A stretch of 64,000 bases of DNA from an uncultured Thiotrichaceae bacterium (lineage in GTDB: Bacteria > Pseudomonadota > Gammaproteobacteria > SZUA-229). The translations under genes and the position numbers were made by a program. Where the stretch lies: assembly GCA_964651445.1 (NCBI GenBank), contig CAZYYW010000001.1:173-64172 (forward strand). The letters run 5' to 3'. The notes under the pieces were generated by a model. The model was not told where the DNA came from. It searched no databases and saw only the letters and a program-made list of their open reading frames with translations. Below are positions 1-64,000 of the stretch, in pieces (within the stretch, counting starts at the first letter, position 1; the number at the start of each line of letters is the position of its first letter).

Positions 1-13
1 AACCGGGACTATT

Positions 14-460
14 TTGCCTGTATCCGGTGAGATAGCCCGTTATGATGTATCACGATACCTTGACCTCACCTTATGCAATGAACACAACGCTGGCTTCGAT
101 GCTATTGGCAAGCAACAGCGTCAGGGACAAAAGGTACTGATAAAAAGTAGGATAATTACAGATTCAATAAAATCAGGTCATCGACTTGGACAGATAAATC
201 CAAATGCTAGCTGGGATATTGTCATCCTTGCATTAATGGACAACACTTTTGAGCCTTACGAAATGTATCAGTTAAGCCGTGATCAAGTGATTGACTGTGC
301 TTCAGGAAACAATAAAAAGAACATCACCATTTCCGTGGCAAAATTTAAAGCCATTGGCGACTTGGTTTGGACAAGTAATCAAGATATCATTTATTCAGAT
401 AATAAAGATATAAGTAACGAATATTATAATGAACCGGTAGTCCATTCAGAATATGTTTAA
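14..460 (+). CDS. hypothetical protein; TTG start at 14, and the frame stays open to position 2 so the gene may extend off the left edge
   Basis: Long ORF ending at a convergent hairpin; no recognisable motifs; convergent with fliT. Confidence 0.3.
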   Translation: MPVSGEIARYDVSRYLDLTLCNEHNAGFDAIGKQQRQGQKVLIKSRIITDSIKSGHRLGQINPNASWDIVILALMDNTFEPYEMYQLSRDQVIDCASGNNKKNITISVAKFKAIGDLVWTSNQDIIYSDNKDISNEYYNEPVVHSEYV

Positions 461-476
461 GCCGCCCTAAGGCGGC
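461..476. terminator. GC-rich hairpin (GCCGCC-ctaa-GGCGGC) between two convergent genes; candidate bidirectional terminator
   Basis: Perfect 6-bp GC stem with a 4-nt loop, immediately after the stop at 460 and before the fliT stop at 507. Confidence 0.45.
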
Positions 477-506
477 TCTGATGAATATCTTAAGGAAGGG
501 TTTTAA

Positions 507-827
507 CTAAGCACTGTTCATGGCATACATATTAACCGCATGCCGACCCTTGCTGATGGTTGAAATTTCGCTGCGAGAATTTTCGCGTGCTTTTAGGGTA
601 ATCTTTTCTAGTTGTTTGTTTATATCGATGATTTTCTGTATTTTGTTGTCTATATCAACGACATTATGATGCTGTATCGAACCGGAGAATAATTGCTCAA
701 GCAATTCACTGCGTTTCACTTCTATATCGATGACTTTGTTCCAGTTACCCGCTGCAGCATCTTTTAGCATGCTCTCACTGCACACAATAGCACTCTGTAT
801 TTGTTTATCTTTATTATTCATAGCCAA
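507..827 (-). CDS. fliT: FliT-like flagellar export chaperone (small helical protein)
   Basis: 106-aa helical ORF directly downstream of fliS in the fliD-fliS-fliT position. Confidence 0.45.
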   Translation of the reverse strand: MAMNNKDKQIQSAIVCSESMLKDAAAGNWNKVIDIEVKRSELLEQLFSGSIQHHNVVDIDNKIQKIIDINKQLEKITLKARENSRSEISTISKGRHAVNMYAMNSA

Positions 828-864
828 TGCTCACGTGGTTGTTGTTATCTGGTTAGTAGAAAAA

Positions 865-1296
865 TTATGATGCAACTGAAATATCAACGTCTGTCTGTTT
901 TCTCATATCTTGGGGTATCGATTCCCAGCCAGACTTTATTTCATGCAACAAACCAGAAACCTCATTTAGTATTGAAACATCATTTTTCATGTTTGCTTTT
1001 AATAAACGACCTTCAATATACTCGTAAATATTATCCAGGTTTCTCGCCAGCTCACCGCCAGCTTCGATGTTTAAACTGGATTTCAATCCGCCGATAATGG
1101 CTATCGCTTGTCCGATAACTTCACCTTTTTTAGCCGTTTCCTCACGCGCCATTAATCCTTTAACTATCGCTATTTTACCTAGAGCACCTTCTAGTAACAT
1201 CATCACCAGTCGATGCGGATCGGCATCTGTTACGCCGCTAATTCTGTTTATCTGGTTATAATGTGAGATATTTGTGCCCATTGTTGCAATGCTCAT
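865..1296 (-). CDS. fliS: flagellar export chaperone FliS
   Basis: 143 aa; the LLEGAL...IIGGL helical-bundle pattern typical of FliS; flagellar context. Confidence 0.85.
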   Translation of the reverse strand: MSIATMGTNISHYNQINRISGVTDADPHRLVMMLLEGALGKIAIVKGLMAREETAKKGEVIGQAIAIIGGLKSSLNIEAGGELARNLDNIYEYIEGRLLKANMKNDVSILNEVSGLLHEIKSGWESIPQDMRKQTDVDISVAS

Positions 1297-1439
1297 TCTG
1301 CGCCCTCTATTTTTTAGTTATTTCACTGTCCAATAAAAACCAAACAATTAACCACATGTTTGCTTTGCCTTTTAAATATTCTCATAACGGGTGGCAACTT
1401 AACTAGTCGCTATCTACACATCTGCAATTTAAATGCCAA

Positions 1440-1838
1440 TTACATGTATTCACTAAATAGCTTTATATTGCCACCATCACCCAAGTTTCGAGCAAAGCTT
1501 AAAGCCTCTTCATTTGGGATTTGTCGAATCACTTCATCTGTGGCTAAGTCAATGACTTTAATAACAGTCTTACCGCTATCTTTGTCGACACTAAAATGAA
1601 TTTCACGTTGCACAAGCTGCATAGTTTCATTAATTTTTTTCACTGCTTCGTCAAGTTGCGCTGCATCCACAGCTTCTACCACTGCGGCACTTTGTTCTGG
1701 CTTTGCCGCCTGTGCTGGCAATTCATTACCGAATTGCGGATGATTACGCGCTGAAGCTGTACCATTAACCGGCAATATTCTTTCTGCGGCTCTCTGACTA
1801 ACGTCAATCATCTTGTTATCATCATTGGATATTCTCAT
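1440..1838 (-). CDS. flaG: FlaG family flagellar protein
   Basis: 132 aa; C-terminal KTVIKVIDLATDEVIRQIP FlaG signature; next to fliD and flagellin. Confidence 0.75.
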   Translation of the reverse strand: MRISNDDNKMIDVSQRAAERILPVNGTASARNHPQFGNELPAQAAKPEQSAAVVEAVDAAQLDEAVKKINETMQLVQREIHFSVDKDSGKTVIKVIDLATDEVIRQIPNEEALSFARNLGDGGNIKLFSEYM

Positions 1839-2040
1839 CAGGGTGTCACCTGCTAATTATTTTAAAACATTCGTCCTTACGCTTTATCGACTCAATACCT
1901 GCCTGAAATTTTTTTCAGGATAACGTCTTAGACTTTCATTACTACTAGTAACTATATCGACAGGCTTAAAATTTCCTTTAATCTTGCGCCTATTTGCTCA
2001 ATATTTATCGCCGAAAAAGCGAAATAATCACCGCCATACG

Positions 2041-3408
2041 CTACCTTCGGGAGATTTGAGGTAAATTGGCGAGTTGTTGCGTTAAGAAACTACCTGTCGA
2101 CTGCAACTGCGCCACTAATATATCCATCGCGATGAACTGCGCACTCAGACGCGCTTCTAATGAAGCCATGCGTCTATCTAATACTTCTCGCCTATCGTCT
2201 ATTCCATCTAACCGACTTTGCAGACCATCTCGGCGAGAATCAATAATACCGTCGTCAGCAACATACCCTGTTATCGCGGCAGAAAACCCTTGTGCTATAC
2301 CACCAGAGGAAGAAAAGAAATTCCTTACATCGGATAAATTACTGGCGAGTTTTTCATCAAACACGGTTGCGTCCAGCTTTAAGCTGCCACCATCCCCTAG
2401 TGTGATGCCCAGCTCAGATAAGTTAGAAAATACACCGCCACTGGCACCAGAAGACAGCGCCTGACGCAAGCTATTTTGTATCCCTCTAACCACAGAATCA
2501 CCGTTTAGCGGCCCTGCTATTAAAGTCGATTGATCAAAACCTGATAAACCTTTCATCACACCGATGAGCGTGTTGTAATTCAAGACAAAACTATCGACAT
2601 CTTTTTTAATGGCGTCATTGTCCAGTACCACCGAAAGTGTTTCTGATGAACCTGGTTGCGCACTGTTGAGATTAAAGGTCACACCTGAAATAACATCGGA
2701 AAAATTATTGCTGCCACGTGTCACTGTCTGCGAATCGACTTGTATTACCGCGTCAGATGCCGATATCAGCGTTGTTAAATTGGATGAATCCAGTTGCGTT
2801 AAATCAAACCCAGGCACCGTACCATCATCTGTGGCAAGTACATTAATGGTATTACTTGCGCCCACCTGATCTGAACTTAGAATTAACTGCGTCCCCGAAT
2901 CTACAGTGATTAAAGATGCTCTTACTCCAGGATTATCCGATGCTATATTGATAGCATCGCGTATGCCTTCTAATGTATTGTTGCTACTATCGATGGTGAG
3001 CTGAAAGGTTTCTGCGCCAAGTGATATATCAAGTGTACCGGCACCCATAACCTCGCTACTATCAGTAAAATCCGCCGAACGCAGTTTTTCTGCCTGTGCT
3101 AGTTGTATTACTTCAATGTTATAACTACCTGCAACTGCGGTGTCATCTGTTGTGGCGCTAAACACCTCGTCATTACTGGAACTGGCTTTATAAACCTGGA
3201 ATGCTAATGGATCTTCCAGACGACTTATACTGGTTTGAAAAGCAGACAGTGCGCCTTTAAGTGTGCCGAAGGCCGATAGCTCCGAACCCAAACTGGTTTC
3301 TCGTGTGTTTAATCGTGCATTCACCGGTTCTGCCTCGGCAGCAACTAACTGTGAGACAATGCTATTTATGTCCAGACCTGAACCGATTCCACTTGCAATA
3401 ATTGGCAT
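2041..3408 (-). CDS. fliD: flagellar filament cap protein FliD (HAP2)
   Basis: 455 aa; N-terminal IASGIGSGLDINSIVSQLVAAE...RLNTRETSL is the classic FliD N-terminus; C-terminal heptads. Confidence 0.9.
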   Translation of the reverse strand: MPIIASGIGSGLDINSIVSQLVAAEAEPVNARLNTRETSLGSELSAFGTLKGALSAFQTSISRLEDPLAFQVYKASSSNDEVFSATTDDTAVAGSYNIEVIQLAQAEKLRSADFTDSSEVMGAGTLDISLGAETFQLTIDSSNNTLEGIRDAINIASDNPGVRASLITVDSGTQLILSSDQVGASNTINVLATDDGTVPGFDLTQLDSSNLTTLISASDAVIQVDSQTVTRGSNNFSDVISGVTFNLNSAQPGSSETLSVVLDNDAIKKDVDSFVLNYNTLIGVMKGLSGFDQSTLIAGPLNGDSVVRGIQNSLRQALSSGASGGVFSNLSELGITLGDGGSLKLDATVFDEKLASNLSDVRNFFSSSGGIAQGFSAAITGYVADDGIIDSRRDGLQSRLDGIDDRREVLDRRMASLEARLSAQFIAMDILVAQLQSTGSFLTQQLANLPQISRR

Positions 3409-3540
3409 TTCAAAATCCTCTAAACTTTATGACTGCATTTAAAATTATTTCGTATCACATAATTAGTATGACGCTTAAACAATAAAAACTCTGGCAGTGT
3501 ATCCCTGCCAAAGCTTATTAAAATACTACCGGTAACCGTG

Positions 3541-3566
3541 GTCAGGCAAAAAACCTTGCCTGACCA
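3541..3566 (-). terminator. perfect 10-bp stem-loop (GGTCAGGCAA / TTGCCTGACC) 12 bp downstream of the flagellin stop
   Basis: Inverted repeat read directly; location typical of the strong flagellin terminator/attenuator; no clear U-tract. Confidence 0.5.
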
Positions 3567-3578
3567 TTCATTAACCAA

Positions 3579-4775
3579 CTACCGAAGCAGGCTCAATACG
3601 TTTTGTGGTATTGAATTTGCTTGCGACAACATGGCAACACCGGCCTGTTGCAGAATCTGATTACGTGTCAAACTTGCTGTTTCTGCAGCAAAGTCAGCAT
3701 CACGAATACGACCACGTGCTGCGCTGGTGTTTTCTGAGTTAATGGCCAGATTATTTACCACACTTTCAAAACGTGTTTGAATTGCACCCAGATCAGCACG
3801 TGCAGTGTTAACCGCTGTTAGCGCTGCATCCATCTGTCCAATTGTTGCTACTGCACCTGTCGCTGTTGATATATCCATGCTGGCAAAGCCATTGGTTACC
3901 GAGGTTGCAGTTGTAGCTGCCGCTAGACCTGTGTTAACGGTTGCAGCGTCTTGATCACCACCGGCGCTGGCAACAAATGCAACAACAATAGCATCTGCCT
4001 TTGCAGCATCACCTGCGTAACTAAGAGTCACTAAATCACTATTCGTCCCGCCCACTGATGCAATAACACCGGTTGTGCCAGAAATTGCATTAATGGCTGA
4101 ACTTACACCGACCGCACGCTCTGCTGCACTAGTAGCCACACCGATAGCGCCGACATTTGTGCCGTTAATGGTAAGTGTGTCTGCTTCAATAGCACCCCAG
4201 TTAACATCAGCAGTGCCTGCTGCAACAGTAGCGCCTGTAGCTGAGGTAGCATTATGATTTTCGCCCAAACTAGAAGATTGTGCATTGACAATGCCGCTAA
4301 TAGCAATCGTTTCACCACGATTAGCACCTACCTGAAAGCTCTGATCAACAAAACTACCATCAAGCAACTTAACACCATTGAAATTTGTTTGTGTCGCCAC
4401 ACGATCAACTTCACTTTTAAGCTGTTGCGCTTCTGCATTCAGTGCTGCACGGTCAGATGCACTGTTTGTTGCATTGGCAGACTGTACCGCTAGTTCACGA
4501 ATACGTTGCAAGGCGCTACTGACACTATCAAGCGAGCCTTCCGCCGTTTGTGCTAAAGAAACACCATCATTGGCGTTACGCATGGCGATATTCATGCCAC
4601 GTATTTGTGTGGTCATTCTTTCTGAAATAGCCAGACCTGCCGCATCGTCTTTTGCACTGTTAATGCGCAAACCAGAGGATAAACGTTGTAGTGATGTCGC
4701 AAGATCCATTGATGATGAAGATAAATTACGCTGCGCGTTTAATGAGGCAACGTTAGTATTAATTGTTAAAGCCAT
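3579..4775 (-). CDS. fliC: flagellin
   Basis: 398 aa; conserved N-terminus (MALTINTNVASLNAQRNL...LSSGLRINSAKDDAAG) and C-terminus (QNVLSLLR); Ala/Thr/Ser/Gly-rich variable centre. Confidence 0.95.
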   Translation of the reverse strand: MALTINTNVASLNAQRNLSSSSMDLATSLQRLSSGLRINSAKDDAAGLAISERMTTQIRGMNIAMRNANDGVSLAQTAEGSLDSVSSALQRIRELAVQSANATNSASDRAALNAEAQQLKSEVDRVATQTNFNGVKLLDGSFVDQSFQVGANRGETIAISGIVNAQSSSLGENHNATSATGATVAAGTADVNWGAIEADTLTINGTNVGAIGVATSAAERAVGVSSAINAISGTTGVIASVGGTNSDLVTLSYAGDAAKADAIVVAFVASAGGDQDAATVNTGLAAATTATSVTNGFASMDISTATGAVATIGQMDAALTAVNTARADLGAIQTRFESVVNNLAINSENTSAARGRIRDADFAAETASLTRNQILQQAGVAMLSQANSIPQNVLSLLR

Positions 4776-4838
4776 GTCTGTTCTCCTAGAGCGAGCAGAT
4801 ATACGACCAACGTGGTGTATTTACTGCTTCTGCTATCC

Positions 4839-4865
4839 TTAACGACAGGACTTTAAAAAACTTTA
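4839..4865 (-). promoter_or_regulatory. candidate sigma28 (FliA) promoter for flagellin; minus strand reads TAAAGTTT-N11-GTCGTTAA
   Basis: Minus-strand match to TAAAGTTT-N11-GCCGATAA (8/8 at -35, 6/8 at -10) about 65 nt upstream of the flagellin ATG. Confidence 0.4.
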
Positions 4866-4909
4866 ATGGCTGTTTACATGTTTTCAATATATTTCTCATA
4901 ATGACTGAT

Positions 4910-6433
4910 TTACATATGTTGACAGCCATAAGGCACTGTCATGATGCCGGAGGGCGATAACTCGTTTACAAAAACATGTAGGTGTTTTTTGTAATGTCTA
5001 CTATTTTCAGACGAAACTTTATACTGCCGAGATTCAGGCAGTGAATACCTCGCTATATTGACCTTATTTTTACTCGTGGCAAAAGCCTGCCCTGATACTT
5101 GCCATTGTATGTTGATAAATTCAAATAACTGCTTACTGACATTCGCCGGGCATGCAATTAACTCTTCATAATTCACCTTATGTATTTTTATCGGCAGAAC
5201 ATCTTCCCAATGCGCCATTAAACGTTGATATTGCTGAAAATATAACGCTATATGTTCCTGATTATATGAATAATCATTTTCTGTCGTAAAGTTTCGAAAA
5301 TAACTGGAGAGACAAACATCAAACGGATTTCTAACACAGTGAATAATTTGCGCCTGTGGATATAACAGTGCAATCAAACCCAGATACAGATAATTTTCTG
5401 GCATTGTATTTATTATTTTTTCTGGTTTCTTGCTTTCGCTGCTAGCAGCAATGTTATTGACCTCATTAAGATAAAACCTTGAATAGTTATTGATAATTTC
5501 AATGTTAAAATCGTTTTTATAAAGCCTGTTAAACCGTTCTGAAATCAGCCTGATTTGATTGCCTTCGCCGATGCTATAGACATCCGCCTTTCTGTTGAGC
5601 ATGTTTTCCACCAGGCTGATGCCTGAACATGGCATACCCACAACAAATACTGGTTGCACGCTATTATTTAACGCATTCCTATCAAACTTATTAAATATGG
5701 CAGGCGTATAGGTGGCAATCCGTTGCGTCATCACGCTTACGTGTTTATCACCGTCAAACATTAAACCCTTGCTCATATTCGCCACCAGATAGTTGGCAAA
5801 GGCTTTATCATAACGACCACTGGCATCGTATATATTGCCTAATGAAAAATAAAAGCTACTACGATCTTCCAGTGACAATTCTGTGTTTTCAAGTAATTTT
5901 TCAATATTAATAACATCCTGATCGCTTAGAATACTGGCATCAATTTCAGCCACGCCTTGCAGATTCTTAGGGTCATCAGGATTTAATTCAAAGGCGTATT
6001 TGTAGTGATGCAGGGCAAGGTCAAGATTACCTTGCCTCAAGTTCAAACGTGCTAATTCTGCATGTGCCTCTGCATTATTTTCGTCTATATTCAACATACA
6101 TATATAATGCAATATGGCATCATTAAAGCGTGAAGCACGGGTATGAACCTGAGCAAGATTTTTATTTGTCTCGATGTTATCTGGGTTTAACTCCCATGCC
6201 ATGTTTAAAAACTCAACAGCCAGTTTTAACATGCCGGCTTGCATTGCAATCAAACCCAAACCATTTAGTACCAAAATATTTTTAGGTTCTAACTGTAACG
6301 CTTTCTGGTAAAGGTAATTTGCCTGCTTCAACTTATTTTCTTCAAAATAGTCATTCGCTTCGAAGATCAGCCTTGCCACATGATTATCATGACGTTTTGT
6401 CTTCTGTTGAATTTTTATTTCTATGCTTTTCAT
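4910..6433 (-). CDS. TPR-repeat protein with a C-terminal sulfotransferase-family domain; putative flagellin-glycan modifying enzyme
   Basis: N-terminal TPR repeats; C-terminal VVGMPCSGISLVENML resembles the 5'-PSB motif and HCVRNPFDV the 3'-PB motif of sulfotransferases; sits between flagellin and flgL. Confidence 0.6.
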   Translation of the reverse strand: MKSIEIKIQQKTKRHDNHVARLIFEANDYFEENKLKQANYLYQKALQLEPKNILVLNGLGLIAMQAGMLKLAVEFLNMAWELNPDNIETNKNLAQVHTRASRFNDAILHYICMLNIDENNAEAHAELARLNLRQGNLDLALHHYKYAFELNPDDPKNLQGVAEIDASILSDQDVINIEKLLENTELSLEDRSSFYFSLGNIYDASGRYDKAFANYLVANMSKGLMFDGDKHVSVMTQRIATYTPAIFNKFDRNALNNSVQPVFVVGMPCSGISLVENMLNRKADVYSIGEGNQIRLISERFNRLYKNDFNIEIINNYSRFYLNEVNNIAASSESKKPEKIINTMPENYLYLGLIALLYPQAQIIHCVRNPFDVCLSSYFRNFTTENDYSYNQEHIALYFQQYQRLMAHWEDVLPIKIHKVNYEELIACPANVSKQLFEFINIQWQVSGQAFATSKNKVNIARYSLPESRQYKVSSENSRHYKKHLHVFVNELSPSGIMTVPYGCQHM

Positions 6434-6461
6434 TTTTATATCCCATTTACACGTGCCATAG

Positions 6462-7364
6462 CTACAGATAGTTAAATAATGACAAACCCTGAATTTTTAC
6501 AAAACTTTGTTGCGATGCTTGTAACGACAGTAACTGCTGCTCAAACCTGCTGACGGCTTCTGCATAGTCCAAGTCTTGTAGACCTGAACGATTTTCCTGC
6601 AGTACCAGCGTAAAACTGCTATTCACATTTCTTTGCCCATCAATGGTATTTAAACGGCCACCAATACTTGCGCGAGCATCGTTCACTACGTTGAGCGCGG
6701 AATCTAGGCGACTAAGTGTCACGCCTGATGGTGTATTTGCCTCTAGATCTGTGACAAAATCTTGTATCACTGAAAACATACTGGCATTGCCTCCTGCACC
6801 GTCATCAATTTTCATGAATATGTCGTCACCAGAGTCTCCAACCGATACCTGACTTCTGCTGCCAATTTGTACATTTCGCTGACCCTGGTCACCGTTGTAA
6901 CTAAAATTACCGGAACCGTCATCGGTAAACGGTACGGTATCGGTTTTAAAACCGGCGAATAAATATTCACCACTGGCATCGGTACTGTTTGCTAATTGCA
7001 TCAGAGCATCAATACTGAGCTGCACTTCTGCCACCATCGACAAACGATCACTCGCACTCAAGCTGCCATTATTTGCGTGTACCGAAATTTCACGGATACG
7101 TTGTAAAACATCATTTACTTCGGTTAACACCGCCTCTCCCATAACCAGACGTGTTTCTGCAAAATCGGCATTTCGTTGAAACTGGTTAGTGCTTTCAATC
7201 ACTTTATTTAGATCAAGAATTCGAGTGGCTGCGGTGGGGTCATCACTGGGCGTTAAAACACGCTTGCCGGTGGCAATCTGCTGCTGCGTTTTAGCCAGTT
7301 CAGCCTGAGTATTTAACATGGCATTCACTGCTTGTTGAAATATTTGTGCTGTCGAGATACGCAT
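6462..7364 (-). CDS. flgL: flagellar hook-associated protein 3 FlgL
   Basis: 300 aa; MRISTAQIFQQ... N-terminus and flagellin-like termini; follows flgK. Confidence 0.9.
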   Translation of the reverse strand: MRISTAQIFQQAVNAMLNTQAELAKTQQQIATGKRVLTPSDDPTAATRILDLNKVIESTNQFQRNADFAETRLVMGEAVLTEVNDVLQRIREISVHANNGSLSASDRLSMVAEVQLSIDALMQLANSTDASGEYLFAGFKTDTVPFTDDGSGNFSYNGDQGQRNVQIGSRSQVSVGDSGDDIFMKIDDGAGGNASMFSVIQDFVTDLEANTPSGVTLSRLDSALNVVNDARASIGGRLNTIDGQRNVNSSFTLVLQENRSGLQDLDYAEAVSRFEQQLLSLQASQQSFVKIQGLSLFNYL

Positions 7365-7366
7365 TT

Positions 7367-9337
7367 TTATCTCCTTATCGAATTAAGTAAGGTATCAAAC
7401 AATGAACTCGCCACTGCGATAACTTGTGCCGATGCCTGATAGGCTTGTTGAAAACGAATTAAGTTTGCAGCTTCATCATCCAAATTTACGCCTGAAACAG
7501 AATCACGCGATGCAATGGCATGTTCCAGCACTCGGTTTTGTGACAGACTGCTGAGTTCTGCCTGTTTGGTTGCGGTTCCAACATCGGCGACTAAGGTGCT
7601 GTAACTGTCATTAATACTGGCAGTGCCATTTGACATTGATTTGTTATTTAGCACCGCAGACAGCAACAACATATTGCGGTTATCACCAACACCGCCGGTG
7701 TTATATTCACTGCGAAACTCATCCCCTATGTCGGGCACACCGGTCAAGCGCATACTGTATCCGTGGTCAATCCCAGAAGGTGTCGGAAACACATCAGCAC
7801 CCGTCGCCGGGTTGTAGATAATTCCCGACTCCAGTAAAACTGGACTAGCAGGATTGGCGTTGTTATATATATCGTAACTAGTCGCACTGGTAAAACGCAG
7901 CATTACCGGCGGTGATAACTGACCGGCAGTGCTTTGAAAAACGCTATTATTAATGTCACTCACCACACCTGATGACATTTCGCCACTGCCAGTATTCGCC
8001 GCAGAAGCAATGGTTCTTAATGGTGCAGCAGCGGCAATTTGTCTATCGTTTGCCAATAACATCTGCATGTCGGCAGCACCATTACGTGTGGGTTGTATTA
8101 AATAAGTATCACCGGCGACTGGCGAAGAAGTTATTTCAAAACGTAATCCGTCTGCAATAAAAGGGTCTAGTGCGGTTCCCGCTCCGCTCATCGGTACCAC
8201 TTGATTGGTATCGTTTTGCGATAACTGCCAAGCACCGGAGGTATATCGCATGGTGTAGTCGTTGTTCGTCAGTTCACCAATATTATTGAATGCCACGCTG
8301 ACTTTCCCCGGCGTTCCCGCTAGCGTTAGTGCTTGTGGCTGTGAAATCGTGAACATTTCAGTGCCCAGTGCTCCATCCAAATCCATGCCCTGTGTTTGCT
8401 GCTCATTGATAAAGTGAGCCATGCTGATCGCGGTTAAACCCAAACTGTTACTTGCAGGGTTAAGCATATTGTCTCGAAAGTTTAATGTGCCACCTAAACG
8501 CCCGCCTGAAAGTTGTTCAGTAATCGGAACCAAGGTGCCACCGCTACCCCTTATCGCCACACCAAGCGTACCCGGATCACTGGCAACGATAAAGGCTTCC
8601 AGGGTTGTGGGTCGGTTACCAACAACCAACATTTGGCCACTGCCTGCCATTACATTAATAGCACCATCGTCTTGCTGTACTGTGGTAACTGAAACCAGTT
8701 CTGATAAATTTCGTATCAATAAATCCCGTTGGTCGAGCAAGTCATTGACTGGCTGACCTCCTAACCGGTTTTGGGTGACAACAATGGATTCATTTAATGT
8801 TGCGATGGAAGTGCTTAAGGTGTTAATTTCGCTAACGCTGCTGCGGATATCGCCATTAACCTGATTGCGCACACCATTCATCCAAGATGACAATTCGTTA
8901 AAGTGTGTCGCAAGATATTGTGACTCCGCCAGTAACACTTGACGAGACGCGGATGATGTTGGCGAGTGGGAAACATCTTGCATTGCATTAAAAAAACGTT
9001 GGATGGATGTTGCAACCCCTGTGTCAGGGTCTGCAATAACTTGATCAATCTGTGATGCCAATGTATGAAAAGCCTGAAACTCTGCTGCCGCTGAGGCACT
9101 GTTACGCACATTGGCTTCAATAAAACTACTAAAGGAACGTGTAATACTAGTAGCCTGTACACCCGTACCGATAGATCCAAAACCGCTAAGTTGCGGCACT
9201 CGAGTACTCAGCTCTACACTTTGTCTACTGTAACCTTCGGTGTTCACATTTGCGATATTATGTCCAATGGTAGTGAGCGAACGCTGAAATGCCTGTAAGC
9301 CTGAACTACCAATACCAAGTAAACTGCTGCCTGACAT
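7367..9337 (-). CDS. flgK: flagellar hook-associated protein 1 FlgK
   Basis: 656 aa; N-terminal SLLGIGSSGLQAFQRSLTTIGHNIANVNTEGYSRQ; C-terminal LIRFQQAYQASAQVI. Confidence 0.9.
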   Translation of the reverse strand: MSGSSLLGIGSSGLQAFQRSLTTIGHNIANVNTEGYSRQSVELSTRVPQLSGFGSIGTGVQATSITRSFSSFIEANVRNSASAAAEFQAFHTLASQIDQVIADPDTGVATSIQRFFNAMQDVSHSPTSSASRQVLLAESQYLATHFNELSSWMNGVRNQVNGDIRSSVSEINTLSTSIATLNESIVVTQNRLGGQPVNDLLDQRDLLIRNLSELVSVTTVQQDDGAINVMAGSGQMLVVGNRPTTLEAFIVASDPGTLGVAIRGSGGTLVPITEQLSGGRLGGTLNFRDNMLNPASNSLGLTAISMAHFINEQQTQGMDLDGALGTEMFTISQPQALTLAGTPGKVSVAFNNIGELTNNDYTMRYTSGAWQLSQNDTNQVVPMSGAGTALDPFIADGLRFEITSSPVAGDTYLIQPTRNGAADMQMLLANDRQIAAAAPLRTIASAANTGSGEMSSGVVSDINNSVFQSTAGQLSPPVMLRFTSATSYDIYNNANPASPVLLESGIIYNPATGADVFPTPSGIDHGYSMRLTGVPDIGDEFRSEYNTGGVGDNRNMLLLSAVLNNKSMSNGTASINDSYSTLVADVGTATKQAELSSLSQNRVLEHAIASRDSVSGVNLDDEAANLIRFQQAYQASAQVIAVASSLFDTLLNSIRR

Positions 9338-9342
9338 ATGCC

Positions 9343-9783
9343 CTACTCCTGATTACCAATGAAGGATGTTTGTATTGAGGAAGTCGAGCGGTTTATCTGT
9401 TTTTGTATTAATTCAAAATCACCCGCTAAAGGTTTTTCCTCAGGCTTTTGTTGTTTACCAACCATGTCACGTTCCAGCATGTCAGCGATTCCCAGACCAC
9501 CGCCACCACCACTATTAACCAGCTCCAATGCTATTTGTTTATCAAACATTCCTTGGTAAAAACGAGTTTGATCGGATTCTGTAGAGTCACCGCTTATTGT
9601 TGCTTCACGCATTGATTTAAGCATCATCTGTAAAAACAATGCTTCAAACTGTTGCGCGACTTCTTTCGTTGCCGCTTGCGACTGTACGCCATCGTTTTGA
9701 CCCGAGACTTTGGCGCGCAACTTCTGCAAACCACTAAAGTCGGTATAAACACCTGCATCGGCAATGTTATGCATACTATTCAT
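9343..9783 (-). CDS. flgJ: FlgJ rod-binding (rod-cap) protein, single-domain; no C-terminal glucosaminidase domain; likely start MNSMHN at 9783 (ORF track offers 9816)
   Basis: FQMMLKSMR rod-binding motif; N-terminus aligns with E. coli FlgJ from the 9783 start; only about 147 aa. Confidence 0.8.
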   Translation of the reverse strand: MNSMHNIADAGVYTDFSGLQKLRAKVSGQNDGVQSQAATKEVAQQFEALFLQMMLKSMREATISGDSTESDQTRFYQGMFDKQIALELVNSGGGGGLGIADMLERDMVGKQQKPEEKPLAGDFELIQKQINRSTSSIQTSFIGNQE

Positions 9784-9784
9784 T

Positions 9785-10933
9785 TTAGATAACCACCAAC
9801 TCTGCGTGCAGTGCACCCGCCATTTTTAATGCTTCTAATATGGCAACAAGATCACCGGGGGCGGCACCTACCTGATTGACCGCACGTACGATGTCATTCA
9901 AATCAACACCGGGGTCAAATAAGAACATGCGGTTATCATCGGTACTAACATTAAGCTGAGAATCTTGCGTCACTTCTGTATTGCCCACTCGGGCAAAAGC
10001 ATTCGGCTGACTGACAGCTTCACTCTCTTTAATGGTTACCACCAAATTGCCATGTGAAACAGCGGCAGCGGAAACACGTACCGCACTACTAATAACCACA
10101 GTACCGGTTCTTGAATTAATAATGACACGTGCGGCGGCTTCACCTGGTGAAACTTCTATATTTTCAACCATGGATAAAAACGCAATTTTATCCTTTTGCC
10201 TAGTTGGCGCTCTGACTTCAATAGAAATTGGGTCAATGGCTCTCGCCGTACCCTGACCAAAGATTTCATTGATCGCATTCGACATTCTGTTGGCAGTGGT
10301 AAAGTCTGCTGAAAAAAGATTCAACACTATTTGATTTTTACCGCCCAATGTATTCTTAATGGTACGCTCAACAATTGCGCCTTTAGGAATACGCCCGACA
10401 CTGGGTATGTTAATGGTAATTTTTGAACCGTCTGAACCTTCAACACCAAGCCCACCCACAATTAAATTACCCTGTGCAATGGCATAAACCTGACCATCAG
10501 CGCCTTTTAATGGTGACATTAATAAGGTGCCGCCTCGTAAACTCTTGGAGTTTCCAATTGACGATGCAGTAACGTCAATTCTTTGACCTTTTTTGATGAA
10601 AGGCGGCAAGGTAGCATGCAACATTACCGCTGCAACATTTTTTGGCTGCGGATTCACACCCGGTGGAATAACCACACCTAATTGCGATAACATATTTTTC
10701 AAGCTTTGCGCGGTGAAAGAAACCTGACCAACGGAATCGCCACTACCATCAAGACCTACAATCAAACCATAACCAATTAGCTGATTATCACGCATGCCCT
10801 GCACTGTTGAAAGATCTTTAATGCGCTCTGCACTAACCGTTGTTACCGGAACTAATAAGACAAAAATTAACGTTAGGGCTATAAATAGTATATTTCTATC
10901 AAATACCGATTTTGTTGTATGATAATTTTTCAT
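9785..10933 (-). CDS. flgI: flagellar P-ring protein FlgI (likely start MKNYH at 10933, TAATG-coupled to the flgH stop)
   Basis: Signal peptide plus the [12 protein letters not shown] motif. Confidence 0.9.
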
Positions 10934-11607
10934 TAGAATGGCATCCACGGACTATTAAAGAATTTTGCCAACCAACCCTGTTCATTGGAATTGGCAAGTG
11001 AGCCTTTGCCGCTATATTGTATTTCAGCATTAGCGATACGCTCTGATAAAATTGTATTATCGGGTGAAATATCACTTGGCCGTACGATGCCTCGCAAACG
11101 GATAAATTCTTCTCCCTGATTTATCTTGATCCATTTTTCCCCCTGTACAAGCAAGTTACCATTTGTTAACACTTCGACAACGGTGACTGTTACGCTGCCG
11201 GTGAGTGAATTGCTTTGCCCACTATCGGCTTCACCTTTAAAATCATAAATGGATGAAAGTTTTGTATCCAGTAAATTACGGTCATTGTATGTCACTGGCG
11301 TGCCTAAAAAATTCAACGCTGTAATTTCATTTTCTGTTGTTTTTTTGGTTGCTGTATCGGCATTTTTACTCGCGTCAGTTCTCTCCTGCAGATACACGGT
11401 TAACATGTCGCCGACACGTCGAGGCTTTATATCTTCCATTAACAACCATGCAGAGCTAACCTGATAAATGGAGTCTGAGTGTTGCAACGGGCCCATCTGT
11501 ACCACTGGTTTTGCTGGAGCATACTCGATGTCACCACGCTTAGGTGAGGCACAGGCAGTTAGCATTAATGCGACTATTAGCAGTGATAAAGATCGAGTAA
11601 TATTCAT
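10933..11607 (-). CDS. flgH: flagellar L-ring lipoprotein FlgH (likely start MNITRS at 11607)
   Basis: Lipobox LTACAS; FlgH family; between flgG and flgI. Confidence 0.9.
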
Positions 11608-11622
11608 GGTGTCATCTCTCAC

Positions 11623-12408
11623 TTACATATTATTGGTTGCATACTGCAACATCTGATCGGCTGTTGAAATGGCTTTTGAATTCATTTCATATGCACGTTG
11701 CGTTTCTATCATATTAACTAGTTCTTCAACGGTATTAACATTTGAACTTTCTAACGAAGACTGGATGAGTGTCCCCAAACCCGTTAATCCTGGTGATCCG
11801 GTTTGAGGTGAACCACTGGCTGCAGACTCAAGAAAAAGATTATTACCGACTGCCTGCAAACCACTAGGATTTATAAAATCTGCCAACTGAATGGTGCCTA
11901 TTTGAGAGGGTGCAGAAGACCCCTGCGTAACAACCGAGACCACACCGTCTGAACTAATGGATATACTTAATGCTTCGTCTGGTATCGTAATATTAGGTTC
12001 TAAGCGATAACCGGTAGAGGTCACCAATTCACCAGACGGGCCTTTTTGCAAAGAACCGTCACGGGTATAAGCCGTTGCGCCATCGGGCATTAATATTTGC
12101 AAAAAACCTCTGCCTTGAATCGCAACATCTAACTGGTTGCCTGTTTGCACAATATTGCCCTGGGTAAATAATTTTTCTGTGGCAACTGTGCGCACACCGG
12201 TACCGATGTTCAAACCCGATGGGTTAATGGTATCTTCTGAAGATTGCGCTCCTACCTGTACAACATTTTGATAAATCAAATCGGCAAATACCGCGCGATC
12301 ACGTTTAAACCCTGTGGTACTAGCATTAGCAAGGTTATTGGAAATTGTTGCCATCCGGGTTTGTTGTGCTTCAAGTCCGGTTTTAGCAATCCATAAAGCT
12401 GAACTCAT
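11623..12408 (-). CDS. flgG: flagellar distal rod protein FlgG
   Basis: 261 aa; [19 protein letters not shown]...; C-terminal [18 protein letters not shown]. Confidence 0.95.
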
Positions 12409-12448
12409 AATATTTCTCCACTCGATAAAACAGTAAATAATACTGCTA

Positions 12449-13192
12449 TTAACTCATTTTCATTATTGCTGCTGAGGCAGCATCATTCTCTTTAGCAGTT
12501 TTCATGATTTTTACATGTGATTCATACTGCCGCGCCATTTCAATCATAGTGACCAGTGCATGTACCGTACTGACATTGCTTGCCTCAAGTGAGCCAGAAA
12601 CAATGCGGACACTGCCATCCACCTCAGCGGCACGACCCGCTTGCAATTGCATTAAACCGTTACCGCCTTTTTGCATATGATCATTTGGCGGATTAATAAA
12701 TTTAATGCGATCTATAATCGCCATGGTATTAGCGGGTTGCCCCAACGGCTGAATCGAAATAGTACCGTCGCTGCCAATGTCAAGTTTGGCATATGCTGGA
12801 ATAGTAATCGGGCCACCATTTCCCATAATGACATGGCCTGCACCGTTGCTTAAACGACCAAGGTTATCAATCCTTAAATCACCGGCTCGGCTATAAGCTT
12901 CACCACTACCATCCGCTGCTTGCACGGCAATCCAACCTTTGCCATTAATCGCAATATCCATGTCGCGACCAGTGCTAATAACTTCTCCTGCTGAAAAATC
13001 AACACCCGAATCTCTTGCCGTGGCATACACTCGACTGGCATGACCTGGGCCGTATAACTGCTGGCTTAAACTCGCATGAAAGTCAGCCTTAAAGCCAATA
13101 GTGTTCGCATTTGCCAGATTGTTTGAATTTATCGCCTGCGCCGTCATCATTTCTCTGGCACCATTCATGGCTAAAAAAATCATACGATCCAT
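12449..13192 (-). CDS. flgF: flagellar proximal rod protein FlgF
   Basis: 247 aa with rod-protein N- and C-terminal motifs. Confidence 0.9.
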
Positions 13193-13250
13193 AATTATGT
13201 CCTGTTAATCATGCTCTATTAACGATGCGCTTTAACTATTTTTCTATAGT

Positions 13251-14471
13251 CTAACGAAGGTTAATAATTGTTTGAGTAATGGTATCCATCGCTGAAATAG
13301 TTTGTGCATTCGCCTGGAAATTTCGTTGCGCCACAATCATGCTGACCAACTGTTCCGTTAAATCCACATTGGAATCTTCCAACGCATTGGATTGCACTAA
13401 ACCAAGTCCGGCTGTGCCGGGTTCACTGCCGACGGGTGATCCAGATTCAAAAGTTTCCACCCATGAACTGTCACCAATGGGCCTTAAACCTTGTGCATTG
13501 GCAAAATTAGCCAACAACACCTGAGCTTCCACCTGTGTGCGTCCGTTGCTGTAACGTGTAAAAACCATACCCGAATCATTGACATCAATACCCAGCAACT
13601 GACCTGCGGTATAACCATCCTGGCTCAAACTGTTAACCGCAAAGCTACTGCCATATTGCGTGCTTTCGGACAAATCCATCACAATCGTCTGACCAGCGGT
13701 GGCGCCACCACCGGGATTCCAGGTAATATTGATTGCCGATGGTGCGTTAAAGGAGCCATCCGTATTAAAAGTAACGGGCGAAGTATCTTGTAAAACACCG
13801 CCAATCAAGGTTCTAACATTCCACTCATTAGGGTTAGTCGCTGGATCCAGCTTGCTGAAATAAAGAGACATTGTATGGTCATTTCCCAAGCTATCGTAAA
13901 CCGTCGTGGTGGTTGATGAGTTGTATCCTGCTGTATCAGGTACTCCGGACACCAATGCCCAACTAGAATCTGTTTCTACCCCACGTGCATCAAGATTTGC
14001 ACCCACCCCAACCGCAGTTGTTGGGCTAGCTTCTAAGTATGTATTGTTCAACTGCAAGGGAGCAACGGCACCTGTAATAGCACCACTACTATCAGCTTGC
14101 CTTGCCATTAAAGAAAAACCTTCATTGTTCACGACATTACCAGTGGCATCGAGTTTGAAACTTCCGGCGCGGCTATAGACCGCTGAACCGTTATTTTCTA
14201 AATGGAAAAATCCTTCACCACTAATAGCCAGGTCAAGTGGGTTTTCCGTAAACGATATAGTGCCTTGCGCAAACTGTTGCGCTGCTAACTGCATACGCAC
14301 ACCCTGACCAATAGATGTTTTTGATGCAGAGTTACTGGATGCATAAATATCTGAAAACTCTGCTCGCGACGATTTAAAACCTGTGGTTGCTGAGTTAGCA
14401 ATATTATTGCCAATGATTCCAAGGTCAGCGGATGCTGCTTGAATTCCACTTAATGCTGTATTGAATGACAT
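13251..14471 (-). CDS. flgE: flagellar hook protein FlgE
   Basis: 406 aa; MSFNTALSGIQAASADLGIIGNNIAN; C-terminal LTEQLVSMIVAQRNFQANA. Confidence 0.9.
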   Translation of the reverse strand: MSFNTALSGIQAASADLGIIGNNIANSATTGFKSSRAEFSDIYASSNSASKTSIGQGVRMQLAAQQFAQGTISFTENPLDLAISGEGFFHLENNGSAVYSRAGSFKLDATGNVVNNEGFSLMARQADSSGAITGAVAPLQLNNTYLEASPTTAVGVGANLDARGVETDSSWALVSGVPDTAGYNSSTTTTVYDSLGNDHTMSLYFSKLDPATNPNEWNVRTLIGGVLQDTSPVTFNTDGSFNAPSAINITWNPGGGATAGQTIVMDLSESTQYGSSFAVNSLSQDGYTAGQLLGIDVNDSGMVFTRYSNGRTQVEAQVLLANFANAQGLRPIGDSSWVETFESGSPVGSEPGTAGLGLVQSNALEDSNVDLTEQLVSMIVAQRNFQANAQTISAMDTITQTIINLR

Positions 14472-14493
14472 ATTATTCTCCGGTTATTTTGGC

Positions 14494-15186
14494 TTATTTA
14501 ATTTGTGTTACATCACTGAGTGTTACCGACTGGCCACTCGCAAGATTTAATAAAGTGCCCGATGGCGAACCATCAGCACCGCTGTTCAAAGAGATACTTT
14601 CTATTCGTTCTTCTAGTGAAATGTTAATCGCTTGCTGACTACCATTGGTTAAGGCGCTAGCCGTAACCAGATAGTGTCCAGCCGGTGCAACGCTGCCATC
14701 ATCGGCAAAGCCATCCCACTTAAATGACAACTTACCCGCATCATGACCGCCTAACGGCAAGGTTTTTATTTGTTCACCAAAACGATTGAATATGTTCAAC
14801 GTCACGTCACTTGCCTGTTGCTGCAGGTTTAACTGACCCGAAATATTACCGCCAACTGTTAACACACCCTGTCCACCATCAACCAATACTGATTTGCCTA
14901 CCAGAGCAGCGGCCTGTAGCGACTGATCAGACGATAGTTTTGTTGCCAGATCATCGAAGGAGTTTTGTAATTCATTTAGCCCATTTACCATAGAAGACTG
15001 TGTCAGTTGGTTCATAAATTGACTGGGATCCATCGGTTTGGTTGGGTCCTGATTTTTTACTTGTGCGACCAGCAGTTCAATAAAATCAGACTGATTTAAT
15101 TCATTCTTTGGTTCTTTGACTGCTGCCTGATTTACAAACGCTGGATTGACTGATGTAAATCTATTTTCAAATGCAATTTCTGCCAT
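14494..15186 (-). CDS. flgD: flagellar hook capping/scaffold protein FlgD
   Basis: 230 aa; N-terminal Q-rich region; FlgD fold; in flgC-flgD-flgE order. Confidence 0.85.
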   Translation of the reverse strand: MAEIAFENRFTSVNPAFVNQAAVKEPKNELNQSDFIELLVAQVKNQDPTKPMDPSQFMNQLTQSSMVNGLNELQNSFDDLATKLSSDQSLQAAALVGKSVLVDGGQGVLTVGGNISGQLNLQQQASDVTLNIFNRFGEQIKTLPLGGHDAGKLSFKWDGFADDGSVAPAGHYLVTASALTNGSQQAINISLEERIESISLNSGADGSPSGTLLNLASGQSVTLSDVTQIK

Positions 15187-15209
15187 TGTTCGCTCCCGAT
15201 AATTTTTTA

Positions 15210-15632
15210 CTATCGACCCATGGTCAATGTTTTAAGTAATAATTGTTTTGAGGTATTAAAAACTTCCACACTGTTTTGATATGAGCGTGACGCCGACATC
15301 ATATTTGCCATTTCTTCAATAGAATTGACGTTCGATTTAAAAACAAAACCTTCTGCATTTGCCATTGGGTGATCCGGTTTAAATTCTTGTTTTGCAGGTG
15401 CTGTGCTTTCAACAATAGCGGCTACCCGCACCGGGACAAAAGAACTACTGGTACTATTTCCATCCAGTGACTGCATTACCGCAGAAAAAACAGGGTGGCG
15501 CGCTCGATAAACATCAGAGGCCTTGTTGCTAACGGATTCTGCATTAGCCAGATTACTGGCTACGGTATTAAGTCGCACTGATTGTGCACTCATGGAAGAA
15601 CCGGCAATGTCGAATATATTATAAAGAGCCAT
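15210..15632 (-). CDS. flgC: flagellar rod protein FlgC
   Basis: 140 aa; FDIAGSSMSAQSVRLNTVASNLANA. Confidence 0.9.
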   Translation of the reverse strand: MALYNIFDIAGSSMSAQSVRLNTVASNLANAESVSNKASDVYRARHPVFSAVMQSLDGNSTSSSFVPVRVAAIVESTAPAKQEFKPDHPMANAEGFVFKSNVNSIEEMANMMSASRSYQNSVEVFNTSKQLLLKTLTMGR

Positions 15633-15641
15633 GTATTTCTC

Positions 15642-16043
15642 CTAGCTAGTCCCGCTTCTTAAAACAGTCATCATGCCTTTGAACTTGTTACTAAGAAACT
15701 GCAAGCTTGCTTGATAACGGAAGGCGTTTTCTGCGAAGGCACTTTTTTCACGATGAATGTCAACCGTATTACCATCCAGTGAAGGCTGATCCGGTGTGCG
15801 ATATAAAAGTTCTGCAGACGTTTCAGCAGAGGGTATTTGTATATGTTGTGGATGGGTACGGCGCAATGCCGTACTATTTTGAAAACCAACATTTCCCAAT
15901 ATTGATTTAAAATCTATGTCTCTCGCCTTATATCCAGGTGTGTCTGCATTCGCAATATTTGACGCGAGTATCTCTGCACGCTGTGCGCGTATGGCAAGTG
16001 CTTGTGGATGAATTCCTAAAGCGGAATCAAATGAAATCGGCAT
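15642..16043 (-). CDS. flgB: flagellar rod protein FlgB
   Basis: 133 aa; LASNIANADTPGYKARD. Confidence 0.9.
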   Translation of the reverse strand: MPISFDSALGIHPQALAIRAQRAEILASNIANADTPGYKARDIDFKSILGNVGFQNSTALRRTHPQHIQIPSAETSAELLYRTPDQPSLDGNTVDIHREKSAFAENAFRYQASLQFLSNKFKGMMTVLRSGTS

Positions 16044-16092
16044 GTTTTACTCCAACTTTAGCTTTTCTTGTTAAATACATGCTTAAACAAAA

Positions 16093-16109
16093 TGCAAACC
16101 GTATGCCAA
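16093..16109 (-). promoter_or_regulatory. sigma54 (RpoN) promoter for the flgBCDEFGHIJKL operon; minus strand reads TTGGCATacggtTTGCA
   Basis: Minus-strand TGGCAT-N5-TTGCA with canonical GG-N10-GC spacing, about 50 nt upstream of the flgB start. Confidence 0.55.
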
Positions 16110-16442
16110 CTATGCACGATTCGAATATTTTTTATTAAAACCCATGAAAAGTCGTAAGCGGCGGGGCTAACGGATGATTGTGTTGAACCGAAGAAAGGGT
16201 GACTGTAAAGAATAAAAGGAGAAAATAGAAAAAAGTCTGCACGTTGCCGGCAGTTTTTTTCCTCCCAGTGGCAATTGATGTCGTATGAATATCTTTATTG
16301 GTTGAGACATTTTCTTAAAACAAGCACAAAGGAAAATGAAAATACAAAAACCTTCAAGCAAGGTTTTTGTATTCTCAATTGAGGGATGCTACGGACTGGT
16401 TAAACTGGATAGACTAAACTACTCTGGTCAAACAAGCACAGA

Positions 16443-16946
16443 TCAGGCTTGTATCAACGAACGTTTATTTGCTGATCTTACGGATTGGCCGGTATTGTCA
16501 TACAGTTCAGAAGCGGCCGATGCCGCCGGAGAAATTCCTTGTAAAATGTCCAGCGCATGACGTGACTGTTTCGAAATGATTTCGACAATGCTGCCATTAA
16601 CACGATTTCTATCACGGCATTTTTCTGCAACATCTATAAGACTGCTCCATAATTCGGACAGCTGTTTGTTGTCACTGAAGACTTTCTTGTTTTCTTGTGG
16701 CGCTAACGTTTTTTCACCTGCCATGTTCATATTGCAGGATTCAAGCAAGCTCTCTCGCTGCCTGGAGATCACTTCGAGTTGCAGCATCCGTTCCTGTTTT
16801 TCACCAACCACGGCTTCTAATATTTCAACATCGTTTTCAGAAAGCACCTTATACTCATGTTCCAATGACTGCAAAAGCAACCGGGCACATTCCAATTCCT
16901 GCTCGAATACCTGCTTAATTGCATGCTGCTGATTTTTTAAGGGCAT
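16443..16946 (-). CDS. flgN: FlgN-like flagellar export chaperone
   Basis: 167-aa helical protein in the flgA-flgM-flgN position; pattern similar to FlgN. Confidence 0.65.
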   Translation of the reverse strand: MPLKNQQHAIKQVFEQELECARLLLQSLEHEYKVLSENDVEILEAVVGEKQERMLQLEVISRQRESLLESCNMNMAGEKTLAPQENKKVFSDNKQLSELWSSLIDVAEKCRDRNRVNGSIVEIISKQSRHALDILQGISPAASAASELYDNTGQSVRSANKRSLIQA

Positions 16947-17019
16947 GGGTATTTACTCAATGGCTAGCCACGATAGTTAACCACCGCCAACTTGGCTTTA
17001 TGGTCATCACAAATTAACG

Positions 17020-17331
17020 TCAGGATTTTAGAATACTTTCAAATTGCATTAGTTTGTCCGCAACTCTTTCTGCATCAAGCTTGTAGCTACCATCACTGAT
17101 TGCCTGTTTTACCTGTTCCACACGCTGCGTATCAACCACTGGCGCATTGACGACTGAATTATTAAGCTTGCCCAGTTGTACGGCGTTATCTGACAAACTT
17201 ATGGTATCAGCCGTGGAAGACCGACCGGTCTCAAGTTTTGCCGGCGTGCTTTCCACCGCCTGTTTCAGTTGGCTCTCATCTTTCAACCCATGTAACGCGG
17301 GCGGCGATATGCCATTAATATCTATCGACAT
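17020..17331 (-). CDS. flgM: anti-sigma-28 factor FlgM
   Basis: 103 aa; conserved C-terminal sigma28-binding helix ...[25 protein letters not shown]. Confidence 0.8.
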
Positions 17332-17425
17332 AATTTAACTCCTATTATTCTTTTTTTACTATCACACACATTAACGACCATTAATAATAAAACTTTAATA
17401 TTTAATATAAATAGACAAATATTGA

Positions 17426-18139
17426 TTAAATGTCAACTTTAACCTCACCGCTGCCGGTGACAATTCCTTCTAGTTTTTTCTTGGATTTAGTATTAATAAC
17501 GCTTATCCGTTCACCAATGGCACCACTGGCAAGTGCTTTTCCCATCATACGCACCTGCATGTTTCCTGACTGTGCCAGTATTGTGATTGATTGTCCACGC
17601 GAAATAACCTGTGGCTTTTTTAACATGCCCGGTGTCAATACAGTACCGGATGACATCCGTCTTTTTAATTTCATGCCAACACCTTGATTTAACGCTTCAA
17701 AATGCCCATGTGACAAACTAGCGAGATCATATCTTGCCAACTTAATGTCATTTTCCGAAATTATTGTACCTTTTTGTATCTGTCGCGCTGCCACCAAGAC
17801 TTGCTTATAAATACTGATACTGACCGGCACATTTAACGACCACGGTTTTGAGTCAGAACATTTGACACCGACTGTGGTTTTGCCAATGTCTCGGCCACCC
17901 CTGGGCAAAAATGCAGTCAATCTTTTTTCGCATTGTCTCAGCTTTAATCTTGAATCCAGCGAGCCCATTTTAATCTCAGGACGTTTTCCATGCTTGGATG
18001 TCGCATGCTTTGTAATAAATTCTTTTGCCGCCTGATAAATACTGTTATGACTCTGATGTGTCGCCGCATTTAAAACTGGCGTATGCAACATCAGGCATAG
18101 ACACAGAACGAATAACTGTCTGTTAAATATATTATTCAT
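17426..18139 (-). CDS. flgA: flagellar P-ring assembly chaperone FlgA
   Basis: 237 aa; signal peptide; SAF/FlgA C-terminal domain (GQSITILAQSGNMQV...GERISVIN). Confidence 0.8.
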   Translation of the reverse strand: MNNIFNRQLFVLCLCLMLHTPVLNAATHQSHNSIYQAAKEFITKHATSKHGKRPEIKMGSLDSRLKLRQCEKRLTAFLPRGGRDIGKTTVGVKCSDSKPWSLNVPVSISIYKQVLVAARQIQKGTIISENDIKLARYDLASLSHGHFEALNQGVGMKLKRRMSSGTVLTPGMLKKPQVISRGQSITILAQSGNMQVRMMGKALASGAIGERISVINTKSKKKLEGIVTGSGEVKVDI

Positions 18140-18157
18140 GACTCAATATGTGGCTCA

Positions 18158-19297
18158 CTAACCATGTTGTAGTGGATTTTTTCTAATCCATGCATCATTC
18201 AAGCCGTATTTATCTGCTACATCCAGCACAAAAGCATCGGCTTGCTGTCTATTTGTAAAACCATGCACGGTAAGACGATACACGGCTTGACCGTTAACCA
18301 TTGCCTGTTTTATTTTAGGTGATAAGTTTTCATCTGTTATTTGTGTGGCTAACATTTCTGCTTTATTTTTACGCTTGAATGAAGCGATAGCAACGCTGTA
18401 GCGGTTGTCTACAAGCAGTGACTGTGTTGTTGCCGCCGCCTGCTGACTAGCCGCCAACAAGTCCTTCTGAACATCTGCAATATTGCCAAGCGGCGGGTTC
18501 GTTTCTTTCAGTTTTATTTTTACAGATTGCAGTTGGGTTTTTAAGGACGCTATTTCATCCACCAATGTGGCGGCCGATGTGCTAACCAATTTGTCGGCAT
18601 GAGTCTCTGCTGCAAGCGCCGTTATTATTTCCGCAGAGGATTCTTTCGTTGCTAAAGACTGATTAGCCGTTTTTACCAACTGCAAATCAATTTGCATCGG
18701 TAGTAGTTTTTCAGTTATATCTATCTGGTTAGTCGATATTTCGGCATTTTCAGGTACGACTTTATTTTGCCATTTATCTTCATAAACAATCAATGATTTT
18801 TCCAACGCATTCGTGCGCACATTAAAGTGGAAGAAACTAATCACCAGCAAGCTAATGACAGTCAGTAACAACAGTAATTGAAACCAACTACCGATGCCTG
18901 TCTTTAACAGCGTTGTTTTTGATTGTGAAAAAAAATCCGGTTTTTTTTCTCGCTTCAGACTGGCTGTTGATAACGATACAATATCTTCTTGCTGTTTTTT
19001 GTCGGTGTTTGTATTAGCCGGTGATTGCTTTACCTTCTGTTTCACCATGAAATCACGCACACTCATTGGTTTACCAGCCTCAGCGGCATCCGCTGGTCCG
19101 TCATCCTGAATCCCCTGCAGTATACTGCTTAGATTCGGGTTTTCCGATGAGATATAATTTTCAGTTGCTGTTATCACTGTTTTATCCCCTACCTGCGTTT
19201 TATTTTTACGACTTTCTCTACGCAATATCGCTGTAAAATCAGAAATAGTCGGATCTGATTCATCTTGCGCTGGGTACATGTTGCTCATGGCAACCAT
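18158..19297 (-). CDS. single-pass membrane protein with a C-terminal SPOR (peptidoglycan-binding) domain
   Basis: One TM helix (SWFQLLLLLTVISLLVISFF); C-terminal AVYRLTVHGFTNRQQADAFV SPOR-like fold; 1-nt overlap with the upstream GGDEF gene. Confidence 0.5.
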   Translation of the reverse strand: MVAMSNMYPAQDESDPTISDFTAILRRESRKNKTQVGDKTVITATENYISSENPNLSSILQGIQDDGPADAAEAGKPMSVRDFMVKQKVKQSPANTNTDKKQQEDIVSLSTASLKREKKPDFFSQSKTTLLKTGIGSWFQLLLLLTVISLLVISFFHFNVRTNALEKSLIVYEDKWQNKVVPENAEISTNQIDITEKLLPMQIDLQLVKTANQSLATKESSAEIITALAAETHADKLVSTSAATLVDEIASLKTQLQSVKIKLKETNPPLGNIADVQKDLLAASQQAAATTQSLLVDNRYSVAIASFKRKNKAEMLATQITDENLSPKIKQAMVNGQAVYRLTVHGFTNRQQADAFVLDVADKYGLNDAWIRKNPLQHG

Positions 19298-20229
19298 TAC
19301 ACGTTACCTGATTCCCTGCTGCCATCAGGCAAATCACCGTAAATACGATTCTTCCCAAGTATTTTTGCATGATATAACGCGGTATTAACTCGATCGAATA
19401 ATTTTGTCGCGGTATCATCATAAGCAACGGTAACAACGCCGGCACTCAAAGTGAAGGCAATATCATTGCCTTGATATTGACAGCTATCAGACAAAACATA
19501 GTCTTTTATTCTTCTCGCCGCTTCTACCGATTCAGGCTTACTGGTATGTGGCAAGAAGACAAGAAACTCGTCGCCGCCATTACGATAAACAACATCACTG
19601 TAACGTGCTTTCTTTTCAATTCGTCGCGCCACTTCCACCAAAACTGCGTCACCCGCTGACTTACCGTGTTGCTTATTAATGCCTTTCAAGTCATCCAGAT
19701 CAAACATTAATAAAGAGAATGGTTTTTTATAGCGTTGCGCTCTTTTTATTTCCAGCTCAACGATGTCATGGTAATAACTGCCATTTCGTAAACCTGTAAG
19801 CTCATCACGTTGCGCAAAGCGAATGACCTGTTGAAAGCGTAAAGCGTTACGCAAAGGTAAAGCCAGACCCGCAATCATCACTTCGATGGTTTCCAGTTCT
19901 GCTTTTACAAACTCAGCATCACGGGTAATGGTTAAACTGCCCAGTGAACGCTGAGCATAAGTGAGCACATAATTGCACCGATGATCACCCGCTGTGCCAT
20001 TTATCAAGGAGGTTTTTGTTAACTCATCCTTATACTCAATACTGTCAAAGGGTATCTGTGCTTGCAGATCGCTGATAAAGGTGTCAAATAGTTGGTAGAA
20101 ATCCAATGCTTCATGCAAGCGATTAATGAAACTTGTTAGCCATGCGCTGCGGACGGTGTCCATGCACATATTGCTTTCATTAGCGATTTTTCTGTTATTT
20201 GCATGCAACTGTATAATACGTTCAGCCAT
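19297..20229 (-). CDS. GGDEF-domain diguanylate cyclase with an N-terminal sensory domain of unknown type
   Basis: GGDEF motif (NGGDEF), I-site RYSD five residues upstream, DELTGL linker. Confidence 0.85.
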   Translation of the reverse strand: MAERIIQLHANNRKIANESNMCMDTVRSAWLTSFINRLHEALDFYQLFDTFISDLQAQIPFDSIEYKDELTKTSLINGTAGDHRCNYVLTYAQRSLGSLTITRDAEFVKAELETIEVMIAGLALPLRNALRFQQVIRFAQRDELTGLRNGSYYHDIVELEIKRAQRYKKPFSLLMFDLDDLKGINKQHGKSAGDAVLVEVARRIEKKARYSDVVYRNGGDEFLVFLPHTSKPESVEAARRIKDYVLSDSCQYQGNDIAFTLSAGVVTVAYDDTATKLFDRVNTALYHAKILGKNRIYGDLPDGSRESGNV

Positions 20230-20266
20230 CTGTGTTTCCTCGAAGCATTAATCTTACGTTACAACA

Positions 20267-20283
20267 AAGCAACAACTGTGCCA
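20267..20283 (-). promoter_or_regulatory. sigma54 promoter driving the GGDEF-SPOR-flgA-flgM-flgN operon; minus strand reads TGGCACagttgTTGCT
   Basis: Minus-strand TGGCAC-N5-TTGCT with GG-N10-GC spacing, about 45 nt upstream of the GGDEF ATG. Confidence 0.55.
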
Positions 20284-20446
20284 GAACACCTCGTACAGTA
20301 ATAACAGTGGCTTAGCATAAAAAAATTTTATTAACGACAATTTTTTGACGCTAGACGGCAGGCTGTATTCTGCACAATGAAGCAATAGGCGGCAAAGTTT
20401 TGCCGCTATGTTAGAAACCCTTAGGATTGAGGGTGGATTAAATACA

Positions 20447-21850
20447 CTAAGAAAGGAGCCCTATAGAGGGTTTTGCATGTGCCATCCCTGGTTTATACGG
20501 CAAACTAAAAGTAAAAATCGCTCCCGCTTCACCGCTAACATTGCCGGCCGTTATCATGCCGCCGTGGTAGTGGATGATTTCCCGGCAAATTGCCAAACCT
20601 AGGCCGGTTCCACCAACGCCATTTACGGTTTTACTGGATTGTTCAAACTCATTAAAGATGCTTTCCAGTTCAGCTTCCGGTATACCGATGCCCTGATCGC
20701 GGATGATTAGCGATATCGCCGACACAGCACCCTTCATGGCATACTCCGTTTGCACATCAATTTCAGTTCTTTCAAAATTCACCTTGATGCTGGCGCCTGG
20801 CGGTGAAAACTTTATCGCATTCGACAACAAATTCTTGATGACCTGGTTTATCTTAATATTGTCAAACATTGCGAGGGTTTCTACTGTTGCCGGTACAACC
20901 TCTATTTCTAACGCTTTGCCGCTAAACAGTGGGCTTAATTCATCAATCGCTTTTGCCAATGTTGTTTGCAAGTCATTTTCTGTAACGATAAACTGCATAC
21001 GACCCGCTTCTAATTTAGAGAGATCAAGCAGGTCATCTAATAAGCCGAGTAAACGTTGTCCACTATCATTAATACGCATAAAATAATTACTGATTTTTGT
21101 ATTGATGTTAACGTCTACTTTTTCTGCGCCCAAACTGGAAAAGCCCAGTATTGCATGCATTGGTGTACGCAATTCATGCGACATTTTGGCTAAAAAATCT
21201 GATTTGGCACGGTTTGCTAATTCCGCCTTTTCACGCTGTAACAACAATTCATGTTCACGCTCATGGGAACGCACTTGCATCTTCAGCATTTCCGTCCAGT
21301 TTTGACAGTACGTTTTTGTGTTTTTCAATAAAAATAAAACCAGCAGAAATAACATGACCTCTAAAAAAACCAGATGATAACCCTGAATATACGTCTGTAG
21401 TTGCAAAGAAATCATCAGTGGCGTTATTACAATCAATATAAAAATCACCGAAAACTGCATCTGATACGATAAAGTCGTAGTAGCACCCGTCACTAATGTC
21501 GCGATGACCATGACTAATAACAACACGCTCTGACCATCAACCACCGGTATCAGAATAAGGCTTAAAGCGCCCCAGCAAGTCGCCGAAAAGAGGGTCCCAA
21601 ATAGTATAAACAGCCTCGCCCTTTTAAAATTTACCCTGCTCTCTCTTTTTGCTTTTTTATATGACAGTGCGGCAAGCAGGCGCAATAGGTCTACGCCAAG
21701 AATAGTGACAAACCAAAAATGGAATGCCATTGATTCGACTTTTGTGCTGAACATTAAATATAAAGCAATAACCGCACTAGCCATGATGGCAATCGAATAA
21801 AATCGGTTACTGTTAATAAGGTCAATTTGTGCTTCTTCAACTTCTGTCAT
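20447..21850 (-). CDS. membrane sensor histidine kinase (6-TM N-terminal sensor, HisKA, HATPase_c)
   Basis: H-box MSHELRTPMHAILGF; ATP-lid GTGLGLAI; about 200-aa polytopic N-terminal domain. Confidence 0.85.
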   Translation of the reverse strand: MTEVEEAQIDLINSNRFYSIAIMASAVIALYLMFSTKVESMAFHFWFVTILGVDLLRLLAALSYKKAKRESRVNFKRARLFILFGTLFSATCWGALSLILIPVVDGQSVLLLVMVIATLVTGATTTLSYQMQFSVIFILIVITPLMISLQLQTYIQGYHLVFLEVMLFLLVLFLLKNTKTYCQNWTEMLKMQVRSHEREHELLLQREKAELANRAKSDFLAKMSHELRTPMHAILGFSSLGAEKVDVNINTKISNYFMRINDSGQRLLGLLDDLLDLSKLEAGRMQFIVTENDLQTTLAKAIDELSPLFSGKALEIEVVPATVETLAMFDNIKINQVIKNLLSNAIKFSPPGASIKVNFERTEIDVQTEYAMKGAVSAISLIIRDQGIGIPEAELESIFNEFEQSSKTVNGVGGTGLGLAICREIIHYHGGMITAGNVSGEAGAIFTFSLPYKPGMAHAKPSIGLLS

Positions 21851-22178
21851 GGATATTATTTTTTTATTATTGTCATTACTTTACATTTTTTTACATAAAG
21901 CTTATTGCCAGTCTCTGGCGAATACTTATTATGTTAGGCAATCTTGGATTGATTCTGAATAAGCAGATTGCACGTCAGTTCCACGAATTAATCCGAGGTT
22001 CCTTAAAACACACTACAAAAACTTAACATATATTGAGAATAATATATTAAAGTTTAATGGCTTATATCCCGATATTGTTAACGATACTATAAATAACAAT
22101 ACTCTGGCTGTCATTATTAAATGATTCAAATGGACGTAACTATGAACACTAACTCAGTTTCAGAAATATTCATAAGCA

Positions 22179-25100
22179 GTGCAGGCTAACCATATGTCTG
22201 ATAAAAAACAAGCCGAGATGTCTGATAAAAAACAAGCCGAGCTAAAACGGCAGATTGCTCAACTAAAAAAAACCAATCGCACATTAAACGAGCGCATTGC
22301 TCGTACCATAAACAATGCCAATGAACCCGACAATCTACCCACAACTCTCTCTCAGACAGACGACAGTATAGGCAAAAAAACACACATAGTAACAACAAGT
22401 CGTCCCGAAATAAAAAAAGCTGCGGCTGTAAACAGTAATTTTCTGGCAACCATAAGCCACGAAATACGAACACCCATGAATGGCATTATGGGCATGCTGG
22501 AACTATTGCTTAAAACACCGGTGAATGAACGTCAACGCCATCTAGCCAGTACCGCACATAATTCTGCTGAATCCTTGTTGATGGTTATAAATGACATCCT
22601 CGATTTTTCCAGGATTGATTCTGGCAAATTACAGTTGTGCAAAGACAGCTTCAACCTGCTCCACTTGTTTAACGATGTTGTTGACCTGATTAGCGACAGT
22701 GCGCAGAAAAAAAATATCCGGTTAATTGTTCAACTCCCTGAAACAATAGAACATGATGTTATTGGCGACTCTGTTCGGCTACGTCAGGTAATGCTAAACA
22801 TACTGAACAATGCCATCAAGTTTACCGAACAGGGCGAGGTTGAACTATGCGCCACAATCGATACGCTAGACCGGTGTATGAAGGTCAACGTCGTGGTGCG
22901 CGATACGGGCATAGGCATAGAAACCGCCCGTCAACCCATTATTTTTGAACCATTCGAACAAGAAGGCAGCGCTCGTTCAACCAGAAATTTTGGTGGTACC
23001 GGTCTTGGCCTGGCGATTTCCCGCGATCTCATTGCACTTATGGGGGGTGAAATTACGCTGCAAAGTACGCTTGGTGAAGGCAGCGCCTTTCACTTTTCTA
23101 TCGAGCTAGGCATTGCAAGCCATACCACGAATGAAAAGGAAGTCAATAATGCTCGTATTTTACTGGCAGAAGACAACCATCTTAACCAGGAGGTCATGCG
23201 TGAGCAGTTAGATGTTTTAGGTTTCAACATTGAAGTCGTTGAAAACGGTCTACAGGCTCTTGATGCGATCAAACAAAATACCTATTCGCTGGTTTTTATG
23301 GACACTCATATGCCGTGCATGGACGGTTTTGCAGCCACCGAGGCCATTCGAACTTTTGAGCAGGAACAACGCCGCCCGCCTGTGCCTATTATCGCTCTAA
23401 CCACTGACACTTCTGCAAACATAGAAGCGCATTGTCAAAGAGTCGGCATGAATGCATCGATGGCAAAACCGTTTTCCATTGACGACATCGAAAATGTTTT
23501 AAGTGCATGGTTATGTAGCACAACGCAAACAAAACCTGCGATAAAAGATAAGGGAGAGCCTTCCATTGTAGACAGCGCAGAAGTGTTAAATATGGCGACC
23601 ATTGAACAGCTACGAAAACTGGGTAATAACAGTGGCAAGGATACTCTGGGCAATGTTATTAAACGCTTTCAGGAATCTTCTCTAGCTCAGCTACAAAGCA
23701 TGCAGCTTGCCGTAAAAAATAAAGATTACAGTGATTTTTCAGCCATCGCGCATGCTTTGAAATCTTCCAGCGCAACCCTTGGTGCCAGTCTGGTTTACAA
23801 CACCAGCGCCGAATTAGAACAACTCGCCAATGCCAATAAAACTGACGCCATCGCACAACACGTCATTCGACTGGAAAGACAATTACAGCTTTCTTTACAG
23901 ACCTTATATGATTTAAAAACAGCGCCCTACCCTGTCGGTACACCCACCGTTGGCAGCGGTCAGTATCTACTGCTGGTCGATGATGATATGGCTACACTGG
24001 AAATCATTCAAACGGCAATGCAACAATTCGGCTACAGAATAGACAGTGCCAGCAGCGGCCAGCAGGCACTGCAACTGATGCTCAATAATACGTATGATCT
24101 GGTCATTACCGATTTGCAAATGCCTGGCATGGACGGCTACGCACTATGCAGTGCTATTCGTGTGAACTACAGCCCAGAAACGCTGCCTATTTTGATTCTC
24201 ACCAGCACCGCTGATGATGTACAGGTACAACATGCTTACGAAACCGGCATTAGCAACTTTATTGTTAAACCGGTTAACTTGCTCAATCTTGCTTATACCG
24301 TGCTCTTTACTCTGCAAAATACGCGCAATGCTAAGGCGCTGTGGCATAACCAGCAATTACTGGAAGCGGCTGAGCATACCGCCCAAGTCAGCCACTGGTC
24401 ATGGGAAATAAACAAACAACAAATACAGTTCTCTCGCCATTTGCAACGCTACTTCAGTCAGCCTCTTGACGGCGTAACAAGTCTCGATGAATTAATTGCC
24501 GCCATTGGCAATAAAAGCATGCACAGCGCAGTAAAATCCTGCCTCAGCAATGGTCGTGAATCCAGTTGGGAGCAAGAAATTCATCAAACAGAAGCGACGC
24601 CTGCTCGCTATCTTCTACACCGCATTCGCATGGTTAACAGCAAGGATGAAAAACCCATGCTAATAGGCACGGTTCAGGAAATATCTTCCATTCGCCGCGC
24701 TGAACAACGCATTATGGAATTGGCCTATTATGATTCCCTTACTAAACTAAGCAGCCGTTCTAATTTTAACAATCAGCTAAAAAACTTAATTATCAGCTCA
24801 CGTCGGCGCTCTGAAAAATTTGCCTTGTTATACCTTGATTTGGATGAATTTAAAAACATCAACGACAGCTTTGGCCATGATGTAGGAGACCAACTGCTGA
24901 TAGAAGTTGCCAATCGTTTGCGCGAGCTACTTCGTGAATCCGACTTTGCCAGCCGTTTGGGTGGTGATGAGTTCTGCCTGTTAATAAACGATATTGAAGA
25001 CAATCTTTTTGCCGCCAACATTGCTCAACGGTGCCTAGAGTTACTGGCACTACCCTTCACTCTAGCCGGTACAACACTCACGCCTCATGCCAGCATCGGC

Positions 25101-26030
25101 ATCGCCATTTATCCTCATGATGGCAACAATAGCGGCACTTTGATCAAAGCCGCCGATACCGCCATGTACGAAGCCAAGAAAGCTGGCAAGCGACAATATG
25201 CATTTTACGAACCGGCGATGACAGATGCAGCGCAACACCGTTTAACCATTGAAAGCGATTTACGCAGCGCCCTCAAAGAACAACAGTTTGAACTATATTA
25301 CCAACCAAAAATTTCTCTTAGAAACGGAAAAATTCAAAGTGTCGAAGCCCTGATCCGTTGGAATCACCCTCACGGAAAACAACTAACACCGGATAAATTT
25401 ATTGCCGATGCAGAGCGCATAGGCCTAATCAAAGAACTCGGCGAGTGGGTGGTGCTGCAAGCCTGTAAGCAAATTAAAAAATGGCAGAATCAAGGTGTCA
25501 GCAAGCTGGCTGTTGCCGTCAATATTTCGCCTCAACATTTTGCTGAGACCAACTTTGCGCAAAATATTGCCAATATCGTGAACGCCAACGGCGTTTCATC
25601 TTCACTGATTGAAATAGAAATTACTGAAAGTACATCGCGTGACCAACAGGTATTTTTAAACACCTGCCGTCAATTACGTGAATTAGGTTTCACAACGGCG
25701 ATCGATGATTTTGGCACCGGCTACTCATCACTGTCAGTACTCAAAGGCGCATCTGTAGACGTATTAAAGATTGACCGTGAATTTATTCGCCACTTACCGA
25801 ATGATACACAATCATCAGTACTCGTTGGCACCATGCTAGGCATGAGCAAGGCACTGGGTTTGCAAGTAGTCGCCGAAGGCGTTGAAACCGAAGCCCAGCT
25901 AAAGGTACTTATCGCTATGGGCTGTCACATGGCACAGGGCTATTATTTCAGCAAACCGGTACCCGCTGCAGATATTCCAGCATTGACCAAATGCTGTTTT
26001 CGTCGACCCAATGCCGAACAGGTTGCATAA
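22179..26030 (+). CDS. multidomain signalling protein: HisKA-HATPase, REC, Hpt, REC, PAS, GGDEF, EAL. GTG start at 22179; ATG starts at 22194 and 22218
   Basis: H-box SHEIRTPMNG; two receiver domains (DTHMPCMDG, TDLQMPGMDG); Hpt HALKSSSATLGA; GGDEF with I-site RESD; EAL motifs EALIRW and DDFGTGYSSL. Confidence 0.9.
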   Translation: MQANHMSDKKQAEMSDKKQAELKRQIAQLKKTNRTLNERIARTINNANEPDNLPTTLSQTDDSIGKKTHIVTTSRPEIKKAAAVNSNFLATISHEIRTPMNGIMGMLELLLKTPVNERQRHLASTAHNSAESLLMVINDILDFSRIDSGKLQLCKDSFNLLHLFNDVVDLISDSAQKKNIRLIVQLPETIEHDVIGDSVRLRQVMLNILNNAIKFTEQGEVELCATIDTLDRCMKVNVVVRDTGIGIETARQPIIFEPFEQEGSARSTRNFGGTGLGLAISRDLIALMGGEITLQSTLGEGSAFHFSIELGIASHTTNEKEVNNARILLAEDNHLNQEVMREQLDVLGFNIEVVENGLQALDAIKQNTYSLVFMDTHMPCMDGFAATEAIRTFEQEQRRPPVPIIALTTDTSANIEAHCQRVGMNASMAKPFSIDDIENVLSAWLCSTTQTKPAIKDKGEPSIVDSAEVLNMATIEQLRKLGNNSGKDTLGNVIKRFQESSLAQLQSMQLAVKNKDYSDFSAIAHALKSSSATLGASLVYNTSAELEQLANANKTDAIAQHVIRLERQLQLSLQTLYDLKTAPYPVGTPTVGSGQYLLLVDDDMATLEIIQTAMQQFGYRIDSASSGQQALQLMLNNTYDLVITDLQMPGMDGYALCSAIRVNYSPETLPILILTSTADDVQVQHAYETGISNFIVKPVNLLNLAYTVLFTLQNTRNAKALWHNQQLLEAAEHTAQVSHWSWEINKQQIQFSRHLQRYFSQPLDGVTSLDELIAAIGNKSMHSAVKSCLSNGRESSWEQEIHQTEATPARYLLHRIRMVNSKDEKPMLIGTVQEISSIRRAEQRIMELAYYDSLTKLSSRSNFNNQLKNLIISSRRRSEKFALLYLDLDEFKNINDSFGHDVGDQLLIEVANRLRELLRESDFASRLGGDEFCLLINDIEDNLFAANIAQRCLELLALPFTLAGTTLTPHASIGIAIYPHDGNNSGTLIKAADTAMYEAKKAGKRQYAFYEPAMTDAAQHRLTIESDLRSALKEQQFELYYQPKISLRNGKIQSVEALIRWNHPHGKQLTPDKFIADAERIGLIKELGEWVVLQACKQIKKWQNQGVSKLAVAVNISPQHFAETNFAQNIANIVNANGVSSSLIEIEITESTSRDQQVFLNTCRQLRELGFTTAIDDFGTGYSSLSVLKGASVDVLKIDREFIRHLPNDTQSSVLVGTMLGMSKALGLQVVAEGVETEAQLKVLIAMGCHMAQGYYFSKPVPAADIPALTKCCFRRPNAEQVA
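22194..22241 (+). repeat. perfect 24-bp tandem duplication (ATGTCTGATAAAAAACAAGCCGAG x2) that includes the start codon
   Basis: Read directly; encodes MSDKKQAE-MSDKKQAE. Confidence 0.9.
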
Positions 26031-26033
26031 CCC

Positions 26034-26852
26034 ATGACGGTACACCATATTATCAAGCAGGAAATAGCACGTCAGCCTGACCTTCCGGTTTTACCCCCCG
26101 GCATATCTTCATTATTAAAAATGCTAAACGACGATGATATTGGCTACAGCGAGCTTGCCGACAAACTTGAAAATTTTCCATCCATTGCAATAAAAATAGT
26201 CTCAACGGCCAATTCTGCCTGGGCATCACCGGGTACGCCTATTACCACATTACGCAGTTGCTGCGCGCGCATTGGTGTCCCCGTGGTTCGCAGCATCGCC
26301 ATTGCAATCGCGGTGGCGCAAATATTTGACCCCAGTCGCTGCCCGGCATTTGATGCCAAAAAATATTGGTTAAGCGCCCTGTTAACTGCTGAAGCTGCAC
26401 AGCTATGTGCAAAAGACAATAATGACGTCTGTTCCGACACCGCCCGATTAGCCGGGCTGCTGCATAACATTGGTTTGTTATGGCTGGCCACACAAAAACC
26501 CAAAGCAACAAGCAAAGCCATCAACTTTAAAAAAAGCAATGAAGCACTTTCGCTCGCTCACTGTATGGCACAGTATGTAGAAGTGGATTATTTTACTGCC
26601 GGTGGTTATCTAGCCTCCTTTCTCGAACTGCCAGAACAATTGTCCGAGCTTATCGCCTGCCCCGCTTTAAATATAGTGCAGGATGACATCGCTATGCAGA
26701 ATCATCACCGTGCCTTACAGCTCGCCAGCAGCGCACTAACGGCTAACAATACTGCTGAGCATGACGAAATAATAGAGGATCCCTGCTTTGATCCTCTAAT
26801 GCATAAATTACCCGGTATCGAAACCATGGCGCGCAGCCTATTTTTTTCTTAA
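26034..26852 (+). CDS. HDOD-domain protein; start is 4 nt after the upstream stop, so translationally coupled to the HK-GGDEF-EAL gene
   Basis: HDOD signature LPVLPPGISSLLKMLNDDD...; HD-like HNIGLL. Confidence 0.8.
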   Translation: MTVHHIIKQEIARQPDLPVLPPGISSLLKMLNDDDIGYSELADKLENFPSIAIKIVSTANSAWASPGTPITTLRSCCARIGVPVVRSIAIAIAVAQIFDPSRCPAFDAKKYWLSALLTAEAAQLCAKDNNDVCSDTARLAGLLHNIGLLWLATQKPKATSKAINFKKSNEALSLAHCMAQYVEVDYFTAGGYLASFLELPEQLSELIACPALNIVQDDIAMQNHHRALQLASSALTANNTAEHDEIIEDPCFDPLMHKLPGIETMARSLFFS

Positions 26853-26888
26853 CAGCAACTCAGCTCTGCATAAGCCCATTGCTTATAT

Positions 26889-26913
26889 GAGACCTTTTCA
26901 CGATACAGGTCTC
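26889..26913. terminator. hairpin (GAGACCT-N11-AGGTCTC) between two convergent genes
   Basis: 7-bp inverted repeat read directly. Confidence 0.35.
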
Positions 26914-27722
26914 TATATATCCGGAAGTGCCATCTTATCCAAAACACCCTGCAGAATATCCAGATTGCGATGATAATTGATAATCAGCACACCTTGATCT
27001 TCATTGATATCAACATGTGCGCCAAAGTGTTCGGTTAACCGGGTTTCAAGTGCCAACACATCAGCTGATTTTTTAACGGATGCAGACGGTTGTAACACCG
27101 GCTTATGTGCACGCATAGTTCTTGCCACAGCTTCCGTTTGTTGAACCGTTAGATGCTCATCTTTGATTTGTTGTAATAAAAGTTGTTGTTGTTCCAATGG
27201 CAATCCAGCCATAATTTTTGCATGGCCAAAACCAATCATCGAACATTGTTTAATGTTGTCTAATAAGTGCTTTTCTATATTTAAAATTCGCATCAAATTA
27301 CACACTTCAGAACGGCTTTTCCCAATCAACGCGCCAGCCATTGTGAGGCTAATATTTTGTCTTTTAATACGCTGTTTTAATGCCAGCGCGCGGTCAATAA
27401 AATGCTCCTCAGTATTTATTAGATGTCCGTAATAGCCGTCAATTTCAGCAGAACTTAAATAATCCATATGTTTGACTGACACGGTTTGTTGTTGCAGCAT
27501 CTGAGCTAGTAGCCAGATTTTTGGTGAGCCAAGAATTTCAAAACGTGCCGGAGAATGCGCTAAAGCACGGACATGAACGTCCTCATGCAAACCGTATAAA
27601 CGCGCCCGCTCAAGTTCCTCCACGCTGATTTCTGCTTGCGTTAAACGCTGGGTCCACAATCCCGTTTGAAGTAAGTCGACATCAATTGGCATAACCGTGA
27701 GTATAGCGCAGATTGTTTTCAT
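26913..27722 (-). CDS. ParB-like protein with a degenerate N-terminal CTP/arginine motif (GSPKIWL instead of GERRWRA); canonical ParB HTH and C-terminal dimerisation region
   Basis: HTH GKSRSEVCNLMRILNIEKHLLDNIKQ...GHAKIMAGL matches the ParB HTH; C-terminus VLALETRLTEHFGAHVDINEDQGVLIINY is ParB-like. Confidence 0.6.
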   Translation of the reverse strand: MKTICAILTVMPIDVDLLQTGLWTQRLTQAEISVEELERARLYGLHEDVHVRALAHSPARFEILGSPKIWLLAQMLQQQTVSVKHMDYLSSAEIDGYYGHLINTEEHFIDRALALKQRIKRQNISLTMAGALIGKSRSEVCNLMRILNIEKHLLDNIKQCSMIGFGHAKIMAGLPLEQQQLLLQQIKDEHLTVQQTEAVARTMRAHKPVLQPSASVKKSADVLALETRLTEHFGAHVDINEDQGVLIINYHRNLDILQGVLDKMALPDI

Positions 27723-27890
27723 ATGAAAACAAATGGTATGAAAACTCTATCAAACGGCTGTTGTCACGTCTCATATAAAGCGTGCGAGGCTTCTTCACTG
27801 CCCTGTGTTTCTTCTATTAGAAACAACTGACCGGCGAAAAATACTCAACGAATCCCGCATAAACTTATATATATCAATTAGATACAAAAC

Positions 27891-27907
27891 AATTCAACCG
27901 TTGAATT
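27891..27907. repeat. 17-bp palindrome AATTCAAC-c-GTTGAATT just downstream of parB; candidate partition or operator site
   Basis: Perfect 8-bp arms read directly. Confidence 0.3.
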
Positions 27908-27911
27908 ATTT

Positions 27912-28871
27912 CTATTTAGCAAGAAAACGAGTTAACGCCTTAATTACTGCAGTTTTGTCCGCCACTGCTGCCTTGCTCACCTTAATAGAAATTGCTCCGC
28001 TAGCCGATTGCTTTATCAACACCCCTTTAACATCACCCGCAACCGTGTACGTTTTTTCTACAGGCCGGCTCGAACCACTTTGCACGGCACTCTTACCGAC
28101 AAAAACCAATGTTTTCATTACACTCAATGTGCTGTCTGTCTGCCCTTTAAACTCACGCGCCTTTTCCAAAATCAATTTTTTTGACTTCGCTGATTTGTTC
28201 ATCAAGGAACGCAACATGATCGCCTGTTTAACACTGATCTCAAATTTGTTTGGCAATACAGACGCAATCTCCGGCGCCATGTCTGCTATCGCCATCCAGT
28301 TGGACAATGTGCCCTCACCAATGTCATTTTCAAGACAATAATTTTTCTGGTTTCCAGCATAAATTTCAGAGATAACTTTTTTTGCATTCATCGCTTTTTC
28401 ATACGCCGTTGTATCGTCACGTTCCTGATTTTCACTGCGCATGATTTTATAGGCTTGTTTGTCATCGACGTCTATTAGCGCAATATGAATTTTCTTTGCG
28501 GGAAGATGAGAACAAGCCCAGAAACGTCGAGTGCCAATAATAATCTGATAGGCTTTTTTACCCGCGGGGTCACGCCGTGCAATGACAGCCTGTAATTGCG
28601 TATTTTTTTGTATATCATCAACAAGTGATTTACAATTTTCCATACTGAGACCGTCATAAATACGGTCATTATATTTCCACAAACAGCAATCATCGGTCGA
28701 AACCGTTAGTTCTCGCAGCCCTGCCTCTGCCGCTTCATCCAGTACTGGATTCGGGTTCTGTGAGAGAAACGCCCTACCACGGCTGTGCAAACCTGTTTTA
28801 TGACGCGGTTTGACATCGATGTTTTCCAGGTCAGCGCCTTCTGCAATATCGTTTATTCTTGTTCTAGCCAT
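27912..28871 (-). CDS. parB: ParB/Spo0J family partition protein (plasmid type)
   Basis: N-terminal ParB box IIGTRRFWAC (GxRR motif); follows parA. Confidence 0.8.
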   Translation of the reverse strand: MARTRINDIAEGADLENIDVKPRHKTGLHSRGRAFLSQNPNPVLDEAAEAGLRELTVSTDDCCLWKYNDRIYDGLSMENCKSLVDDIQKNTQLQAVIARRDPAGKKAYQIIIGTRRFWACSHLPAKKIHIALIDVDDKQAYKIMRSENQERDDTTAYEKAMNAKKVISEIYAGNQKNYCLENDIGEGTLSNWMAIADMAPEIASVLPNKFEISVKQAIMLRSLMNKSAKSKKLILEKAREFKGQTDSTLSVMKTLVFVGKSAVQSGSSRPVEKTYTVAGDVKGVLIKQSASGAISIKVSKAAVADKTAVIKALTRFLAK

Positions 28872-28890
28872 TGCTTTATCTCCGGTTTAT

Positions 28891-30072
28891 TTATGCTGTT
28901 TTTATTTTGTTTCTTATGCTCGGCCAGTTTTTCAGCAATTCATGCAACACTTCTTCGCACATCGCATCTACTGAAGCCATGGCGGATCTGAAGCTTTTAT
29001 AACTGGTTGTCTGACCATGAACTTCGAACAGCGTTTTAAATTCACTGGCAGCATTATCGATAGCGGTTGATTCATAGATAATACTCTCCAGCATGTATTC
29101 GTTACCAAAAATGCGACGGGCAAGTGCTAAAATATCATCTTCTGCGCGCGCATATTTCTCGTTGGTGTTGCGTTGTTTTTTCTTGGAAGTCACCAATTTA
29201 ACGAAATCATATTCAATTTGCGTATCATAATGGCCTTGAATTTCATCCAAAGTTTCATGCAACATATTAAAAAACTGTAACGAAGAGGTGAAATCCAACA
29301 TTCTTGGTGGCATCGGCACTAACAAGCTGGTGGCTGCAACCAGAGCATTAATACTGAGCATGCCCAGTGCCGGTGGTGGGTCAATAATAATGACTTCAAA
29401 ATCTTTTTTAATGCTTTCAATGCCTTCTGGCAAATACGAGTAAATCGGTCGTTGCGCATGGTTTGCTGCCACCATGTATTCCGCATTGTAAAGTTGCAAA
29501 TTAGCTGGAATTAAACTCAGATTTTCGATCATGGTGTCGCGTATAGCATAATGCATAGTCCGTTGCTCACCTTCAAAAAAGGGCAGCAAAGTATCATTGG
29601 CATCAATATCCATATCCGGGGTATAGCCAAATAAGGTCGTCGCTGAAGCCTGACTATCAAGATCAATTAGCAGTACACGAAAACCTCGAATCGCCAACCA
29701 CTGCGAAAGATGAACCGCAATGCTGGTTTTACCCACGCCACCCTTAAAATTTTGCACCGCAAGCACTGCAGGGTCTTCACCCGCTTCTAGCCTCGGCATG
29801 GTATTAAAATGACGACGCGCCCGGTTGATTTCTGATAATGAAAAACCACGCGCGTTGGAGGCGTCGCTACGGGTTGCTTCAATGGCACCCTGCTTCTCAG
29901 CATCTCGAATAGTGGTAGGATGTCGTCCAATAAGCCCCGACGCCTCACCTATTTTAAAAGATTTATTAAAACGTTTTTGACCATCCGGACTAAAAATATG
30001 CGTTTTAATATGTTTAATAATTTTGTCAGAACGCTGAACCAAATCAGCTAGCTCGTTTATGGAAACAGTCAT
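28891..30072 (-). CDS. parA: type Ia ParA/SopA-like partition ATPase with an N-terminal HTH extension
   Basis: Deviant Walker A NFKGGVGKTS; about 100-aa N-terminal extension with an HTH, as in P1 ParA / F SopA; 393 aa. Confidence 0.9.
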   Translation of the reverse strand: MTVSINELADLVQRSDKIIKHIKTHIFSPDGQKRFNKSFKIGEASGLIGRHPTTIRDAEKQGAIEATRSDASNARGFSLSEINRARRHFNTMPRLEAGEDPAVLAVQNFKGGVGKTSIAVHLSQWLAIRGFRVLLIDLDSQASATTLFGYTPDMDIDANDTLLPFFEGEQRTMHYAIRDTMIENLSLIPANLQLYNAEYMVAANHAQRPIYSYLPEGIESIKKDFEVIIIDPPPALGMLSINALVAATSLLVPMPPRMLDFTSSLQFFNMLHETLDEIQGHYDTQIEYDFVKLVTSKKKQRNTNEKYARAEDDILALARRIFGNEYMLESIIYESTAIDNAASEFKTLFEVHGQTTSYKSFRSAMASVDAMCEEVLHELLKNWPSIRNKIKTA

Positions 30073-30123
30073 GACCCCTCACTTTTACGATTTGAAAATG
30101 GTATTTTGTATCGTTATACCTGT

Positions 30124-30139
30124 AGATAACAAGTTATCT
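30124..30139. promoter_or_regulatory. perfect palindrome AGATAAC-AA-GTTATCT in the divergent parA/rep intergenic region; candidate ParA or Rep autoregulatory operator
   Basis: Read directly; type Ia ParA proteins autoregulate via their N-terminal HTH. Confidence 0.4.
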
Positions 30140-30266
30140 TTTGATTTTTATTATACATACTACTAAGATAATTCAAATACATTATTCGTTTTTCTTGACA
30201 ATATATGGCATTATTCGGTATAAATAGCGGATATAGAGCTGTTTTTCAGGATTAAAATAATAATAA

Positions 30267-31379
30267 TTGCATAATTTGATTGCGACACACAAAAATCAAA
30301 ACGTGCCGGAGGGTAGGATAGTGCCAAATAAAGCCATGCAACGTGTACTCAAACGAGGCAAAGAAGCAGAACAACGCATTCAGCAGAGCAGGGCGCAAGT
30401 TGCCGAATTGCAACCAGAGACCATACAACTAAAGCCTGAAACCAAGAAAGAAAGCCGCGCTCGTAATGGTATGACCAGCGAAAAAATAGTTGCGCTGGCA
30501 GAAAACGAAATCTACAAAAACGAACAGATTGGCTTATTCGACGCAATACCTGTTTCCGAGCGAAAAGTTTTTCCAACCTTACTCACACGCATTCCTATCT
30601 TCATGCCCATCACTAAGGCCAAACAAAAAAAATTATTGGATGAAGATAATGCACTGCCATTTGAAACACCATTCGGCAAGGGAAAACGTTATGGTGCTAA
30701 TTTAACCGTGTTTGATGAAGACGTACTTTACGCTTTGTCACGTTTATCCCATAAAAAACTAATCGGGCCGCACAATAACATGCCCATTAAAGTATCTAAG
30801 ATTTACAAAGCCAATAAGAAAGGCAGCGTAAATGTCGATACCGTTGTTTGCACTGTCACCAATATTCTGGATGCCCTCAGCATGTCTAAAGGCGGAAAAA
30901 TGCGTAAAGACGTTATCGATTCACTGGAACGTTTAACCTCAACCACCTTGATTTTGTCACTCAAAAAAGAAGACCGTTACCTGGGTAAATGTGAAATAGG
31001 AAAACCCATTAAACTCGTCGATATTGAATGGCAGTTGTATTCCACCGATGGCATTATTTATGCACAATTCTCACCGATAGTTACGTACTGGTTGGAAAGT
31101 GAATACACCTATATAGATTGGGAAAGCCGTCGTAAACTTAAAAATCGTCTGGCCAAAGCATTACATCGTTATCTAAGTTCTCAACCCAAAGATTTCTTTA
31201 AATTAAACAAACTTGACGACATTTCAGCCTCTATTGGTTACCACGCACGAAAATGTGACATGAAAAGTGCTTACAGCAAAGCCATTGATGAATTAATAAA
31301 AGTTGGATTTTTAATCGACGCCGAAATACTGGGAACGGGCAGGGCGGATCCTTTTAGATTGTACGCCACTAGAAAGTAA
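30267..31379 (+). CDS. putative iteron-binding plasmid replication initiator (Rep). The true start may be GTG near 30321 or ATG at 30336, which follow the RBS GGAGGG
   Basis: Position: divergent from parAB, immediately upstream of the iteron arrays and DnaA box. No unambiguous family motif recognised. Confidence 0.55.
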   Translation: MHNLIATHKNQNVPEGRIVPNKAMQRVLKRGKEAEQRIQQSRAQVAELQPETIQLKPETKKESRARNGMTSEKIVALAENEIYKNEQIGLFDAIPVSERKVFPTLLTRIPIFMPITKAKQKKLLDEDNALPFETPFGKGKRYGANLTVFDEDVLYALSRLSHKKLIGPHNNMPIKVSKIYKANKKGSVNVDTVVCTVTNILDALSMSKGGKMRKDVIDSLERLTSTTLILSLKKEDRYLGKCEIGKPIKLVDIEWQLYSTDGIIYAQFSPIVTYWLESEYTYIDWESRRKLKNRLAKALHRYLSSQPKDFFKLNKLDDISASIGYHARKCDMKSAYSKAIDELIKVGFLIDAEILGTGRADPFRLYATRK

Positions 31380-31395
31380 AGTCTGAAAAAAGCAA

Positions 31396-31521
31396 CGTAC
31401 TAAAATAGGTTTAAGGCTTCAGCAAAGCGGTATTATTACTCAAAAGCTGTGTACTAAAAACGGTTTTAGCGTTTTACAATACCGATATAAAACATAAAAA
31501 AACGTACTAATAACGGTTTTA
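31396..31521. repeat. iteron cluster A: three 19-bp direct repeats, consensus CGTACTAAnnnCGGTTTTA
   Basis: Copies begin at 31396, 31449 and 31503. Confidence 0.8.
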
Positions 31522-31622
31522 GTACTTAACAAAGAAATGAAATAACATCGTCTATAACAACATTTCTTTATTAAATCGTTGATTTTTTTAGCTATTTTCA
31601 ACATTGCTATAGTAAATAAAAT

Positions 31623-31631
31623 TTATCCACA
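31623..31631 (+). promoter_or_regulatory. consensus DnaA box TTATCCACA inside an AT-rich stretch between the two iteron clusters
   Basis: Exact 9/9 match to the DnaA box consensus, flanked by an AT-rich tract (31561-31620). Confidence 0.5.
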
Positions 31632-31638
31632 ATCGTGC

Positions 31639-31744
31639 GTACTAAATACGGTTGAACAGTGTACTAATGTCGGTTTTATAGCGTACTAACGATGGTTTTA
31701 TTGCGTACTAAAAAGGGTTTAACAACGTACTAAACACGGTTTAA
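31639..31744. repeat. iteron cluster B: five 19-bp direct repeats at 21-22 bp (two helical turn) phasing; candidate oriV
   Basis: Copies begin at 31639, 31661, 31683, 31704 and 31726, all of the form (C/T)GTACTAAnnnnGGTTnnA. Confidence 0.85.
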
Positions 31745-31907
31745 CAACAATAAGTAACAACTTAAGCTATTGATTTTATTGGTTTTATTGAACAGCTTTA
31801 AACCTTTAGTCTTGTATAGTCTTTATTAAGTCTTTCTTTAGTCAAACACAGTCAGTGTTTTATAAAAGACTTATACATAAAAAACAAACCAAGGGTGAAA
31901 GCACTTT

Positions 31908-32798
31908 TTATAAATAGTAATAAAGTTTTAATGACTCAGATAAAGGATGTGTTTTATCAATTTTGCCATCACGTGGTAAACGTATAATTTCATCCTGTTG
32001 CATTTTAAGTAAAGTTTGTTCTCCATTATGAATAACAGAACCAATACGGGATGATTGTTCAATATTATAAGGGTACAAAATAGGTAAGTAGGCGGATACT
32101 TGATCTGGACGATTTTGGCGGCGCTGTCGATCGACATAACTAATATTTGCTCGAGTATGGCAGGCTCGCTGCCGATATCGCGCAACAAAACTATTAATCG
32201 GTAATTGTTGTAATTTTTCAATGGCCGTATCGTTATTTCTTTTGGCTGCAAAAGCCAAAGCCTGCTTACGTGATAAGCGTTCAACTATATGACTACCTTT
32301 TGAAACAGTAAAACCTACCTTCAAGGGCATTTCTGCCAAGACAATAATTTTACGGGTAGACTGTTTGATGTGAAGTTGACTCAAACCAGCAGCACCCAGT
32401 GCTTCACGTATGATCGGTGAACGTTTAATTTCAGTAAAAGCACTGGCAACTAATTCATTACGGTCATTTTGTTTGAGATCTTTAATGGCTGTTTTTAAAG
32501 CAAACTTACAATGATTAACCTGTGTGACACATAATAGAGTATCGCGACTAGCCGCCATTAAACCAAAACGGGTAAATGATTCTTTTGGGTTGATACCTTT
32601 AACCAGCGTCAGTGCCTGGTAGATAGAAATAATGGCGTCACTGGCACAAAGGGATTTTTCTTCATGGTATTGAATCCATGCGGGAAGGCCATTTTTTGCG
32701 TCTAGGCGTATGTGGCTTCCCAGTGTTTCTAAAACAGTAACCAATGCTTTATAAGCATCAATTATGGCTATGCGTTTTGCTGAAAGTAGAGTATTCAT
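31908..32798 (-). CDS. hypothetical protein adjacent to oriV (replicon-associated; function unknown)
   Basis: 296-aa ORF, basic C-terminal half; no family recognised. Confidence 0.4.
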   Translation of the reverse strand: MNTLLSAKRIAIIDAYKALVTVLETLGSHIRLDAKNGLPAWIQYHEEKSLCASDAIISIYQALTLVKGINPKESFTRFGLMAASRDTLLCVTQVNHCKFALKTAIKDLKQNDRNELVASAFTEIKRSPIIREALGAAGLSQLHIKQSTRKIIVLAEMPLKVGFTVSKGSHIVERLSRKQALAFAAKRNNDTAIEKLQQLPINSFVARYRQRACHTRANISYVDRQRRQNRPDQVSAYLPILYPYNIEQSSRIGSVIHNGEQTLLKMQQDEIIRLPRDGKIDKTHPLSESLKLYYYL

Positions 32799-32822
32799 TA
32801 TTGCACCGAATATTTTATAGCG

Positions 32823-32941
32823 TATATTTATACATTCATAATATAGCGGAATAGTGAGTAAGTAAAGTCTTGTTATATCTTTAGTTTTTATGTTTTCAGA
32901 TTTATTAATTAAGTGAGTATGTTTATGAATGTATAAATATA
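32823..32941. repeat. perfect 18-bp inverted repeat pair (TATATTTATACATTCATA ... TATGAATGTATAAATATA) flanking 83 bp in a divergent promoter region
   Basis: Arms at 32823-32840 and 32924-32941 are exact reverse complements. Confidence 0.6.
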
Positions 32942-33055
32942 CATATTGTTACAATAGGGCATATCTCTTGCATGTTAGTATTAAGCTACACAACAAGAAC
33001 TTAAACTAGTTTGACTATTTGATAGTGAGAACAACACTAATCTGCGTAACCTTAT

Positions 33056-33547
33056 ATGTACCATATGATTAAAACTTTACTCGCTGGCTTGTTATTTATT
33101 GGATGTTCATCCTCGGTACTGGCAACAGAGAAAGAGGTTTGGCAGTGCAAGGATTTACATACTACAAATAACGAAATTATTGTTACCGCAACTGCGTTTA
33201 AAACCTCTAATCACGGTCTTATCTCGGTAGCAGGTACGGAACAAACGGCACACTATGAAGTCGCTGGTTTCAACCGGCAGTGGAAATTTGGTAGTAAATC
33301 TACGGATAATTCATTTAAGTATTTATTCAGAATAAACCCTAACGGTGTCGCACATTATTTTGATATCTCTGATACAAAGGAAGGGGAGAGTATTGAATCT
33401 GAGATGGTTTTAATTTGCAACCAAACAGGATCTGCCTGGTCAACTAATGTACGCAGTAAACCACGTGATTCACACCGAGATTCTGTGAACTCTATTAACG
33501 CTGTGCCCTGCTTACCAGGATTACTGGTAATAAACTATAGTGAATAA
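33056..33547 (+). CDS. hypothetical secreted protein (signal peptide)
   Basis: N-terminal hydrophobic signal LLAGLLFIGCSSSVLA. Confidence 0.4.
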   Translation: MYHMIKTLLAGLLFIGCSSSVLATEKEVWQCKDLHTTNNEIIVTATAFKTSNHGLISVAGTEQTAHYEVAGFNRQWKFGSKSTDNSFKYLFRINPNGVAHYFDISDTKEGESIESEMVLICNQTGSAWSTNVRSKPRDSHRDSVNSINAVPCLPGLLVINYSE

Positions 33548-33813
33548 TTAAAGGGCAACTTAAATATTTTTCTCTAGTTTTGAACCTACATGTTATAGTT
33601 TTTCCCTGCCATACAAATACTCTTTGTAGTGGAAGTCGTTACTAATTTAAAATAATTATGACACTAATTCGTACTTCTATAAATACGGACGATGATGTGA
33701 CTTACACAAATAATGACCGCTCTGTATTGCTGCATCACTCTACATTGCAGGTGTTGGCACAATCGTTATAGCGTTATATAATCGCGTTATGTAATTAGCA
33801 TAAAATCATATAA

Positions 33814-34107
33814 ATGAGAAATCAACCGCACAAGAAGATACGCATTGCATGGCTAATAAGCTTGTTCCTGCTTATTAGCCAATTTGGTGTAATCCTTCAC
33901 GCTACAGAACACCCGTTCCATGCTGATGATGCTTCGTGCCAACAATTTCTGTTTTGCGAAAAATCAGGCAACGCTCTTATTTCTCATGATTTACAGTCAT
34001 TTCCTCAGGCTAATCATGTATTGGTTATCAGCCAGACAGTTACCGCCTGCTTTTCCTCACCACAAACGGCATATTACGCCCGCGCCCCACCTTTTCGTAC
34101 TCACTAA
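33814..34107 (+). CDS. small secreted His/Cys-containing protein upstream of the metal-uptake genes
   Basis: Signal peptide; HATEHPFHADDASCQQFLFCE. Confidence 0.35.
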   Translation: MRNQPHKKIRIAWLISLFLLISQFGVILHATEHPFHADDASCQQFLFCEKSGNALISHDLQSFPQANHVLVISQTVTACFSSPQTAYYARAPPFRTH

Positions 34108-34169
34108 CATTAATCACTAAAAATTAGTTTTTATTAATTTATCGACAGCAACCATCTGGTGACTGTGGT

Positions 34170-35537
34170 GTGTCTTATCGTTTACGGAAAATTCTCATGC
34201 ATAAAACATTACTTATGACTGTAATATCAGTAGCATTATTTAATTCAAATCAGGCTTATGCCAACACTGAAGCAGCGGTATCCGAACAGAATTTCGATGC
34301 CCTTAAAAAGGCGTATGAAAAGCGCTTGGCAAATTTAGAAGAGCGACTATTAAAAACCGAACAAAATCAGCTTGTAGGCAGCGCTGTAACCGCACCAAAT
34401 AACTTTAACCCATCCATTAGTTTGATTCTTGATGGCCGTTTTTCCAGTTTTGACCAAGACCCATCACATTATGAATTACCCGGTTTTTCTTTAGGTGGTG
34501 AAGCAGGTTTAGACGAAAAGGGTTTTGCTGTTGGCCACACTGAACTCATAATGAGTGCCAATATAGATGATAAATTCTATGGCAAAATGACACTCGCGCT
34601 GGCAGAACATGATGGCGCAACCGAAGTAGAGCTGGAAGAAGCATTCATTCAAACATTGGGGTTGGGTAGTGGCTTGACATTAAAAGCAGGGCGCTTCTTT
34701 TCGGCAATCGGCTATTTAAATCAGCAGCATGCGCATTTCTGGGATTTTGCAGATGCGCCTTTGATATATCGAGGCCTGTTTGGAAATCAACTGATCGATG
34801 ACGGCCTGCAAGTGACCTGGATTGCCCCCACAGATATTTATCTACAGCTGGGCGCAGAAGCGTTGAGTGGAAACCGCTTCCCTGCAGGTGGTAGTCAGGA
34901 TGATATTGGTGCCTGGACAACATTTGTCGATATCGGTGGTGATATTGGCATTGAGCATAGCTGGCAATTAGGTTTTAGTCATTGGCAGGCAAATAGTATC
35001 AAAGATCGGCAAAGTGGTGGTCATGCACATGGCGGTGGAGCCACCACGGAGACACCTTCATTTAGTGGTGATAGCAAAGTCAATGCGCTTGATCTGGTGT
35101 ATAAATGGGCGCCTGATGGCAACACTGTAAATCAGGGATTCAAATTTCAATTTGAATATTTTGATCGCAAGGAAAACGGTGTGGTCGATATGCTTAACAG
35201 CGGTCCACCTGTAGAAACGAGTACTTATGATGGCCATCAAAAAGGTTGGTATGCACAGGCGATTTACAAATTTAGACCCCAATGGCAGGTAGGTTTACGC
35301 TACGACCAGTTGGACAGCAATAATAGCGGTTCTGATGCGGGTGTATTAGCCGAAGCGGGACTGGACAATGAGGGTCACACACCAAAACGCAGCAGTGTTA
35401 TGGTGGAGTGGTTGCCCAGTGAGTTCAGTCGGATACGTCTGCAATATAATCAGGATAAGTCCAGTGAACATACCGACAATCAACTATTTCTGCAATACAC
35501 CATGAGCCTTGGCAGTCACGGCGCGCACCAGTTCTAG
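34170..35537 (+). CDS. outer-membrane beta-barrel protein with an N-terminal periplasmic coiled coil (DcaP-like architecture)
   Basis: Signal peptide; coiled-coil LKKAYEKRLANLEERLLKTEQNQ; alternating beta strands; C-terminal aromatic residue (...AHQF). Confidence 0.6.
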   Translation: MSYRLRKILMHKTLLMTVISVALFNSNQAYANTEAAVSEQNFDALKKAYEKRLANLEERLLKTEQNQLVGSAVTAPNNFNPSISLILDGRFSSFDQDPSHYELPGFSLGGEAGLDEKGFAVGHTELIMSANIDDKFYGKMTLALAEHDGATEVELEEAFIQTLGLGSGLTLKAGRFFSAIGYLNQQHAHFWDFADAPLIYRGLFGNQLIDDGLQVTWIAPTDIYLQLGAEALSGNRFPAGGSQDDIGAWTTFVDIGGDIGIEHSWQLGFSHWQANSIKDRQSGGHAHGGGATTETPSFSGDSKVNALDLVYKWAPDGNTVNQGFKFQFEYFDRKENGVVDMLNSGPPVETSTYDGHQKGWYAQAIYKFRPQWQVGLRYDQLDSNNSGSDAGVLAEAGLDNEGHTPKRSSVMVEWLPSEFSRIRLQYNQDKSSEHTDNQLFLQYTMSLGSHGAHQF

Positions 35538-35549
35538 GAGGCGGTATTT

Positions 35550-36449
35550 ATGATTTATCAAGCTATAAAACTACTGTTCGCAATCTTGCTTGTATTGGTT
35601 TTTTCAAACACAGCTTTTGCCAAAATTAATGTCTTTGCTTGTGTACCAGAGTGGGCGGCACTAACACAGGAACTGGGTGGCGATGCGGTGAAGGTATTCA
35701 GTGCGACCACCGCTCGGCAAGACCCTCATCGCATTCAGGCGCGTCCGAGTTTGATTGCTAGAGTACGCAATGCAGATTTACTGGTATGCACCGGTGCAGA
35801 GCTGGAAGTAGGCTGGTTACCCTTGTTGTTGCGTAAGTCAGGAAATGGCAATATTTTGCACGGGCAGGTAGGGTATTTTATGGCTGCCGAGCAGGTTTCC
35901 TTACTGGAAAAACCGCAGGTCCTTGACCGCAGTCTGGGGCATATCCATGCCGCCGGAAATCCGCACATTCACCTAGACCCTCATCGCATCTTGCTAATAG
36001 CCGCTGCGCTAAGCAAGCGGCTGACACAACTGGATGCAAAAAACAGCGTGCTGTATCAAAAGAATCTGCACGATTTCACGCAGCGTTGGCAGCAATCCAT
36101 CACTCAATGGGAGCAGCGTGCTCAAAGCTTGCGTGGTAAACGGATTGTGGTTAGTCATAATAGTTGGGTGTATCTGGAACAATGGTTGGGTTTGCAAAGG
36201 GTTGCCACCTTGGAGCCTAAACCGGGGGTTCCACCGAGCAGTGCACACCTAGGCCGGGTGCTCAACACGTTAAAGAAAGAACCCGCGGTTATGATTTTAT
36301 ATGCCAGTTCTCAGAGTAATAAATCTGCCCACTGGTTGTCAAAAAAGACTGGGATTACAGCCGTCAGTCTGGCTTTTAGTCCTTCTGAAAATGAAACTTT
36401 AACGCAGTGGTTTGAACAAATTGTCAATCAACTACTAGAGTCTAAATAA
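35550..36449 (+). CDS. ZnuA/TroA-family periplasmic metal-binding protein
   Basis: Signal peptide; His-rich metal motifs LGHIHAAGNPHIHLDPH; cluster 9 fold-like. Confidence 0.7.
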   Translation: MIYQAIKLLFAILLVLVFSNTAFAKINVFACVPEWAALTQELGGDAVKVFSATTARQDPHRIQARPSLIARVRNADLLVCTGAELEVGWLPLLLRKSGNGNILHGQVGYFMAAEQVSLLEKPQVLDRSLGHIHAAGNPHIHLDPHRILLIAAALSKRLTQLDAKNSVLYQKNLHDFTQRWQQSITQWEQRAQSLRGKRIVVSHNSWVYLEQWLGLQRVATLEPKPGVPPSSAHLGRVLNTLKKEPAVMILYASSQSNKSAHWLSKKTGITAVSLAFSPSENETLTQWFEQIVNQLLESK

Positions 36450-37210
36450 TGAGTTTTGAGGGGCTGGAATTTTCTATCCTCGGACCGGCGTTTATTGCGG
36501 GTCTACTGGTACTGGCAAGCCATGTTCCATTGGGGCAGGAAGTGCTTAGGCGTGGCATTATTTTTATTGATCTGGCAATTGCCCAAGTTGCGGGGCTGGG
36601 AATTATCGCCGCCTATCGCTTCGGCTGGCAAACACATGGCTGGGAAGTGCAATTGGTGGCGGTAAGCAGTGCTTTACTCGCAGCGCTGGTATTGAGCTGG
36701 TTGGAGAAACACTACCAACAATTTCAAGAAGCACTTATCGGGGTCACCTTTATTTTGGCTGCAAGCGCCAGTGTATTATTGTTGGCGGATAACCCGCACG
36801 GTGGTGAATCGCTAAAAGACTTACTGGTGGGACAAATTCTGTGGATTACCTGGGATCAGCTGCTACCAACAGCCCTGGTAACAGGCTTCATTCTTCTTAT
36901 TTACCTCAACTTTCGACAACGCTTAAAACATCTTGGATTTTACCTGTTGTTTGCATTGGCAGTGACCAGCTCCGTGCAGTTGGTTGGCATTTATCTGGTT
37001 TTTGCCAGCCTGATTATTCCTGCGCTAGGCAGTGCAGGGCACAAAAAAGCATTGCTGGCGGGTTATATCATAGGGGGTTCTGGTTATGGATTGGGTTTGA
37101 TCGCGTCGTCGCTTCTGGATCTACCCAGTGGCGTTGTTATTGTCTGGAGCATTGCCATCGTTGCCTTACTTTTTAAACTCCTTACAAAAAGTCAAAGTAC
37201 CCAAACCTGA
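36449..37210 (+). CDS. ZnuB-like ABC-3 family metal permease
   Basis: About 8 TM segments; resembles the ZnuB N-terminus (PLGQEVLRRGIIFIDLAIAQVAGLG); start overlaps the znuA-like stop. Confidence 0.7.
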   Translation: MSFEGLEFSILGPAFIAGLLVLASHVPLGQEVLRRGIIFIDLAIAQVAGLGIIAAYRFGWQTHGWEVQLVAVSSALLAALVLSWLEKHYQQFQEALIGVTFILAASASVLLLADNPHGGESLKDLLVGQILWITWDQLLPTALVTGFILLIYLNFRQRLKHLGFYLLFALAVTSSVQLVGIYLVFASLIIPALGSAGHKKALLAGYIIGGSGYGLGLIASSLLDLPSGVVIVWSIAIVALLFKLLTKSQSTQT

Positions 37211-37433
37211 CAGGGAACGTCATATTATTTAACACAAAATAAACATAAAAACATGCACATGTGAAAAACAATCAATATTGACAACGGCTTAGTGTTGTAC
37301 GGTAGTAACGCTATACTTACTGTGTAAGATGGACATTTCCTTCGTTTTAATCAAATCCTGTGATGCCCGTTAAATTAGCCATCTATAGAGTTAGGTGTCA
37401 ATTATATGCCCTCATCATTAACGCGTGAACTGT

Positions 37434-38471
37434 TTACTCTGCATCATTATTAATTAGCGGAAAGTGCAAACTTCCAGCCGCTTTTCGCATTTCTTTTATT
37501 TCTCGACGATCATAATTGGCGGTTGTTTTAGGGTCACTATGGCCCGCTAAAGCCTGCGCCATTCTAAGATCACCGGTTTCTTCTAAAATGGTAGAGATAA
37601 ATGTCTTCCTGAAATCATGTGGTGAAATCTCAGCTATACCTGCCTCAGATTGGCGTTTTTTAACGACATTGTAGATTGCCTGATCGGATAGTCGACCGGC
37701 TTGAATTTTTCCATTTTTAAGAACGCGGTAGAAGAGGGCACCATCATGATCACCGCGAAGTTCTAACCACTGTTTAACCGCTATCACTGTGCCATCATCT
37801 AAAAACAACATGCGCTCTTTATTGCCTTTACCGATCACGCTGGCTTCCTTTAATTCAAGATCAATGTCCTCTACATTTAGATCTGCCACTTCAGAACGAC
37901 GCAAACCACCGATGTACATCAAGCCAAAAATAGCCAGGTCTCTATAGGCAGCTGGTGACCGTTTTTCTGGGCTGTCATCCTTTTTGTTTTTAACTTTTAA
38001 GAAATCGTTTAAGCACGCATCGACCAATGCCTTAATCTCTCCTTGACTCATCATCCGTCCTGTTGGCAAGCGAACACCTGCAACCATTTTCACCAACATA
38101 AGACGTTGGTAATCATCCGCTGACATTAATTTCATCGCCATCGCAGCCCTCACGGTGCCACGAACGGCTGAAATAATAGCGTTAATAGTGGTATGAGCGT
38201 ATTTTTGTTGCTGTAACACGCCAATAAGCGTTTGCAGGTGTTCATACTGAATCGAAGCCCAGGGTGTATGTTGATAACCTTCATAATCAAACAAGATGGC
38301 TATTTTATTCATATGACTTTTTACCATACGCTTGGTCGCTTCAGATTTTCCTGACAGATAAGTATCGACCGGGTTGGCGTATATAGAAACTTCACCGTGT
38401 AAAGTCGGTAATGCAGGAATCTCTTTTGAGCTGCTTTTTATTGAGGTGAATCTAGAATCACGACGCGCCAT
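37434..38471 (-). CDS. tyrosine site-specific recombinase / integrase
   Basis: C-terminal catalytic region HDFRKTF...LAGHSDPKTTANYD (R, H-x-x-R, Y). Confidence 0.85.
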   Translation of the reverse strand: MARRDSRFTSIKSSSKEIPALPTLHGEVSIYANPVDTYLSGKSEATKRMVKSHMNKIAILFDYEGYQHTPWASIQYEHLQTLIGVLQQQKYAHTTINAIISAVRGTVRAAMAMKLMSADDYQRLMLVKMVAGVRLPTGRMMSQGEIKALVDACLNDFLKVKNKKDDSPEKRSPAAYRDLAIFGLMYIGGLRRSEVADLNVEDIDLELKEASVIGKGNKERMLFLDDGTVIAVKQWLELRGDHDGALFYRVLKNGKIQAGRLSDQAIYNVVKKRQSEAGIAEISPHDFRKTFISTILEETGDLRMAQALAGHSDPKTTANYDRREIKEMRKAAGSLHFPLINNDAE

Positions 38472-38497
38472 TTAATCACTCTTTGTTATTATTCAGG

Positions 38498-39598
38498 TTA
38501 GTCGATGAGCAACGAATAACGGGTGCTGCGACCACCACCTGGTTCTTTTTGTAATACACCGCGCTGCATTAGATCGAGGATATCGCGATAAGCGGTATCT
38601 TGAGAACACTTTGTCATCTTTGCCCATTTTGAGGTACTTAGCTTGCCTTCAAAATCATCCAGTAATCGATTTAAAACTTTTATCTGTCGCTGGTTAAAAG
38701 GTACTTTAGCAAAGCGCTCCCAGAAACGAGCCTTTGCCAGAACATCGCTTAAGGTGTCTTGTGTACCCTCGATTGCGCGTAATAGGCAATTTAAAAACCA
38801 CTGTTGCCAGCGACTGACATCAAGCTCACCTTTTTGTGTCCATTCCAACACATTGTAATAATCTTTTTGTTGAAGACGGATTTGTGCTGACATACTATAA
38901 AAACGTTGGCCTGTTTTTTCTGAGCGAGCGAGAGCCATATCTGCTATCGCGCGAGCAATACGACCATTGCCATCGTCAAACGGGTGAATAGTAACAAACC
39001 ATAGATGAGCCAGACCCGCTATGAGCAGTGGGTCGATGTCTCCAGGATGCTCAAACCAGTGCAGAAATTCTTCTATCTCATTAGAGACACTTTTGGCTGC
39101 TGGCGCTTCGTAATGCACTTTTTCATGCCCAATTGCACCTGAAACCACCTGCATTGGACCTGTAGTGTCATCTCGCCATTGCCCTACACGGATTTTATTC
39201 ATGCCACTTCTGCCCGTTGGAAATAGTGCAGCATGCCAGCCGAATAACCGCTCTTCAGTCAGTGCATCACAATATCTCCCTGTTGCATCAAGCATCATCT
39301 CAACCACACCCTCAACATTCCGCTCAGCAGAGACAAGTCCCTCTATATTCATACCGAGTCTGCGCGCGATTGATGAGCGTACTTGCTCTGGTTGAAGGTT
39401 TTCGCCTTCAATTTCACTTGTCTTAACAACATCTTCCGTCAGGATGCGGAGATGCGCTTCGTTCGATAATTCAAATCCGAGTGCCTCCATTCTGCCCAGC
39501 AGCCGACCTTGTTCACGTGACACTTGTGTCAATAGTTTTGTTATACGGCTGTCATCCCAGGTAAAAGTCGGCCAATCAGATTTCTGCCATAAATACAT
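38498..39598 (-). CDS. Fic/DOC family protein (adenylyltransferase-type FIC motif) with a C-terminal winged-helix
   Basis: FIC motif HPFDDGNGRIARA. Confidence 0.85.
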   Translation of the reverse strand: MYLWQKSDWPTFTWDDSRITKLLTQVSREQGRLLGRMEALGFELSNEAHLRILTEDVVKTSEIEGENLQPEQVRSSIARRLGMNIEGLVSAERNVEGVVEMMLDATGRYCDALTEERLFGWHAALFPTGRSGMNKIRVGQWRDDTTGPMQVVSGAIGHEKVHYEAPAAKSVSNEIEEFLHWFEHPGDIDPLLIAGLAHLWFVTIHPFDDGNGRIARAIADMALARSEKTGQRFYSMSAQIRLQQKDYYNVLEWTQKGELDVSRWQQWFLNCLLRAIEGTQDTLSDVLAKARFWERFAKVPFNQRQIKVLNRLLDDFEGKLSTSKWAKMTKCSQDTAYRDILDLMQRGVLQKEPGGGRSTRYSLLID

Positions 39599-39879
39599 TA
39601 TAATCTCCGCATGTTACGCGGATATAATGACTGATAATCACCGCATACGCAAGAGTATTCTCATTATTACTTGCGGAGAATAACTGCCGTAATCTCCGCA
39701 TAAGCCGTACAACATATATTAACATTACTTTTGATAATGTATATTATCATAAGTAATAATACAAGAACAATATCTTCGTCAGCAGGTTAATGAAGGCACG
39801 TAAGAAAAATATCTAACTTTTACAGAAGATACTAGCGTATTCATAGAACACTCTACAATATAGAGTAATACAAGCAAAC

Positions 39880-41586
39880 TTACGCGCTGATTTCGCCTTG
39901 AAACACAGTACAACGATTTCGCCCAGAATGTTTGCTCTGATAAAGTGCCTGATCCGCTCTTTTGAGAACAATTTGCTTGGTATCATCGGCCGTGAACTCA
40001 GCAAGGCCGACAGAAGCGGTCACGGTTATTTGCTCACCCTGATATTTGAAATTACAGCTTAGTAATGTTTCTCTAAGTTTGTTATTAAATGCTAATGCTT
40101 TATCGATAGGAGTATCCGGCATTAATAGGACAAATTCTTCACCGCCAATTCTGGCGAACATATCTGTATTGCGTATTCTTTCCTGGATGACATTGGCGAA
40201 AAGTTTTAAAACCCGGTCGCCCACATCATGCCCATAGGTATCATTAACATTTTTAAAGTGATCTATGTCCCACATCGCGAGTGTTAGTGGTGATTGTAAG
40301 CGTTTGTAGCGACTGGCTTCGACGGCAATTCTTTCCTCATAAGCCAGCCGGTTGTATACGCCTGTTAAAGAGTCGCGTAATAATTGGCTTTTACTTATTT
40401 CAAGCTCAGTTTTTAATCTTTCTGATTCATTTTGAGTGGAGCTAAGTTCTGCAATAATTTGCGTATACCCTTGCATGGATAGTTTTTCTTTTTCCTGTGC
40501 TGCATCTTTATTATCTTCAACCTGTTTCCTAATATCCTTTAAGTGTACAGATATGTCTTTTTTAAGATCAACGATATTACTTGAAGAAGATACTTTATCC
40601 TGTATATAACCAACACTGGCATTCACTGTTTCTTCTAAATTAGTAGAGCGATTGACTGATTCTTCCTGGTTTAAGAGTGTCAATTCCATGTAGTTTTTAA
40701 TCTCAGATAACTGCTTACTAATTTTAAGAATAAACTCTTGCAAGTCCATATTTTCCAATTGAACTGAATTAACGAAATTATTGACAAGGTCAAGTAATTC
40801 AGAAAATAGATTTTTACGATATTCATTACTATCTACAGGATTAACAAGTATTTTTAAAAGTGCTATCTGTTGCGATTTCATTTTTGTAGGCAGTGCAAGT
40901 TGATTAACCATATCAGTAAGATGTGAATAGAAAGATACATTGTGCGATTGTTTATTTTCGATATTAAGGTTGTTATCGCCAGCTTTAATTGTCGTTATGT
41001 ATTTTGACAATTCAATGACAATATCCTGCATAACCTGTGTTGCGCTTTGGCTATTCCGATTATATTGAAATCCCGTGCTAGTAGTAACGTCATTAATAAA
41101 ACCATTAATAGTTTTATTAATGACGTCTTCATCAGCATGAGTGCTTTTAGTTAATGAATTATTTATGATGGTAATTATTTCCGCACCGGTCTGCTTTTCA
41201 TCGCGATCGTTGTTTACCAGTGTATCGATTATGACCTTGCAATCGTCAGAACAATCGACTTCCTTCATGCCTTGCTTAAGTGCAGAACAGATGACGGAAT
41301 TTTCTGATAAACCTTTCTGAAAGTCAGAATGATTGGTTAAAACAAATAGTTTGTCTAATTGCGAATCCAAGATTTCTAAATTAATATTTTTCTGCGTCGA
41401 TGAGGTAATGCTTTTTAGTAATAAATTGACCTCGTTATCATGATTGTTAAAGCCTGCAGCAAGCCTGATAACCGATTTTTTCAATAATTTTCTGGTGGTA
41501 TTTAATTGCGCTTGTGAAGTACTCAACAACTTGACGGATTTCTCGTAAATATTCTTGATTTCATTTTCTGGTGAATAAAGACTCAT
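39880..41586 (-). CDS. GGDEF diguanylate cyclase with a long N-terminal coiled-coil/helical domain (HsbD-like position)
   Basis: RIGGEEF active site; I-site RNTD; about 380-aa helical N-terminal region without TM segments. Confidence 0.85.
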   Translation of the reverse strand: MSLYSPENEIKNIYEKSVKLLSTSQAQLNTTRKLLKKSVIRLAAGFNNHDNEVNLLLKSITSSTQKNINLEILDSQLDKLFVLTNHSDFQKGLSENSVICSALKQGMKEVDCSDDCKVIIDTLVNNDRDEKQTGAEIITIINNSLTKSTHADEDVINKTINGFINDVTTSTGFQYNRNSQSATQVMQDIVIELSKYITTIKAGDNNLNIENKQSHNVSFYSHLTDMVNQLALPTKMKSQQIALLKILVNPVDSNEYRKNLFSELLDLVNNFVNSVQLENMDLQEFILKISKQLSEIKNYMELTLLNQEESVNRSTNLEETVNASVGYIQDKVSSSSNIVDLKKDISVHLKDIRKQVEDNKDAAQEKEKLSMQGYTQIIAELSSTQNESERLKTELEISKSQLLRDSLTGVYNRLAYEERIAVEASRYKRLQSPLTLAMWDIDHFKNVNDTYGHDVGDRVLKLFANVIQERIRNTDMFARIGGEEFVLLMPDTPIDKALAFNNKLRETLLSCNFKYQGEQITVTASVGLAEFTADDTKQIVLKRADQALYQSKHSGRNRCTVFQGEISA

Positions 41587-41588
41587 AG

Positions 41589-42497
41589 TTACCTACCATT
41601 AGGGATGGTTACACACACTTTGTTTCCGCTGCCAATATATTTTACTTCTTTAAAACTGATCAAATTTGCCAGCGCAATACCTCTACCATGACTATCGAAT
41701 GCTCTACTTGGGCTAATTTCCATATACTGGTGCCAATCAAAGCCTTCTCCTTGATCTATTATCAAAATATTAATTTTTTTGTCACTACGACTAAATTCAA
41801 TAGTCACGTGCTTGTCTCTATTTATCGGCAAGTTTATTCTACGCTTAATCTCATTGTCCCATTCACCAGCGGCATTTAATTTTGATTTCTCAGCATATCC
41901 AATCGCTAGATTTCCATGTTCAACTGCATTAACAATTAATTCAGTTAATCCAAGAATAACATTGTCTGATTCAGGGCAAGCATTTGCTAGCAAAGCGGCA
42001 AGATTTCGACCTTCACTTAATGTCTTAAAGCAAAATATTCCGTGATCCATCATTTGTAATGTTTGAGCAGATTGTTTTAGACTTTCCTGCATATCCATGT
42101 ACTGCTGGTAGTCACGGATAGCTGTCGTTGTAATAGCAATTAGTGTTTGTTGGTCGTACGGCTTGGATATGTAGTAATGCGCACCGGCTGTTAGCCCTTC
42201 TAGCATCGGTTCTTTTCCTGCTTTCGCGGTTTGCATAATAACCGGAATCTTATTTGTTTTATCATCTGATTTTATTGCTAATAGTACGTCCATTCCATTT
42301 ACGCCTGGCATCATCCAGTCCAATAGAACAGTACAAAACTTATTAGGCGATTCCTGCAAAAGCAATAAGGCTTTCTCACCCGAGCCTACACAAACAGTTT
42401 CTATATCAATTTCACTAAGATATTCTTGAATGATTTCGAGATTAAATTCTTCGTCATCAACAACTAAAACAACCGGTTTTATATCATCAATAATCAT
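41589..42497 (-). CDS. receiver domain fused to a GHKL anti-sigma-factor-type serine kinase (RsbW/SpoIIAB-like)
   Basis: Canonical REC (VLVVDDEEFN, LLDWMMPGVNG, TAKAG, SKP); N-box ELIVNAVEHGN; G1 IIDQGEGFD; G2 GRGIALA. Confidence 0.75.
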   Translation of the reverse strand: MIIDDIKPVVLVVDDEEFNLEIIQEYLSEIDIETVCVGSGEKALLLLQESPNKFCTVLLDWMMPGVNGMDVLLAIKSDDKTNKIPVIMQTAKAGKEPMLEGLTAGAHYYISKPYDQQTLIAITTTAIRDYQQYMDMQESLKQSAQTLQMMDHGIFCFKTLSEGRNLAALLANACPESDNVILGLTELIVNAVEHGNLAIGYAEKSKLNAAGEWDNEIKRRINLPINRDKHVTIEFSRSDKKINILIIDQGEGFDWHQYMEISPSRAFDSHGRGIALANLISFKEVKYIGSGNKVCVTIPNGR

Positions 42498-44162
42498 CTA
42501 TATGCCTATCTGTTTGTGACTACAAACAATAGCCTCCAGACAATTCCCTGTGTTGTTTTCGAGAGTTAGTTCGTTAAGCTTGTAAGACAAGGAATATTCC
42601 TTGTCTTTTTTGTCATTGCTTTTCTCATCTAGTAGGCAATATGCCAAATCATTAAGATTTATTTCTTTGCCGCTATCCTCCATTTGAATGAGCAGAGAAG
42701 GAAAACCATTATGGCTAACCTTCTTTATTCCAATCTTTACGTAATGCATACTATTAGAGGTGTATTTTTCATGATTTTTTGTCCACGAACGTTCTACAAT
42801 AACGTTTTCATACAGCGCAGACATGATGTTAGCTAATGTCTTAGTTGTTAAATGCAAGCCTGAAATTTTTTGTATTTCATCAATAACGATAGGAACTGGA
42901 TTTAGTTCATGCAAGCTGCGCCCTCCTAGTTCCATGTACCAACACCAGTTACTGTTATACGATATTTTTTTATATTGATGGTTGTCAACTTCTTTACTGA
43001 GCATCAAACTATTTGTACAAGGTATACAAGCAAGCGTGACATCGTCAACTGGTTTTATATCACCACAAAAATCATTAAAACAAGCAACGATTTCCGTAAA
43101 AACAGACTTATCTTCAACAGTCTCATTCAAACAACTTTCTAATCTATTTTCACCAAACATATCATTATTTTTATTAAGGGCTTCAGTCAACCCATCTGTA
43201 AACAAAATTAATTGGTCACCAGGCGTAATATTGAATGATTCCATTCTATAGTTGTTTGACAATGTATCGATAATGCCAAGTGGTAAGTGTGAGGATTTTA
43301 TTTTATGTTTAATATTTCCATTACCAATACCTCTTAAGTAAATATCAGGCATGCCACCATTCCATATAGTCACTTGCTTAACATCACTTGAAATTCTTAA
43401 TACGCTGCATGCCAGAAACATACTGGTAGGTAAAAGAGACAGGAGTTTGCTGTTTATGCTCTCAAGAATGCAGGCCAGATCAAAGCCTTTTTCGGTCATT
43501 GCGCTAAATACATCGGCTACGGGTAACGCACCAATTGCTGCTGATAATCCATGGCCAGTAAAATCGGCTAGTAAGATATTCAGGCTACCGTCAGGATGGC
43601 GGGCTATTAAAAATAGATCACCACTAAAAATTTCTTTCGAGCTACTTAAAAAATGTATTTCATCGAAGTGGATGCATCTTTGACTTATCGCGTCTGATAA
43701 TATTCTCTTTGCGAGAATCTGCTCGTTTATTGAATTATTGTAGAGAACTGTTAATTCACCGATTTTGTCTAGCGATGATATTCTTGCGTTTATGGCAGCA
43801 GAAGTAACGGGTTTAAATAAAATATCATCTGAACCAGCGGTGGCACAAATGGCTAAGCGCTTACTGTCATCTGCTGAAGCAATGATAATGATAGGAATAT
43901 ATGATTCACCAATTTTGATTCGCAAGGAGCGGACAAGATCTTCACATTTAGCGTCATCAAAATCTACATCAATCAGTATATATGATATCTCCCACTCCTG
44001 TAGATAGCGAAAAACATGCTCTGCAGTACTTGCCCGCAAAGAGATGATACCTGAATGCTCTAGTGTGGTTTTAATACAAGCATTTATTTGTTGTGAACAG
44101 CTAACCACAAGCGCATATCTACATTCTTTTGTATCTTGATCATAGATAGGTAGAACATTCAA
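42498..44162 (-). CDS. HsbR-like protein: atypical receiver, PP2C (SpoIIE/RsbU) phosphatase, C-terminal GHKL kinase-like domain
   Basis: PP2C motifs GDLFLIARHPDG...LADFTGHGLSAA and FTDGLTEA; C-terminal N-box-like ALYENVIVERS and G1-like IQMEDSGKEI; N-terminal REC lacks the acidic pair (VVSCSQQ). Confidence 0.75.
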   Translation of the reverse strand: MNVLPIYDQDTKECRYALVVSCSQQINACIKTTLEHSGIISLRASTAEHVFRYLQEWEISYILIDVDFDDAKCEDLVRSLRIKIGESYIPIIIIASADDSKRLAICATAGSDDILFKPVTSAAINARISSLDKIGELTVLYNNSINEQILAKRILSDAISQRCIHFDEIHFLSSSKEIFSGDLFLIARHPDGSLNILLADFTGHGLSAAIGALPVADVFSAMTEKGFDLACILESINSKLLSLLPTSMFLACSVLRISSDVKQVTIWNGGMPDIYLRGIGNGNIKHKIKSSHLPLGIIDTLSNNYRMESFNITPGDQLILFTDGLTEALNKNNDMFGENRLESCLNETVEDKSVFTEIVACFNDFCGDIKPVDDVTLACIPCTNSLMLSKEVDNHQYKKISYNSNWCWYMELGGRSLHELNPVPIVIDEIQKISGLHLTTKTLANIMSALYENVIVERSWTKNHEKYTSNSMHYVKIGIKKVSHNGFPSLLIQMEDSGKEINLNDLAYCLLDEKSNDKKDKEYSLSYKLNELTLENNTGNCLEAIVCSHKQIGI

Positions 44163-44518
44163 TGCCCAACCCCGACTTTATCCCTCGTTTCAGTATTGAT
44201 TCCACAAGTATAATTGATGGTAAATAACTGCTCAAAATTAGCTACTTTCAAAATGGTATCAACTTGTTTGCTGGGGCGTTCTATAAATACTGCGCCACCA
44301 TGACACTTTGCATGCTCACGCAGCAACAGCAACATGCCCAATGCAGAACTGTCCATATAATTAGTATCGCTTAAATCAACGTAGTAGGACATGCTGTCTT
44401 GGCCTGTAATTCGACGATAGCTATCCCTGAATGCTTGGGACACTTTATAATCAAATCGTCCACTTATATTGATGTGTACTTTTTTTCCGTCGCTAGACAC
44501 TTCTTGACTTACAGACAT
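44159..44518 (-). CDS. STAS-domain anti-sigma-factor antagonist (HsbA/RsbV-like)
   Basis: 119 aa; STAS fold with conserved phospho-serine region DSSALGMLLLL; 4-nt overlap with the downstream gene. Confidence 0.8.
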   Translation of the reverse strand: MSVSQEVSSDGKKVHINISGRFDYKVSQAFRDSYRRITGQDSMSYYVDLSDTNYMDSSALGMLLLLREHAKCHGGAVFIERPSKQVDTILKVANFEQLFTINYTCGINTETRDKVGVGH

Positions 44519-44751
44519 AATACAGGCTCCCAGTTTCTTTTAGAAATAACACTACTACTGAAACTATCGACCATCTGTGGATAATGTTTAGTGGTTTTTA
44601 TAAAATCCAGGTTTTTAAATCATACTGCCGGACAATGTTGCTTTCGCAATATCAACAAAGCAGCTTCATTGCGACATCCGTTAGACGACAGTGAGATAGA
44701 TAAAGCCGTGCCATACTCGGCGTATCGAACTAACTCAAAGTAAGTAGGTAG

Positions 44752-46662
44752 TCAGGAGACCAATTTCAAAGCATCCGGCTGTTGATCAATTTTATTCATT
44801 TTCATTAATAAATCAAAAAAAGCTTCAGATGGAACAGGCTTACTAAAGAAATACCCCTGTATATATTCACATTGCTCTTTTATTAGAAAATCAAGCTGGC
44901 CTTTACTCTCAACGCCTTCAGACACAACCGACATTCCAAGGCTTTTTGCCAGTGCTAAAATGGCTTTAACAAGTCTCTCATCCTGTTTTGATACCAGTAC
45001 ATTATTAATGTAGCTGCGGTCGATTTTTATTGAATCAAAGTTATAACGTTGCAAATAAGAAAGTGATGCATAACCCGTACCAAAATCATCTATTAATAAT
45101 TTAATACCCATTATTTCAAGTAAGGCCATTGTCTCAAGACTGCTTTTTGTTTCTTTCATTAAAACGCCTTCTGTCAGTTCAAGCTGTATCGCATCAGAGT
45201 TTAGATCATTTGCCTTTAACGCCCGCTTCAGGGTCTTCACCAATGACGATTCCGCCTGAAACTGGCGCGCTGAAACATTGACGGTAATACATAGGTCATG
45301 CCAACCATAATCATGCCACTGCTTTATTTGCTCACAGGCTGTCTCAATTACCCATTCACCAATGGGGACAATTAAACCCGTTTCTTCTGCAATCGGTATA
45401 AAGTAATCGGGCGTTATCATGCCAAGATTTTCGCAGTTCCACCTTAATAGTGCCTCTGCTTTTACGATAACACCCGTTTTTGAGTCTATGATTGGTTGGT
45501 AATTCACAGTAAATTCATTCTTTTTCAGCGCATGTCGTAACTGTGTTTCAACATCCATGCGCATTTTTGCTTTCACTGTCATTTCTGGTGAGTAAAAACA
45601 GTAGGTATTTTTACCATCGTGCTTTGAGCGATACATGGCAATATCAGCGTGCCGCATTAGCTTGTTAATATCATCACCATCTTTTGGGTAAATAGCAAAA
45701 CCTATACTGGGTGAGATATTCAATTCCTGACCTTCAATAACGATAGGTTTTGAAAATATATCCAGTATACGCTCGCCAATTTGTCTAATGACATTTTCAC
45801 GCAACTGTCCATTGTCTGGTTTCTTATCATCCTCCAGTATCAGTAAAAACTCATCACCGCCTAAACGTGCAACGGTATCACTTTCACGCGCACATTCAGT
45901 TAATCTGCGTGCAGCTTCCCGAAGTAATTCATCTCCCACTGCATGACCAAAGGTATCATTGACATATTTAAAATTATCCAAATCCAAAAAAGCCAAACAG
46001 GGCTGTAAATTATTTCTTTTCGCCTTTGATAATGTCTGGTTTAATCGATCTGTTGCCAAACTTCGATTAGGAAGTTCGGTCAATTCATCGTAGTTCGCCT
46101 GTTTCTGTAATTGACCTTCAGCGAGCAATCTAATTTCGATTTCTTCCTTTAGCTTTCTATTGGTTACGTTTAACTCAGCAGTGCGCTGTTTAATTTGTTT
46201 TTCAAGACTATTTTGAGCCAAGCGAAGATACTCCGCCGCTTGTTTTTGCATTAGTTGATTACTTAACCGCGCCCATAGAACGTCAAAATCAACCGGTCGG
46301 GTAATGTAATCATTGGCACCAAAATCTAGCGCTTGAACAATTTCTGTTGAGGAACCACGAGATGTAATCAGTACAATCGGTAACTGCAATTTTGAGTATG
46401 TTTTACGAAGTGTTTTTAAAACAGCAATACCATCGAGACCTGGCATAGCGACATCCAGCAATACCAAATCTGGAGGACTATTGTAAACAATATCAATCGC
46501 CTCTTCACCATCTCTAGCTTCAGTCACCTGTATATTTCCCAGCTCAAGTATTTCTCTTATGGCCGAGCGGACGTCATTGCTGTCGTCAACAATGAGTACA
46601 TTTAATATTTTCCCCGATGAGATAACTTCCTGTATTTCAGGAACATAATCTATATCACTCAT
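44752..46662 (-). CDS. response regulator with REC-GGDEF-EAL domains (c-di-GMP phosphodiesterase/cyclase)
   Basis: REC (LVLLDVAMPGLDG); GGDEF with I-site RESD; EAL motifs EALLRW and DDFGTGYASL. Confidence 0.9.
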   Translation of the reverse strand: MSDIDYVPEIQEVISSGKILNVLIVDDSNDVRSAIREILELGNIQVTEARDGEEAIDIVYNSPPDLVLLDVAMPGLDGIAVLKTLRKTYSKLQLPIVLITSRGSSTEIVQALDFGANDYITRPVDFDVLWARLSNQLMQKQAAEYLRLAQNSLEKQIKQRTAELNVTNRKLKEEIEIRLLAEGQLQKQANYDELTELPNRSLATDRLNQTLSKAKRNNLQPCLAFLDLDNFKYVNDTFGHAVGDELLREAARRLTECARESDTVARLGGDEFLLILEDDKKPDNGQLRENVIRQIGERILDIFSKPIVIEGQELNISPSIGFAIYPKDGDDINKLMRHADIAMYRSKHDGKNTYCFYSPEMTVKAKMRMDVETQLRHALKKNEFTVNYQPIIDSKTGVIVKAEALLRWNCENLGMITPDYFIPIAEETGLIVPIGEWVIETACEQIKQWHDYGWHDLCITVNVSARQFQAESSLVKTLKRALKANDLNSDAIQLELTEGVLMKETKSSLETMALLEIMGIKLLIDDFGTGYASLSYLQRYNFDSIKIDRSYINNVLVSKQDERLVKAILALAKSLGMSVVSEGVESKGQLDFLIKEQCEYIQGYFFSKPVPSEAFFDLLMKMNKIDQQPDALKLVS

Positions 46663-47118
46663 TAGCCTATCCTCTTGAGGGTCAATCTTGCAAGTTGATC
46701 AATAATCATTAATGACACGTCTTTGACACTGGTCATCCCCTCGTTTTCTGCGTAGGTGAAATCTACGAATACCATTACTATAGTTTGATACATCACTGTG
46801 GTAAGCCAGTTAAAATGCTTTTAATGCCATTTTCGACAGTGCTTTTTCAGTGATTAACACCCTATTTTAAATCGCCATGTCGTATCTATCGGCTGATATA
46901 ACAATAACTTTACCCGTACTGCTGTGGTGACAAATTACCGACTATAAAAATAAAAAATGCAAACTTCATGCCAATTTTTAAATTTAAAAAAGAAAAATAA
47001 ATGTGACACTCAATAAGGCCTAGTTGAGAGCTAAAGAACAACCTTGTAGACAAAATTTATAGAAATGTATGACTTCAGATAAATGCTTGAATAGGCATTT
47101 CAAGGCTGTGCCAGCATT

Positions 47119-49335
47119 TTAGTTCGTTTTACTGATACTGTTAATTAGTGTGTTTAATGTGTCTTCTACCGTTGAGTAATACTGTATTACCTGCGCCACT
47201 TCAGCAGCATTCATTTCATTGTGTTCACAACCACGTTCAACGCTACGGCACATATCTGCCAACTTAAACGCCCCCATATTTTCACTTGATGACTTTAAGG
47301 TGTGTGATAGCTTTCGAATCTGCTCAATATCGGATCGGCTTAACGCATCACCCAGGTCGTTCATTAAGTTTGATGTTTGCTCGATATAAATACTAATCAT
47401 GTTATAGAGCAAGTTTGAATGGTTTTTTTTCTGTCTTTGGTAATAACCAGAAATAACATCATAATCCAGCACCGACCAGTCGCATGTAATATCGTCCAGT
47501 GTTACTTCAGGCTGAACAATACTGACATTACGCTGCGGCACTAAATCCGGTGATTGCCTTGTAGCCAGCCATTTTATCAAAATCCTATTCAAATCAAGTA
47601 TGCTAAATGGCTTACTGAGAAAATCATTCATGCCACTCGCGATACATTTTTCGCGCGCACCGGAAATCGCATGTGCGGTAAGTGCGATGATCGGTACAGC
47701 GACATGCTTGGTTTCTTGCTCGTGCAAGCGAATTTGTTGTGTGGCTGTAAAACCATCCATTTGAGGCATCTCGCAATCCATAAAAATTAATATATGTTTT
47801 TCAATATTAAAAATCTCAACGGCCTGTAGTCCGTTATGAGCAATTTCCACATCCAGACCCATGGAGTTGAGCATATCAACAGCTACTTCACAATTGACTA
47901 GATTGTCCTCTACTAGCAAAATTTTCTTTCCATCTGTAATTTTGAATTGTATTGCTTCTACGTCTACGATCTCATCACTCGGTACAATAAGGTCTTGATT
48001 TTTGGCTGCGGGTATCGATATCCAAAAACAGCAACCCTCACCTTTGCGACATTCTGCCCCTATATTTCCATTCATTAGCTCGATAAGCTGCTTGCACAAA
48101 CTTAAACCGATGCCGACACCATCAATACCAAGCTCCGCAGCACTTAATCTTGAGAAAGGTTTGAAAAGCTCATCGATAGCATCACTGTTAACTCCATACC
48201 CAGTATCAATTATAGATAAACGAATGCGGTCATTTTCAACTGATTCAACTGCTATAGTAACTCGACCGCCTTTCTTGTTATATTTGACAGCATTATCCAA
48301 AAGATTAACGATAATTTGTTTTAGTCGCGTTCTATCTGCCAGCACATAAACTTCGTTATGTACAGTATCTCCCGAGAAAGTAATATTACGAGCAACCGCC
48401 AGTTCTTCGACCATGCTTATAGAATCATGAATAATTTCGTATAAGCTAGTCACCTCTAGCACTATATCCATCTCACCGGTCTCTATTCGCGATAAATCCA
48501 ACACATCATTTACAATTAACAACAAATGTTTTCCAGCATCACCTACTTTTACAGCCCGTGAACGTTGTTTGTCTGTAAGCGGCGTATGCTTATCCAAAAG
48601 TTGTAACTCTGTCAGCCCAGAAATAACATTTAATGGTGTTCGTAGCTCGTGACTCATGCGTGACAGAAACTGTGATTTAGTCATATTGGCTGCATTAGCT
48701 TTTTCTCGTTGCAGCAACAACTCATTTTCACGGTCGATGGCAACTTCCTGCAATCGCAATGTGTCATAGGTGTAATTGTAAAAAACGGTTGCCGATCGCA
48801 GTATATAGATTAGGTAAATAGTAAAGGCTATCGAAATAGCAAACGCATTTGGAAAATAGGAGAAATTGACGGCGGCTATTAGCGGTGCCAACACAAGAAT
48901 AGTAAAACTATAAGTCGGTAATTTACGATAACCCATAGTTGTGTGTGCCACGCCAGTAGTACCAAGACAGGCAATAATAAATAATAATTGGCCTTCAAAA
49001 TCCAATATGGGAAACAGCCAGAGTCCCATGCTAGCCCATAACAGACCGGTTAAAACAATACCAGCGTAGTAGATATATTCAAATTTTTTATAATCAATCG
49101 AATGGTTTTTCTTATGAGAAAAAAACAACTTACCAAAATAAAGACGAATAAGCAGCACTAGCGAAAATATATATACCCAGCCTTCAAGCGACGACCAACT
49201 CAGGGAGTAAGATAAGAAACCAAACGTTAGAAACACAACAAGGGCGGTAGCAACAACTGCAAATGCCTGATTACTGTACAGCAGATCAATCTGTTTTCTG
49301 AAAACTCGTAGCGCAACCGTAGTATCAGGTTCCAT
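47119..49335 (-). CDS. hybrid sensor histidine kinase: 6-TM sensor, HisKA, HATPase, REC, Hpt (RpfC-like architecture)
   Basis: H-box MSHELRTPLNVISG; REC (IFMDCEMPQMDG); C-terminal Hpt (KLSHTLKSSSENMGA). Confidence 0.9.
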   Translation of the reverse strand: MEPDTTVALRVFRKQIDLLYSNQAFAVVATALVVFLTFGFLSYSLSWSSLEGWVYIFSLVLLIRLYFGKLFFSHKKNHSIDYKKFEYIYYAGIVLTGLLWASMGLWLFPILDFEGQLLFIIACLGTTGVAHTTMGYRKLPTYSFTILVLAPLIAAVNFSYFPNAFAISIAFTIYLIYILRSATVFYNYTYDTLRLQEVAIDRENELLLQREKANAANMTKSQFLSRMSHELRTPLNVISGLTELQLLDKHTPLTDKQRSRAVKVGDAGKHLLLIVNDVLDLSRIETGEMDIVLEVTSLYEIIHDSISMVEELAVARNITFSGDTVHNEVYVLADRTRLKQIIVNLLDNAVKYNKKGGRVTIAVESVENDRIRLSIIDTGYGVNSDAIDELFKPFSRLSAAELGIDGVGIGLSLCKQLIELMNGNIGAECRKGEGCCFWISIPAAKNQDLIVPSDEIVDVEAIQFKITDGKKILLVEDNLVNCEVAVDMLNSMGLDVEIAHNGLQAVEIFNIEKHILIFMDCEMPQMDGFTATQQIRLHEQETKHVAVPIIALTAHAISGAREKCIASGMNDFLSKPFSILDLNRILIKWLATRQSPDLVPQRNVSIVQPEVTLDDITCDWSVLDYDVISGYYQRQKKNHSNLLYNMISIYIEQTSNLMNDLGDALSRSDIEQIRKLSHTLKSSSENMGAFKLADMCRSVERGCEHNEMNAAEVAQVIQYYSTVEDTLNTLINSISKTN

Positions 49336-49522
49336 TTTTTATCCCACACCCATATTATATTTCTGAAAATGAAACGAGCAATGTATTATATACTCAAGTA
49401 AATCATACTATAGCTGTCATCGCCACATGATTATGTTTCTTTAGTCGAAAATGCTCATTCGTAAAATAATGACAATGCTAGCCATAATGCATTGCCCATT
49501 CTAAACCTCACAGGCTTTTATT

Positions 49523-51967
49523 ATGCAAAACATCAACAATCGACCACATAAGAACAATATATTAATCGTCGATGACGATGCCACTATCCGCCTACTGATG
49601 AATGACGCATTAACAGATGACGCTTACAATATCACTGAGTCTGTCAATGGTTTTGATGCGTTAGCCTATATCGATAAAAATCACGTCGATCTTGTTCTTC
49701 TCGATGTCAATATGCCCGGTATGAATGGTTTTGAGGTGTGCACTCGTATCCGCCAATTACCCAATGGCGCTGACATTTCAATCGTAATGGTTACTGCACT
49801 TGAAGATGCCAGTTCCATTGCAAAATCTTATGATCTTGGTGCAACAGATTTTATTAGCAAGCCCATCAACTGGGATACCTTTCCTTATCGTATTCAATAC
49901 TTAATCAAAGCCAGAAACGCTATTGTAGAAGTAAAAAATCATAAGTCACACTTGGAATACATGGAGTTCATTTCCAGAATTATCACTCAAAATACAACCA
50001 AAGACAGCATTATGCAAGAGACCATGTTAGCAATGCTTGATATATTTTCAGCTGATCGCGCCGTGTTACTGCAGCCGAATAAAAATAAGACGGGGTCATA
50101 TACTGTCGATTTTGCAACCACTCGAAACTCCGTCAGTGGCAGCATGTTAACCACACTGGTAGCAGAACCTCTGGAAGATAACATCTTATATCGAGCTGAC
50201 CGTTCTGAATATCCGATATTTTCCAAATATAATATCGATAATCCTGCTCCAGATCAAAACAAAGCACTAAAGCAACAAATGATAACCAGCTTGAATTTAA
50301 AACAGGCGCAAAACTGGTACCTGATCATCCAGCAATACACAACCCAAGAAGACTGGACACCTCCGGAACATGAAACATTCTATAAGATTGGCTTGCGCAT
50401 AACCAACATGCTATCCCAACACTTATTGACTGAGGAACTTCGTCAAAGTGAAGAGCTACTTAAACAGTCACAAAAACTAGGTCACCTTGGAAACTGGCAT
50501 TGGAACCCGGTAACAAATAAACTGACATGGTCTGACGAAGTTTATAGAATATATAAATTAAAACGTGATAACCATGAGCCTGACTTTCAACAGTACTTCA
50601 AAATTAGCTTTGAAGAAGACACGACTCGTTTGGACCTAGTTAAGGAAATTCAAAACAAAACAAGCCATTCTTATCAAATAACCCATCGCATTCGAACAGC
50701 TGATAATGACATAAAATGGCTACACGAGCAGTGTCTAGGGGTTTACGAAAAATCAGGAGAACTAGTTGAAATTAGCGGCATTGTGCAAGATATAACCGAG
50801 TCTCACAATAAAAAAGAGCAGGAAGTACACGACAATAAAATGGATGCTATTGGACAATTGACCAGTGGCTTAGCCCATGATTTTGGTAATTTCATGACGG
50901 TTGCGCGAGGCAATCTCGAATTGCTGGAAGATATAATGCTCAATGAATACAAAGCTAAAAGCGATGATATGGAATTACTTGAGGATGCCTATTCAGCAGT
51001 AAATGACAGCGTGGAACTGATTAAACAACTGCTCGCCTTTTCACGTAAAAAGTCTATTTCTCCCGTTTACGTCAATGTTAAAGCGACCGTTGAAAAGTTT
51101 ACTAAATTATTTCAAAACACACTTGGCGACAGCATCAAGCTTTCAAGCAACATCGATAAAGATCTGTTTGATATTCTTGTTGATCCAACGCAATTTGAAA
51201 GTACACTGTTAAACATCATCATCAATGCACGCAACGCAATGCCTACTGGTGGCGAAGTTTCTATCAATGCTGAGATCCGAAAAACCGCACAATCACGTGA
51301 ACTTATCCGTAACGAAGATCACGATCTTGGTGACGAATGCATCTGTATATACATCAAGGATAATGGCAGTGGTATGAGTGAAGACGTTTTAAAACGCGCT
51401 ATAGAACCATTTTATACGACACAAACAAACCAGGGCACAGGTCTTGGGCTAAGCATGGTATATGGCTTTATAAAACAGTCTAAAGGCGAATTGATAATAC
51501 ATAGCCTACCGGATAAGGGTGCCACTATTTATATGCAATTCCCCATTTACCACGGCAAGGCTATTACAAACAAAGAAGAAATTGCAATCAACAAACTGCA
51601 ACATGCTAAAGCGATTATTCTTATCGTGGAGGATCGCCCTACCGTGAGGCAATTTGCCGTACGCTGTCTAAAGTACCCGGGCATTACCCTTTTAGAAGCA
51701 GACAATGCGCAGGCTGCACAGAAACTATTAAAATCCAAGAAGGTTGATTTGTTATTTACAGATATTTTAATGCCTGGAGAAATGGATGGACATGAGCTCG
51801 CCAACTGGGCAAATCAGAAATACCCGCAATTAAATATACTCTTAACCACCGCCATGGAAAATAAAACCAGTAACAAGATAGTTAGAAATCATCATTTTCA
51901 ACTACTGCCAAAACCTTATAGCAAAAGTGAACTGACAAATAGCATCTCTGGTTTTCTCGTCTCTTAA
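49523..51967 (+). CDS. hybrid histidine kinase: REC, GAF-like region, PAS, HisKA, HATPase, REC
   Basis: N-terminal REC (LVLLDVNMPGMNG); PAS (WHWNPVTNKLTWSDEVYRIY); H-box LTSGLAHDFGNFMTV; C-terminal REC (LLFTDILMPGEMDG). Confidence 0.85.
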   Translation: MQNINNRPHKNNILIVDDDATIRLLMNDALTDDAYNITESVNGFDALAYIDKNHVDLVLLDVNMPGMNGFEVCTRIRQLPNGADISIVMVTALEDASSIAKSYDLGATDFISKPINWDTFPYRIQYLIKARNAIVEVKNHKSHLEYMEFISRIITQNTTKDSIMQETMLAMLDIFSADRAVLLQPNKNKTGSYTVDFATTRNSVSGSMLTTLVAEPLEDNILYRADRSEYPIFSKYNIDNPAPDQNKALKQQMITSLNLKQAQNWYLIIQQYTTQEDWTPPEHETFYKIGLRITNMLSQHLLTEELRQSEELLKQSQKLGHLGNWHWNPVTNKLTWSDEVYRIYKLKRDNHEPDFQQYFKISFEEDTTRLDLVKEIQNKTSHSYQITHRIRTADNDIKWLHEQCLGVYEKSGELVEISGIVQDITESHNKKEQEVHDNKMDAIGQLTSGLAHDFGNFMTVARGNLELLEDIMLNEYKAKSDDMELLEDAYSAVNDSVELIKQLLAFSRKKSISPVYVNVKATVEKFTKLFQNTLGDSIKLSSNIDKDLFDILVDPTQFESTLLNIIINARNAMPTGGEVSINAEIRKTAQSRELIRNEDHDLGDECICIYIKDNGSGMSEDVLKRAIEPFYTTQTNQGTGLGLSMVYGFIKQSKGELIIHSLPDKGATIYMQFPIYHGKAITNKEEIAINKLQHAKAIILIVEDRPTVRQFAVRCLKYPGITLLEADNAQAAQKLLKSKKVDLLFTDILMPGEMDGHELANWANQKYPQLNILLTTAMENKTSNKIVRNHHFQLLPKPYSKSELTNSISGFLVS

Positions 51968-52211
51968 AAATGACCATTAGTAATGATCTCTTTTACAGCA
52001 GACTCACAACCACTTTATGTATATTACTTAAGTTGACAATTACATTACTTTACACAATAGACTTAATATAAAAGCCAAATTTTTGTCAGTTACACTATTA
52101 TAAACAATGTGAAATTGACACTAAATAGTAGGTAGCTGTAATGATGTTATTCAAAGTAGTAATTAATACCCTTCTGGATTCCCCTGTATCTCTACGAGTG
52201 GAGGTGAAATC

Positions 52212-53327
52212 ATGAACAACGCTGTACTACAAGACAACAGTATGCTGAATAATAAGCGACCTAAAGAATTGTTCCGAAGCTTGATCGGAAAAAGCCCGAC
52301 AATGCAGCGGGTACATAAAGACATACGGCAGGTGGCTAATAGCTCTGCCAATGTTTTAATTCTTGGCGAGTCAGGAACCGGAAAAGAAGTTGTCGCACGC
52401 AATATCCATTACTTTTCTGACCGTTGCAAAAATGCATTTGTGCCGGTTAACTGTGGCGCAATTCCTCACGAGTTATTGGAATCAGAGTTATTTGGTCACG
52501 AAAAAGGGGCTTTTACTGGTGCAATCACATCTCGTCCGGGGCGCTTTTCAATGGCGGAAGGTGGCACTCTATTTCTTGATGAAATAGGCGAGATGACTAT
52601 GGCAATGCAAGTGAAGCTGTTAAGAGTACTAGAAGAACGTGTGTTTGAACGTGTTGGCGGTACAAAAACTATTCATTCTAATGTCAGGATAATCGCTGCC
52701 ACTAATCGTAACCTTGAAGAAATGGTTAAACAGGGAAGCTTTCGTGAAGACCTCTATTTCAGATTAGATGTTTTCCCCATTCACTTACCGGTATTACGCG
52801 AGCGTATCGAAGACTTGCCATTGTTAATTAAAGAATTGGTTACTCGTCTTGAAACAACCAGTAATAACAGCGTTCGGTTCACTCAAAATGCGGTTGTAGG
52901 CATGTCCAAATATGATTGGCCTGGCAACGTGCGCGAACTAGCAAACCAGATCGAAAGAATGTCAATACAACACCCCAATGGCCTGGTTCATGAAAGTGAT
53001 TTACCCAACAGAATAAGAGCCAGTGCATCATCGACAAATAAAGGTTTACAGCCAGAGCAAATAGATGACTGCAACAGCCAACCACAATACAATCGACCTG
53101 TAGTTGTAGATGACGGACACTTTAATTTTCCAGTTGAAGGTTTTGATCTTAAGTCATACATTTCAAGCATCGAAGTGAAAATCATTCAAGATGCTCTTGA
53201 TGAGACGGGTGGTGTAGTCGCACATGCCGCAAAAACACTTGGCTTGCAGCGTACCACGCTTGCCGAAAAAATGCGAAAACATCATATCGACAAAAAGCCG
53301 GAAGCTTCTAGTCATAGTGTTTGTTAG
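52212..53327 (+). CDS. sigma54-dependent transcriptional activator of FleQ/FlrA type that lacks the N-terminal receiver-like domain (AAA+ plus Fis-type HTH only)
   Basis: Walker A GESGTGKE followed by VVARNIHY (FleQ-type post-Walker-A R-N); GAFTGA sigma54-contact motif; LFRS motif at the N-terminus; C-terminal HTH. Confidence 0.85.
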
Positions 53328-53398
53328 TTATAAAAGTCAGTGCCCCTGTTTTATTTGAATACTTCAGCTAGCTGCTGTTGCTTTCACATTAACCATAA

Positions 53399-54352
53399 CT
53401 ACAGCGTGGCATCATCTACACCGACGCTATCTTGCTGAACAGTTACAGCCACTTCGCCTTGTTCTCCATCAATTTGTTTTTCCTCTGGATCATCAACGAT
53501 AATTTTGTTTGAATAATCCATCATAATTTCAACGCGGCGATTTTTAGCACGGCCGCTAAACGTTTCATTTGAAGCGATTGGCTGCGTATCGGCAAACGCG
53601 GATATTTCAAGTGTTTTATACCTTAACACCTCATCCTTCACTAGCTCATGTATGACACTGGCTGCTCGCGAAGATGATAATTCCCAGTTGGATCGAAAAC
53701 GATAAGTATTAATGGGAACATTATCCGTGTGACCGGCAACGATAACGACACCATCAAATTCACTAAAAACCTCACTAATTTTTGACACAACGACCTTGAA
53801 CGGCTCAATGACGTCAGCACTGCCTGAAGGAAACGAACCTTTCTCTCTGACTAAAAGGATAATTCTTTTTTCAGTAATTTTCATCTCGATCAAACCATGA
53901 CTAATTTCTTCCTCCAATGAAGCTTTCAATAGTTTACTGTCCCTGCGAATTCGTTCGATTATTTTTTTATCCTGCTCACTTAGTGTTGGTTTTGTCTCTT
54001 TACTCTCCTGCCCTTTTTCTGATGGGTCTGTAAACACAGGATGCCGCTTAGTTTCATCCGTTGTCATTTGTCGCACTTCATTAATCGGTGTTGGTTGTGG
54101 CCGCCCTGGACTAAACTCACGAGCAATAATATTAATGCCACGAGGTGATTCTTGTGCTTTGATTTCTCGCTGAACACCAAAGGCGTCTTTTAATGAACCA
54201 GCTAGTTCTTTATATATCGCAATATCCATTGAAGAAAAGGAAAACAGTAAGACAAAAAAAGCCAGTAACAATGACATCAAATCTGCAAATGTCATTACCC
54301 ATGCAGGTATACCGTCGGGACATTTATGCTCTTCTTCCAAAGCTTCACTCAT
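53399..54352 (-). CDS. motB: flagellar motor stator protein MotB/PomB family (OmpA-like C-terminus)
   Basis: N-terminal TM with conserved Asp (FADLMSLLLAFFVLL); OmpA-like peptidoglycan-binding C-terminal domain. Confidence 0.85.
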   Translation of the reverse strand: MSEALEEEHKCPDGIPAWVMTFADLMSLLLAFFVLLFSFSSMDIAIYKELAGSLKDAFGVQREIKAQESPRGINIIAREFSPGRPQPTPINEVRQMTTDETKRHPVFTDPSEKGQESKETKPTLSEQDKKIIERIRRDSKLLKASLEEEISHGLIEMKITEKRIILLVREKGSFPSGSADVIEPFKVVVSKISEVFSEFDGVVIVAGHTDNVPINTYRFRSNWELSSSRAASVIHELVKDEVLRYKTLEISAFADTQPIASNETFSGRAKNRRVEIMMDYSNKIIVDDPEEKQIDGEQGEVAVTVQQDSVGVDDATL

Positions 54353-54363
54353 AACACAAACCT

Positions 54364-55146
54364 TTAGGCGGCCGCTTTCTTGGCTTTAGCTTTTCCATTT
54401 TTTTCTGGCGGTAAATAAACACTCAGCAAACCTTCTATCATACGAGGATTCAAACCTTCCTGAATCGCGCTAATACTCTCCAAAATCATTGATTTGCTGG
54501 TACGTTCTTGTTTACTTCGCAATGCCAGTTTATCGGCAATAGGCAACGCAAAAACGGTCGCAATGACTGCACCATATAGAGTAGTCAGTAATGCAATCGC
54601 CATTGCAGGGCCAATAGATTTAGGATCGCTCATATTGGACATCATTTGCACCAGACCGATCAAGGTACCTATCATGCCCATTGCCGGCGCCACATCACCC
54701 ATTGCCTTAAAGATGTTCAAGCCAGCTTCATTACGTTCAATAGACATGGTGATTTCTTTAGAAAGGATTTTATTGACCAACTCAGGTGGGTTGCCATCAA
54801 CCACCATCGTTATGCCCTTGGCAAGAAACTCATTTTTGACTTCAACATTTTCCAGGCCGAGCAAGCCTTCCTTCCGGGCAACATTTGCTAGTTCCAAGCT
54901 CTGCTCAATAATTTCACTCGGAAGCTGAGCCTTATGAACAAAGGCTTTAAGAGCCACGCCAAAAGCACCGAGCATATCAGGCAGTGAAAACTTCATGGTA
55001 ACAATTGCAAACGTGCCGGCTATAACAATCAAGATACTCGGCCCATTGACAAACATGCCCATTTCACCGCCCATCATAATGGCTGCAATAATACAGCCTA
55101 TGGCAGTCAAAATACCGATAAGTGTTGCTAAATCCATACCTTTCAC
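54364..55146 (-). CDS. motA: flagellar motor stator protein MotA/PomA family
   Basis: 260 aa, 4 TM, MotA/TolQ/ExbB channel family; upstream of motB. Confidence 0.85.
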   Translation of the reverse strand: MKGMDLATLIGILTAIGCIIAAIMMGGEMGMFVNGPSILIVIAGTFAIVTMKFSLPDMLGAFGVALKAFVHKAQLPSEIIEQSLELANVARKEGLLGLENVEVKNEFLAKGITMVVDGNPPELVNKILSKEITMSIERNEAGLNIFKAMGDVAPAMGMIGTLIGLVQMMSNMSDPKSIGPAMAIALLTTLYGAVIATVFALPIADKLALRSKQERTSKSMILESISAIQEGLNPRMIEGLLSVYLPPEKNGKAKAKKAAA

Positions 55147-55445
55147 CTTGCTTATTGCACAATTTCGAATTTAAAATACACGCATGTTTTGCTTGCGCTG
55201 TCACATCCGGTTTCTTCTACTCTATTTAATCGGTCGCCACCGCAGAAGCTTTAGTAGAAATTTGATATGAATCCGCTTGAAACAAAGGATTTTAGTAATC
55301 GGTATCTCTACGGATGACAAGTCATTTGTAAACTTTTGTAAACATACAATAAACAAAGACTTATTTACTATACAGTCGATAAAATATTTGATATAAAGAA
55401 GCCGCTATATCTGCATTACAGCAAGTTAATTGCGCCATTTTTGAT

Positions 55446-56177
55446 TTGACTTTATTAAAGGAAATTATGAATAGTACTAAAATTTTGTTTATTGATGACG
55501 ACCAACGAATATGTCGCCTGGTTAAAAGATACCTGCAAAACAATCATATCGAGATGATTGCTGCCCACAATGCCAGAGATGCACTCAATCTCCTGCACGA
55601 CGACAGTATCACCTTAATACTGCTCGATATTATGCTACCGGATATGGACGGTCTTACGCTTGCACAAAAAATCCGTTTATCATCTGAAATACCCATAATT
55701 TTCCTCACCGCCAAAGCCGAGATCGAAAACAAAGTCATCGGGCTAGAAATTGGAGCCGACGATTACATTACCAAACCGTTTGAAGAAAAAGAACTGATTG
55801 CCCGAATACAAGCAGTGTTGCGCCGCACCCAAAATACAACAACTCATGACAACGACAAAACCAAGGCAAATTTTGCCGGTTGGTGCCTCAATTTACTTAG
55901 TCATACACTGCATTCGCCCGATGGCACAGTTGTAGACATCACCAGCACTGAGTATCGTCTGCTGACCAAGCTGGTCAACCGCTCAAATCGAATCATCAAA
56001 CGCGAAGAAATTTTACACATACTTTCTAACCGTGAATGGTCACCGCTGGATCGATCCGCAGATATGGCGATATCCAAATTACGCAAAAAAATCGAAAAAA
56101 ATCCACGCAGACCGGAAATCATCAAAACCATTCGCAACCACGGCTACCAGCTCACCGCTGCTGTGAACTTCAACTAG
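55446..56177 (+). CDS. OmpR/PhoB-family response regulator (REC plus winged-helix); orphan, divergent from motA
   Basis: REC (ILLDIMLPDMDG); C-terminal winged helix (IIKTIRNHGYQL). Confidence 0.85.
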   Translation: MTLLKEIMNSTKILFIDDDQRICRLVKRYLQNNHIEMIAAHNARDALNLLHDDSITLILLDIMLPDMDGLTLAQKIRLSSEIPIIFLTAKAEIENKVIGLEIGADDYITKPFEEKELIARIQAVLRRTQNTTTHDNDKTKANFAGWCLNLLSHTLHSPDGTVVDITSTEYRLLTKLVNRSNRIIKREEILHILSNREWSPLDRSADMAISKLRKKIEKNPRRPEIIKTIRNHGYQLTAAVNFN

Positions 56178-56246
56178 CAAGTCATTTTTTAACGGGGCTT
56201 TGCTTCTTGTTATCACGCCCAACTCAATACTTGCCCTATGCCTCTC

Positions 56247-57059
56247 TTATGTGTGACATATTTCTAGATGATTAGCACTGCGTTTCGCTGAAAAACGATG
56301 TGTTAACTGCTTTTCTCGCCAAATAAAACCAGATGCTTTTGGCACTGTATAACGCACCTCAAAGACATCAATATCATCGCAGCTATTTGCGCTGTAATTC
56401 ATCTGTAGCCTTGCCTGTTTCATAATGTGGATGTACTCATTGTCCGTTTCGATGGTATAAGACTGCAATACAGCGTTTTTATAATTATTACTCTGGGTAA
56501 ACATCCACAAATATTCAATAATCATTTTAACCTTATCGGCCGTTAATTCTGTCATGGTTATTCTGCCACGGTAATGCCCATCTTCATCATTGCGATCGAC
56601 ACCTGTTCGATCCAATACACTGGCTTTAAAAACGCGATGCATATTTATAAATTCAGGTAATGAGGGGTCGAATCGTGAGAACTGGAAATACAACAATGTC
56701 TCTTTATTAGCAGACAATTGCTGATACGAAACCTGGTGCTCTGCCGCTTTTTCAGACCAAGACATGGCTTCAATAAAATCATCACTGGCAAGATCATATG
56801 CTGTCATACCTGCTCTGGCAGAGACGGGTAACAGGCTAGTGTTTTTTACATGGCTAATCGAATAGAAAATATCTTGGTAATTGTTTTCTTTATAAAAATC
56901 ATCAGGAACTCGTTTATCAAAATACAACGCTCTGGCAGTGGCAAGATCTCCAGTCAAAGGCGCACTATTTTTATTGGTCACCGCAGTATCTTCTGAGCTG
57001 CTACAACCCGATAACAACTGTACGGCTATGACAAGCAATATTAGCCCGCTATATTGCAT
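56247..57059 (-). CDS. hypothetical lipoprotein (likely start MQYSG at 57059)
   Basis: Lipobox LLSGCSSS after a hydrophobic h-region. Confidence 0.5.
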   Translation of the reverse strand: MQYSGLILLVIAVQLLSGCSSSEDTAVTNKNSAPLTGDLATARALYFDKRVPDDFYKENNYQDIFYSISHVKNTSLLPVSARAGMTAYDLASDDFIEAMSWSEKAAEHQVSYQQLSANKETLLYFQFSRFDPSLPEFINMHRVFKASVLDRTGVDRNDEDGHYRGRITMTELTADKVKMIIEYLWMFTQSNNYKNAVLQSYTIETDNEYIHIMKQARLQMNYSANSCDDIDVFEVRYTVPKASGFIWREKQLTHRFSAKRSANHLEICHT

Positions 57060-57290
57060 GAACTGGAAGCGACCATTGGCCTCATCGTTACACATCAACA
57101 GGGGTTTACACATCGAGAGGGCTTTAATTATCATGCCGTATTTTTAATCTATTGAGTTTCATCACCCAATATATCGACGCGACACTATTTATCTTTAACC
57201 GCAGCACGACCATTCGTCGGAATGATAAATGGTCGTGCTGCGTTAATTAATTAACGCCAAGAGTATTTCTATTAGAGCTGCCTACAGCAA

Positions 57291-58130
57291 TTAGACAAGA
57301 AGGGATTGTCGCGCTTTTTCATACAATTGTTGATTTTCTTTAATTTGCAAAAGATTAACATCTGAATCCATGCCTAATCTAGAAAATGCGGGGACTAGGC
57401 ACCAATCATCAGGCGAATGCTCCTCAGCAACATAACCACCTTGTAATAATGCGACCTGTACTAAGTTAACCAGATTTGTGCCATCTTTCTGTTCATAGTC
57501 AAAGTTATGGCTTTCCTCGACCACTTCAATTAAATCATTGGAAAAGTTCCAACTGCGTAACATCAAAGCACCTATGCGACCTTGCAATGCATGGACAACG
57601 GATTTTAATTCTTTGGCGTCATTAAATAGCGCTTTATCATTGCCGGCAATAGCCAGCAAAGGCAAGGCACCAATGTTATGGATAAGACCAGCCAACAAGG
57701 CTTGTTCTCTGCGGATGCCACACATTGATGCCGTCATCATTTGGCAAATGGCTGCCACATTGACCGAAACACTCCATGTTTTCCTGAACTGTTTATCCAT
57801 AACCGGGGATGTTGGCTTAAAGATTTGTTTCATCGCAAGATTGGTAATTAAGTCCCTTACCATTTTCCCGCCGAGCCGAGTAACGGCTCTTTGCAAATCC
57901 TCAATAGGCACTTCACCGCGGTATAATGGGCTATTAACCACCTTCAGTAACCTTACCGATAAAGCTGCATCTTGGCTCAGGATATCAGCAATCTGTTCAG
58001 TTGTTGTCTCTTCGTGATCAACAGCTTCTCTTATTTTCAACGCGACTTCTGGCAGTGACGGTAGTATTATCCGATCTTCATTAATGGCTAGCTCTAGCTT
58101 ATTATAAAAGTCTTCATGTTCGACGCTCAT
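57291..58130 (-). CDS. HDOD-domain protein (paralog 1)
   Basis: LPSLPEVALKIREAV...LLKVVNSPLY; HNIGALPLL. Confidence 0.8.
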   Translation of the reverse strand: MSVEHEDFYNKLELAINEDRIILPSLPEVALKIREAVDHEETTTEQIADILSQDAALSVRLLKVVNSPLYRGEVPIEDLQRAVTRLGGKMVRDLITNLAMKQIFKPTSPVMDKQFRKTWSVSVNVAAICQMMTASMCGIRREQALLAGLIHNIGALPLLAIAGNDKALFNDAKELKSVVHALQGRIGALMLRSWNFSNDLIEVVEESHNFDYEQKDGTNLVNLVQVALLQGGYVAEEHSPDDWCLVPAFSRLGMDSDVNLLQIKENQQLYEKARQSLLV

Positions 58131-58258
58131 TTTAACTACTTATCCATCACATATTTTATGTTAAATAATACTGCTATTGATTGTATCGGCAGGTAAAAGC
58201 TATTATTTATTATAGCTTTATTATTTCAGGGTGAAGAAATTGGACGTTTCTTCTTTTA

Positions 58259-59101
58259 TCAAATCATCAACGATTGCCTGGCATCATTGAGCAGTTCCTC
58301 ATTTTCTTCTATATGAATAACATCTACTTCTGCATTCATGCCCAATTTTTCAAATGCTGGAATTGTAGACCAATCCTCCGGACACAGATCATTGGAGATA
58401 AAGCCACCCTGTAGCAAGGTAAACTGAACCAGATCAACCATATTCGCGCTGCCTTCATGCTCATATTTAAAGTTATGGCATTGGCTTACAACTTCAATCA
58501 ACTCGTCTGAAAAGTGCCAGTTTTCTAATATAATAGCGCCAACACGACCTTGTAATTCCTGAATAAGCTGATCCATCGCTTGCTGATCATGAAACAAATA
58601 ATCATCTTCCTCAGCCATCAATAGTATGGGTAATAAACCAATGTTATGCAGTAAACCTGCCAGTAAGGCCTGTTCTTTTTTAACGCCGACTTCCATCGTT
58701 GCCGCCATCATTTGACAGATGGCCGCTATGTCGACAGACGTTTTCCATGCCGATCTGAACTGTTTTTCCATCATCACGGATGTCGGTTGATACATTTGTT
58801 TCATGGAAAGATTGGTTACCAAGTCGCGCACCAAACTGCTGCCCATACGGGTAACAGCCATGTGTAAATCCTCAATCGGCATTCGGGTTCTATACAGAGG
58901 GCTGTTCACTATCTTCAATAAACGTGCAGACAGTGCACCATCCTGACTAAGAATGTCAGCAATTTGCCCACTTGTGGTGTCTTCTCTTTCAGCGACATCG
59001 CGTATTTTTAACGCCACATCAGGTAAAGAGGGTAATTCAATTCTATCTTCTTCGACGGCTTCTTGTAGCTTACTAAAAAACTGCTCAACGTCTGTACTCA
59101 T
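58259..59101 (-). CDS. HDOD-domain protein (paralog 2; likely start MSTDVEQFF at 59101, 9 nt after an AGGA RBS)
   Basis: LPSLPDVALKIRDVA...LLKIVNSPLY; HNIGLLPIL; collinear with paralog 1. Confidence 0.8.
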   Translation of the reverse strand: MSTDVEQFFSKLQEAVEEDRIELPSLPDVALKIRDVAEREDTTSGQIADILSQDGALSARLLKIVNSPLYRTRMPIEDLHMAVTRMGSSLVRDLVTNLSMKQMYQPTSVMMEKQFRSAWKTSVDIAAICQMMAATMEVGVKKEQALLAGLLHNIGLLPILLMAEEDDYLFHDQQAMDQLIQELQGRVGAIILENWHFSDELIEVVSQCHNFKYEHEGSANMVDLVQFTLLQGGFISNDLCPEDWSTIPAFEKLGMNAEVDVIHIEENEELLNDARQSLMI

Positions 59102-59217
59102 AACGGTTCTATCCTGTTTTGTTTTCTCATAAACTTGCCAAGCTATTGAAAGATACAAGTCGTTAATTAATCGACAGCATTTATATTTTCTTTAACAATA
59201 TTATTTTCTCGGTTTAA

Positions 59218-59973
59218 TCACGCAGTGATCTCTTGTTCAGTCCACTCGGTCATTCGTGCGCGAAGACGTAATAGAGCCTGGCCGTGTATCTGACAAACCC
59301 TCCCTTCGGTAATCCCCAGAATCTCACCTATTTCACGCAAGTTGAACTCCTCGTCGTAATACAGTGCCATTACCATTTTCTCTCGTTCAGGCAAATGCTC
59401 TATTTTATTAACCAGTCCTTGTTTAAAATCTGCTTCCTGTAATTCCTTTAGAGGGTTATTAAAGTCACAGCTTTTATATTCATCCGCACAGCCTCCAGCA
59501 GAGGCTATATCTTCGTAGCTTAATAATTGGCAGCCGGCGGCATCCTTTACCATACGATAATATTCTTCGATGCCAAGTTGCATATGTTCGGCAATTTCAC
59601 TGTCTGTAGCATGGCGGCCATGTTCACTTTCAATTTGTCGAATGGCTTCTGATAGCTCTCTTGATTTTTTATAAACAGAGCGTGGCGTCCAATCGCAACG
59701 CCGTACTTCATCAATCATTGAACCTTGAATTCGAATCCGAGCATAGGTTTCAAAACTTGCACCTTTACTCATATCATAGCCTTTTAAGGCTTCAAATAAC
59801 CCAATCATGCCAGTTTGCACGATGTCTTCCAATTGTATGCTAGAAGGTAATCGCGTAATCATATGGTAGGCAATACGTTTAACAAATGGTGCATATTCCG
59901 TCATCAATTCATCATAATTCGGTGCATCACCTGAGATAGAACCAACTTCAGCGTAACTGGACATCGATGCCAT
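59218..59973 (-). CDS. fliA: flagellar sigma factor FliA (sigma28)
   Basis: Sigma70 regions 2-4; stop overlaps the flhG start. Confidence 0.9.
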   Translation of the reverse strand: MASMSSYAEVGSISGDAPNYDELMTEYAPFVKRIAYHMITRLPSSIQLEDIVQTGMIGLFEALKGYDMSKGASFETYARIRIQGSMIDEVRRCDWTPRSVYKKSRELSEAIRQIESEHGRHATDSEIAEHMQLGIEEYYRMVKDAAGCQLLSYEDIASAGGCADEYKSCDFNNPLKELQEADFKQGLVNKIEHLPEREKMVMALYYDEEFNLREIGEILGITEGRVCQIHGQALLRLRARMTEWTEQEITA

Positions 59974-60884
59974 TAGCTGACCTCCTGAGACACCATTGAA
60001 AATTGAGATTTGTCAGCTTGAATCATACGTTCCATAAAAAATTTCATTTGTCCATCAGATCGTGTGCGTTCAGGCCAGCTATCAATTTGCCGAGTAATTC
60101 GTTTAAACGCCAATGCTGAGGGCGAGTGAGGAAAGGCATCAACCACCGCTCTTTGGTGTTGAATGGCTTTACGCAACTTTCCATCAAACGGTACTGCGCC
60201 AACAAATTCCAACACCACATCTAAAAAACGGTCGGTCGCTTTTGACAACTTATTGAATAGTTCACGGCCTTCACGCGCATCATGTGTCATGTTCGCCAAA
60301 ATATGAAATTTACCAACGTTCAGTTTTCGACTCATGACTTTTATGAAAGCGTAAGCATCTGTAATAGAAGCAGGTTCATCATGCACCACAACAATGATTT
60401 CCTGCGATGCGCCACAAATATTGATAACAGTGTCAGCAATGCCAGCACCGGTATCGATAATCATGACGTCAACGGCAAAACTTAAATCACTAAAAGCATT
60501 AATTAACCCCATCTGTTGTGCAGGGTCTAAATTAGCCATATCACTTATTCCGGTTGATGCTGGAATAACTTTTATATTTGATGGTCCGTTAACAATGATT
60601 TCTTCCAGAGTACGTTCGCCACGCATTACGTGAGACAAGTCGTATTCTGTATTTAAACCGAGCAAAACATCAACGTTCGCTAATCCCATATCAGCATCCA
60701 TTAACAAAACTTCTTTGCCTTGTTTCGCCATCGACAGCGCAAGATTAACCGATACATTGGTTTTACCTACACCCCCTTTACCGCTACTTATAGCGATTAT
60801 TTTTACCGGGCGAGGTGCAACAACACGGCGTAAACTTTCTGCCTGATCCAGATTGCGTCGCATTGACACTTTAGATGTTTCCAT
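59973..60884 (-). CDS. flhG: MinD-like ATPase FlhG/FleN (flagellar number regulator)
   Basis: Deviant Walker A SGKGGVGKTN; between flhF and fliA. Confidence 0.9.
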   Translation of the reverse strand: METSKVSMRRNLDQAESLRRVVAPRPVKIIAISSGKGGVGKTNVSVNLALSMAKQGKEVLLMDADMGLANVDVLLGLNTEYDLSHVMRGERTLEEIIVNGPSNIKVIPASTGISDMANLDPAQQMGLINAFSDLSFAVDVMIIDTGAGIADTVINICGASQEIIVVVHDEPASITDAYAFIKVMSRKLNVGKFHILANMTHDAREGRELFNKLSKATDRFLDVVLEFVGAVPFDGKLRKAIQHQRAVVDAFPHSPSALAFKRITRQIDSWPERTRSDGQMKFFMERMIQADKSQFSMVSQEVS

Positions 60885-62154
60885 TATTATTTACCCCACC
60901 AAAGCTATAGGCCAACTCTTCGTCTGACACTGAATTTTTTAAACATCGCATTAACTTTACAGCCTCTTTTACCAGCAACTTACCGCGTGCACGATGCAAA
61001 TCATCCGGTACTTTCTGACCGTCACAAACAAAGGCTACCGGAAGATCATGCTGAATAAGAACTGAAATTATTTCACCGAGGCTGGCTGTTTCATCTATTT
61101 TTGTAATGACACAACCCTCAAGGTTTTCTTTGCCAAAGCTGTTAACCACATCATCCAGTAAATTCATTTGCCCTGTTGCTGATAATACCAGGTAATTTTT
61201 TATATCCATATCTGGGTAATGTTTAGTGGTTATCAAATCATTTAAGTTAAGACCTTTCTGACTGAGTCCAGCGGTATCTATCAGTGTTAGGTTATGCTCT
61301 CCAGATTTTTTTTGAACTTCGTTTAACAAGTTTTCAAGTTCTTCTGCATCGCTTGCAACGTGAACAGGTATACCCAGAATACGACCATAACTACGCAGTT
61401 GTTCATGCGCACCAATACGGTAGTTATCAGTGGTGATTAATGTCACACCGCGACGACCGTGTTTTAATGCAAACCGGGCAGCAAGTTTAGCGATGGTTGT
61501 CGTTTTACCAACACCTGTCGGACCTATCAGGGAAACTATGCCACCATTGGATATAATATCCTGATCACTAATCGGCACCAAATAAGAAAGATAGTTTAAA
61601 GATTCCAACCAACTATTTTTACTCAAACCCTTTTTTTCAAGCTTACTGGCAATGCCTCGGCTTAACCCGGGACTAATACCCAACGTTATCAACTGTTTTA
61701 ATAAGTTGGCATACAAGGGTTGCACACGGCTTGTTTCGCTCCAGGAAAATTGCATCAGCGGTGCTTCCATGATGTTTCTTAAACTGGCCAATTCATCTTG
61801 AATTTTATCCAGCGTTGTTGTACTAGAATTTGTTGACGACTCGAAGTTTGTATTCTCTACTAGACTATCGAATGAAGATTTTTGATTTGTTGATGTGTCC
61901 ACTTTCATATTGTCAGGGCTGGCAACCGCGTTACTCTGCTGTACACTATTTCGATACGGATCTATTTCGCTAAGGGTATCGGGATTGCCAAGAGATGTCT
62001 GTACCATTGCATCTTCATAATCCATCGCAGCAATAATTTCTACACCACCATTAACTTGCCGGTTAGATAAAATTACCGCATCTGAGCCCTGCTCCTCGCG
62101 CAGTGCACGCATTGCCTGACGTGAATCCGGTGCAAAATAACGTTTCATTTTCAT
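60871..62154 (-). CDS. flhF: SRP-type GTPase FlhF (flagellar placement); likely start MKMKRYF at 62154
   Basis: G-domain GPTGVGKTTT, DTAG, TKID. Confidence 0.85.
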   Translation of the reverse strand: MKMKRYFAPDSRQAMRALREEQGSDAVILSNRQVNGGVEIIAAMDYEDAMVQTSLGNPDTLSEIDPYRNSVQQSNAVASPDNMKVDTSTNQKSSFDSLVENTNFESSTNSSTTTLDKIQDELASLRNIMEAPLMQFSWSETSRVQPLYANLLKQLITLGISPGLSRGIASKLEKKGLSKNSWLESLNYLSYLVPISDQDIISNGGIVSLIGPTGVGKTTTIAKLAARFALKHGRRGVTLITTDNYRIGAHEQLRSYGRILGIPVHVASDAEELENLLNEVQKKSGEHNLTLIDTAGLSQKGLNLNDLITTKHYPDMDIKNYLVLSATGQMNLLDDVVNSFGKENLEGCVITKIDETASLGEIISVLIQHDLPVAFVCDGQKVPDDLHRARGKLLVKEAVKLMRCLKNSVSDEELAYSFGGVNNNGNI

Positions 62155-62270
62155 ACCGCGCTCCATTGAACAATTGCAGTTATGTAGCCCACTGCCCAAA
62201 AGGCACACACCAAAAACAGCAAACTATTTTTTTTGATATTGTTATACATGTCATTCATTATTATCTCCTG

Positions 62271-64000
62271 TTACGCAGCTTTTACTTTTTGACCACCGAC
62301 TGCTGCGACAACTTTAATGTTTTTACTGTCAGGAACCTCGTTATAAGCTAATACATGCAGATTTGGTGCCAAGCTTCTTAATAACCTTGCCAATGATGTC
62401 CGAATCACTGGAGAAACTAATAAAACGGCTGCGTTATTTTCAACTTCTTGCTGTTTGATACAGAGATTCAGCTCCTGAATCATCTGTTCTGCTAACCCTG
62501 GCTCCAGCCCTAAACCCGCATTTGACGCGCTTTGTACGGACTGCTGCAATATTTGTTCCAATTCGGGGCTTAAAGTGATGACGGCCATTTCTTCCGCCAT
62601 ACCATTTATATTTTGATAAATCTGACGTGACATCGCGGTGCGTACTGCGGTGGTTAAAACGTCAGAGTTTTGGCTTTCGCTCGCATGTTCCGCCAAAGTT
62701 TCGGCGATGGTACGCATATCACGAATCGGCACACCTTCAGCAAGCAAGTTCTGTAGCACCTTCACGACTATGCCCAGCGGTAACACTTTAGGTACCAAAT
62801 CTTCCACCAGTTTAGGCGACTGTTTCGCCAACATTTCCAACAGATGCTGTACTTCTTCATGACCAATCAACTCATGTGCATGCTGGCCTAATAGGTGGCT
62901 TAAATGCGTTGCCACCACTGTGCTGCTATCCACCACGGTATAACCCAACGTTTGCGCTTCATCACGCATGTTCGGCTCTATCCAGACCGCTTCCAGGCCA
63001 AAGGTGGGGTCTTTGGTTTTTATGCCTTTAACATTGCCAAAAACCTGACCAGGATTAATCGCCAGTTCTTTTTCTGGATAAGCCTCACCCTCACCAACCG
63101 GCACACCCATTAATATAATGCGATATGCATTGGGTGAAAGATCAAGGTTGTCCCTTATGTGCACCGCTTGTATAAGAAAACCAAGGTCCTGCGAAAGCTT
63201 TCGACGTACACCTTTAATGCGTGACATCATTTGCCCGCCCTGATTTTTATCAACCATTGGAATCAAGCGATAGCCAACCTCTAGGCCAACAACATCCACT
63301 ATAGGCACATCATCCCAGCTTAAATCTTTAAGCTGTGGCTCGATCTCCTCGCCTTCCAGATCGACAACCTCTTGCTGCTCACTGAGCTGTTGCTGTTGAT
63401 ATAAATAGTATGCAACCGCACCAAAAACGGCACTAAGTGATAAAAATACTAAATTAGGCATGCCTGGAATCAGGCCGAGACTACCAACGATGCCAGCAGT
63501 AATTGCGATTGGTCGAGGTTTGTTCAACAACTGACCGATTACTTGCTCACCCACATCTTGCGAAGATGAGTCACGGGTCACTGCAATGGCTGCTGCCGTA
63601 GACAAGATTAAAGAAGGAATCTGTGCCACCAGACCATCACCAATGGTCAACAGTGTGTAGTTATGCGCGGCTTCTGAAAAGGCCATATCATGCTGTATGA
63701 CTCCGATACCCAAGCCAAAAATAATATTAATAAATAAAATCAATATTGCCGCAATCGCGTCGCCCCGAATAAACTTACTGGCACCGTCCATAGCGCCATA
63801 AAAATCCGCTTCACCGGTAATTTCTTGCCGCCTTGCCTTTGCCTCATCCTGTGTAATAAGACCGGAATTTAAATCTGCATCGACTGCCATTTGTTTTCCT
63901 GGCATCGCATCTAATGTAAAACGCGCATTGACTTCTGAAATACGCCCAGCACCCTTGGTCACCACCACAAAGTTGATAATGGTTAGCACCGCAAAGACCA
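62271..64000 (-). CDS. flhA: flagellar export apparatus protein FlhA (C-terminal part; N-terminus lies beyond the window edge)
   Basis: TM region plus FlhA cytoplasmic domain; ORF runs off the right edge. Confidence 0.9.
   Translation of the reverse strand, partial: VFAVLTIINFVVVTKGAGRISEVNARFTLDAMPGKQMAVDADLNSGLITQDEAKARRQEITGEADFYGAMDGASKFIRGDAIAAILILFINIIFGLGIGVIQHDMAFSEAAHNYTLLTIGDGLVAQIPSLILSTAAAIAVTRDSSSQDVGEQVIGQLLNKPRPIAITAGIVGSLGLIPGMPNLVFLSLSAVFGAVAYYLYQQQQLSEQQEVVDLEGEEIEPQLKDLSWDDVPIVDVVGLEVGYRLIPMVDKNQGGQMMSRIKGVRRKLSQDLGFLIQAVHIRDNLDLSPNAYRIILMGVPVGEGEAYPEKELAINPGQVFGNVKGIKTKDPTFGLEAVWIEPNMRDEAQTLGYTVVDSSTVVATHLSHLLGQHAHELIGHEEVQHLLEMLAKQSPKLVEDLVPKVLPLGIVVKVLQNLLAEGVPIRDMRTIAETLAEHASESQNSDVLTTAVRTAMSRQIYQNINGMAEEMAVITLSPELEQILQQSVQSASNAGLGLEPGLAEQMIQELNLCIKQQEVENNAAVLLVSPVIRTSLARLLRSLAPNLHVLAYNEVPDSKNIKVVAAVGGQKVKAA

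Follow-up and report, generated by a model that had tools for sequence, protein, structure and literature searches.

A flagellar locus crowded with signalling genes raises the question of whether these genes belong to the motility system or only lie next to it. We addressed this for a 64,000-nucleotide stretch of DNA (the window), in which all 55 open reading frames of at least 100 aa were scanned against Pfam. Our main reading, to which we give a probability of roughly 70%, is that of a self-contained motility unit: a flagellum and a c-di-GMP/phosphorelay network placed in the flagellar regulon, built around a plasmid origin.

Gene content of the window

The flagellar gene set is of the polar type, with FlhF/FlhG and with sigma-54 plus FliA. 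The signalling genes form two blocks, A (19.3–26.9 kb) and B (39.9–59.2 kb), both situated between the flg/fliDST genes (0.5–18.1 kb) and fliA-flhGFA (59.2–64 kb) (Table 1). This uncultured gammaproteobacterium occurs in hydrothermal-vent and sediment metagenomes, and metagenomic relatives (their loci numbered with the prefix L below) carry, at 48–90% protein identity, the same signalling genes beside flgA, fliA and motAB. The che genes are found in relatives and are absent from the window. No PilZ effector or PilZ-type motor brake is encoded among the 55 reading frames.

The density of signalling genes described in an earlier note is real, and most of its counts hold: four GGDEF proteins, two EAL domains (one each in the 1283-aa and 636-aa proteins, both of which also carry GGDEF), three HDOD proteins, a partner-switch set and a FleQ-like sigma-54 activator, which in alignment keeps all five FleQ c-di-GMP contact residues. 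Five histidine kinases, three of them hybrid, had been counted; the three hybrids (BIG1283, HybHK738 and the 814-aa protein) are recovered, but together with HK467 they bring the proteins with HisKA and HATPase_c to only four. The presumed fifth is a REC-HATPase_c_2 protein, an RsbW-type serine kinase. One of two supposed free response regulators remains, the OmpR-type protein, which is the sole stand-alone one with a DNA-binding output; every other REC domain is part of a fusion protein, with a PP2C, RsbW-like, GGDEF-EAL or kinase module. Signalling and flagellar genes do share a locus, in two blocks instead of evenly interleaved, and the locus is not purely flagellar. It surrounds a stretch (26.9–39.6 kb), missed in the earlier note, that is neither flagellar nor signalling and holds plasmid replication/partition genes, an iteron origin, accessory cargo that includes a porin and part of a Zn transporter, and the genes for a tyrosine recombinase and a Fic protein. 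The proposal of a dedicated regulatory island is supported by conserved neighbours and flagellar-type promoter motifs; homologous loci in relatives do carry the signalling genes, which argues against a coincidental insertion.

Table 1. Features of the window, with predicted promoters and origin elements
Position	Strand	Feature	Basis or remark
507–18139	-	Flagellar structural/chaperone block: fliT, fliS, flaG, fliD, flagellin, TPR-sulfotransferase, flgL, K, J, I, H, G, F, E, D, C, B, flgN, flgM, flgA	Pfam
18158–19297	-	SPOR-domain protein	Pfam SPOR; between GGDEF310 and flgA, apparent operon
19297–20229	-	GGDEF310, soluble diguanylate cyclase	Pfam GGDEF E=3e-35; GGDEF and RxxD motifs
20268–20283	-	Perfect sigma-54 motif TGGCACAGTTGTTGCT	39 nt 5' of GGDEF310-SPOR-flgA
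20447–21850	-	HK467, membrane histidine kinase	Pfam HisKA, HATPase_c; ~6 TM (hydrophobic segments)
22048–22075	+	Sigma-28-like TAAAG-N15-CCCGATAT	104 nt 5' of BIG1283
22179–26030	+	BIG1283, HisKA-HATPase-REC-Hpt-REC-GGDEF-EAL	Pfam
26034–26852	+	HDOD272	Pfam HDOD E=9e-28; starts 3 nt past BIG1283
26913–30072	-	Partition operon: ParA (393 aa), ParB_N protein (319 aa), ParB HTH/C protein (269 aa)	Pfam
30267–31379	+	Rep370, plasmid replication initiator	Plasmid-collection matches; weak Pfam RPA match
31396–31907	+	Iteron origin	3 iterons ~54 bp apart, DnaA box, 5 iterons, then 27% GC stretch
31623–31631		DnaA box TTATCCACA	
31638–31742		5 iterons	22-bp spacing
31908–37210		Accessory cargo: two hypothetical genes, porin-like gene, ZnuA, ABC-3 permease	Pfam
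37434–39598	-	Tyrosine recombinase (345 aa), Fic/DUF4172 protein (366 aa)	Pfam
39880–44518	-	Partner-switch operon: coiled-coil GGDEF568 (39880–41586), REC-RsbW-like kinase (302 aa; 41589–42497), REC-PP2C (554 aa; 42498–44162), STAS119 (44159–44518)	Pfam
44752–46662	-	REC-GGDEF-EAL (636 aa)	Pfam; all catalytic motifs intact
46886–46973	-	Sigma-28-like TAAAG-N14-GCCGATAG and sigma-54-like TGGCATGAAGTTTGCA	5' of REC-GGDEF-EAL; both kept in L006
47119–49335	-	HybHK738, hybrid kinase HisKA, HATPase, REC, Hpt	Pfam; ~5 TM segments
49417–49443		Sigma-28-like motif	HybHK738
49523–51967	+	Soluble hybrid kinase REC-PAS-HisKA-HATPase-REC (814 aa)	Pfam
52212–53327	+	FleQ-like sigma-54 activator (371 aa), without N-terminal FleQ domain	Alignment to FleQ
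53399–55146	-	motA and motB stator genes	Pfam
55227–55253		Sigma-28-like motif	motA/motB; also 5' of motA in L009
55354–55382		Sigma-28-like motif, weak	OmpR-type regulator
55446–56177	+	Orphan OmpR-type response regulator	Pfam
56247–57134	-	hyp295, putative lipoprotein (295 aa)	Lipobox LLSGC; conserved
57171–57197		Sigma-28-like motif	hyp295; also in L003
57291–59158	-	Tandem HDOD279 and HDOD299 (57291–58130, 58259–59158)	Pfam HDOD E=6e-43 and 2e-43
58183–58209, 59168–59194		Sigma-28-like motifs	HDOD279 and HDOD299, one each
59218–63989	-	fliA, flhG, flhF, flhA	Pfam; flhA N-terminus cut by window end
62356–62371		Sigma-54-like motif	5' of flhF; kept in L003

A plasmid-type replication and partition module

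ParA is 41–42% identical to plasmid ParA proteins and 91% identical to its copy in L017 (pN 0.058, the lowest in the locus). Rep370 matches in the plasmid collection only plasmids of Methylomonas, Tenderia, Thiodictyon and Bermanella, the Bermanella match being annotated as a "replication initiation protein", and is 85% identical in L017 (pN 0.091). ParA and Rep are under the strongest purifying selection measured in the locus, having the lowest pN of the 20 genes compared, in all of which pS was saturated. The iteron CGTACTAAWNNNGGTTT has eight clustered matches against 0.93 expected in the whole window. The origin architecture including the DnaA box is also found in L017 and L020, and the same architecture occurs in L022. 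The same module lies beside HDOD in scaffold_79, giving one relative with the module at the same site, and L020 has the same Rep/Par backbone in a non-flagellar context. No GC-skew switch was found at the iteron origin.

Pfam revealed no Zn transporter ATPase gene in the accessory cargo. Apart from hyp296, 68–69% identical to a gene adjoining the sigma-54 activator in L003, and hyp163, with a 35% match in L017, the cargo genes are absent from the relatives. The tyrosine recombinase is 75–77% identical to its counterpart in L003, which shares a scaffold with L017; HipA fills the equivalent slot on scaffold_79. Recombinase and Fic protein likely serve plasmid maintenance (multimer resolution and a toxin-like function) or integration. 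A tyrosine recombinase nearby is compatible with an integrated element too. A search of the edges of the 26.9–39.6 kb block yielded neither a tRNA gene nor flanking repeats in direct or inverted orientation.

Plasmid or chromosome

We favour the view that the window is most of a low-copy plasmid or chromid of ~80.6 kb, with the flagellum and its control network as cargo. The source contig is 80,573 bp long, that is, the window plus 16,573 bp. Beyond the window's left end a relative has fliT-172aa-fleR-fliE...fliJ, and the missing fli genes need ~16.4–17.1 kb. The contig is thus about as long as a circle would be if it held the window and, beyond it, the missing fli genes alone, so that the window is probably most of a flagellar plasmid. 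The placement of a flagellar and signalling block around an intact plasmid origin likewise suggests that this is probably a "motility plasmid" of ~80 kb. Against this, in more distant relatives the locus is on a 1.47-Mb contig, or lacks rep/par, and no FliS homologue on the 86,579-bp scaffold was among the matches listed.

It is conceivable, at clearly lower odds, that the locus is chromosomal and that a plasmid or integrative element, now the 26.9–39.6 kb stretch, separated HDOD272 from the partner-switch operon. The insertion would have occurred in an ancestor of the sublineage and been retained, and the recombinase may still allow excision. Such an insertion would fit the RsbW-like, PP2C and STAS genes located directly after HDOD in L010/L011, without rep/par, the OEP gene after HDOD in L027, the flagellar block on the 1.47-Mb contig of L012, the L020 backbone outside a flagellar context, the recombinase and Fic genes at one block edge, and a GC skew without a switch at the origin. 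It agrees less well with Rep and ParA being the most conserved proteins of the locus at saturated synonymous sites, and with the intact iterons, DnaA box and AT-rich stretch in both genomes, as a silent integrated remnant should decay. The block edges without tRNA gene or repeats also speak against it, as does an 80,573-bp contig that leaves no room for non-flagellar DNA.

Conservation of the signalling blocks

In block A the order flgA-SPOR-(GGDEF)-(HK)-[HK-REC-Hpt-REC-GGDEF-EAL]-HDOD is kept in L010/L011, L012/L013 (on a 1.47-Mb contig), L014, L017 and L027. The SPOR gene shares 1 nt with GGDEF310, and 18 nt separate its end from flgA, which it also adjoins in L010, L012 and L027. Orthologues of GGDEF310 occupy the same position in L012, L017 and L027, those of HK467 occur in L010, L014 and L017 (56–71% identity) and those of BIG1283 in L010, L012, L014 and L017 (62–79%). 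HDOD272 always adjoins the BIG orthologue (L010, L012, L014, L017, L027). Judged by its domains, BIG1283 is a predicted complete phosphorelay fused to c-di-GMP turnover domains; its GGDEF, RxxD, EAL, DDFGTG and EGVE motifs are intact, and hydrophobic-segment analysis found no TM segment. Catalytic motifs are intact in all four GGDEF and both EAL domains of the window. Adhesin and T1SS genes adjoin block A in L012 and L013.

Block B is present across L003–L006 and L009, the L003 copy running on into fliA. L003, L006 and L009 retain both hybrid kinases along with the sigma-54 activator, motBA, the OmpR regulator, the lipoprotein and HDOD; L003, L006 and L010 retain the REC-GGDEF-EAL protein. Identity of the latter reaches 89% in L006 and is 77% in L009 and L010, where the gene is part of a cheR-cheB(-cheD) operon. 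HybHK738 has orthologues in L006 and L009, the 814-aa kinase has orthologues directly 5' of the sigma-54 activator in L006, L007 and L009, and the OmpR-type regulator adjoins motA in L003 and L009 (68–76% identity). HDOD279 and HDOD299 are 57% identical and represent a duplication here, with a single copy in L003 and L009. The lipoprotein hyp295 has no family match in Pfam or NCBIfam. Neighbouring genes of the partner-switch operon, also found in L003, L006 and L010, overlap or are ≤4 nt apart, and their GC content (0.35–0.37) is under that of the flagellar genes. STAS119, which carries the DSS phospho-site motif, scores above the cutoff of TIGR00377; GGDEF568 has intact GGEEF and RxxD, and its best NCBIfam match is SiaD, below the cutoff of that family. 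Content is not constant among relatives: L010 lacks GGDEF310 and GGDEF568 and has che genes.

The activator aligns to residues 139–486 of the P. aeruginosa FleQ chain (E=4e-124) and keeps equivalents of LFRS, R185/N186 and E330xxxR334. Its reading frame allows no upstream extension, and its homologues are 311–402 aa long in 120/120 of the matches listed. Since the N-terminal FleQ domain is lacking, FleQ-type regulation may not transfer fully.

Predicted flagellar promoters

All promoters are predictions from consensus matches to sigma-28- and sigma-54-type motifs. The motif TAAAG-N14-GCCGATAA (≤2 mismatches) has 16 matches in the window against 2.0 expected, a number reached in 0/100 shuffles, and TGGCAC-N5-TTGCW (≤1 mismatch) has 10 against 3.6 expected. 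These motifs precede the positive controls flagellin, flgM, flaG, motA, flgB and flhF, being sigma-28-like 5' of flaG, flagellin and flgM and sigma-54-like 5' of flgB. They also precede hyp295 and the signalling genes GGDEF310, BIG1283, REC-GGDEF-EAL, HybHK738, HDOD279, HDOD299 and OmpR. The TGGCACAGTTGTTGCT motif is identical 5' of SPOR-flgA in L010 and has one mismatch 5' of the GGDEF genes in L017 and L027; the sigma-28 motif of the BIG operon is kept in four other lineages (perfect in L012 and L017, one mismatch in L014, and L027).

Proposed working of the network

The FleQ-like activator, acting with chromosomal sigma-54 and antagonised by FlhG, would switch on early genes including the GGDEF310-SPOR-flgA operon, and c-di-GMP from GGDEF310 could feed back on the activator in the same way that c-di-GMP acts on FleQ. 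After export of FlgM, FliA would switch on flagellin and motAB, and also a late signalling set: the BIG1283/HDOD operon, REC-GGDEF-EAL, the hybrid kinase, two HDOD proteins and the OmpR-type regulator. While the cell swims, this set may adjust c-di-GMP as well as motor or gene output. From the hybrid kinases, both membrane and soluble, phosphate might travel via their Hpt domains to the REC domains carried by the PP2C phosphatase and by the RsbW-like kinase; the phosphorylation state of the STAS protein would be set in this way. By swapping partners, STAS could control GGDEF568, and possibly FlgM/FliA too, in the manner of Pseudomonas HsbR/HsbA/HsbD and SiaABCD.

The network might instead be co-expressed with the flagella and have its main outputs elsewhere, in attachment, biofilm matrix or secretion. 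It would then be a motile-to-sessile switch, whose flagellar promoters merely time its expression to the motile phase. We regard this as unlikely. It has a precedent in Pseudomonas, where biofilm and RsmY are the main targets of HsbA-P/HsbD and SiaABCD (PMC5085249, PMC8457831), and would agree with a window without a PilZ-type motor brake, with an OmpR-type regulator whose target genes are not assigned, and with the adhesin and T1SS genes beside block A in L012 and L013. However, the flagellar master-type activator is the only protein of the window that can be recognised as a c-di-GMP reader, the GGDEF310 cyclase is apparently co-transcribed with flgA from a predicted promoter, and a plasmid, should the unit be one, would have no genes for matrix or adhesins aboard to serve such an output.

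A chance estimate, which is not an exact test and assumes a 4-Mb signalling-rich genome with 60 GGDEF/EAL and 10 HDOD proteins, gives ~1 GGDEF/EAL and 0.16 HDOD proteins per 64 kb, and Poisson probabilities of ~0.02 for ≥4 and ~6e-4 for ≥3 of them, respectively. The adjacency in relatives and the flagellar promoter motifs are stronger evidence against chance than this estimate. That the clustering has no functional meaning, reflecting chance accumulation or hitch-hiking mobile-element cargo, is already disfavoured and very improbable: the porin, ZnuA and Fic genes in the middle have no motility link, the partner-switch operon is low in GC and some signalling genes vary among relatives, but at least seven independent lineages from metagenomes, with identity as low as 48%, show the same flagellar neighbours, conserved flagellar promoter motifs stand 5' of signalling genes, and tight junctions tie GGDEF310 to SPOR-flgA and HDOD272 to BIG1283.

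Comparison with known systems

Within the motility unit that we favour, the divergent ParA/Rep layout is that found on a Methylomonas plasmid. The HDOD pair is located directly downstream of fliA, whereas Pseudomonas and Vibrio have cheY and cheZ there. A point against our main reading is that, to our knowledge, a biochemical link between HDOD proteins and c-di-GMP is not established. P. aeruginosa SadB does not bind c-di-GMP (PMC12075610). Precedents have been published (PMC5085249, 10.1101/2021.08.29.457346, PMC8457831). Like Pseudomonas HsbR/HsbA/HsbD and SiaABCD, the operon described here ends in a diguanylate cyclase, but unlike in HsbR, phosphatase and kinase are separate proteins here, with one REC domain each.

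Gene content of the locus

Pfam scans of all ORFs of 100 aa or longer gave a nearly gap-free map of the window (table). They bear out the inventory of an earlier note on this DNA as regards four GGDEF, two EAL and three HDOD proteins, a partner switch and a FleQ-like activator. Two of its counts come out lower: only four proteins are of the HisKA type, three of them hybrid, since the supposed fifth histidine kinase is a fusion of a REC domain with a serine kinase of the RsbW type, and in place of two free response regulators there is one stand-alone DNA-binding response regulator. In total the window encodes nine REC, two Hpt and four HisKA domains. The signalling genes form blocks A and B. 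The claim that all of this lies within a single flagellar locus takes no account of the stretch at 26.9-39.6 kb.

Against an assumed, generous background of 60 GGDEF/EAL and 10 HDOD proteins per 4 Mb, which is not that of the host's own genome, GGDEF/EAL proteins are about 4 times (Poisson P ~0.02) and HDOD proteins about 19 times (Poisson P ~6e-4) as numerous in the window as expected. The Pfam scans found no che genes, PilZ protein or rpoN among the ORFs of at least 100 aa in the window, and the unit therefore relies on genes elsewhere for sigma-54 and any chemotaxis. In two relatives (L009 and L010), cheB/R/D, cheW, cheV, MCP and PilZ genes are found inside the same cluster. The window contains no housekeeping genes. 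Furthermore, a tRNA scan and an Rfam scan of the window were both empty, so it holds neither riboswitches nor a tRNA-linked island boundary.

Features of the window and of related loci; positions refer to the window unless a homologous locus (L number) is named
Feature	Position	Strand	Basis
Flagellar genes fliT, fliS, flaG, fliD, flagellin, TPR-sulfotransferase, flgL to flgB, flgN, flgM, flgA	0.5-18.1 kb	-	Pfam
Block A: SPOR protein, GGDEF310, membrane kinase HK467; divergent BIG1283, then HDOD272	18.2-26.9 kb		Pfam
ParB, ParB_N protein, ParA, divergent Rep gene (Rep370), AT-rich repeat region	26.9-31.9 kb		Pfam
Two hypothetical genes, porin-like gene, ZnuA, ABC-3 permease, tyrosine recombinase, Fic protein	31.9-39.6 kb		Pfam
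Block B, first part: operon STAS / REC-PP2C / REC-RsbW-like / GGDEF568, then REC-GGDEF-EAL	from 39.9 kb		Pfam
Block B, middle: membrane hybrid kinase with Hpt (HybHK738), soluble REC-PAS-kinase-REC, 371-aa sigma-54 activator, motBA			Pfam
Block B, end: OmpR-type regulator, putative lipoprotein, two HDOD genes	to 59.2 kb		Pfam
fliA, flhG, flhF, flhA (cut by window end)	59.2-64 kb		Pfam
ORF convergent with fliT	2-460	+	
Same ORF in relatives	L023 1211-1738; L028 11060-11578		
TPR-sulfotransferase gene	4910-6433	-	
Same arrangement in a relative	L028 4635-6008		
flgJ	9343-9816	-	
SPOR-domain gene	18158-19297	-	
ZnuA and ABC-3 permease genes	35550-37210	+	
Segment inverted in scaffold_79 (GGDEF568 to REC-PAS-kinase-REC)	39880-51967		
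Partner-switch/GGDEF568 operon	39.9-44.5 kb		
Gene of 295-aa protein	56247-57134	-	
HDOD279 and HDOD299 genes	57291-59158	-	
FIST sensor gene of scaffold_79	L017 17896-19056		
REC-EAL, HAMP-PAS kinase and HipA genes of scaffold_79	L017 1369-7409		

Conserved linkage in relatives

Homologous loci came from hydrothermal-vent and sediment metagenomes, in sequences named Gammaproteobacteria, Thiotrichaceae or Thiotrichales bacterium, and a single genome-collection scan returned as its sole match an HDOD protein at 24% identity. Exact-protein matches to the window were limited to Logan contigs of 1.5-1.8 kb, and contigs with a 100%-identical fliS are present in SRR9822617 and SRR9822619. The relatives were checked for loss of the signalling genes, and signalling genes of blocks A or B are present in L003-L006, L009-L014 and L027.

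With an activator of 90% identity, L006 carries PP2C, STAS, REC-GGDEF-EAL, hybrid kinase, REC-PAS-kinase-REC and activator genes in the order of the window. L009 (78% activator identity) has REC-GGDEF-EAL-cheB-cheR, both kinases, the activator, PilZ and motBA, followed by OmpR, lipoprotein and HDOD genes and then MCP/cheW genes. PP2C, an RsbW-like gene, GGDEF, a recombinase, a differing kinase and the activator are found in L003-L005 (79% activator identity), together with motBA, OmpR, lipoprotein, HDOD and fliA-flhGFA. Around HDOD272, L010/L011 (55% HDOD272 identity) read cheV-flgNMA-SPOR-HK-[HK-REC-GGDEF-EAL]-HDOD, directly followed by RsbW-like, PP2C, STAS, cheD, REC-GGDEF-EAL, cheB and cheR, and L012/L013, on a 1.47-Mb contig (48%), read flgE..A-SPOR-GGDEF-[REC-Hpt-REC-GGDEF-EAL]-HDOD. 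L014 (77%) and L027 (51%) share the same core as the other loci anchored on HDOD272. Together with the promoter motifs described below, this linkage supports the reading, put forward in the earlier note, of a dedicated regulatory island for a flagellar system.

Compared with the metagenomic scaffold_79 (L003 and L017), the stretch that begins with GGDEF568 and ends with the REC-PAS-kinase-REC gene has the opposite orientation, with the recombinase on its other side. An invertible signalling cassette at 39.9-52.0 kb was considered and dropped, as flanking inverted repeats were not found. The partner-switch/GGDEF568 operon has a GC content of 0.35-0.37 versus 0.41-0.46 in the flagellar genes, and GGDEF568 shares no more than 45-46% identity with its counterpart on scaffold_79, making it the fastest-evolving gene among those compared.

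Promoter motifs

The sigma-28 consensus TAAAG-N14-GCCGATAA, with at most two mismatches, has 16 matches in the window against 2.0 expected, a number that 0 of 100 shuffles reached. For the sigma-54 consensus TGGCAC-N5-TTGCW, with at most one mismatch, there are 10 matches against 3.6 expected. Correctly oriented intergenic sigma-28 matches lie 5' of the expected late genes flagellin, flgM, flaG and motA, and also 5' of BIG1283 (a HisKA-HATPase-REC-Hpt-REC-GGDEF-EAL protein), REC-GGDEF-EAL, HybHK738, the lipoprotein gene, HDOD279 and HDOD299; the OmpR gene has a weaker match upstream. Sigma-54 matches precede flgB, fliS and flhF, the match for flhF being located inside flhA. A perfect sigma-54 match is found 39 nt upstream of the cyclase gene GGDEF310; this gene has an overlap with the SPOR gene and continues into flgA.

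Several of these motifs are kept in relatives. The sigma-28 motif of the BIG/HDOD operon is found in L012 and L017 (both perfect), L014 and L027, and the GGDEF310 sigma-54 motif before SPOR in L010 (an identical 16-mer) and before GGDEF genes in L017 and L027. The pair of sigma-28 and sigma-54 motifs of REC-GGDEF-EAL is kept in L006, the motA sigma-28 motif in L009, and the lipoprotein-gene sigma-28 and flhF sigma-54 motifs in L003. By motif matching, the sites thus agree with a FliA/sigma-54 regulon in consensus, distance, orientation and conservation in orthologous loci. Motif enrichment, placement and conservation argue that the signalling genes are likely members of the flagellar hierarchy.

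Activator, cyclases and partner switch

The activator matches Sigma54_activat (E=2e-74) and HTH_8 (E=3e-12) in Pfam, contains EKGAFTGA, and has FleQ chains as its best PDB matches. It aligns with residues 139-486 only of the Pseudomonas aeruginosa FleQ chain (E=4e-124), and so is without the N-terminal, REC-like FleQ domain of ~135 residues. An upstream stop sets the limit of the ORF, which lies 244 nt beyond the preceding gene, and all 120 activator homologues among the matches listed, from uncultured Gammaproteobacteria, are of this short form (311-402 aa). The predicted c-di-GMP contacts, namely R144 of LFRS, R185, N186, E330 and R334, are identical at five out of five positions when compared with 8P53 and 5EXX, as are the equivalents of the FleQ motifs L142FRS145, R185/N186 and E330xxxR334. 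The protein thus resembles FleQ/FlrA (PDB 5EXX, 8P53) in its AAA+ sigma-54 domain with GAFTGA loop, its C-terminal HTH, all of the LFRS, R185/N186 and ExxxR contacts, and its encoding together with flhG (fleN) in a flagellar cluster, but differs in that the N-terminal FleQ domain is wholly missing.

All four GGDEF sites appear intact, with GG[DE]EF and an RxxD inhibitory site (GGDEF/RYSD, GGEEF/RNTD, GGDEF/RESD and GGDEF/RESD). Both EAL domains carry VEALIRW or AEALLRW, DDFGTG, EGVE and KID and are predicted phosphodiesterases. Hpt domains, the predicted phosphate donors, are found within HybHK738 and BIG1283, and L010 encodes a free REC-Hpt protein.

The STAS protein passes TIGR00377 (56.5 bits, cutoff 53.45) and has the motif MDSSALG with the DSS phospho-site motif of a predicted phosphorylatable serine; its gene is linked to GGDEF568 in one operon with gaps of at most 4 nt. 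The single REC-PP2C-kinase architecture of HsbR is not seen here, as the kinase is a separate REC-HATPase_c_2 protein. No kinase or other domain could be recognised in the C-terminal 160 aa of the REC-SpoIIE (REC-PP2C) protein of 554 aa, and a structure search found no solved-structure relative of it. Identification of GGDEF568 as SiaD was rejected: NCBIfam NF038266 is its best NCBIfam match but scores 177.7 bits against a cutoff of 290, and SiaD (7E6G) is just its fourth-best PDB match.

HDOD proteins and other genes of the flagellar locus

In all three HDOD proteins HN replaces HD in the HNIG motif, which fits non-catalytic HDOD domains. HDOD272 follows BIG1283 after a gap of 3 nt. HDOD279 and HDOD299 are tandem paralogues after fliA, 57% identical, with a single copy in L003 and L009. 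In Pseudomonas and Vibrio, cheY and cheZ occupy the slot after fliA. The TTG at which HDOD299 is annotated to start probably lies 19 codons too far upstream. The HDOD protein SadB acts as an adaptor and did not bind c-di-GMP in P. aeruginosa (PMC12075610).

The gene of the SPOR-domain (septal peptidoglycan-binding) protein is located between GGDEF310 and flgA, with which it is presumably co-transcribed, with a perfect sigma-54 motif upstream, and adjoins flgA in L010, L012 and L027 too. This protein might link the assembly of the flagellum or of its P-ring to the new cell pole. The 295-aa protein has the lipobox LLSGC, no family match and a sigma-28-like motif of its own, and its gene is kept between the OmpR and HDOD genes in L003 and L009. 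Its conserved position and its motif point to an unrecognised putative lipoprotein of the flagellar regulon.

The TPR-sulfotransferase gene lies between flgL and the flagellin gene, also in L028, a position which suggests sulfation of flagellin or of a glycan. FlgJ (157 aa) consists of the rod-binding domain only, without a muramidase domain. The ORF convergent with fliT (172-175 aa, weak DUF6998 match) is kept in relatives between fliT and fleR.

Proposed mechanism

The analysis established the gene content and the conservation of linkage, and found promoter motifs as well as intact catalytic motifs and c-di-GMP-binding residues. By analogy with Pseudomonas FleQ, HptB/HsbR/HsbA/HsbD and SiaABCD (PMC5085249; 10.1101/2021.08.29.457346; PMC8457831), the FleQ-like activator, checked by FlhG, would start the programme with sigma-54, and a cyclase would be co-expressed with flgA. 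Its c-di-GMP product would feed back on the activator. FliA would then express the late signalling set along with flagellin and stator. Phosphate from the hybrid kinases may travel via Hpt to the PP2C phosphatase and the RsbW-like kinase, at their REC domains, and thereby set the phosphorylation of the STAS protein, which would control GGDEF568 and possibly FlgM. An adaptor role is probable for the HDOD proteins, of which one would pair with the 1283-aa enzyme while the other two fill the cheY/cheZ slot after fliA.

The replication and partition module

Homologues of the Rep protein in the plasmid collection (29-38% identity) are found only on plasmids of Methylomonas, Tenderia, Thiodictyon and Bermanella, that of Bermanella being annotated as a replication initiation protein. 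Rep scores 20.3 bits with Pfam RPA, below the 27-bit cutoff, and no relative was found in the viral collection. On the Methylomonas plasmid the Rep homologue is divergent from ParA and a ParB_N gene, as in the window, where a ParA/ParB partition system (Pfam) with a plasmid-type ParA is present. A megablast search of 26-34 kb against plasmids gave no match. Directly after Rep we found eight same-strand iterons CGTACTAAnnnnGGTTT, three spaced ~54 bp and five in a 22-bp array; the array is preceded, at 6 nt, by a perfect DnaA box and followed by a stretch of 27% GC. Initiator gene, adjacent phased iterons, DnaA box and AT-rich region of an iteron replicon are thus all in place.

Scaffold_79 (86,579 bp, ENA), which carries a 79%-identical activator orthologue, has the same ParB, ParB_N, ParA and Rep module next to its HDOD/BIG operon, and an origin of the same architecture, DnaA box included. 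Synonymous sites are saturated in all 20 genes compared between the two (pS 0.75-0.89), whereas non-synonymous divergence is lowest in ParA (pN 0.058) and Rep (0.091), as against 0.27-0.36 in HDOD272, HK467 and GGDEF568. The module has therefore been co-resident with the flagellar genes, and strongly selected. Away from flagellar genes, L020 has this backbone too (74-84% identity), together with a STAND NTPase and an M35 peptidase; it is thus a plasmid backbone with different cargo in different places.

ZnuA and the ABC-3 permease are encoded without an ATPase gene, directly before the tyrosine recombinase, and are possibly a truncated metal-uptake operon carried as cargo. In scaffold_79 a FIST sensor gene with a perfect upstream sigma-28 motif heads the BIG/HDOD operon, and REC-EAL, HAMP-PAS kinase and HipA genes lie beside the origin, so the slot beside oriV holds variable, signalling-rich cargo.

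One replicon or an integrated element

In L028 (contig_24156), the 172-aa ORF after fliT corresponds to the ORF cut by the left end of the window, and beyond it lie fleR, fliE, F, G, H, I, J and then a REC-GGDEF gene. Extrapolated via fliK-fliR and flhB, this gene order reaches flhA, the right end of the window. The missing fli/flh genes need ~16.4-17.1 kb, and the source contig, at 80,573 bp, exceeds the window by 16,573 bp. Furthermore, the arcs outside the signalling and rep/par region measure 36.7 kb in scaffold_79 and 35.9 kb here. This lends indirect support to a putative closed circle of ~80.6 kb with only flagellar, signalling and maintenance genes. Roles in multimer resolution and addiction would suit the recombinase and Fic protein of the window and the HipA of scaffold_79.

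There are caveats to the circle: in more distant relatives the locus lies on a 1.47-Mb contig or has no rep/par, FliS on scaffold_79 was absent among the matches listed, and GC skew tracks gene strand with no switch at the origin. The rep/par block may instead be an integrated element, which we consider the less likely reading. A recent insertion of the block was rejected, as the synonymous sites of ParA and Rep are as saturated as those of their neighbours, and so is a decaying remnant, given this saturation and an origin intact in both genomes.

That the unit is an autonomous replicon appears, from sequence, somewhat better than an even chance. To the full reading we give a probability of about 0.55: a closed ~80.6-kb low-copy iteron plasmid of uncultured vent gammaproteobacteria, kept vertically, with Rep and ParA under strong selection, which would carry a complete polar flagellum and a private c-di-GMP/phosphorelay network wired into the sigma-54/FliA hierarchy, without che or rpoN. 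If true, motility and its second-messenger control would be one replicon, gained, lost or partitioned as a unit, and dependent on the chromosome for sigma-54 and any chemotaxis.

Comparison with known systems

c-di-GMP networks are usually scattered over the genome, which makes it hard to assign an enzyme to an output. Here about 12 signalling proteins are tied physically, and by promoter motifs transcriptionally, to one machine, and the locus is a compact natural test case for signalling specificity. Judged by motif, its parts include a cyclase that is driven by sigma-54 and co-transcribed with flgA, GGDEF-EAL proteins under FliA, a partner switch with a cyclase at its end, a FleQ-type reader lacking the N-terminal domain, and three HDOD proteins in suggestive positions.

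The locus resembles Pseudomonas hsbA-hsbR-hptB in having a STAS antagonist and a REC-PP2C/kinase regulator inside a flagellar cluster; in P. aeruginosa the hsb genes lie near flgA/flgM and the regulator is fed by Hpt phosphotransfer from hybrid kinases (PMC5085249; bioRxiv 10.1101/2021.08.29.457346). A diguanylate cyclase as second partner (HsbD in P. aeruginosa) and the FleQ, FleN, FliA hierarchy are also shared. In contrast, phosphatase and kinase are here two proteins with one REC each, Hpt is inside hybrid kinases and not a free HptB, and the cyclase is a soluble coiled-coil protein of the same operon, whereas HsbD has six TM segments and is encoded separately. There are also many more c-di-GMP enzymes here, and three HDOD proteins.

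With SiaABCD of P. aeruginosa, where the switch protein controls the cyclase, the locus shares an operon of PP2C phosphatase, partner-switch kinase, small switch protein and coiled-coil cyclase (PMC8457831, PMC7647112). However, the switch protein here is a classical STAS (TIGR00377) and not of the SiaC family, phosphatase and kinase carry REC domains, and GGDEF568 scores 178 bits against the SiaD cutoff of 290.

c-di-GMP turnover under FliA is part of the flagellar programme in E. coli and Salmonella, where the class III genes pdeH (yhjH) and ycgR provide a single phosphodiesterase and a single PilZ brake. The window lacks PilZ but has HDOD proteins, a sigma-54-type cyclase and no fewer than two GGDEF-EAL proteins of the FliA type.

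In theta replicons of the iteron type (pSC101, F, P1 and RK2, for example) the Rep gene is accompanied by direct iterons phased at 22 bp, AT-rich DNA, a DnaA box and a partition operon for ParA/ParB. The module in the window has the same elements, but its Rep is only a weak, sub-threshold RPA match and there are two ParB-like genes.

Flagellar genes also flank the rep/par module on the 92-kb record of Aquicella lusitana plasmid 3 (NZ_LR699116.1), where Rep and ParAB share a molecule with a complete flagellar gene set, and in Rhodobacterales replication genes on the contigs of fla2-type clusters have been used to call a plasmid location (PMC11974857). The putative replicon described here differs from these in its Rep family, in its host, an uncultured vent gammaproteobacterium, and in that nearly all of its cargo is flagellar or signalling; Aquicella plasmid 3 carries rpoN and much unrelated cargo, with no GGDEF/EAL/HDOD set annotated. 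If a plasmid, it would add a new replicon family and a new host group to those of plasmid-borne flagella, and would show that a whole regulatory network can move along with the machine under its control.

Each element thus has a known counterpart in Pseudomonas clusters, FleQ sensing, partner switches, FliA-controlled c-di-GMP genes or plasmid-borne flagella. The locus differs from these in how many and how diverse the signalling proteins are that go with a single flagellar system, in its variant architectures (a FleQ homologue lacking the N-terminal domain, an HsbR-like switch split in two with a REC domain on each part, and a phosphorelay within one polypeptide that ends in GGDEF-EAL and has an obligate HDOD partner) and, apparently, in the packaging of all this on a replicon with an undescribed Rep family.

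Follow-up and report, generated by a model that had tools for sequence, protein, structure and literature searches.

The window that we analysed (a stretch of 64,000 nucleotides of DNA from an uncultured Thiotrichaceae bacterium) carries a gene for a protein of a previously undescribed and unstudied clade, which combines TPR repeats with a sulfotransferase domain resembling the tyrosylprotein sulfotransferases (TPSTs). We regard this protein, with moderate confidence, as a pseudoenzyme that acts through its TPR repeats, not through catalysis, when the flagellar filament is assembled. The gene and its parts are as follows.

4910..6433 (stop codon included), minus strand: TPR plus sulfotransferase-like (ST) gene, 507 aa, ATG start (ORF list, Pfam, AF2)
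5684..6409, minus strand: TPR domain, residues ~9-250, about 6-7 helical hairpins (Pfam TPR families; DSSP of the AF2 model)
5777-5815 (5774-5815 with Met220), minus strand: clade-specific TPR motif RYDKAFANYLVAN, residues 207-219, found in P0001-P0078 only
5099..5671, minus strand: sulfotransferase-fold domain, TPST-like, residues 255-445 (PF13469, domain model, Foldseek, PDB profile)

The first-pass annotation had described a 507-aa protein with an N-terminal TPR domain and a C-terminal sulfotransferase-like domain, and the open reading frame and Pfam agree with it. The HMM search of the C-terminal domain that it proposed gave a match of residues 261-445 to Sulfotransfer_3 (PF13469; E=1.2e-34, 120.9 bits against a cut-off of 27); the protein also matches Sulfotransfer_1 (7e-10), and several TPR families (TPR_1 at 3.5e-17, TPR_2 and TPR_11) span residues ~9-215. 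The full-length AF2 model has a pLDDT of 84 and a pTM of 0.77, and the model of the ST domain alone has a pLDDT of 86.6. An identical protein sequence is present in a second, independent assembly (Logan SRR9822617, locus L079), indicating that the reading frame is not an assembly artefact; no second flagellin or second sulfotransferase was found in the window. GC content dips over the ST gene (0.37 versus 0.44-0.47), which had suggested horizontal acquisition. We rejected that origin because GC3 equals that of the neighbouring genes and the dip recurs in every related locus, so that it reflects amino-acid composition.

The surrounding genes confirm that the ST gene lies between flagellin and flgL inside the flagellar operon, with flgK, flgL, the ST gene, flagellin, fliD, flaG, fliS and fliT all on the same strand.

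6462..9337, minus strand: flgK-flgL, hook-filament junction proteins, upstream of the ST gene
7367-9337, minus strand: flgK, upstream of flgL
6462-7364, minus strand: flgL (TIGR02550, 1.8e-93)
4839..4865, minus strand: sigma-28 (FliA)-type promoter, TAAAGTTT-N11-GTCGTTAA (exact pattern match)
3579-4775, minus strand: flagellin (fliC), 'long type', 398 aa (Flagellin_N 3e-44, Flagellin_C 2e-27; NCBIfam)
507..3408, minus strand: fliD, flaG, fliS and fliT, filament cap and export chaperones (Pfam; locus comparison)

The ST start codon lies 28 nt downstream of the flgL stop codon, and no terminator-like site was found in this 28-nt interval; the spacing and the lack of such a site make co-transcription of flgL and the ST gene likely. 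The stop codon of the ST gene and the start codon of fliC are 134 nt apart, with the sigma-28-type sequence lying between them, and the pattern has three matches in the window versus 0.25 expected by chance, so fliC is predicted to have its own promoter downstream of the ST gene. The order fliD-flaG-fliS-fliT downstream of fliC is typical of 'long-flagellin' loci.

The window protein falls within the full-length similarity that defines the clade (35-63% identity, ~500-550 aa), whose hosts are marine, vent and sediment Gammaproteobacteria, many of them uncultured. It carries both clade motifs (YD[EK]AFANYxVAN, which reads YDKAFANYLVAN in the window, and R[CS]SFY[FY][AS]LG, which reads RSSFYFSLG), and these are absent from P0079-P0120. 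The order flgL - ST - fliC was found in 14 of 14 distinct relatives with contigs covering both neighbours (31-63% identical), and every remaining clade locus with upstream sequence has flgL directly upstream; among the matches listed, flagellar genes are close by in only three of the 77 loci of more distant TPR-sulfotransferases. Those distant proteins (25-32% identical and non-flagellar) make up almost all of the matches listed in the family-alignment scan of genome contigs, and they served as outgroup and context control, outside the clade set. A metagenome scan with the clade-specific TPR motifs added 14 loci, several of them short, which extended the association table described below and are too few for a formal comparative test. 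The slot between flgL and fliC is thus fixed across the clade loci, and on this ground the case for a functional link of the window gene to the flagellar filament is strong.

Among proteins of solved structure, the TPSTs (human TPST1 and TPST2 and tick TPST; PDB 5wri, 3ap1 and 8w5z) are closest to the ST domain, in sequence and fold alike. A profile of the domain searched against PDB finds them at E values of 5e-16 to 2.5e-12, with TPST1 at 5e-16, and in Foldseek with the domain model they take ranks 1-13 (E ~1e-8, TM ~0.55). When Foldseek was run with the full-length model, and the PDB profile with alignment A3, generic TPR matches (OGT, SPY and designed TPRs) dominated, and both searches were therefore repeated with domain-only inputs. 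The top fold matches of the full-length model, O-GlcNAc transferase and SPINDLY, arise through the TPR superhelix; in these enzymes a TPR array hands protein substrates to a C-terminal transferase, but the likeness is limited to the TPR half, the catalytic domains being unrelated to the window ST domain. TPSTs and canonical clade members have in common a PRSGTT-type 5'-phosphosulfate-binding (5'-PSB) loop, a Glu base, a Lys and a 3'-phosphate-binding (3'-PB) Arg/Ser, whereas the window copy has Cys for Arg and Thr for Lys. TPSTs are moreover eukaryotic Golgi enzymes without a TPR domain, unlike the window protein, which is cytoplasmic, bacterial, encoded in a flagellar operon and equipped with such a domain.

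The state of the active site in the window copy can be read at five segments.

5612..5638, minus strand: degenerate 5'-PSB loop GMPCSGISL (TPST alignments, family table)
5564..5569, minus strand: Gly289-Glu290, Glu290 being the retained catalytic-base Glu (TPST2 Glu99; profile alignment aaGE versus cGEE)
5399..5413, minus strand: INTMP, with Thr343 in place of the transition-state Lys (TPST2 Lys158, tick TPST Lys154; ungapped HMMER alignment)
5303..5341, minus strand: 3'-PB segment HCVRNPFDVCLSS, Arg368 and Ser376 retained (TPST alignments, family table)
4988..5080, minus strand: eroded C-terminal motif KNKVNIARYSLPESRQYKVSSENSRHY (canonical: KRxVNTASxxQVRxPxYxxSxxRWxxY; model pLDDT 30-37)

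Cys269 (nt 5627-5629) stands where the catalytic Arg belongs (TPST2 Arg78, tick TPST Arg74), and Ile272 replaces the first Thr of the 5'-PSB loop (PCSGIS versus PRSGTT). In the profile alignment, Glu290 falls opposite the later of the two Glu residues in the TPST GEE, and the pairwise alignment shifts it by one residue, beside a gap. At the Lys site the window reads INTMP, canonical relatives DKMP and TPSTs NKDP, and the second HMMER alignment block opens at tick TPST Lys154, opposite the window Thr. The bacterial TPR-ST family has a conserved C-terminal motif, T[AS]S..QVR.P.Y..S..RW, which is lost in the window copy, where the sequence reads NIARYSLPESRQYKVSSENSRHY; TPST Ser285/Ser286 were not found in one TPST paper, and we claim no catalytic Ser for the lost motif. 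TPST activity depends on each of Arg, Glu and Lys, and it is lost in Ala mutants of tick TPST Arg74 and Lys154, both broadly conserved in sulfotransferases (PMC10951654). The first-pass annotation had seen PAPS-binding-like motifs here and had held that their absence on alignment would count against it; the alignments divide, with Glu290, Arg368/Ser376 and the P-loop Ser-Gly kept, and with Arg (now Cys269), the loop Thr (Ile272), Lys (Thr343) and the C-terminal motif gone. Judging by these residues, the window protein probably has no sulfotransfer activity, and because two of the three residues needed for TPST-type catalysis are lost, a flagellin-binding 'dead enzyme' seems more likely than a sulfotransferase that acts on a flagellin glycan. 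The copy may nevertheless still bind PAPS or PAP, since the Glu base, the 3'-PB Arg/Ser and the Ser-Gly backbone of the P-loop remain.

Erosion of this kind is widespread in the clade. Arg, Glu, Lys, 3'-PB Arg and Ser are all intact in 41 of 41 non-clade homologs; among the 78 clade members, Arg is retained in 47, Glu in 61, Lys in 62, 3'-PB Arg in 65, Ser in 72 and the C-terminal motif in 31 (versus 38 of the 41 non-clade members), and the complete six-feature set is kept in only 31. The eroded sites carry C, Q, Y/N/H, D or F, depending on the group. Several members, the window's subgroup included, have Cys in place of Arg (P0001-4, 8, 13, 27, 57 and 76), which could be a selected alternative instead of a neutral loss; in sister eroded groups, S, N, A, K, T or D has replaced Glu, or A or G has replaced 3'-PB Arg, and the Q-subgroup also lacks 3'-PB Arg. 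Because canonical and eroded sister pairs occur in the tree and the replacement residues differ between groups, erosion appears to have arisen independently at least three times. The FlgK+L+I tree pairs canonical L089 with eroded L082, and canonical L090 with eroded L086, as sisters (100/100 bootstraps each), and monophyly of either the canonical or the eroded state has 0/100 support; the TPR-domain tree agrees on independent erosion, these being neighbour-joining trees with limited taxon sampling. The ST tree conflicts with the flanking-gene tree on L087/L082/L089, indicating recombination of the filament module, which makes the number of erosion events harder to establish.

The eroded copies nevertheless appear to be under purifying selection and not to be decaying pseudogenes. 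For the ST domain, eroded pairs have a dN/dS of 0.08-0.16 and canonical pairs one of 0.09-0.12, and over both domains the eroded pairs span 0.07-0.16; all eroded lineages have an intact reading frame of conserved length, despite up to ~55% sequence difference. We rejected the pseudogene reading on these values and the intact frames. Constraint is distributed differently in the two classes of pair: it is stronger on ST than on TPR in canonical pairs, and at least as strong on TPR as on ST in six of seven eroded pairs (the exception being L082-L103).

Erosion tracks flagellin type. An intact ST gene is paired with two short flagellins (274-278 aa) in five of five distinct loci, and an eroded one with a single long flagellin (357-398 aa) in 10 of 11 loci (Fisher p=0.0014, intact versus eroded), the exception, L105, being an eroded locus with short flagellins. 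In the flagellin alignment, the short flagellins are without a variable domain (D0/D1-only), and the window flagellin has an insert of ~105 aa at the D1 tip. Three tyrosines are conserved in short-type flagellins only: those of GLY[ST]xER, of IxAYG (a tip loop that is exposed) and of VQSYAEN. In long flagellins there is just one Tyr, the position of which is not conserved. The variable region of the window flagellin had been called Ser/Thr/Ala-rich, a fair description of its central region (residues 166-315: 23% Ala, 14% Thr, 13% Gly, 10% Ser).

In the pseudoenzyme reading that we prefer, the ST gene would probably be transcribed last in flgKL, just before sigma-28-driven synthesis of flagellin. 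The TPR superhelix would bind a substrate of the filament stage, with unfolded flagellin as the likeliest candidate, and the ST domain, folded and inactive, would provide a scaffold or retain some nucleotide binding, the protein serving in escort, holding or quality control ahead of FliS-dependent export. That flagellin is the binding partner and that the role is of the escort type are our inferences; the partner could be FlgK, FlgL or FliD instead, and the window copy may have weak or altered catalysis. A broader and more tentative account, which we consider possible and somewhat doubtful, takes the intact clade members as dedicated flagellin protein sulfotransferases and the window protein as a pseudoenzyme descendant that keeps the flagellin-handling role. 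The TPR domain of the intact enzymes would then capture short, D0/D1-only flagellin and the TPST-like domain would sulfate it directly, the acceptors of which might be the three short-type-only tyrosines; after adoption of a long flagellin, the outer domain would replace or cover the former acceptor sites.

Other explanations fit part of these observations. It is unlikely that the window protein has remained an active protein sulfotransferase that directly modifies flagellin on Tyr, Ser or Thr, with an altered active site in which, for example, Cys269 or nearby basic residues compensate. The TPST-like fold and sequence, the retained Glu base and 3'-PB Arg/Ser, the purifying selection on the ST domain and the recurrence of Cys at the Arg position in the window's subgroup would suit such an enzyme, but it has lost both Arg and Lys, each essential in TPSTs (PMC10951654), the single Tyr of long flagellins is not conserved in position, and the losses of Glu or 3'-PB Arg in sister eroded groups indicate a constraint that was relaxed and not redirected. 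The proposal of the first-pass annotation, a candidate for flagellin glycan modification, keeps its filament link through the fixed flgL-fliC slot and loses its glycan part: we consider it very improbable that an active PAPS-dependent sulfotransferase sulfates an O-linked glycan on the Ser/Thr-rich flagellin variable domain. Neither the strong Sulfotransfer_3 match, well above the Pfam cut-off, nor the Ala-, Thr-, Ser- and Gly-rich central region, nor the slot upstream of fliC that Pseudomonas fgt1/fgt2 also use (PMC3927599) outweighs the loss of the catalytic Arg and Lys (to Cys269 and Thr343) and of the C-terminal motif. Families for glycosyltransferases, sugar nucleotides or PAPS synthesis have no match among 38 window ORFs scanned with Pfam (a set that covers only part of the ORFs of at least 150 aa), and no such genes are among the called genes of related loci; carbohydrate sulfotransferases are also far weaker Foldseek matches to the ST domain than the TPSTs (E ~5e-5 to 2e-4 versus ~1e-8), and the intact clade enzymes accompany short flagellins that have no variable domain.

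A non-catalytic sensor is quite improbable; in this reading the eroded ST domain would bind PAPS, PAP or APS, and the TPR domain would make filament assembly respond to sulfur-nucleotide status. In its favour, the MAG that holds the related locus L082/L083 is assigned by its annotation to the Thiotrichaceae, which are sulfur bacteria; the window's subgroup keeps 3'-PB Arg368/Ser376 and the P-loop backbone while losing catalytic side chains, in a domain under purifying selection. The sensor is, however, purely inferential, and the lack of 3'-PB Arg in the Q-subgroup indicates that nucleotide binding is not a clade-wide requirement. Least probable of all is a functionless remnant that is heading for pseudogenisation after a switch of flagellin type. 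The multiple independent losses of catalytic residues speak for it, as does the faster evolution of ST relative to flanking flagellar proteins (56% versus 68-78% identity in L080, leaving FlaG aside; 45% versus 65-77% in L082/L083; and 37% versus 59-73% in L084, where FliD is at 36%), yet every eroded lineage has an intact frame whose length is conserved, dN/dS is low in both domains and the AF2 models are confident.

Known flagellin modifications are glycosylation and lysine methylation, and in the literature searched we found nothing relevant on flagellin sulfation or on a flagellar sulfotransferase. One co-mention names a sulfotransferase among TPR-containing domains that were excluded from a screen. 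RaxST of Xanthomonas oryzae is not known to have a TPR domain or to be linked to the flagellum. RaxST, a bacterial PAPS-dependent protein sulfotransferase, was the first prokaryotic tyrosine sulfotransferase characterised biochemically; its loss affects motility-related proteins, and flagella-dependent motility is unaffected in the raxST mutant (PMC4892823, PMC4646787). The best functional analogy for the window protein is probably FlmG of Caulobacter crescentus, a cytoplasmic protein acting before export, which binds flagellins through its N-terminal TPR domain and offers them to a C-terminal modifying domain (PMC7591256). The modular plan is alike (N-terminal TPR, C-terminal modifying-type domain), but the catalytic half of FlmG is a GT-B glycosyltransferase for pseudaminic acid transfer and that of the window protein has a sulfotransferase fold, and we claim no homology. 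In Pseudomonas, flagellin glycosylation islands place modification genes (fgt1/fgt2) immediately upstream of fliC; these islands (fgt1/fgt2, vio) hold glycosyltransferases and sugar biosynthesis genes, whereas the slot in the window holds a single eroded gene of another enzyme class (PMC3927599). Class II TPR chaperones of type III secretion (LcrH/SycD, SctY), small TPR proteins that hold secretion substrates, resemble the non-catalytic role proposed here; they give a weak NCBIfam match to window residues 100-158 (E 1e-8), the score of which (35 versus 104.8 bits) is far under the family cut-offs, indicating generic TPR similarity and not membership of the class.

For annotation, 'sulfotransferase' is probably a misnomer for the window copy. 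The analysis defines a conserved, unannotated gene that many uncultured Gammaproteobacteria carry at a fixed place in their filament operon, and this gene offers a natural experiment, in which catalytic residues have decayed repeatedly alongside a change of flagellin type while the protein stayed under purifying selection. One testable idea is that intact enzymes may sulfate short flagellins directly; if true, sulfated flagellin would be the first in bacteria and a second kind of bacterial protein-tyrosine sulfation. Another is that TPR-linked modifying enzymes may have a separable, non-catalytic function in flagellin handling.

The gene for the TPR-sulfotransferase (ST) was recovered in the ORF list with the position and length of the first-pass annotation. 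Pfam likewise confirmed its two domains, with Sulfotransfer_3 covering residues 261-445 (E = 1.2e-34) and a number of TPR families matching residues of about 9-215. It lies among flagellar genes, between flgL and the flagellin gene, and all of its neighbours share its strand:

upstream, minus strand: flgE, flgF, flgG, flgH and flgI, then a short flgJ
7367-9337, minus strand: flgK, upstream of ST
6462-7364, minus strand: flgL, upstream of ST
4910-6433, minus strand: ST gene, 507 aa
3579-4775, minus strand: flagellin gene (fliC), 398 aa, downstream of ST
downstream, minus strand: fliD, flaG, fliS and fliT

An independent assembly carries an identical ST protein. The flgL stop codon is 28 nt from the ST start codon, and no terminator-like site was found in this gap. 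The 134-nt gap between ST and fliC contains TAAAGTTT-N11-GTCGTTAA, which closely resembles the sigma-28 consensus; this pattern (0.25 matches expected by chance) recurs exactly at just one further place in the window, 17371-17397 on the minus strand, upstream of a region that contains flgN (16443-16946) and probably also a small flgM. Given this spacing and the match before fliC, ST appears to be the last gene of the flgKL unit, with fliC under its own predicted late promoter. The GC content of ST is 6-10% below that of its neighbours in the window (4910-6433) and in the related loci L080-L090. Horizontal transfer was ruled out as the source of this low GC, because GC3 is similar to that of the neighbours and the same dip occurs at every locus; it is a compositional effect of amino-acid content. 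Elsewhere in this region, the FlgJ homolog has just 157 aa (9343-9816, minus strand); for relatives with the short form the Rod-binding domain alone is recorded, FlgJ of locus L084 has 301 aa and a Glucosaminidase domain, and the peptidoglycan hydrolase is presumably supplied in trans. Several syntenic loci share a small ORF that weakly matches DUF6998 and lies on the other strand, just past fliT (window, 14-460, plus strand; L084, 17253-17726; L107, 13073-13567).

A homology search gave 378 relatives of ST, among them a tight group (the clade) of about 78 proteins of 500-550 aa that are 35-63% identical and marked by the TPR motif YD[EK]AFANYxVAN; outside it are longer TPR-rich proteins with about 26-31% identity. 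Of the distinct clade loci, 14 have contigs long enough to include both neighbours, and all 14 show the order flgL-ST-fliC; in every remaining clade locus that extends far enough upstream, flgL directly precedes ST. Where source names are given, they are Thiotrichaceae or Gammaproteobacteria MAGs or a hydrothermal-vent metagenome. Distant TPR-sulfotransferases of reference genomes are near flagellar genes at 3 of 77 loci among the matches listed: L034 (Ferruginivarius sediminum, an alphaproteobacterium), L063 (an alphaproteobacterial MAG) and L072 (a Phycisphaeraceae MAG). These copies are canonical and adjoin fliC genes encoding 482-785 aa, and at L063 and L072 they are themselves tandem pairs; their place beside flagellin genes suggests that the sulfotransferase-flagellin association has more than one origin.

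By fold, ST belongs to the sulfotransferase superfamily. Among solved structures, the profile of its C-terminal domain best matched tyrosylprotein sulfotransferases (TPST1, 5e-16; tick TPST, 8e-15; TPST2, 2.5e-12), followed by CurM-type PKS sulfotransferases (5e-8) and cytosolic SULTs (2e-5). With the domain-only AlphaFold model (pLDDT 86.6, pTM 0.85), Foldseek ranks 1-13 were TPSTs (E about 1e-8, TM about 0.55), and the heparan-sulfate 3-OST and NDST came only at about 5e-5 to 2e-4. The full-length model (pLDDT 84, pTM 0.77) resembles OGT and SPINDLY in its TPR half alone. These rankings identify the enzyme half, as modelled, as protein-sulfotransferase type and not as a recognisable carbohydrate sulfotransferase. 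The proposal that ST sulfates flagellin glycans is also unsupported by its surroundings: no Pfam match to glycosyltransferase, sugar-nucleotide, nonulosonic-acid or PAPS-synthesis families was found in the 38 scanned window ORFs (several ORFs of at least 150 aa lie outside the scan), no glycosyltransferase family was found among the called genes of related loci, and the window has no second flagellin or second sulfotransferase.

In TPSTs, the P-loop Arg is the general acid acting on the 5'-phosphosulfate, Glu is the base and Lys stabilises the transition state (tick Arg74/Glu95/Lys154, human TPST2 Arg78/Glu99/Lys158), and each is required, as Ala mutants are inactive (PMC10951654). The PAPS-binding-like motifs claimed for ST survive only in part in our alignments. 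The window copy has Cys269 for the Arg (GMPCSGIS versus GMPRSGTT), Thr343 for the Lys (INTMP versus DKMP/NKDP) and NIARYSLPESRQYKVSSENSRHY, in a segment modelled with low confidence, for the C-terminal motif T[AS]S..QVR.P.Y..S..RW found in 38 of 41 outgroup proteins; the catalytic Glu (Glu290) is kept, and Arg368 and Ser376 fall on the 3'-phosphate-binding (3'-PB) motif. Two of the three catalytic residues are thus missing, and an annotation as an active sulfotransferase would be misplaced.

None of the 41 non-clade homologs has lost any of the five catalytic or binding residues. Of 78 clade members, 47 have the Arg, 61 the Glu, 62 the Lys, 65 the 3'-PB Arg and 31 the C-terminal motif, and just 31 have the complete set. 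The Arg is replaced by C in the group of the window copy (D or F in single sequences of its larger group), by Q in another subgroup, which also lacks the 3'-PB Arg, and by Y, N or H in a third; one more group has Arg, Glu and Lys intact but no longer the C-terminal motif. On these counts, erosion is confined to the flagellar clade and has recurred within it. Where dS is unsaturated, eroded pairs have dN/dS of 0.08-0.16 in the sulfotransferase domain and 0.07-0.13 in the TPR domain, and canonical pairs 0.09-0.12 in the former. Canonical pairs conserve the sulfotransferase domain more strongly than the TPR domain (for example, 76.5 versus 68.4% and 71 versus 55% identity). For six of seven eroded pairs, conservation of the TPR domain equals or exceeds that of the sulfotransferase domain (for example, 86 versus 79.5% and 77 versus 68%; the exception, L082-L103, has 76.6 versus 78.5%). 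The eroded copies thus remain under selection, and the pattern argues that they are functional proteins in which constraint has shifted off catalysis.

The state of ST follows the type of flagellin in otherwise syntenic loci (Fisher p = 0.0014, uncorrected for phylogeny). Fully canonical ST occurs with two tandem short flagellins (274-278 aa, order fliC-fliC-flaG-fliD) at five of five distinct loci (L001, L084, L088, L089 and L090), and ST with any erosion occurs with one long flagellin (357-398 aa, order fliC-fliD-flaG) in the window and at L080, L082, L086, L087, L091, L098, L103, L106 and L107; L105 is the sole exception to the latter pairing. The two types differ along the whole of D0/D1, beyond an insert of about 105 aa. 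When those five short-flagellin loci were compared with the long flagellins of the window (3579-4775), L080, L082, L086, L087, L091, L106 and L107, three Tyr were conserved in the short type (in GLY[ST]xER, in the tip loop IxAYG at the site of the long-type insert, and in VQSYAEN). At the matching positions, long flagellins carry A, the insert and N, and their own single Tyr is not conserved in position. For a TPST-like enzyme, the three short-type Tyr are candidate acceptors. In a FlgK+FlgL+FlgI tree the two states are interleaved, with canonical L089 sister to eroded L082 and canonical L090 sister to eroded L086 (each 100/100 bootstraps) and 0/100 support for monophyly of either state, and the TPR-domain tree agrees. 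Because regain of an intact motif set is implausible, these trees indicate that erosion took place at least three separate times, each alongside a long flagellin. The ST gene places L082 with L087, in conflict with the L089-L082 pairing of the flanking genes, which hints at recombination or exchange of an ST-filament module near the flgL/ST boundary.

Beyond the flagellar genes, the 38 scanned ORFs encode ParA/ParB, ZnuA/ABC-3, MotA/B, FlhF, a FleN-like ParA-family ATPase, an integrase, a Fic protein, and proteins of c-di-GMP and histidine-kinase signalling. The c-di-GMP and phosphorelay genes are unusually dense around the flagellar regions (19297-26852 and 39880-51967), with GGDEF, HDOD and REC-GGDEF-EAL proteins, a 1283-aa HisKA-REC-GGDEF-EAL hybrid, hybrid kinases, and REC-SpoIIE with an anti-sigma-like HATPase_c_2 protein. 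The phage-type integrase adjoins the DUF4172-Fic protein (37434-39598, minus strand), and the two, which lie between the ZnuA/ABC-3 genes and the signalling cluster, may form a small mobile element.

The best functional analogy to the clade is FlmG, whose N-terminal TPR domain binds flagellins for cytoplasmic, pre-export modification by its C-terminal domain (PMC7591256). ST would resemble FlmG and OGT in working as a TPR-guided protein modifier, but falls outside these families because its catalytic fold differs. Intact clade members would act in the same modular way, with the TPST-like domain as modifier and probably the short flagellin itself as acceptor. We rate the window protein as a putative TPR-linked flagellin-modifying module with a sulfotransferase that is here a likely pseudoenzyme. 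It would have lost sulfotransfer and kept a filament-stage role that depends on its TPR domain and not on catalysis (for example, binding, holding or escorting flagellin), a reading to which we give about an even chance; its intact 3'-PB motif may still allow nucleotide binding. The literature searched held no mention of flagellin sulfation; RaxST has been described as the first prokaryotic tyrosine sulfotransferase to be characterised biochemically (PMC4892823). For the window protein, our data establish architecture, fold, position, residue losses, selection and the correlation with flagellin type, and from these we infer the lost activity, the partner and the role. Every functional statement on the clade, whose organisms are uncultured, is likewise one that we infer; the family-level hypothesis and the repeated, coupled erosion are both unexpected and testable.

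Follow-up and report, generated by a model that had tools for sequence, protein, structure and literature searches.

GGDEF and SPOR-domain genes at the head of a putative sigma-54-dependent flagellar operon in uncultured Thiotrichaceae

Introduction

c-di-GMP is usually connected to flagella by way of PilZ brakes, FleQ/FlrA or phosphodiesterases of the late class. The gene arrangement closest to the one described here is the flgAMNZ operon of Pseudomonas putida, in which PflgA depends on FleQ and PflgM depends on FliA (bioRxiv 10.1101/2021.08.29.457346). Proteins that have kept a c-di-GMP binding site on an altered enzyme fold are also known. The degenerate GGDEF proteins PopA, PelD and CdgA are c-di-GMP receptors that act through RxxD (PMC3974145), and in Caulobacter crescentus TipF, a catalytically inactive enzyme fold that binds c-di-GMP, is tied to the division-site-derived landmark TipN and controls assembly of the polar flagellum (PMC3792480). 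In Pseudomonas aeruginosa, the cyclase DgcP is docked on FimV, a peptidoglycan-binding polar hub (PMC7033161).

We analysed a 64-kb stretch of DNA (64,000 nucleotides; hereafter the window) from an uncultured Thiotrichaceae bacterium. A sequence-only reading had proposed that a diguanylate cyclase gene and a SPOR-domain gene are transcribed together with flgA, flgM and flgN from a sigma-54 promoter and that c-di-GMP synthesis is thereby hard-wired into the flagellar hierarchy. What is new at this locus is that a GGDEF/I-site protein and a partner predicted to bind peptidoglycan head an early flagellar operon and do so throughout a clade; we found no paper in which GGDEF and SPOR genes are described as a pair within a flagellar operon. 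We hypothesized that the genes form an early-tier FleQ/sigma-54 'class II' operon in which the GGDEF-SPOR pair would serve as a wall-anchored c-di-GMP sensing module, a reading that we judge to have an even chance of being correct.

Results and discussion

Gene order and conservation of the cluster

The features of the locus are listed in Table 1. The stop codon of the GGDEF gene and the start codon of the SPOR gene overlap by 1 nt (TAATG at 19297), as had been claimed from the sequence, and the SPOR gene is followed by flgA after 18 nt. The Pfam identities, this short gap and the conserved synteny also bear out the placement of the pair at the head of a flagellar unit, on the same strand as flgA-flgM-flgN.

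Table 1. Coordinates of genes and regulatory features in the window
Feature	Position	Strand	Description
GGDEF gene	20229..19297	minus	310-aa ORF; Pfam GGDEF, model and family statistics
SPOR gene	19297..18158	minus	379-aa ORF; Pfam SPOR at residues 298-372
flgA, P-ring assembly chaperone	18139..17426	minus	Pfam ChapFlgA, ChapFlgA_N, SAF; NCBIfam TIGR03170
flgM, anti-sigma-28 factor	17331..17020	minus	Pfam FlgM; NCBIfam TIGR03824
flgN, chaperone of hook-associated proteins	16946..16443	minus	Pfam FlgN
Intrinsic terminator after flgN	16377..16337	minus	18-bp hairpin followed by a U-run, z = -4.56
Separate sigma-54 promoter of flgB	16108..16094		Downstream of the flgN terminator
Sigma-54 (-24/-12) promoter	20283..20268	minus	TGGCACAGTTGTTGCT; exact TGGCAC-N5-TTGCW, GG and GC ten bases apart
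Proximal 14-bp palindrome	20349..20336	minus	GTCAAAAAATTGTC; candidate FleQ-type site, starts 66 nt upstream of -24
Distal 14-bp palindrome	20404..20391	minus	GGCAAAACTTTGCC (GNCAA-N4-TTGNC); candidate FleQ-type site, starts 121 nt upstream of -24
Internal sigma-28 promoter	17397..17371	minus	TAAAGTTT-N11-GTCGTTAA; 39 nt upstream of flgM
Candidate activator, FleQ-type sigma-54 enhancer-binding protein	52212..53327	plus	Pfam; without N-terminal REC-like domain

Gene order was the same in 15/15 informative loci, all from a Thiotrichaceae-like clade without cultured members, down to 48% identity. They comprised every genome locus that extends to flgA (12) and three further metagenome contigs, and some of them carried strongly degenerate GGDEF motifs (LGGRY and AGDKF). 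Of the 14 loci that include the junction between the GGDEF and SPOR genes, 11 had the two genes overlapping or separated by at most 17 nt, and the widest gaps were 108 and approximately 230 nt; this tight spacing suggests that the two proteins are produced in fixed proportion.

The promoter scan found no promoter-like site within the 300 nt upstream of flgA in the window copy, and a scan of the operon revealed no convincing terminator until the hairpin 3' of flgN. The other hits between 15900 and 20500, which were sigma-70-like and terminator-like, did not exceed the numbers obtained with shuffled sequence and were left unused. An Rfam search of the whole window returned no matches, indicating that the leader contains neither a riboswitch nor any other known RNA element. 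Four distant relatives (L009, L012, L013 and L015) had an extra sigma-54-like site 5' of flgA; therefore, co-transcription of flgA is not obligatory in the clade.

A histidine kinase gene (21850..20447) is a frequent, though not constant, upstream neighbour in the relatives. We rejected it as a member of the operon because promoter elements separate it from the GGDEF gene.

Sigma-54 promoter and candidate FleQ-type sites

The sigma-54 site is the sole exact match to TGGCAC-N5-TTGC on both strands of the window and ends 38 nt before the ATG of the GGDEF gene. It was kept in 15/15 loci, at 36–61 nt 5' of the start codon, and its occurrence in all 14 related genome loci among them is far beyond chance. 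The earlier proposal of this promoter therefore stands as to its exact match and is strengthened by conservation, and only the distance changes, from 45 to 38 nt, which is a trivial difference.

Both palindromes upstream of this site share the architecture of the Pseudomonas FleQ box, GTCaNTAAAtTGAC (PMC6120874, PMC8125075). The proximal one occurred at -64 to -76 in 15/15 loci, and the distal one, with up to one mismatch, at -118 to -121 in 10/15. Four GNCAA-N4-TTGNC boxes are present in the window, two of them here and one (52074..52087) upstream of the FleQ-type gene itself; no such box was found upstream of the flgB sigma-54 promoter. A hairpin at 20406..20389 was considered as a terminator and rejected, since it is not followed by a T-run; it matches the palindrome family that is conserved at equal distance in the relatives.

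The FleQ-type protein encoded in the window aligned with residues 139–486 of P. aeruginosa FleQ (E = 4e-124) and has retained counterparts of R144, R185, N186, E330 and R334, which are c-di-GMP contact residues (PMC10723142). It is a candidate for the activator that would act at the two palindromes, although its lack of the N-terminal domain counts against this.

A second promoter before flgM

In its -35 and -10 elements, the sigma-28 site before flgM does not differ from the flagellin promoter (4865..4839), and a site of this type was located at equal distance 5' of flgM in 11/11 relatives that reach flgM. Judging from this site, flgM-flgN are not dependent on the sigma-54 promoter alone. Its conservation indicates a two-promoter flgA/flgMN design, as in P. 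putida flgAMNZ. The suggestion that GGDEF, SPOR, flgA, flgM and flgN form one unit expressed from sigma-54 thus holds in part: the head position of the pair and the lack of a promoter-like site before flgA agree with it, whereas flgM-flgN also have a sigma-28 promoter.

As far as can be read from the DNA, the locus shares with the Pseudomonas operons a FleQ/sigma-54 operon promoter and an internal FliA (sigma-28) promoter before flgM. It also resembles flgAMNZ of P. putida and P. aeruginosa in that a c-di-GMP-binding protein, here a predicted one, is encoded with flgA-flgM-flgN (bioRxiv 10.1101/2021.08.29.457346; PMC6093933). However, the effector at this locus would be the GGDEF/I-site protein, encoded at the 5' end, whereas theirs is the PilZ protein FlgZ encoded at the 3' end. 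Unlike flgAMNZ, the present operon includes a SPOR membrane partner and has no PilZ gene; PilZ domains were absent from all five operon proteins in Pfam and NCBIfam searches.

The GGDEF protein: synthesis or binding of c-di-GMP

The GGDEF domain scored 121.8 bits with Pfam PF00990, against a cut-off of 23.8. The protein is cytoplasmic and consists of a GAF-like N-domain (residues ~26–105), a long linker helix (109–139) and the GGDEF domain (139–295). In Foldseek, its AlphaFold2 model (pLDDT 81) matched the phytochrome-linked cyclase 5llw, the diguanylate cyclase Dcsbis 4zmu, PleD and WspR, and the GGDEF domain of the model superposed on solved GGDEF domains at 1.3–2 Å.

The window copy contains the complete catalytic and substrate set (D177, D179, N185, D194, G218-G-D-E-F222 and K289), together with an I-site, R209-Y-S-D212, five residues ahead of the GGDEF motif. 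That is, the active site and I-site are intact, as previously noted. Because every catalytic residue is present, the window protein probably also makes c-di-GMP, under product inhibition.

The operon might simply contain an active diguanylate cyclase, there to raise c-di-GMP each time the cell expresses its early flagellar genes and the anti-sigma-28 factor. The residue set favours this explanation, as do the alignment of the whole domain with active cyclases and the identity of the nearest named family, the Shewanella cyclase DgcS. We know of no SPOR partner or flagellar context for DgcS. The protein of Shewanella oneidensis (NCBIfam NF051473; PMC10238267) has the same layout of N-domain plus GGDEF and gave the best full-length named match, with residues 19–295 aligned to 18–287 of 291; however, at 136.9 bits against a curated cut-off of 400, we rejected the window protein as a DgcS equivalog.

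The orthologues are divided on this point. A full catalytic set was found in 40/108 full-length orthologues, which is in line with an active cyclase, whereas the other 68 lacked one or more of the catalytic or substrate residues, and yet their place in the operon was unchanged and both the SPOR partner and the RxxD I-site were still present. Therefore, synthesis cannot be the function that holds the gene in this place. The sigma-28 promoter that flgM-flgN have of their own also argues against an enzyme tied to production of the anti-sigma-28 factor, and we regard an active cyclase as the main function of the gene as rather unlikely. In contrast to the catalytic set, RxxD was kept in 108/108 orthologues, suggesting that the conserved role is c-di-GMP binding and that synthesis is optional. 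We infer that the GGDEF protein is primarily a c-di-GMP-binding protein. Across the family, the hard-wired element would be this binding protein, with cyclase activity as a lineage-specific extra; the statement that c-di-GMP synthesis is hard-wired was too strong.

E221, the fourth residue of the motif, was lost in 50 orthologues, most of which have K, Q, R or A at this position, and its state changed at least 16 times on the orthologue tree. D179, N185, D220 and K289 were still conserved in orthologues lacking E221; therefore, the pocket may have retained GTP binding or may function unconventionally, and the inactivity of the degenerate orthologues is a prediction. The family resembles PopA, PelD and CdgA in that the I-site is retained while the active-site motif decays, and its output, too, would come from binding rather than synthesis. 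Unlike those proteins, active-looking and degenerate forms alternate here among close relatives, the remaining nucleotide pocket is conserved and the window copy is fully intact; the architecture with a GAF-like N-domain and the partner also differ. The locus is a natural experiment, in which intact and broken active sites alternate in one genomic slot and the I-site is always kept, and it opens to study the role of a GGDEF domain that no longer has to make c-di-GMP.

Outside the clade, GGDEF relatives with 30–35% identity were present in Cellvibrio, Pseudomonadales and Methylococcaceae, none of them with a SPOR gene. They lie in non-flagellar neighbourhoods, belong to a different orthologous group and were left aside; of the more distant relatives, only the one in Acidihalobacter was near flgA-flgM-flgN. 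On the basis of N-terminal sequences only, the GGDEF genes of L016, L019 and L022 were preceded by ubiG-, HAD phosphatase- and short-chain dehydrogenase-like genes, and opposite-strand rluB- and scpB-like genes then followed in L016, L018, L019, L022 and L023.

The SPOR protein and its possible roles

The SPOR domain scored 31.4 bits with Pfam PF05036, against a cut-off of 21, and was detected in 12/12 syntenic orthologues (best E = 7.7e-12). In searches for homologues, a word-indexed search returned the protein itself only, a profile search 5 and an exhaustive search 119. The orthologues in the SPOR alignment were taken from synteny. The protein is arranged as a cytoplasmic tail, a transmembrane helix (~145–167), a periplasmic coiled coil supported by coiled-coil matches, and the C-terminal SPOR domain. 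Its bitopic topology is deduced from the helix and from the periplasmic role of SPOR domains. Apart from the generic SPOR domain, the protein had no Pfam match, and no NCBIfam family matched it, so that a curated-model match to the named division proteins FtsN, DamX, DedD and RlpA was absent.

The cytoplasmic tail contains a nearly invariant 17-residue motif at residues 53–69, NPNLSSILQGIQDDGPA, in which I63, D65 and G67 were present in 57/57 representatives of the SPOR protein. The pattern N.N[LI]S..[LI]..I.D[DE]GPA is confined to this family and provides a direct handle for interaction studies. Given the gene coupling and the conservation of the motif, the GGDEF protein may dock there.

Cytoplasmic N-terminus, one transmembrane helix, periplasmic linker and C-terminal SPOR domain, if the topology is as predicted, is the design of the division proteins DamX, DedD and FtsN. 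This likeness raises the explanation that the pair is a division or envelope module unrelated to flagella, whose genes just happen to be located after a flagellar promoter and before flgA. The separate sigma-54-like flgA promoter in four relatives and the non-flagellar neighbourhoods of the distant GGDEF relatives are compatible with it. However, the position of the pair was kept in every informative locus, a conserved sigma-54 site and FleQ-type box lie directly ahead of the GGDEF gene, and the pair was not found outside a flagellar context among the loci examined. The SPOR protein also differs from DamX, DedD and FtsN in having no similarity beyond the SPOR domain, a cytoplasmic motif of its own and a flagellar promoter. 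We consider a bystander module very unlikely.

Alternatively, the SPOR protein could be a structural component in the periplasm, either of the basal body itself or of the passage by which it crosses peptidoglycan, with the GGDEF protein as a c-di-GMP-sensing regulator that exerts LapD-style inside-out control. FlgJ consists here of the rod-binding domain only, without a muramidase, so that another wall-directed factor would be needed, and a protein with a long, predicted periplasmic coiled coil and a wall-binding domain, encoded directly 5' of the P-ring chaperone gene in all loci, would suit this role. Yet no enzymatic domain was detected in the protein with Pfam or NCBIfam, neither database revealed similarity to known basal-body ring proteins, and the targeting for which SPOR domains are known is septal, not flagellar. 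A structural part appears improbable on this evidence.

A wall-anchored c-di-GMP sensing module

SPOR domains reportedly have affinity for glycan without stem peptides. If the pair is a wall-anchored sensing module, its periplasmic SPOR domain may, by extrapolation from other SPOR proteins, fix the pair to such glycan and so hold it at the division site or the new pole. An activator of the FleQ type, with the gene at 52212..53327 as the candidate, would bind the two palindromes and, with sigma-54, start transcription approximately 30 nt 5' of the GGDEF gene. The transcript would run through the SPOR gene and flgA, probably continue into flgM-flgN and stop at the hairpin after flgN; later, sigma-28 would give flgM-flgN a second input through the internal promoter. 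The pair would thus be made when basal-body assembly begins and would couple the assembly or placement of flagella to the c-di-GMP state. In some lineages it would also produce c-di-GMP, and catalytically active forms may in turn influence the FleQ-type activator, which is c-di-GMP-sensitive.

The predicted pairing of a GGDEF protein with a bitopic peptidoglycan-binding protein, and local c-di-GMP signalling, recall DgcP-FimV, although the wall binder is a SPOR protein here and a LysM protein there, and the present partner is small, with 379 aa, and is encoded in the same operon. A further possibility is a gammaproteobacterial, functional counterpart of TipN/TipF, in which the SPOR domain would recognize glycan without stem peptides that remains at the division site and would thereby mark the new pole, the cytoplasmic motif would recruit the GGDEF protein, and c-di-GMP at the I-site would license or block flagellar assembly at this pole. 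The Caulobacter proteins themselves are of other kinds, TipF with an EAL fold and TipN as a coiled-coil protein without SPOR; there is no sequence relationship, and the analogy would be functional. We consider this version a long shot. If it is true, the family would have been caught switching repeatedly between an enzyme-plus-sensor and a pure sensor.

All organisms of the clade are uncultured. Their c-di-GMP genes occur in two flagellar tiers, the I-site GGDEF gene behind the FleQ-type/sigma-54 elements and a GGDEF-EAL gene behind a sigma-28 site. The latter is a neighbouring gene; it is followed by a gene for an HDOD protein, and its sigma-28 site is conserved.

Organization and conservation of the operon

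The unit consists of a sigma-54 promoter, the GGDEF and SPOR genes, flgA, an internal sigma-28 promoter, flgM, flgN and a terminator, with the genes on the minus strand throughout. The sequence-only reading had placed the GGDEF and SPOR genes directly before flgA-flgM-flgN on one strand, with a 1-nt overlap between the first two; the ORF coordinates, the shared base at the junction and Pfam matches above the curated cut-off (GGDEF, 121.8 bits; SPOR, 31.4 bits; ChapFlgA, FlgM and FlgN) bore this out. GAGGA stands just before the GGDEF ATG. The hairpin downstream of flgN had a folding z-score of -4.56. Hairpin and sigma-70-like matches in the region were not above their counts in shuffles.

Features of the operon, its control regions and related genes in the window
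Feature	Position	Strand	Remarks
Histidine kinase gene	21850..20447	-	upstream neighbour of GGDEF gene
Kinase-GGDEF intergenic region			217 nt; carries promoter elements
Distal palindrome	20404..20391	-	GGCAAAACTTTGCC; earlier flagged by terminator scan
Proximal palindrome	20349..20336	-	GTCAAAAAATTGTC
Sigma-54 site	20283..20268	-	TGGCACAGTTGTTGCT; ends 38 nt before GGDEF ATG
GGDEF gene	20229..19297	-	310 aa
SPOR gene	19297..18158	-	379 aa; ATG overlaps preceding stop by one base (TAATG)
flgA	18139..17426	-	18-nt gap after SPOR gene
Sigma-28 site of flgM	17397..17371	-	TAAAGTTT-N11-GTCGTTAA; 39 nt before flgM ATG
flgM	17331..17020	-	94-nt gap after flgA
flgN	16946..16443	-	
Terminator of flgN	16377..16337	-	18-bp perfect hairpin, then U-run
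Sigma-54 site of flgB	16108..16094		flgB's own site
flgB	start 16043	-	next transcription unit
Flagellin gene promoter	4865..4839	-	same elements and spacing as flgM site
Sigma-28 site	22048..22075	+	TAAAGTTT-N12-CCCGATAT
Kinase-REC-Hpt-REC-GGDEF-EAL gene	22179..26030	+	1283 aa
HDOD protein gene	26034..26852	+	follows preceding gene
Box before activator gene	52074..52087	+	125 nt before the gene
FleQ-type activator gene	52212..53327	+	371 aa

The sigma-54 promoter claimed earlier, at 45 nt from the GGDEF gene, was recovered at the slightly shorter distance listed, and it is the only exact match to TGGCAC-N5-TTGC on either strand of the window. All 15 upstream regions kept the site, at a distance of 36-61 nt from the conserved MAE start. 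The element in the flgA-flgM spacer was regarded as the sigma-28 promoter form of this organism because the flagellin gene is preceded by identical elements at identical spacing; two positions of its -10 element differ from the enteric GCCGATAA. A sigma-28-type site precedes flgM in every related locus reaching that gene. Co-transcription of all five genes, as first proposed, is supported up to flgA, as no sigma-54 or sigma-28 site was found in the 300 nt before flgA in the window, and has to be amended for flgM, which has its internal sigma-28 promoter.

In four more distant loci (L009, L012, L013 and L015) the spacer between the SPOR gene and flgA is longer, and flgA is preceded, at 30-61 nt, by an extra sigma-54-like site of a kind not found in the window's lineage; flgA in those lineages can probably also be transcribed alone. 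In the same loci a gene of unknown family, divergently oriented, separates the kinase gene from the GGDEF gene (380-412 aa in L009, L012 and L013; two ORFs in L015), and the L012 copy had no NCBIfam match.

About 113 close relatives of the GGDEF protein were found (~310 aa, 45-76% identity), after which the score dropped sharply; all came from metagenomes or uncultured Gammaproteobacteria, several labelled Thiotrichaceae. Among 14 species-representative genome loci, the SPOR gene was followed by flgA in all 12 extending far enough, and by flgM and flgN in all 11 extending further. Of 14 loci reaching the GGDEF-SPOR junction, 11 had the two genes overlapping or separated by at most 17 nt; the widest gaps were 108 and about 230 nt. 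Three additional metagenome contigs, picked for divergent or degenerate GGDEF proteins (LGGRY, AGDKF), had the identical gene order.

Among known systems the closest is Pseudomonas flgAMNZ, which includes the PilZ protein FlgZ; it has the operon logic in common with the window operon but differs in effector fold and position and lacks the wall-binding partner. The two-promoter design, before the flgA unit and before flgM, is also common to P. putida flgAMNZ, in which PflgA requires FleQ and sigma-54, and PflgM requires FliA (bioRxiv 10.1101/2021.08.29.457346). We found no paper on a GGDEF-SPOR pair in a flagellar operon.

A candidate FleQ-type activator

Alignment of the upstream regions of 15 loci revealed a 14-bp palindrome, GNCAA-N4-TTGNC; its start lies 64-76 nt upstream of the -24 element in 15/15 loci, and a second copy starts ~119 nt before this element in 10/15. 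The whole 64-kb window holds four such N4-spaced boxes; two are upstream of the GGDEF gene and another precedes a sigma-54 activator gene, and the promoters of flgB, flagellin and flgM in the window have no 14-bp box in front of them. The box has the same architecture as the Pseudomonas FleQ consensus GTCaNTAAAtTGAC (PMC6120874, PMC8125075). This candidate activator aligned to residues 139-486 of P. aeruginosa FleQ (E = 4e-124); it is without the N-terminal REC-like domain and retains GAFTGA and the equivalents of R144 (LFRS), R185, N186, E330 and R334, which are c-di-GMP contacts in FleQ (PMC10723142). We infer that the GGDEF operon is an early flagellar operon dependent on a FleQ-type activator. 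The flgB operon, with a sigma-54 site and no box, would probably belong to the next tier. The activator gene adjoins motB (53399..54352).

Conservation of the I-site and decay of the active site

An AlphaFold2 model of the GGDEF protein (pLDDT 81) showed a helix-helix-four-strand N-domain (~26-105) joined through a long helix (109-139) to a canonical GGDEF domain that superposes on PleD, WspR and DosC. Its best full-length structural matches were the bacteriophytochrome-linked cyclase 5llw and the diguanylate cyclase Dcsbis 4zmu, both of which we take to be GAF-type sensor-plus-GGDEF proteins. The nearest named family by sequence was Shewanella DgcS, far under the equivalog cut-off. RYSD (209-212) lies five residues before GGDEF (218-222), and the window copy has every residue expected of an active, product-inhibited cyclase, in agreement with the intact active site and I-site reported from the first reading.

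The hard-wired synthesis proposed in that reading is overstated for the family as a whole. Among 108 full-length proteins, the RxxD I-site was present in 108, whereas D177, N185, D194, xG[DE]E and K289 were all retained in 40, and the full set plus canonical GG[DE]EF in 27. First-position variants, e.g., AGDEF and SGDEF, can be active; the fourth-position glutamate is needed for catalysis, as established by work on PleD and WspR. This glutamate (E221) was retained in 58/108 orthologues, with K, Q, R or A in most cases where it was lost, and changed state at least 16 times on a neighbour-joining tree. Because D179, N185, D220 and K289 remain conserved also in the E221-less proteins, their pocket may still bind nucleotide. 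Degenerate GGDEF proteins such as PopA, PelD and CdgA are RxxD receptors (PMC3974145) and offer a functional parallel. Since the I-site is universal, the active site has decayed in most orthologues and degenerate receptors of this kind are known, the property selected in this operon slot appears to be c-di-GMP binding and not synthesis. That the GGDEF protein is a plain cyclase would suit the window copy, yet it is rather unlikely given these counts.

A distant GGDEF relative (31% identity) was found in an Acidihalobacter MAG (L024:5881-10596). The next protein had the flagellar brake YcgR as its best NCBIfam match (E = 9e-17, 61 bits against a cut-off of 400), and a cheR-flgN-flgM-flgA block lies convergent to the pair, which gives this GGDEF lineage a second, independent association with flgAMN.

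The SPOR protein and a proposed mechanism

The SPOR protein evolves fast (19-30% identity among syntenic orthologues), and Pfam SPOR was matched by 12/12 of these. A single hydrophobic helix lies at about 145-167, and the region from the helix to the SPOR domain matched solely coiled-coil proteins, e.g., Lpp and PspA. Apart from a nearly invariant 17-residue motif, N.N[LI]S[SN][VIL][LI]..I.D[DE]GPA (residues 53-69), the cytoplasmic tail varies. An exhaustive search yielded 119 relatives, 45 at E <= 1e-10; in 57 full-length representatives aligned from these, otherwise ~25% identical, I63, D65 and G67 of the motif were invariant and A69 was present in 56. Conservation of the motif equals that of the SPOR core. 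It matched no known motif. We take it to be a putative binding site, with the co-produced GGDEF protein as the obvious candidate partner.

The topology is shared with DamX, DedD and FtsN, and Yahashiri and colleagues reportedly found in 2015 that SPOR domains bind stem-peptide-free glycan strands at the division site. A division module unrelated to flagella would suit this topology; with flgA following in every locus that extends far enough, it seems improbable. That the SPOR protein is part of the basal body or of its passage through the wall, with the GGDEF protein as its c-di-GMP-sensing regulator, would suit the SPOR domain and the flagellar operon, yet we consider it distinctly doubtful. 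Functional parallels to the GGDEF-SPOR pair are DgcP-FimV, in which a cyclase sits on a polar hub that binds the cell wall (PMC7033161), and TipN/TipF, a landmark and c-di-GMP receptor for the polar flagellum (PMC3792480).

The reading we prefer, a FleQ-type/sigma-54 operon with a wall-anchored, c-di-GMP-binding pair tied to flagellar assembly, has about an even chance of being correct as a whole; the layout of the operon stands on far firmer ground than the mechanism of the proteins. A FleQ-type activator and sigma-54 would transcribe GGDEF-SPOR-flgA with read-through into flgMN, to which sigma-28 input would be added later. The GGDEF protein would bind c-di-GMP at RxxD and be tethered to the membrane through the motif of its SPOR partner, and the SPOR domain would anchor the pair to septal or polar peptidoglycan, coupling c-di-GMP state to the onset of basal-body assembly. 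Where the active site is intact, as it is in the window, the module might also supply c-di-GMP locally, which could dampen the c-di-GMP-sensitive activator.

Further c-di-GMP genes and neighbouring genes

The 1283-aa protein encoded behind a sigma-28 site has an EAL domain with canonical EAL, DDFGTG and EGVE motifs, and in four relatives (L008, L082, L083 and L085) the homologous gene, or the operon containing it, also has an equivalent site in front. c-di-GMP genes in this clade thus appear attached to both early and late flagellar tiers, which backs the general theme of the sequence-only reading more strongly than the GGDEF gene alone. Upstream of a REC-GGDEF-EAL gene (44752..46662, -) lie both a sigma-28 site (46912..46886) and one resembling a sigma-54 site (46973..46959), and a further GGDEF protein of 568 aa (39880..41586) follows REC-SpoIIE and REC-HATPase_c_2 genes.

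FlgJ (9343..9816, -; 157 aa) has the rod-binding domain only, without a muramidase or glucosaminidase domain; therefore, another enzyme must open the peptidoglycan for the rod. A 507-aa TPR and sulfotransferase protein, encoded between flgL and the flagellin gene (4910..6433, -), may modify flagellin. A ParA-like gene and two ParB-like genes (26913..30072, -) are followed by four ORFs that matched nothing in Pfam (30267..35537) and, after these, by genes for a tyrosine integrase and a DUF4172-Fic protein (37434..39598, -); this stretch may be an integrated mobile element adjoining the flagellar region.
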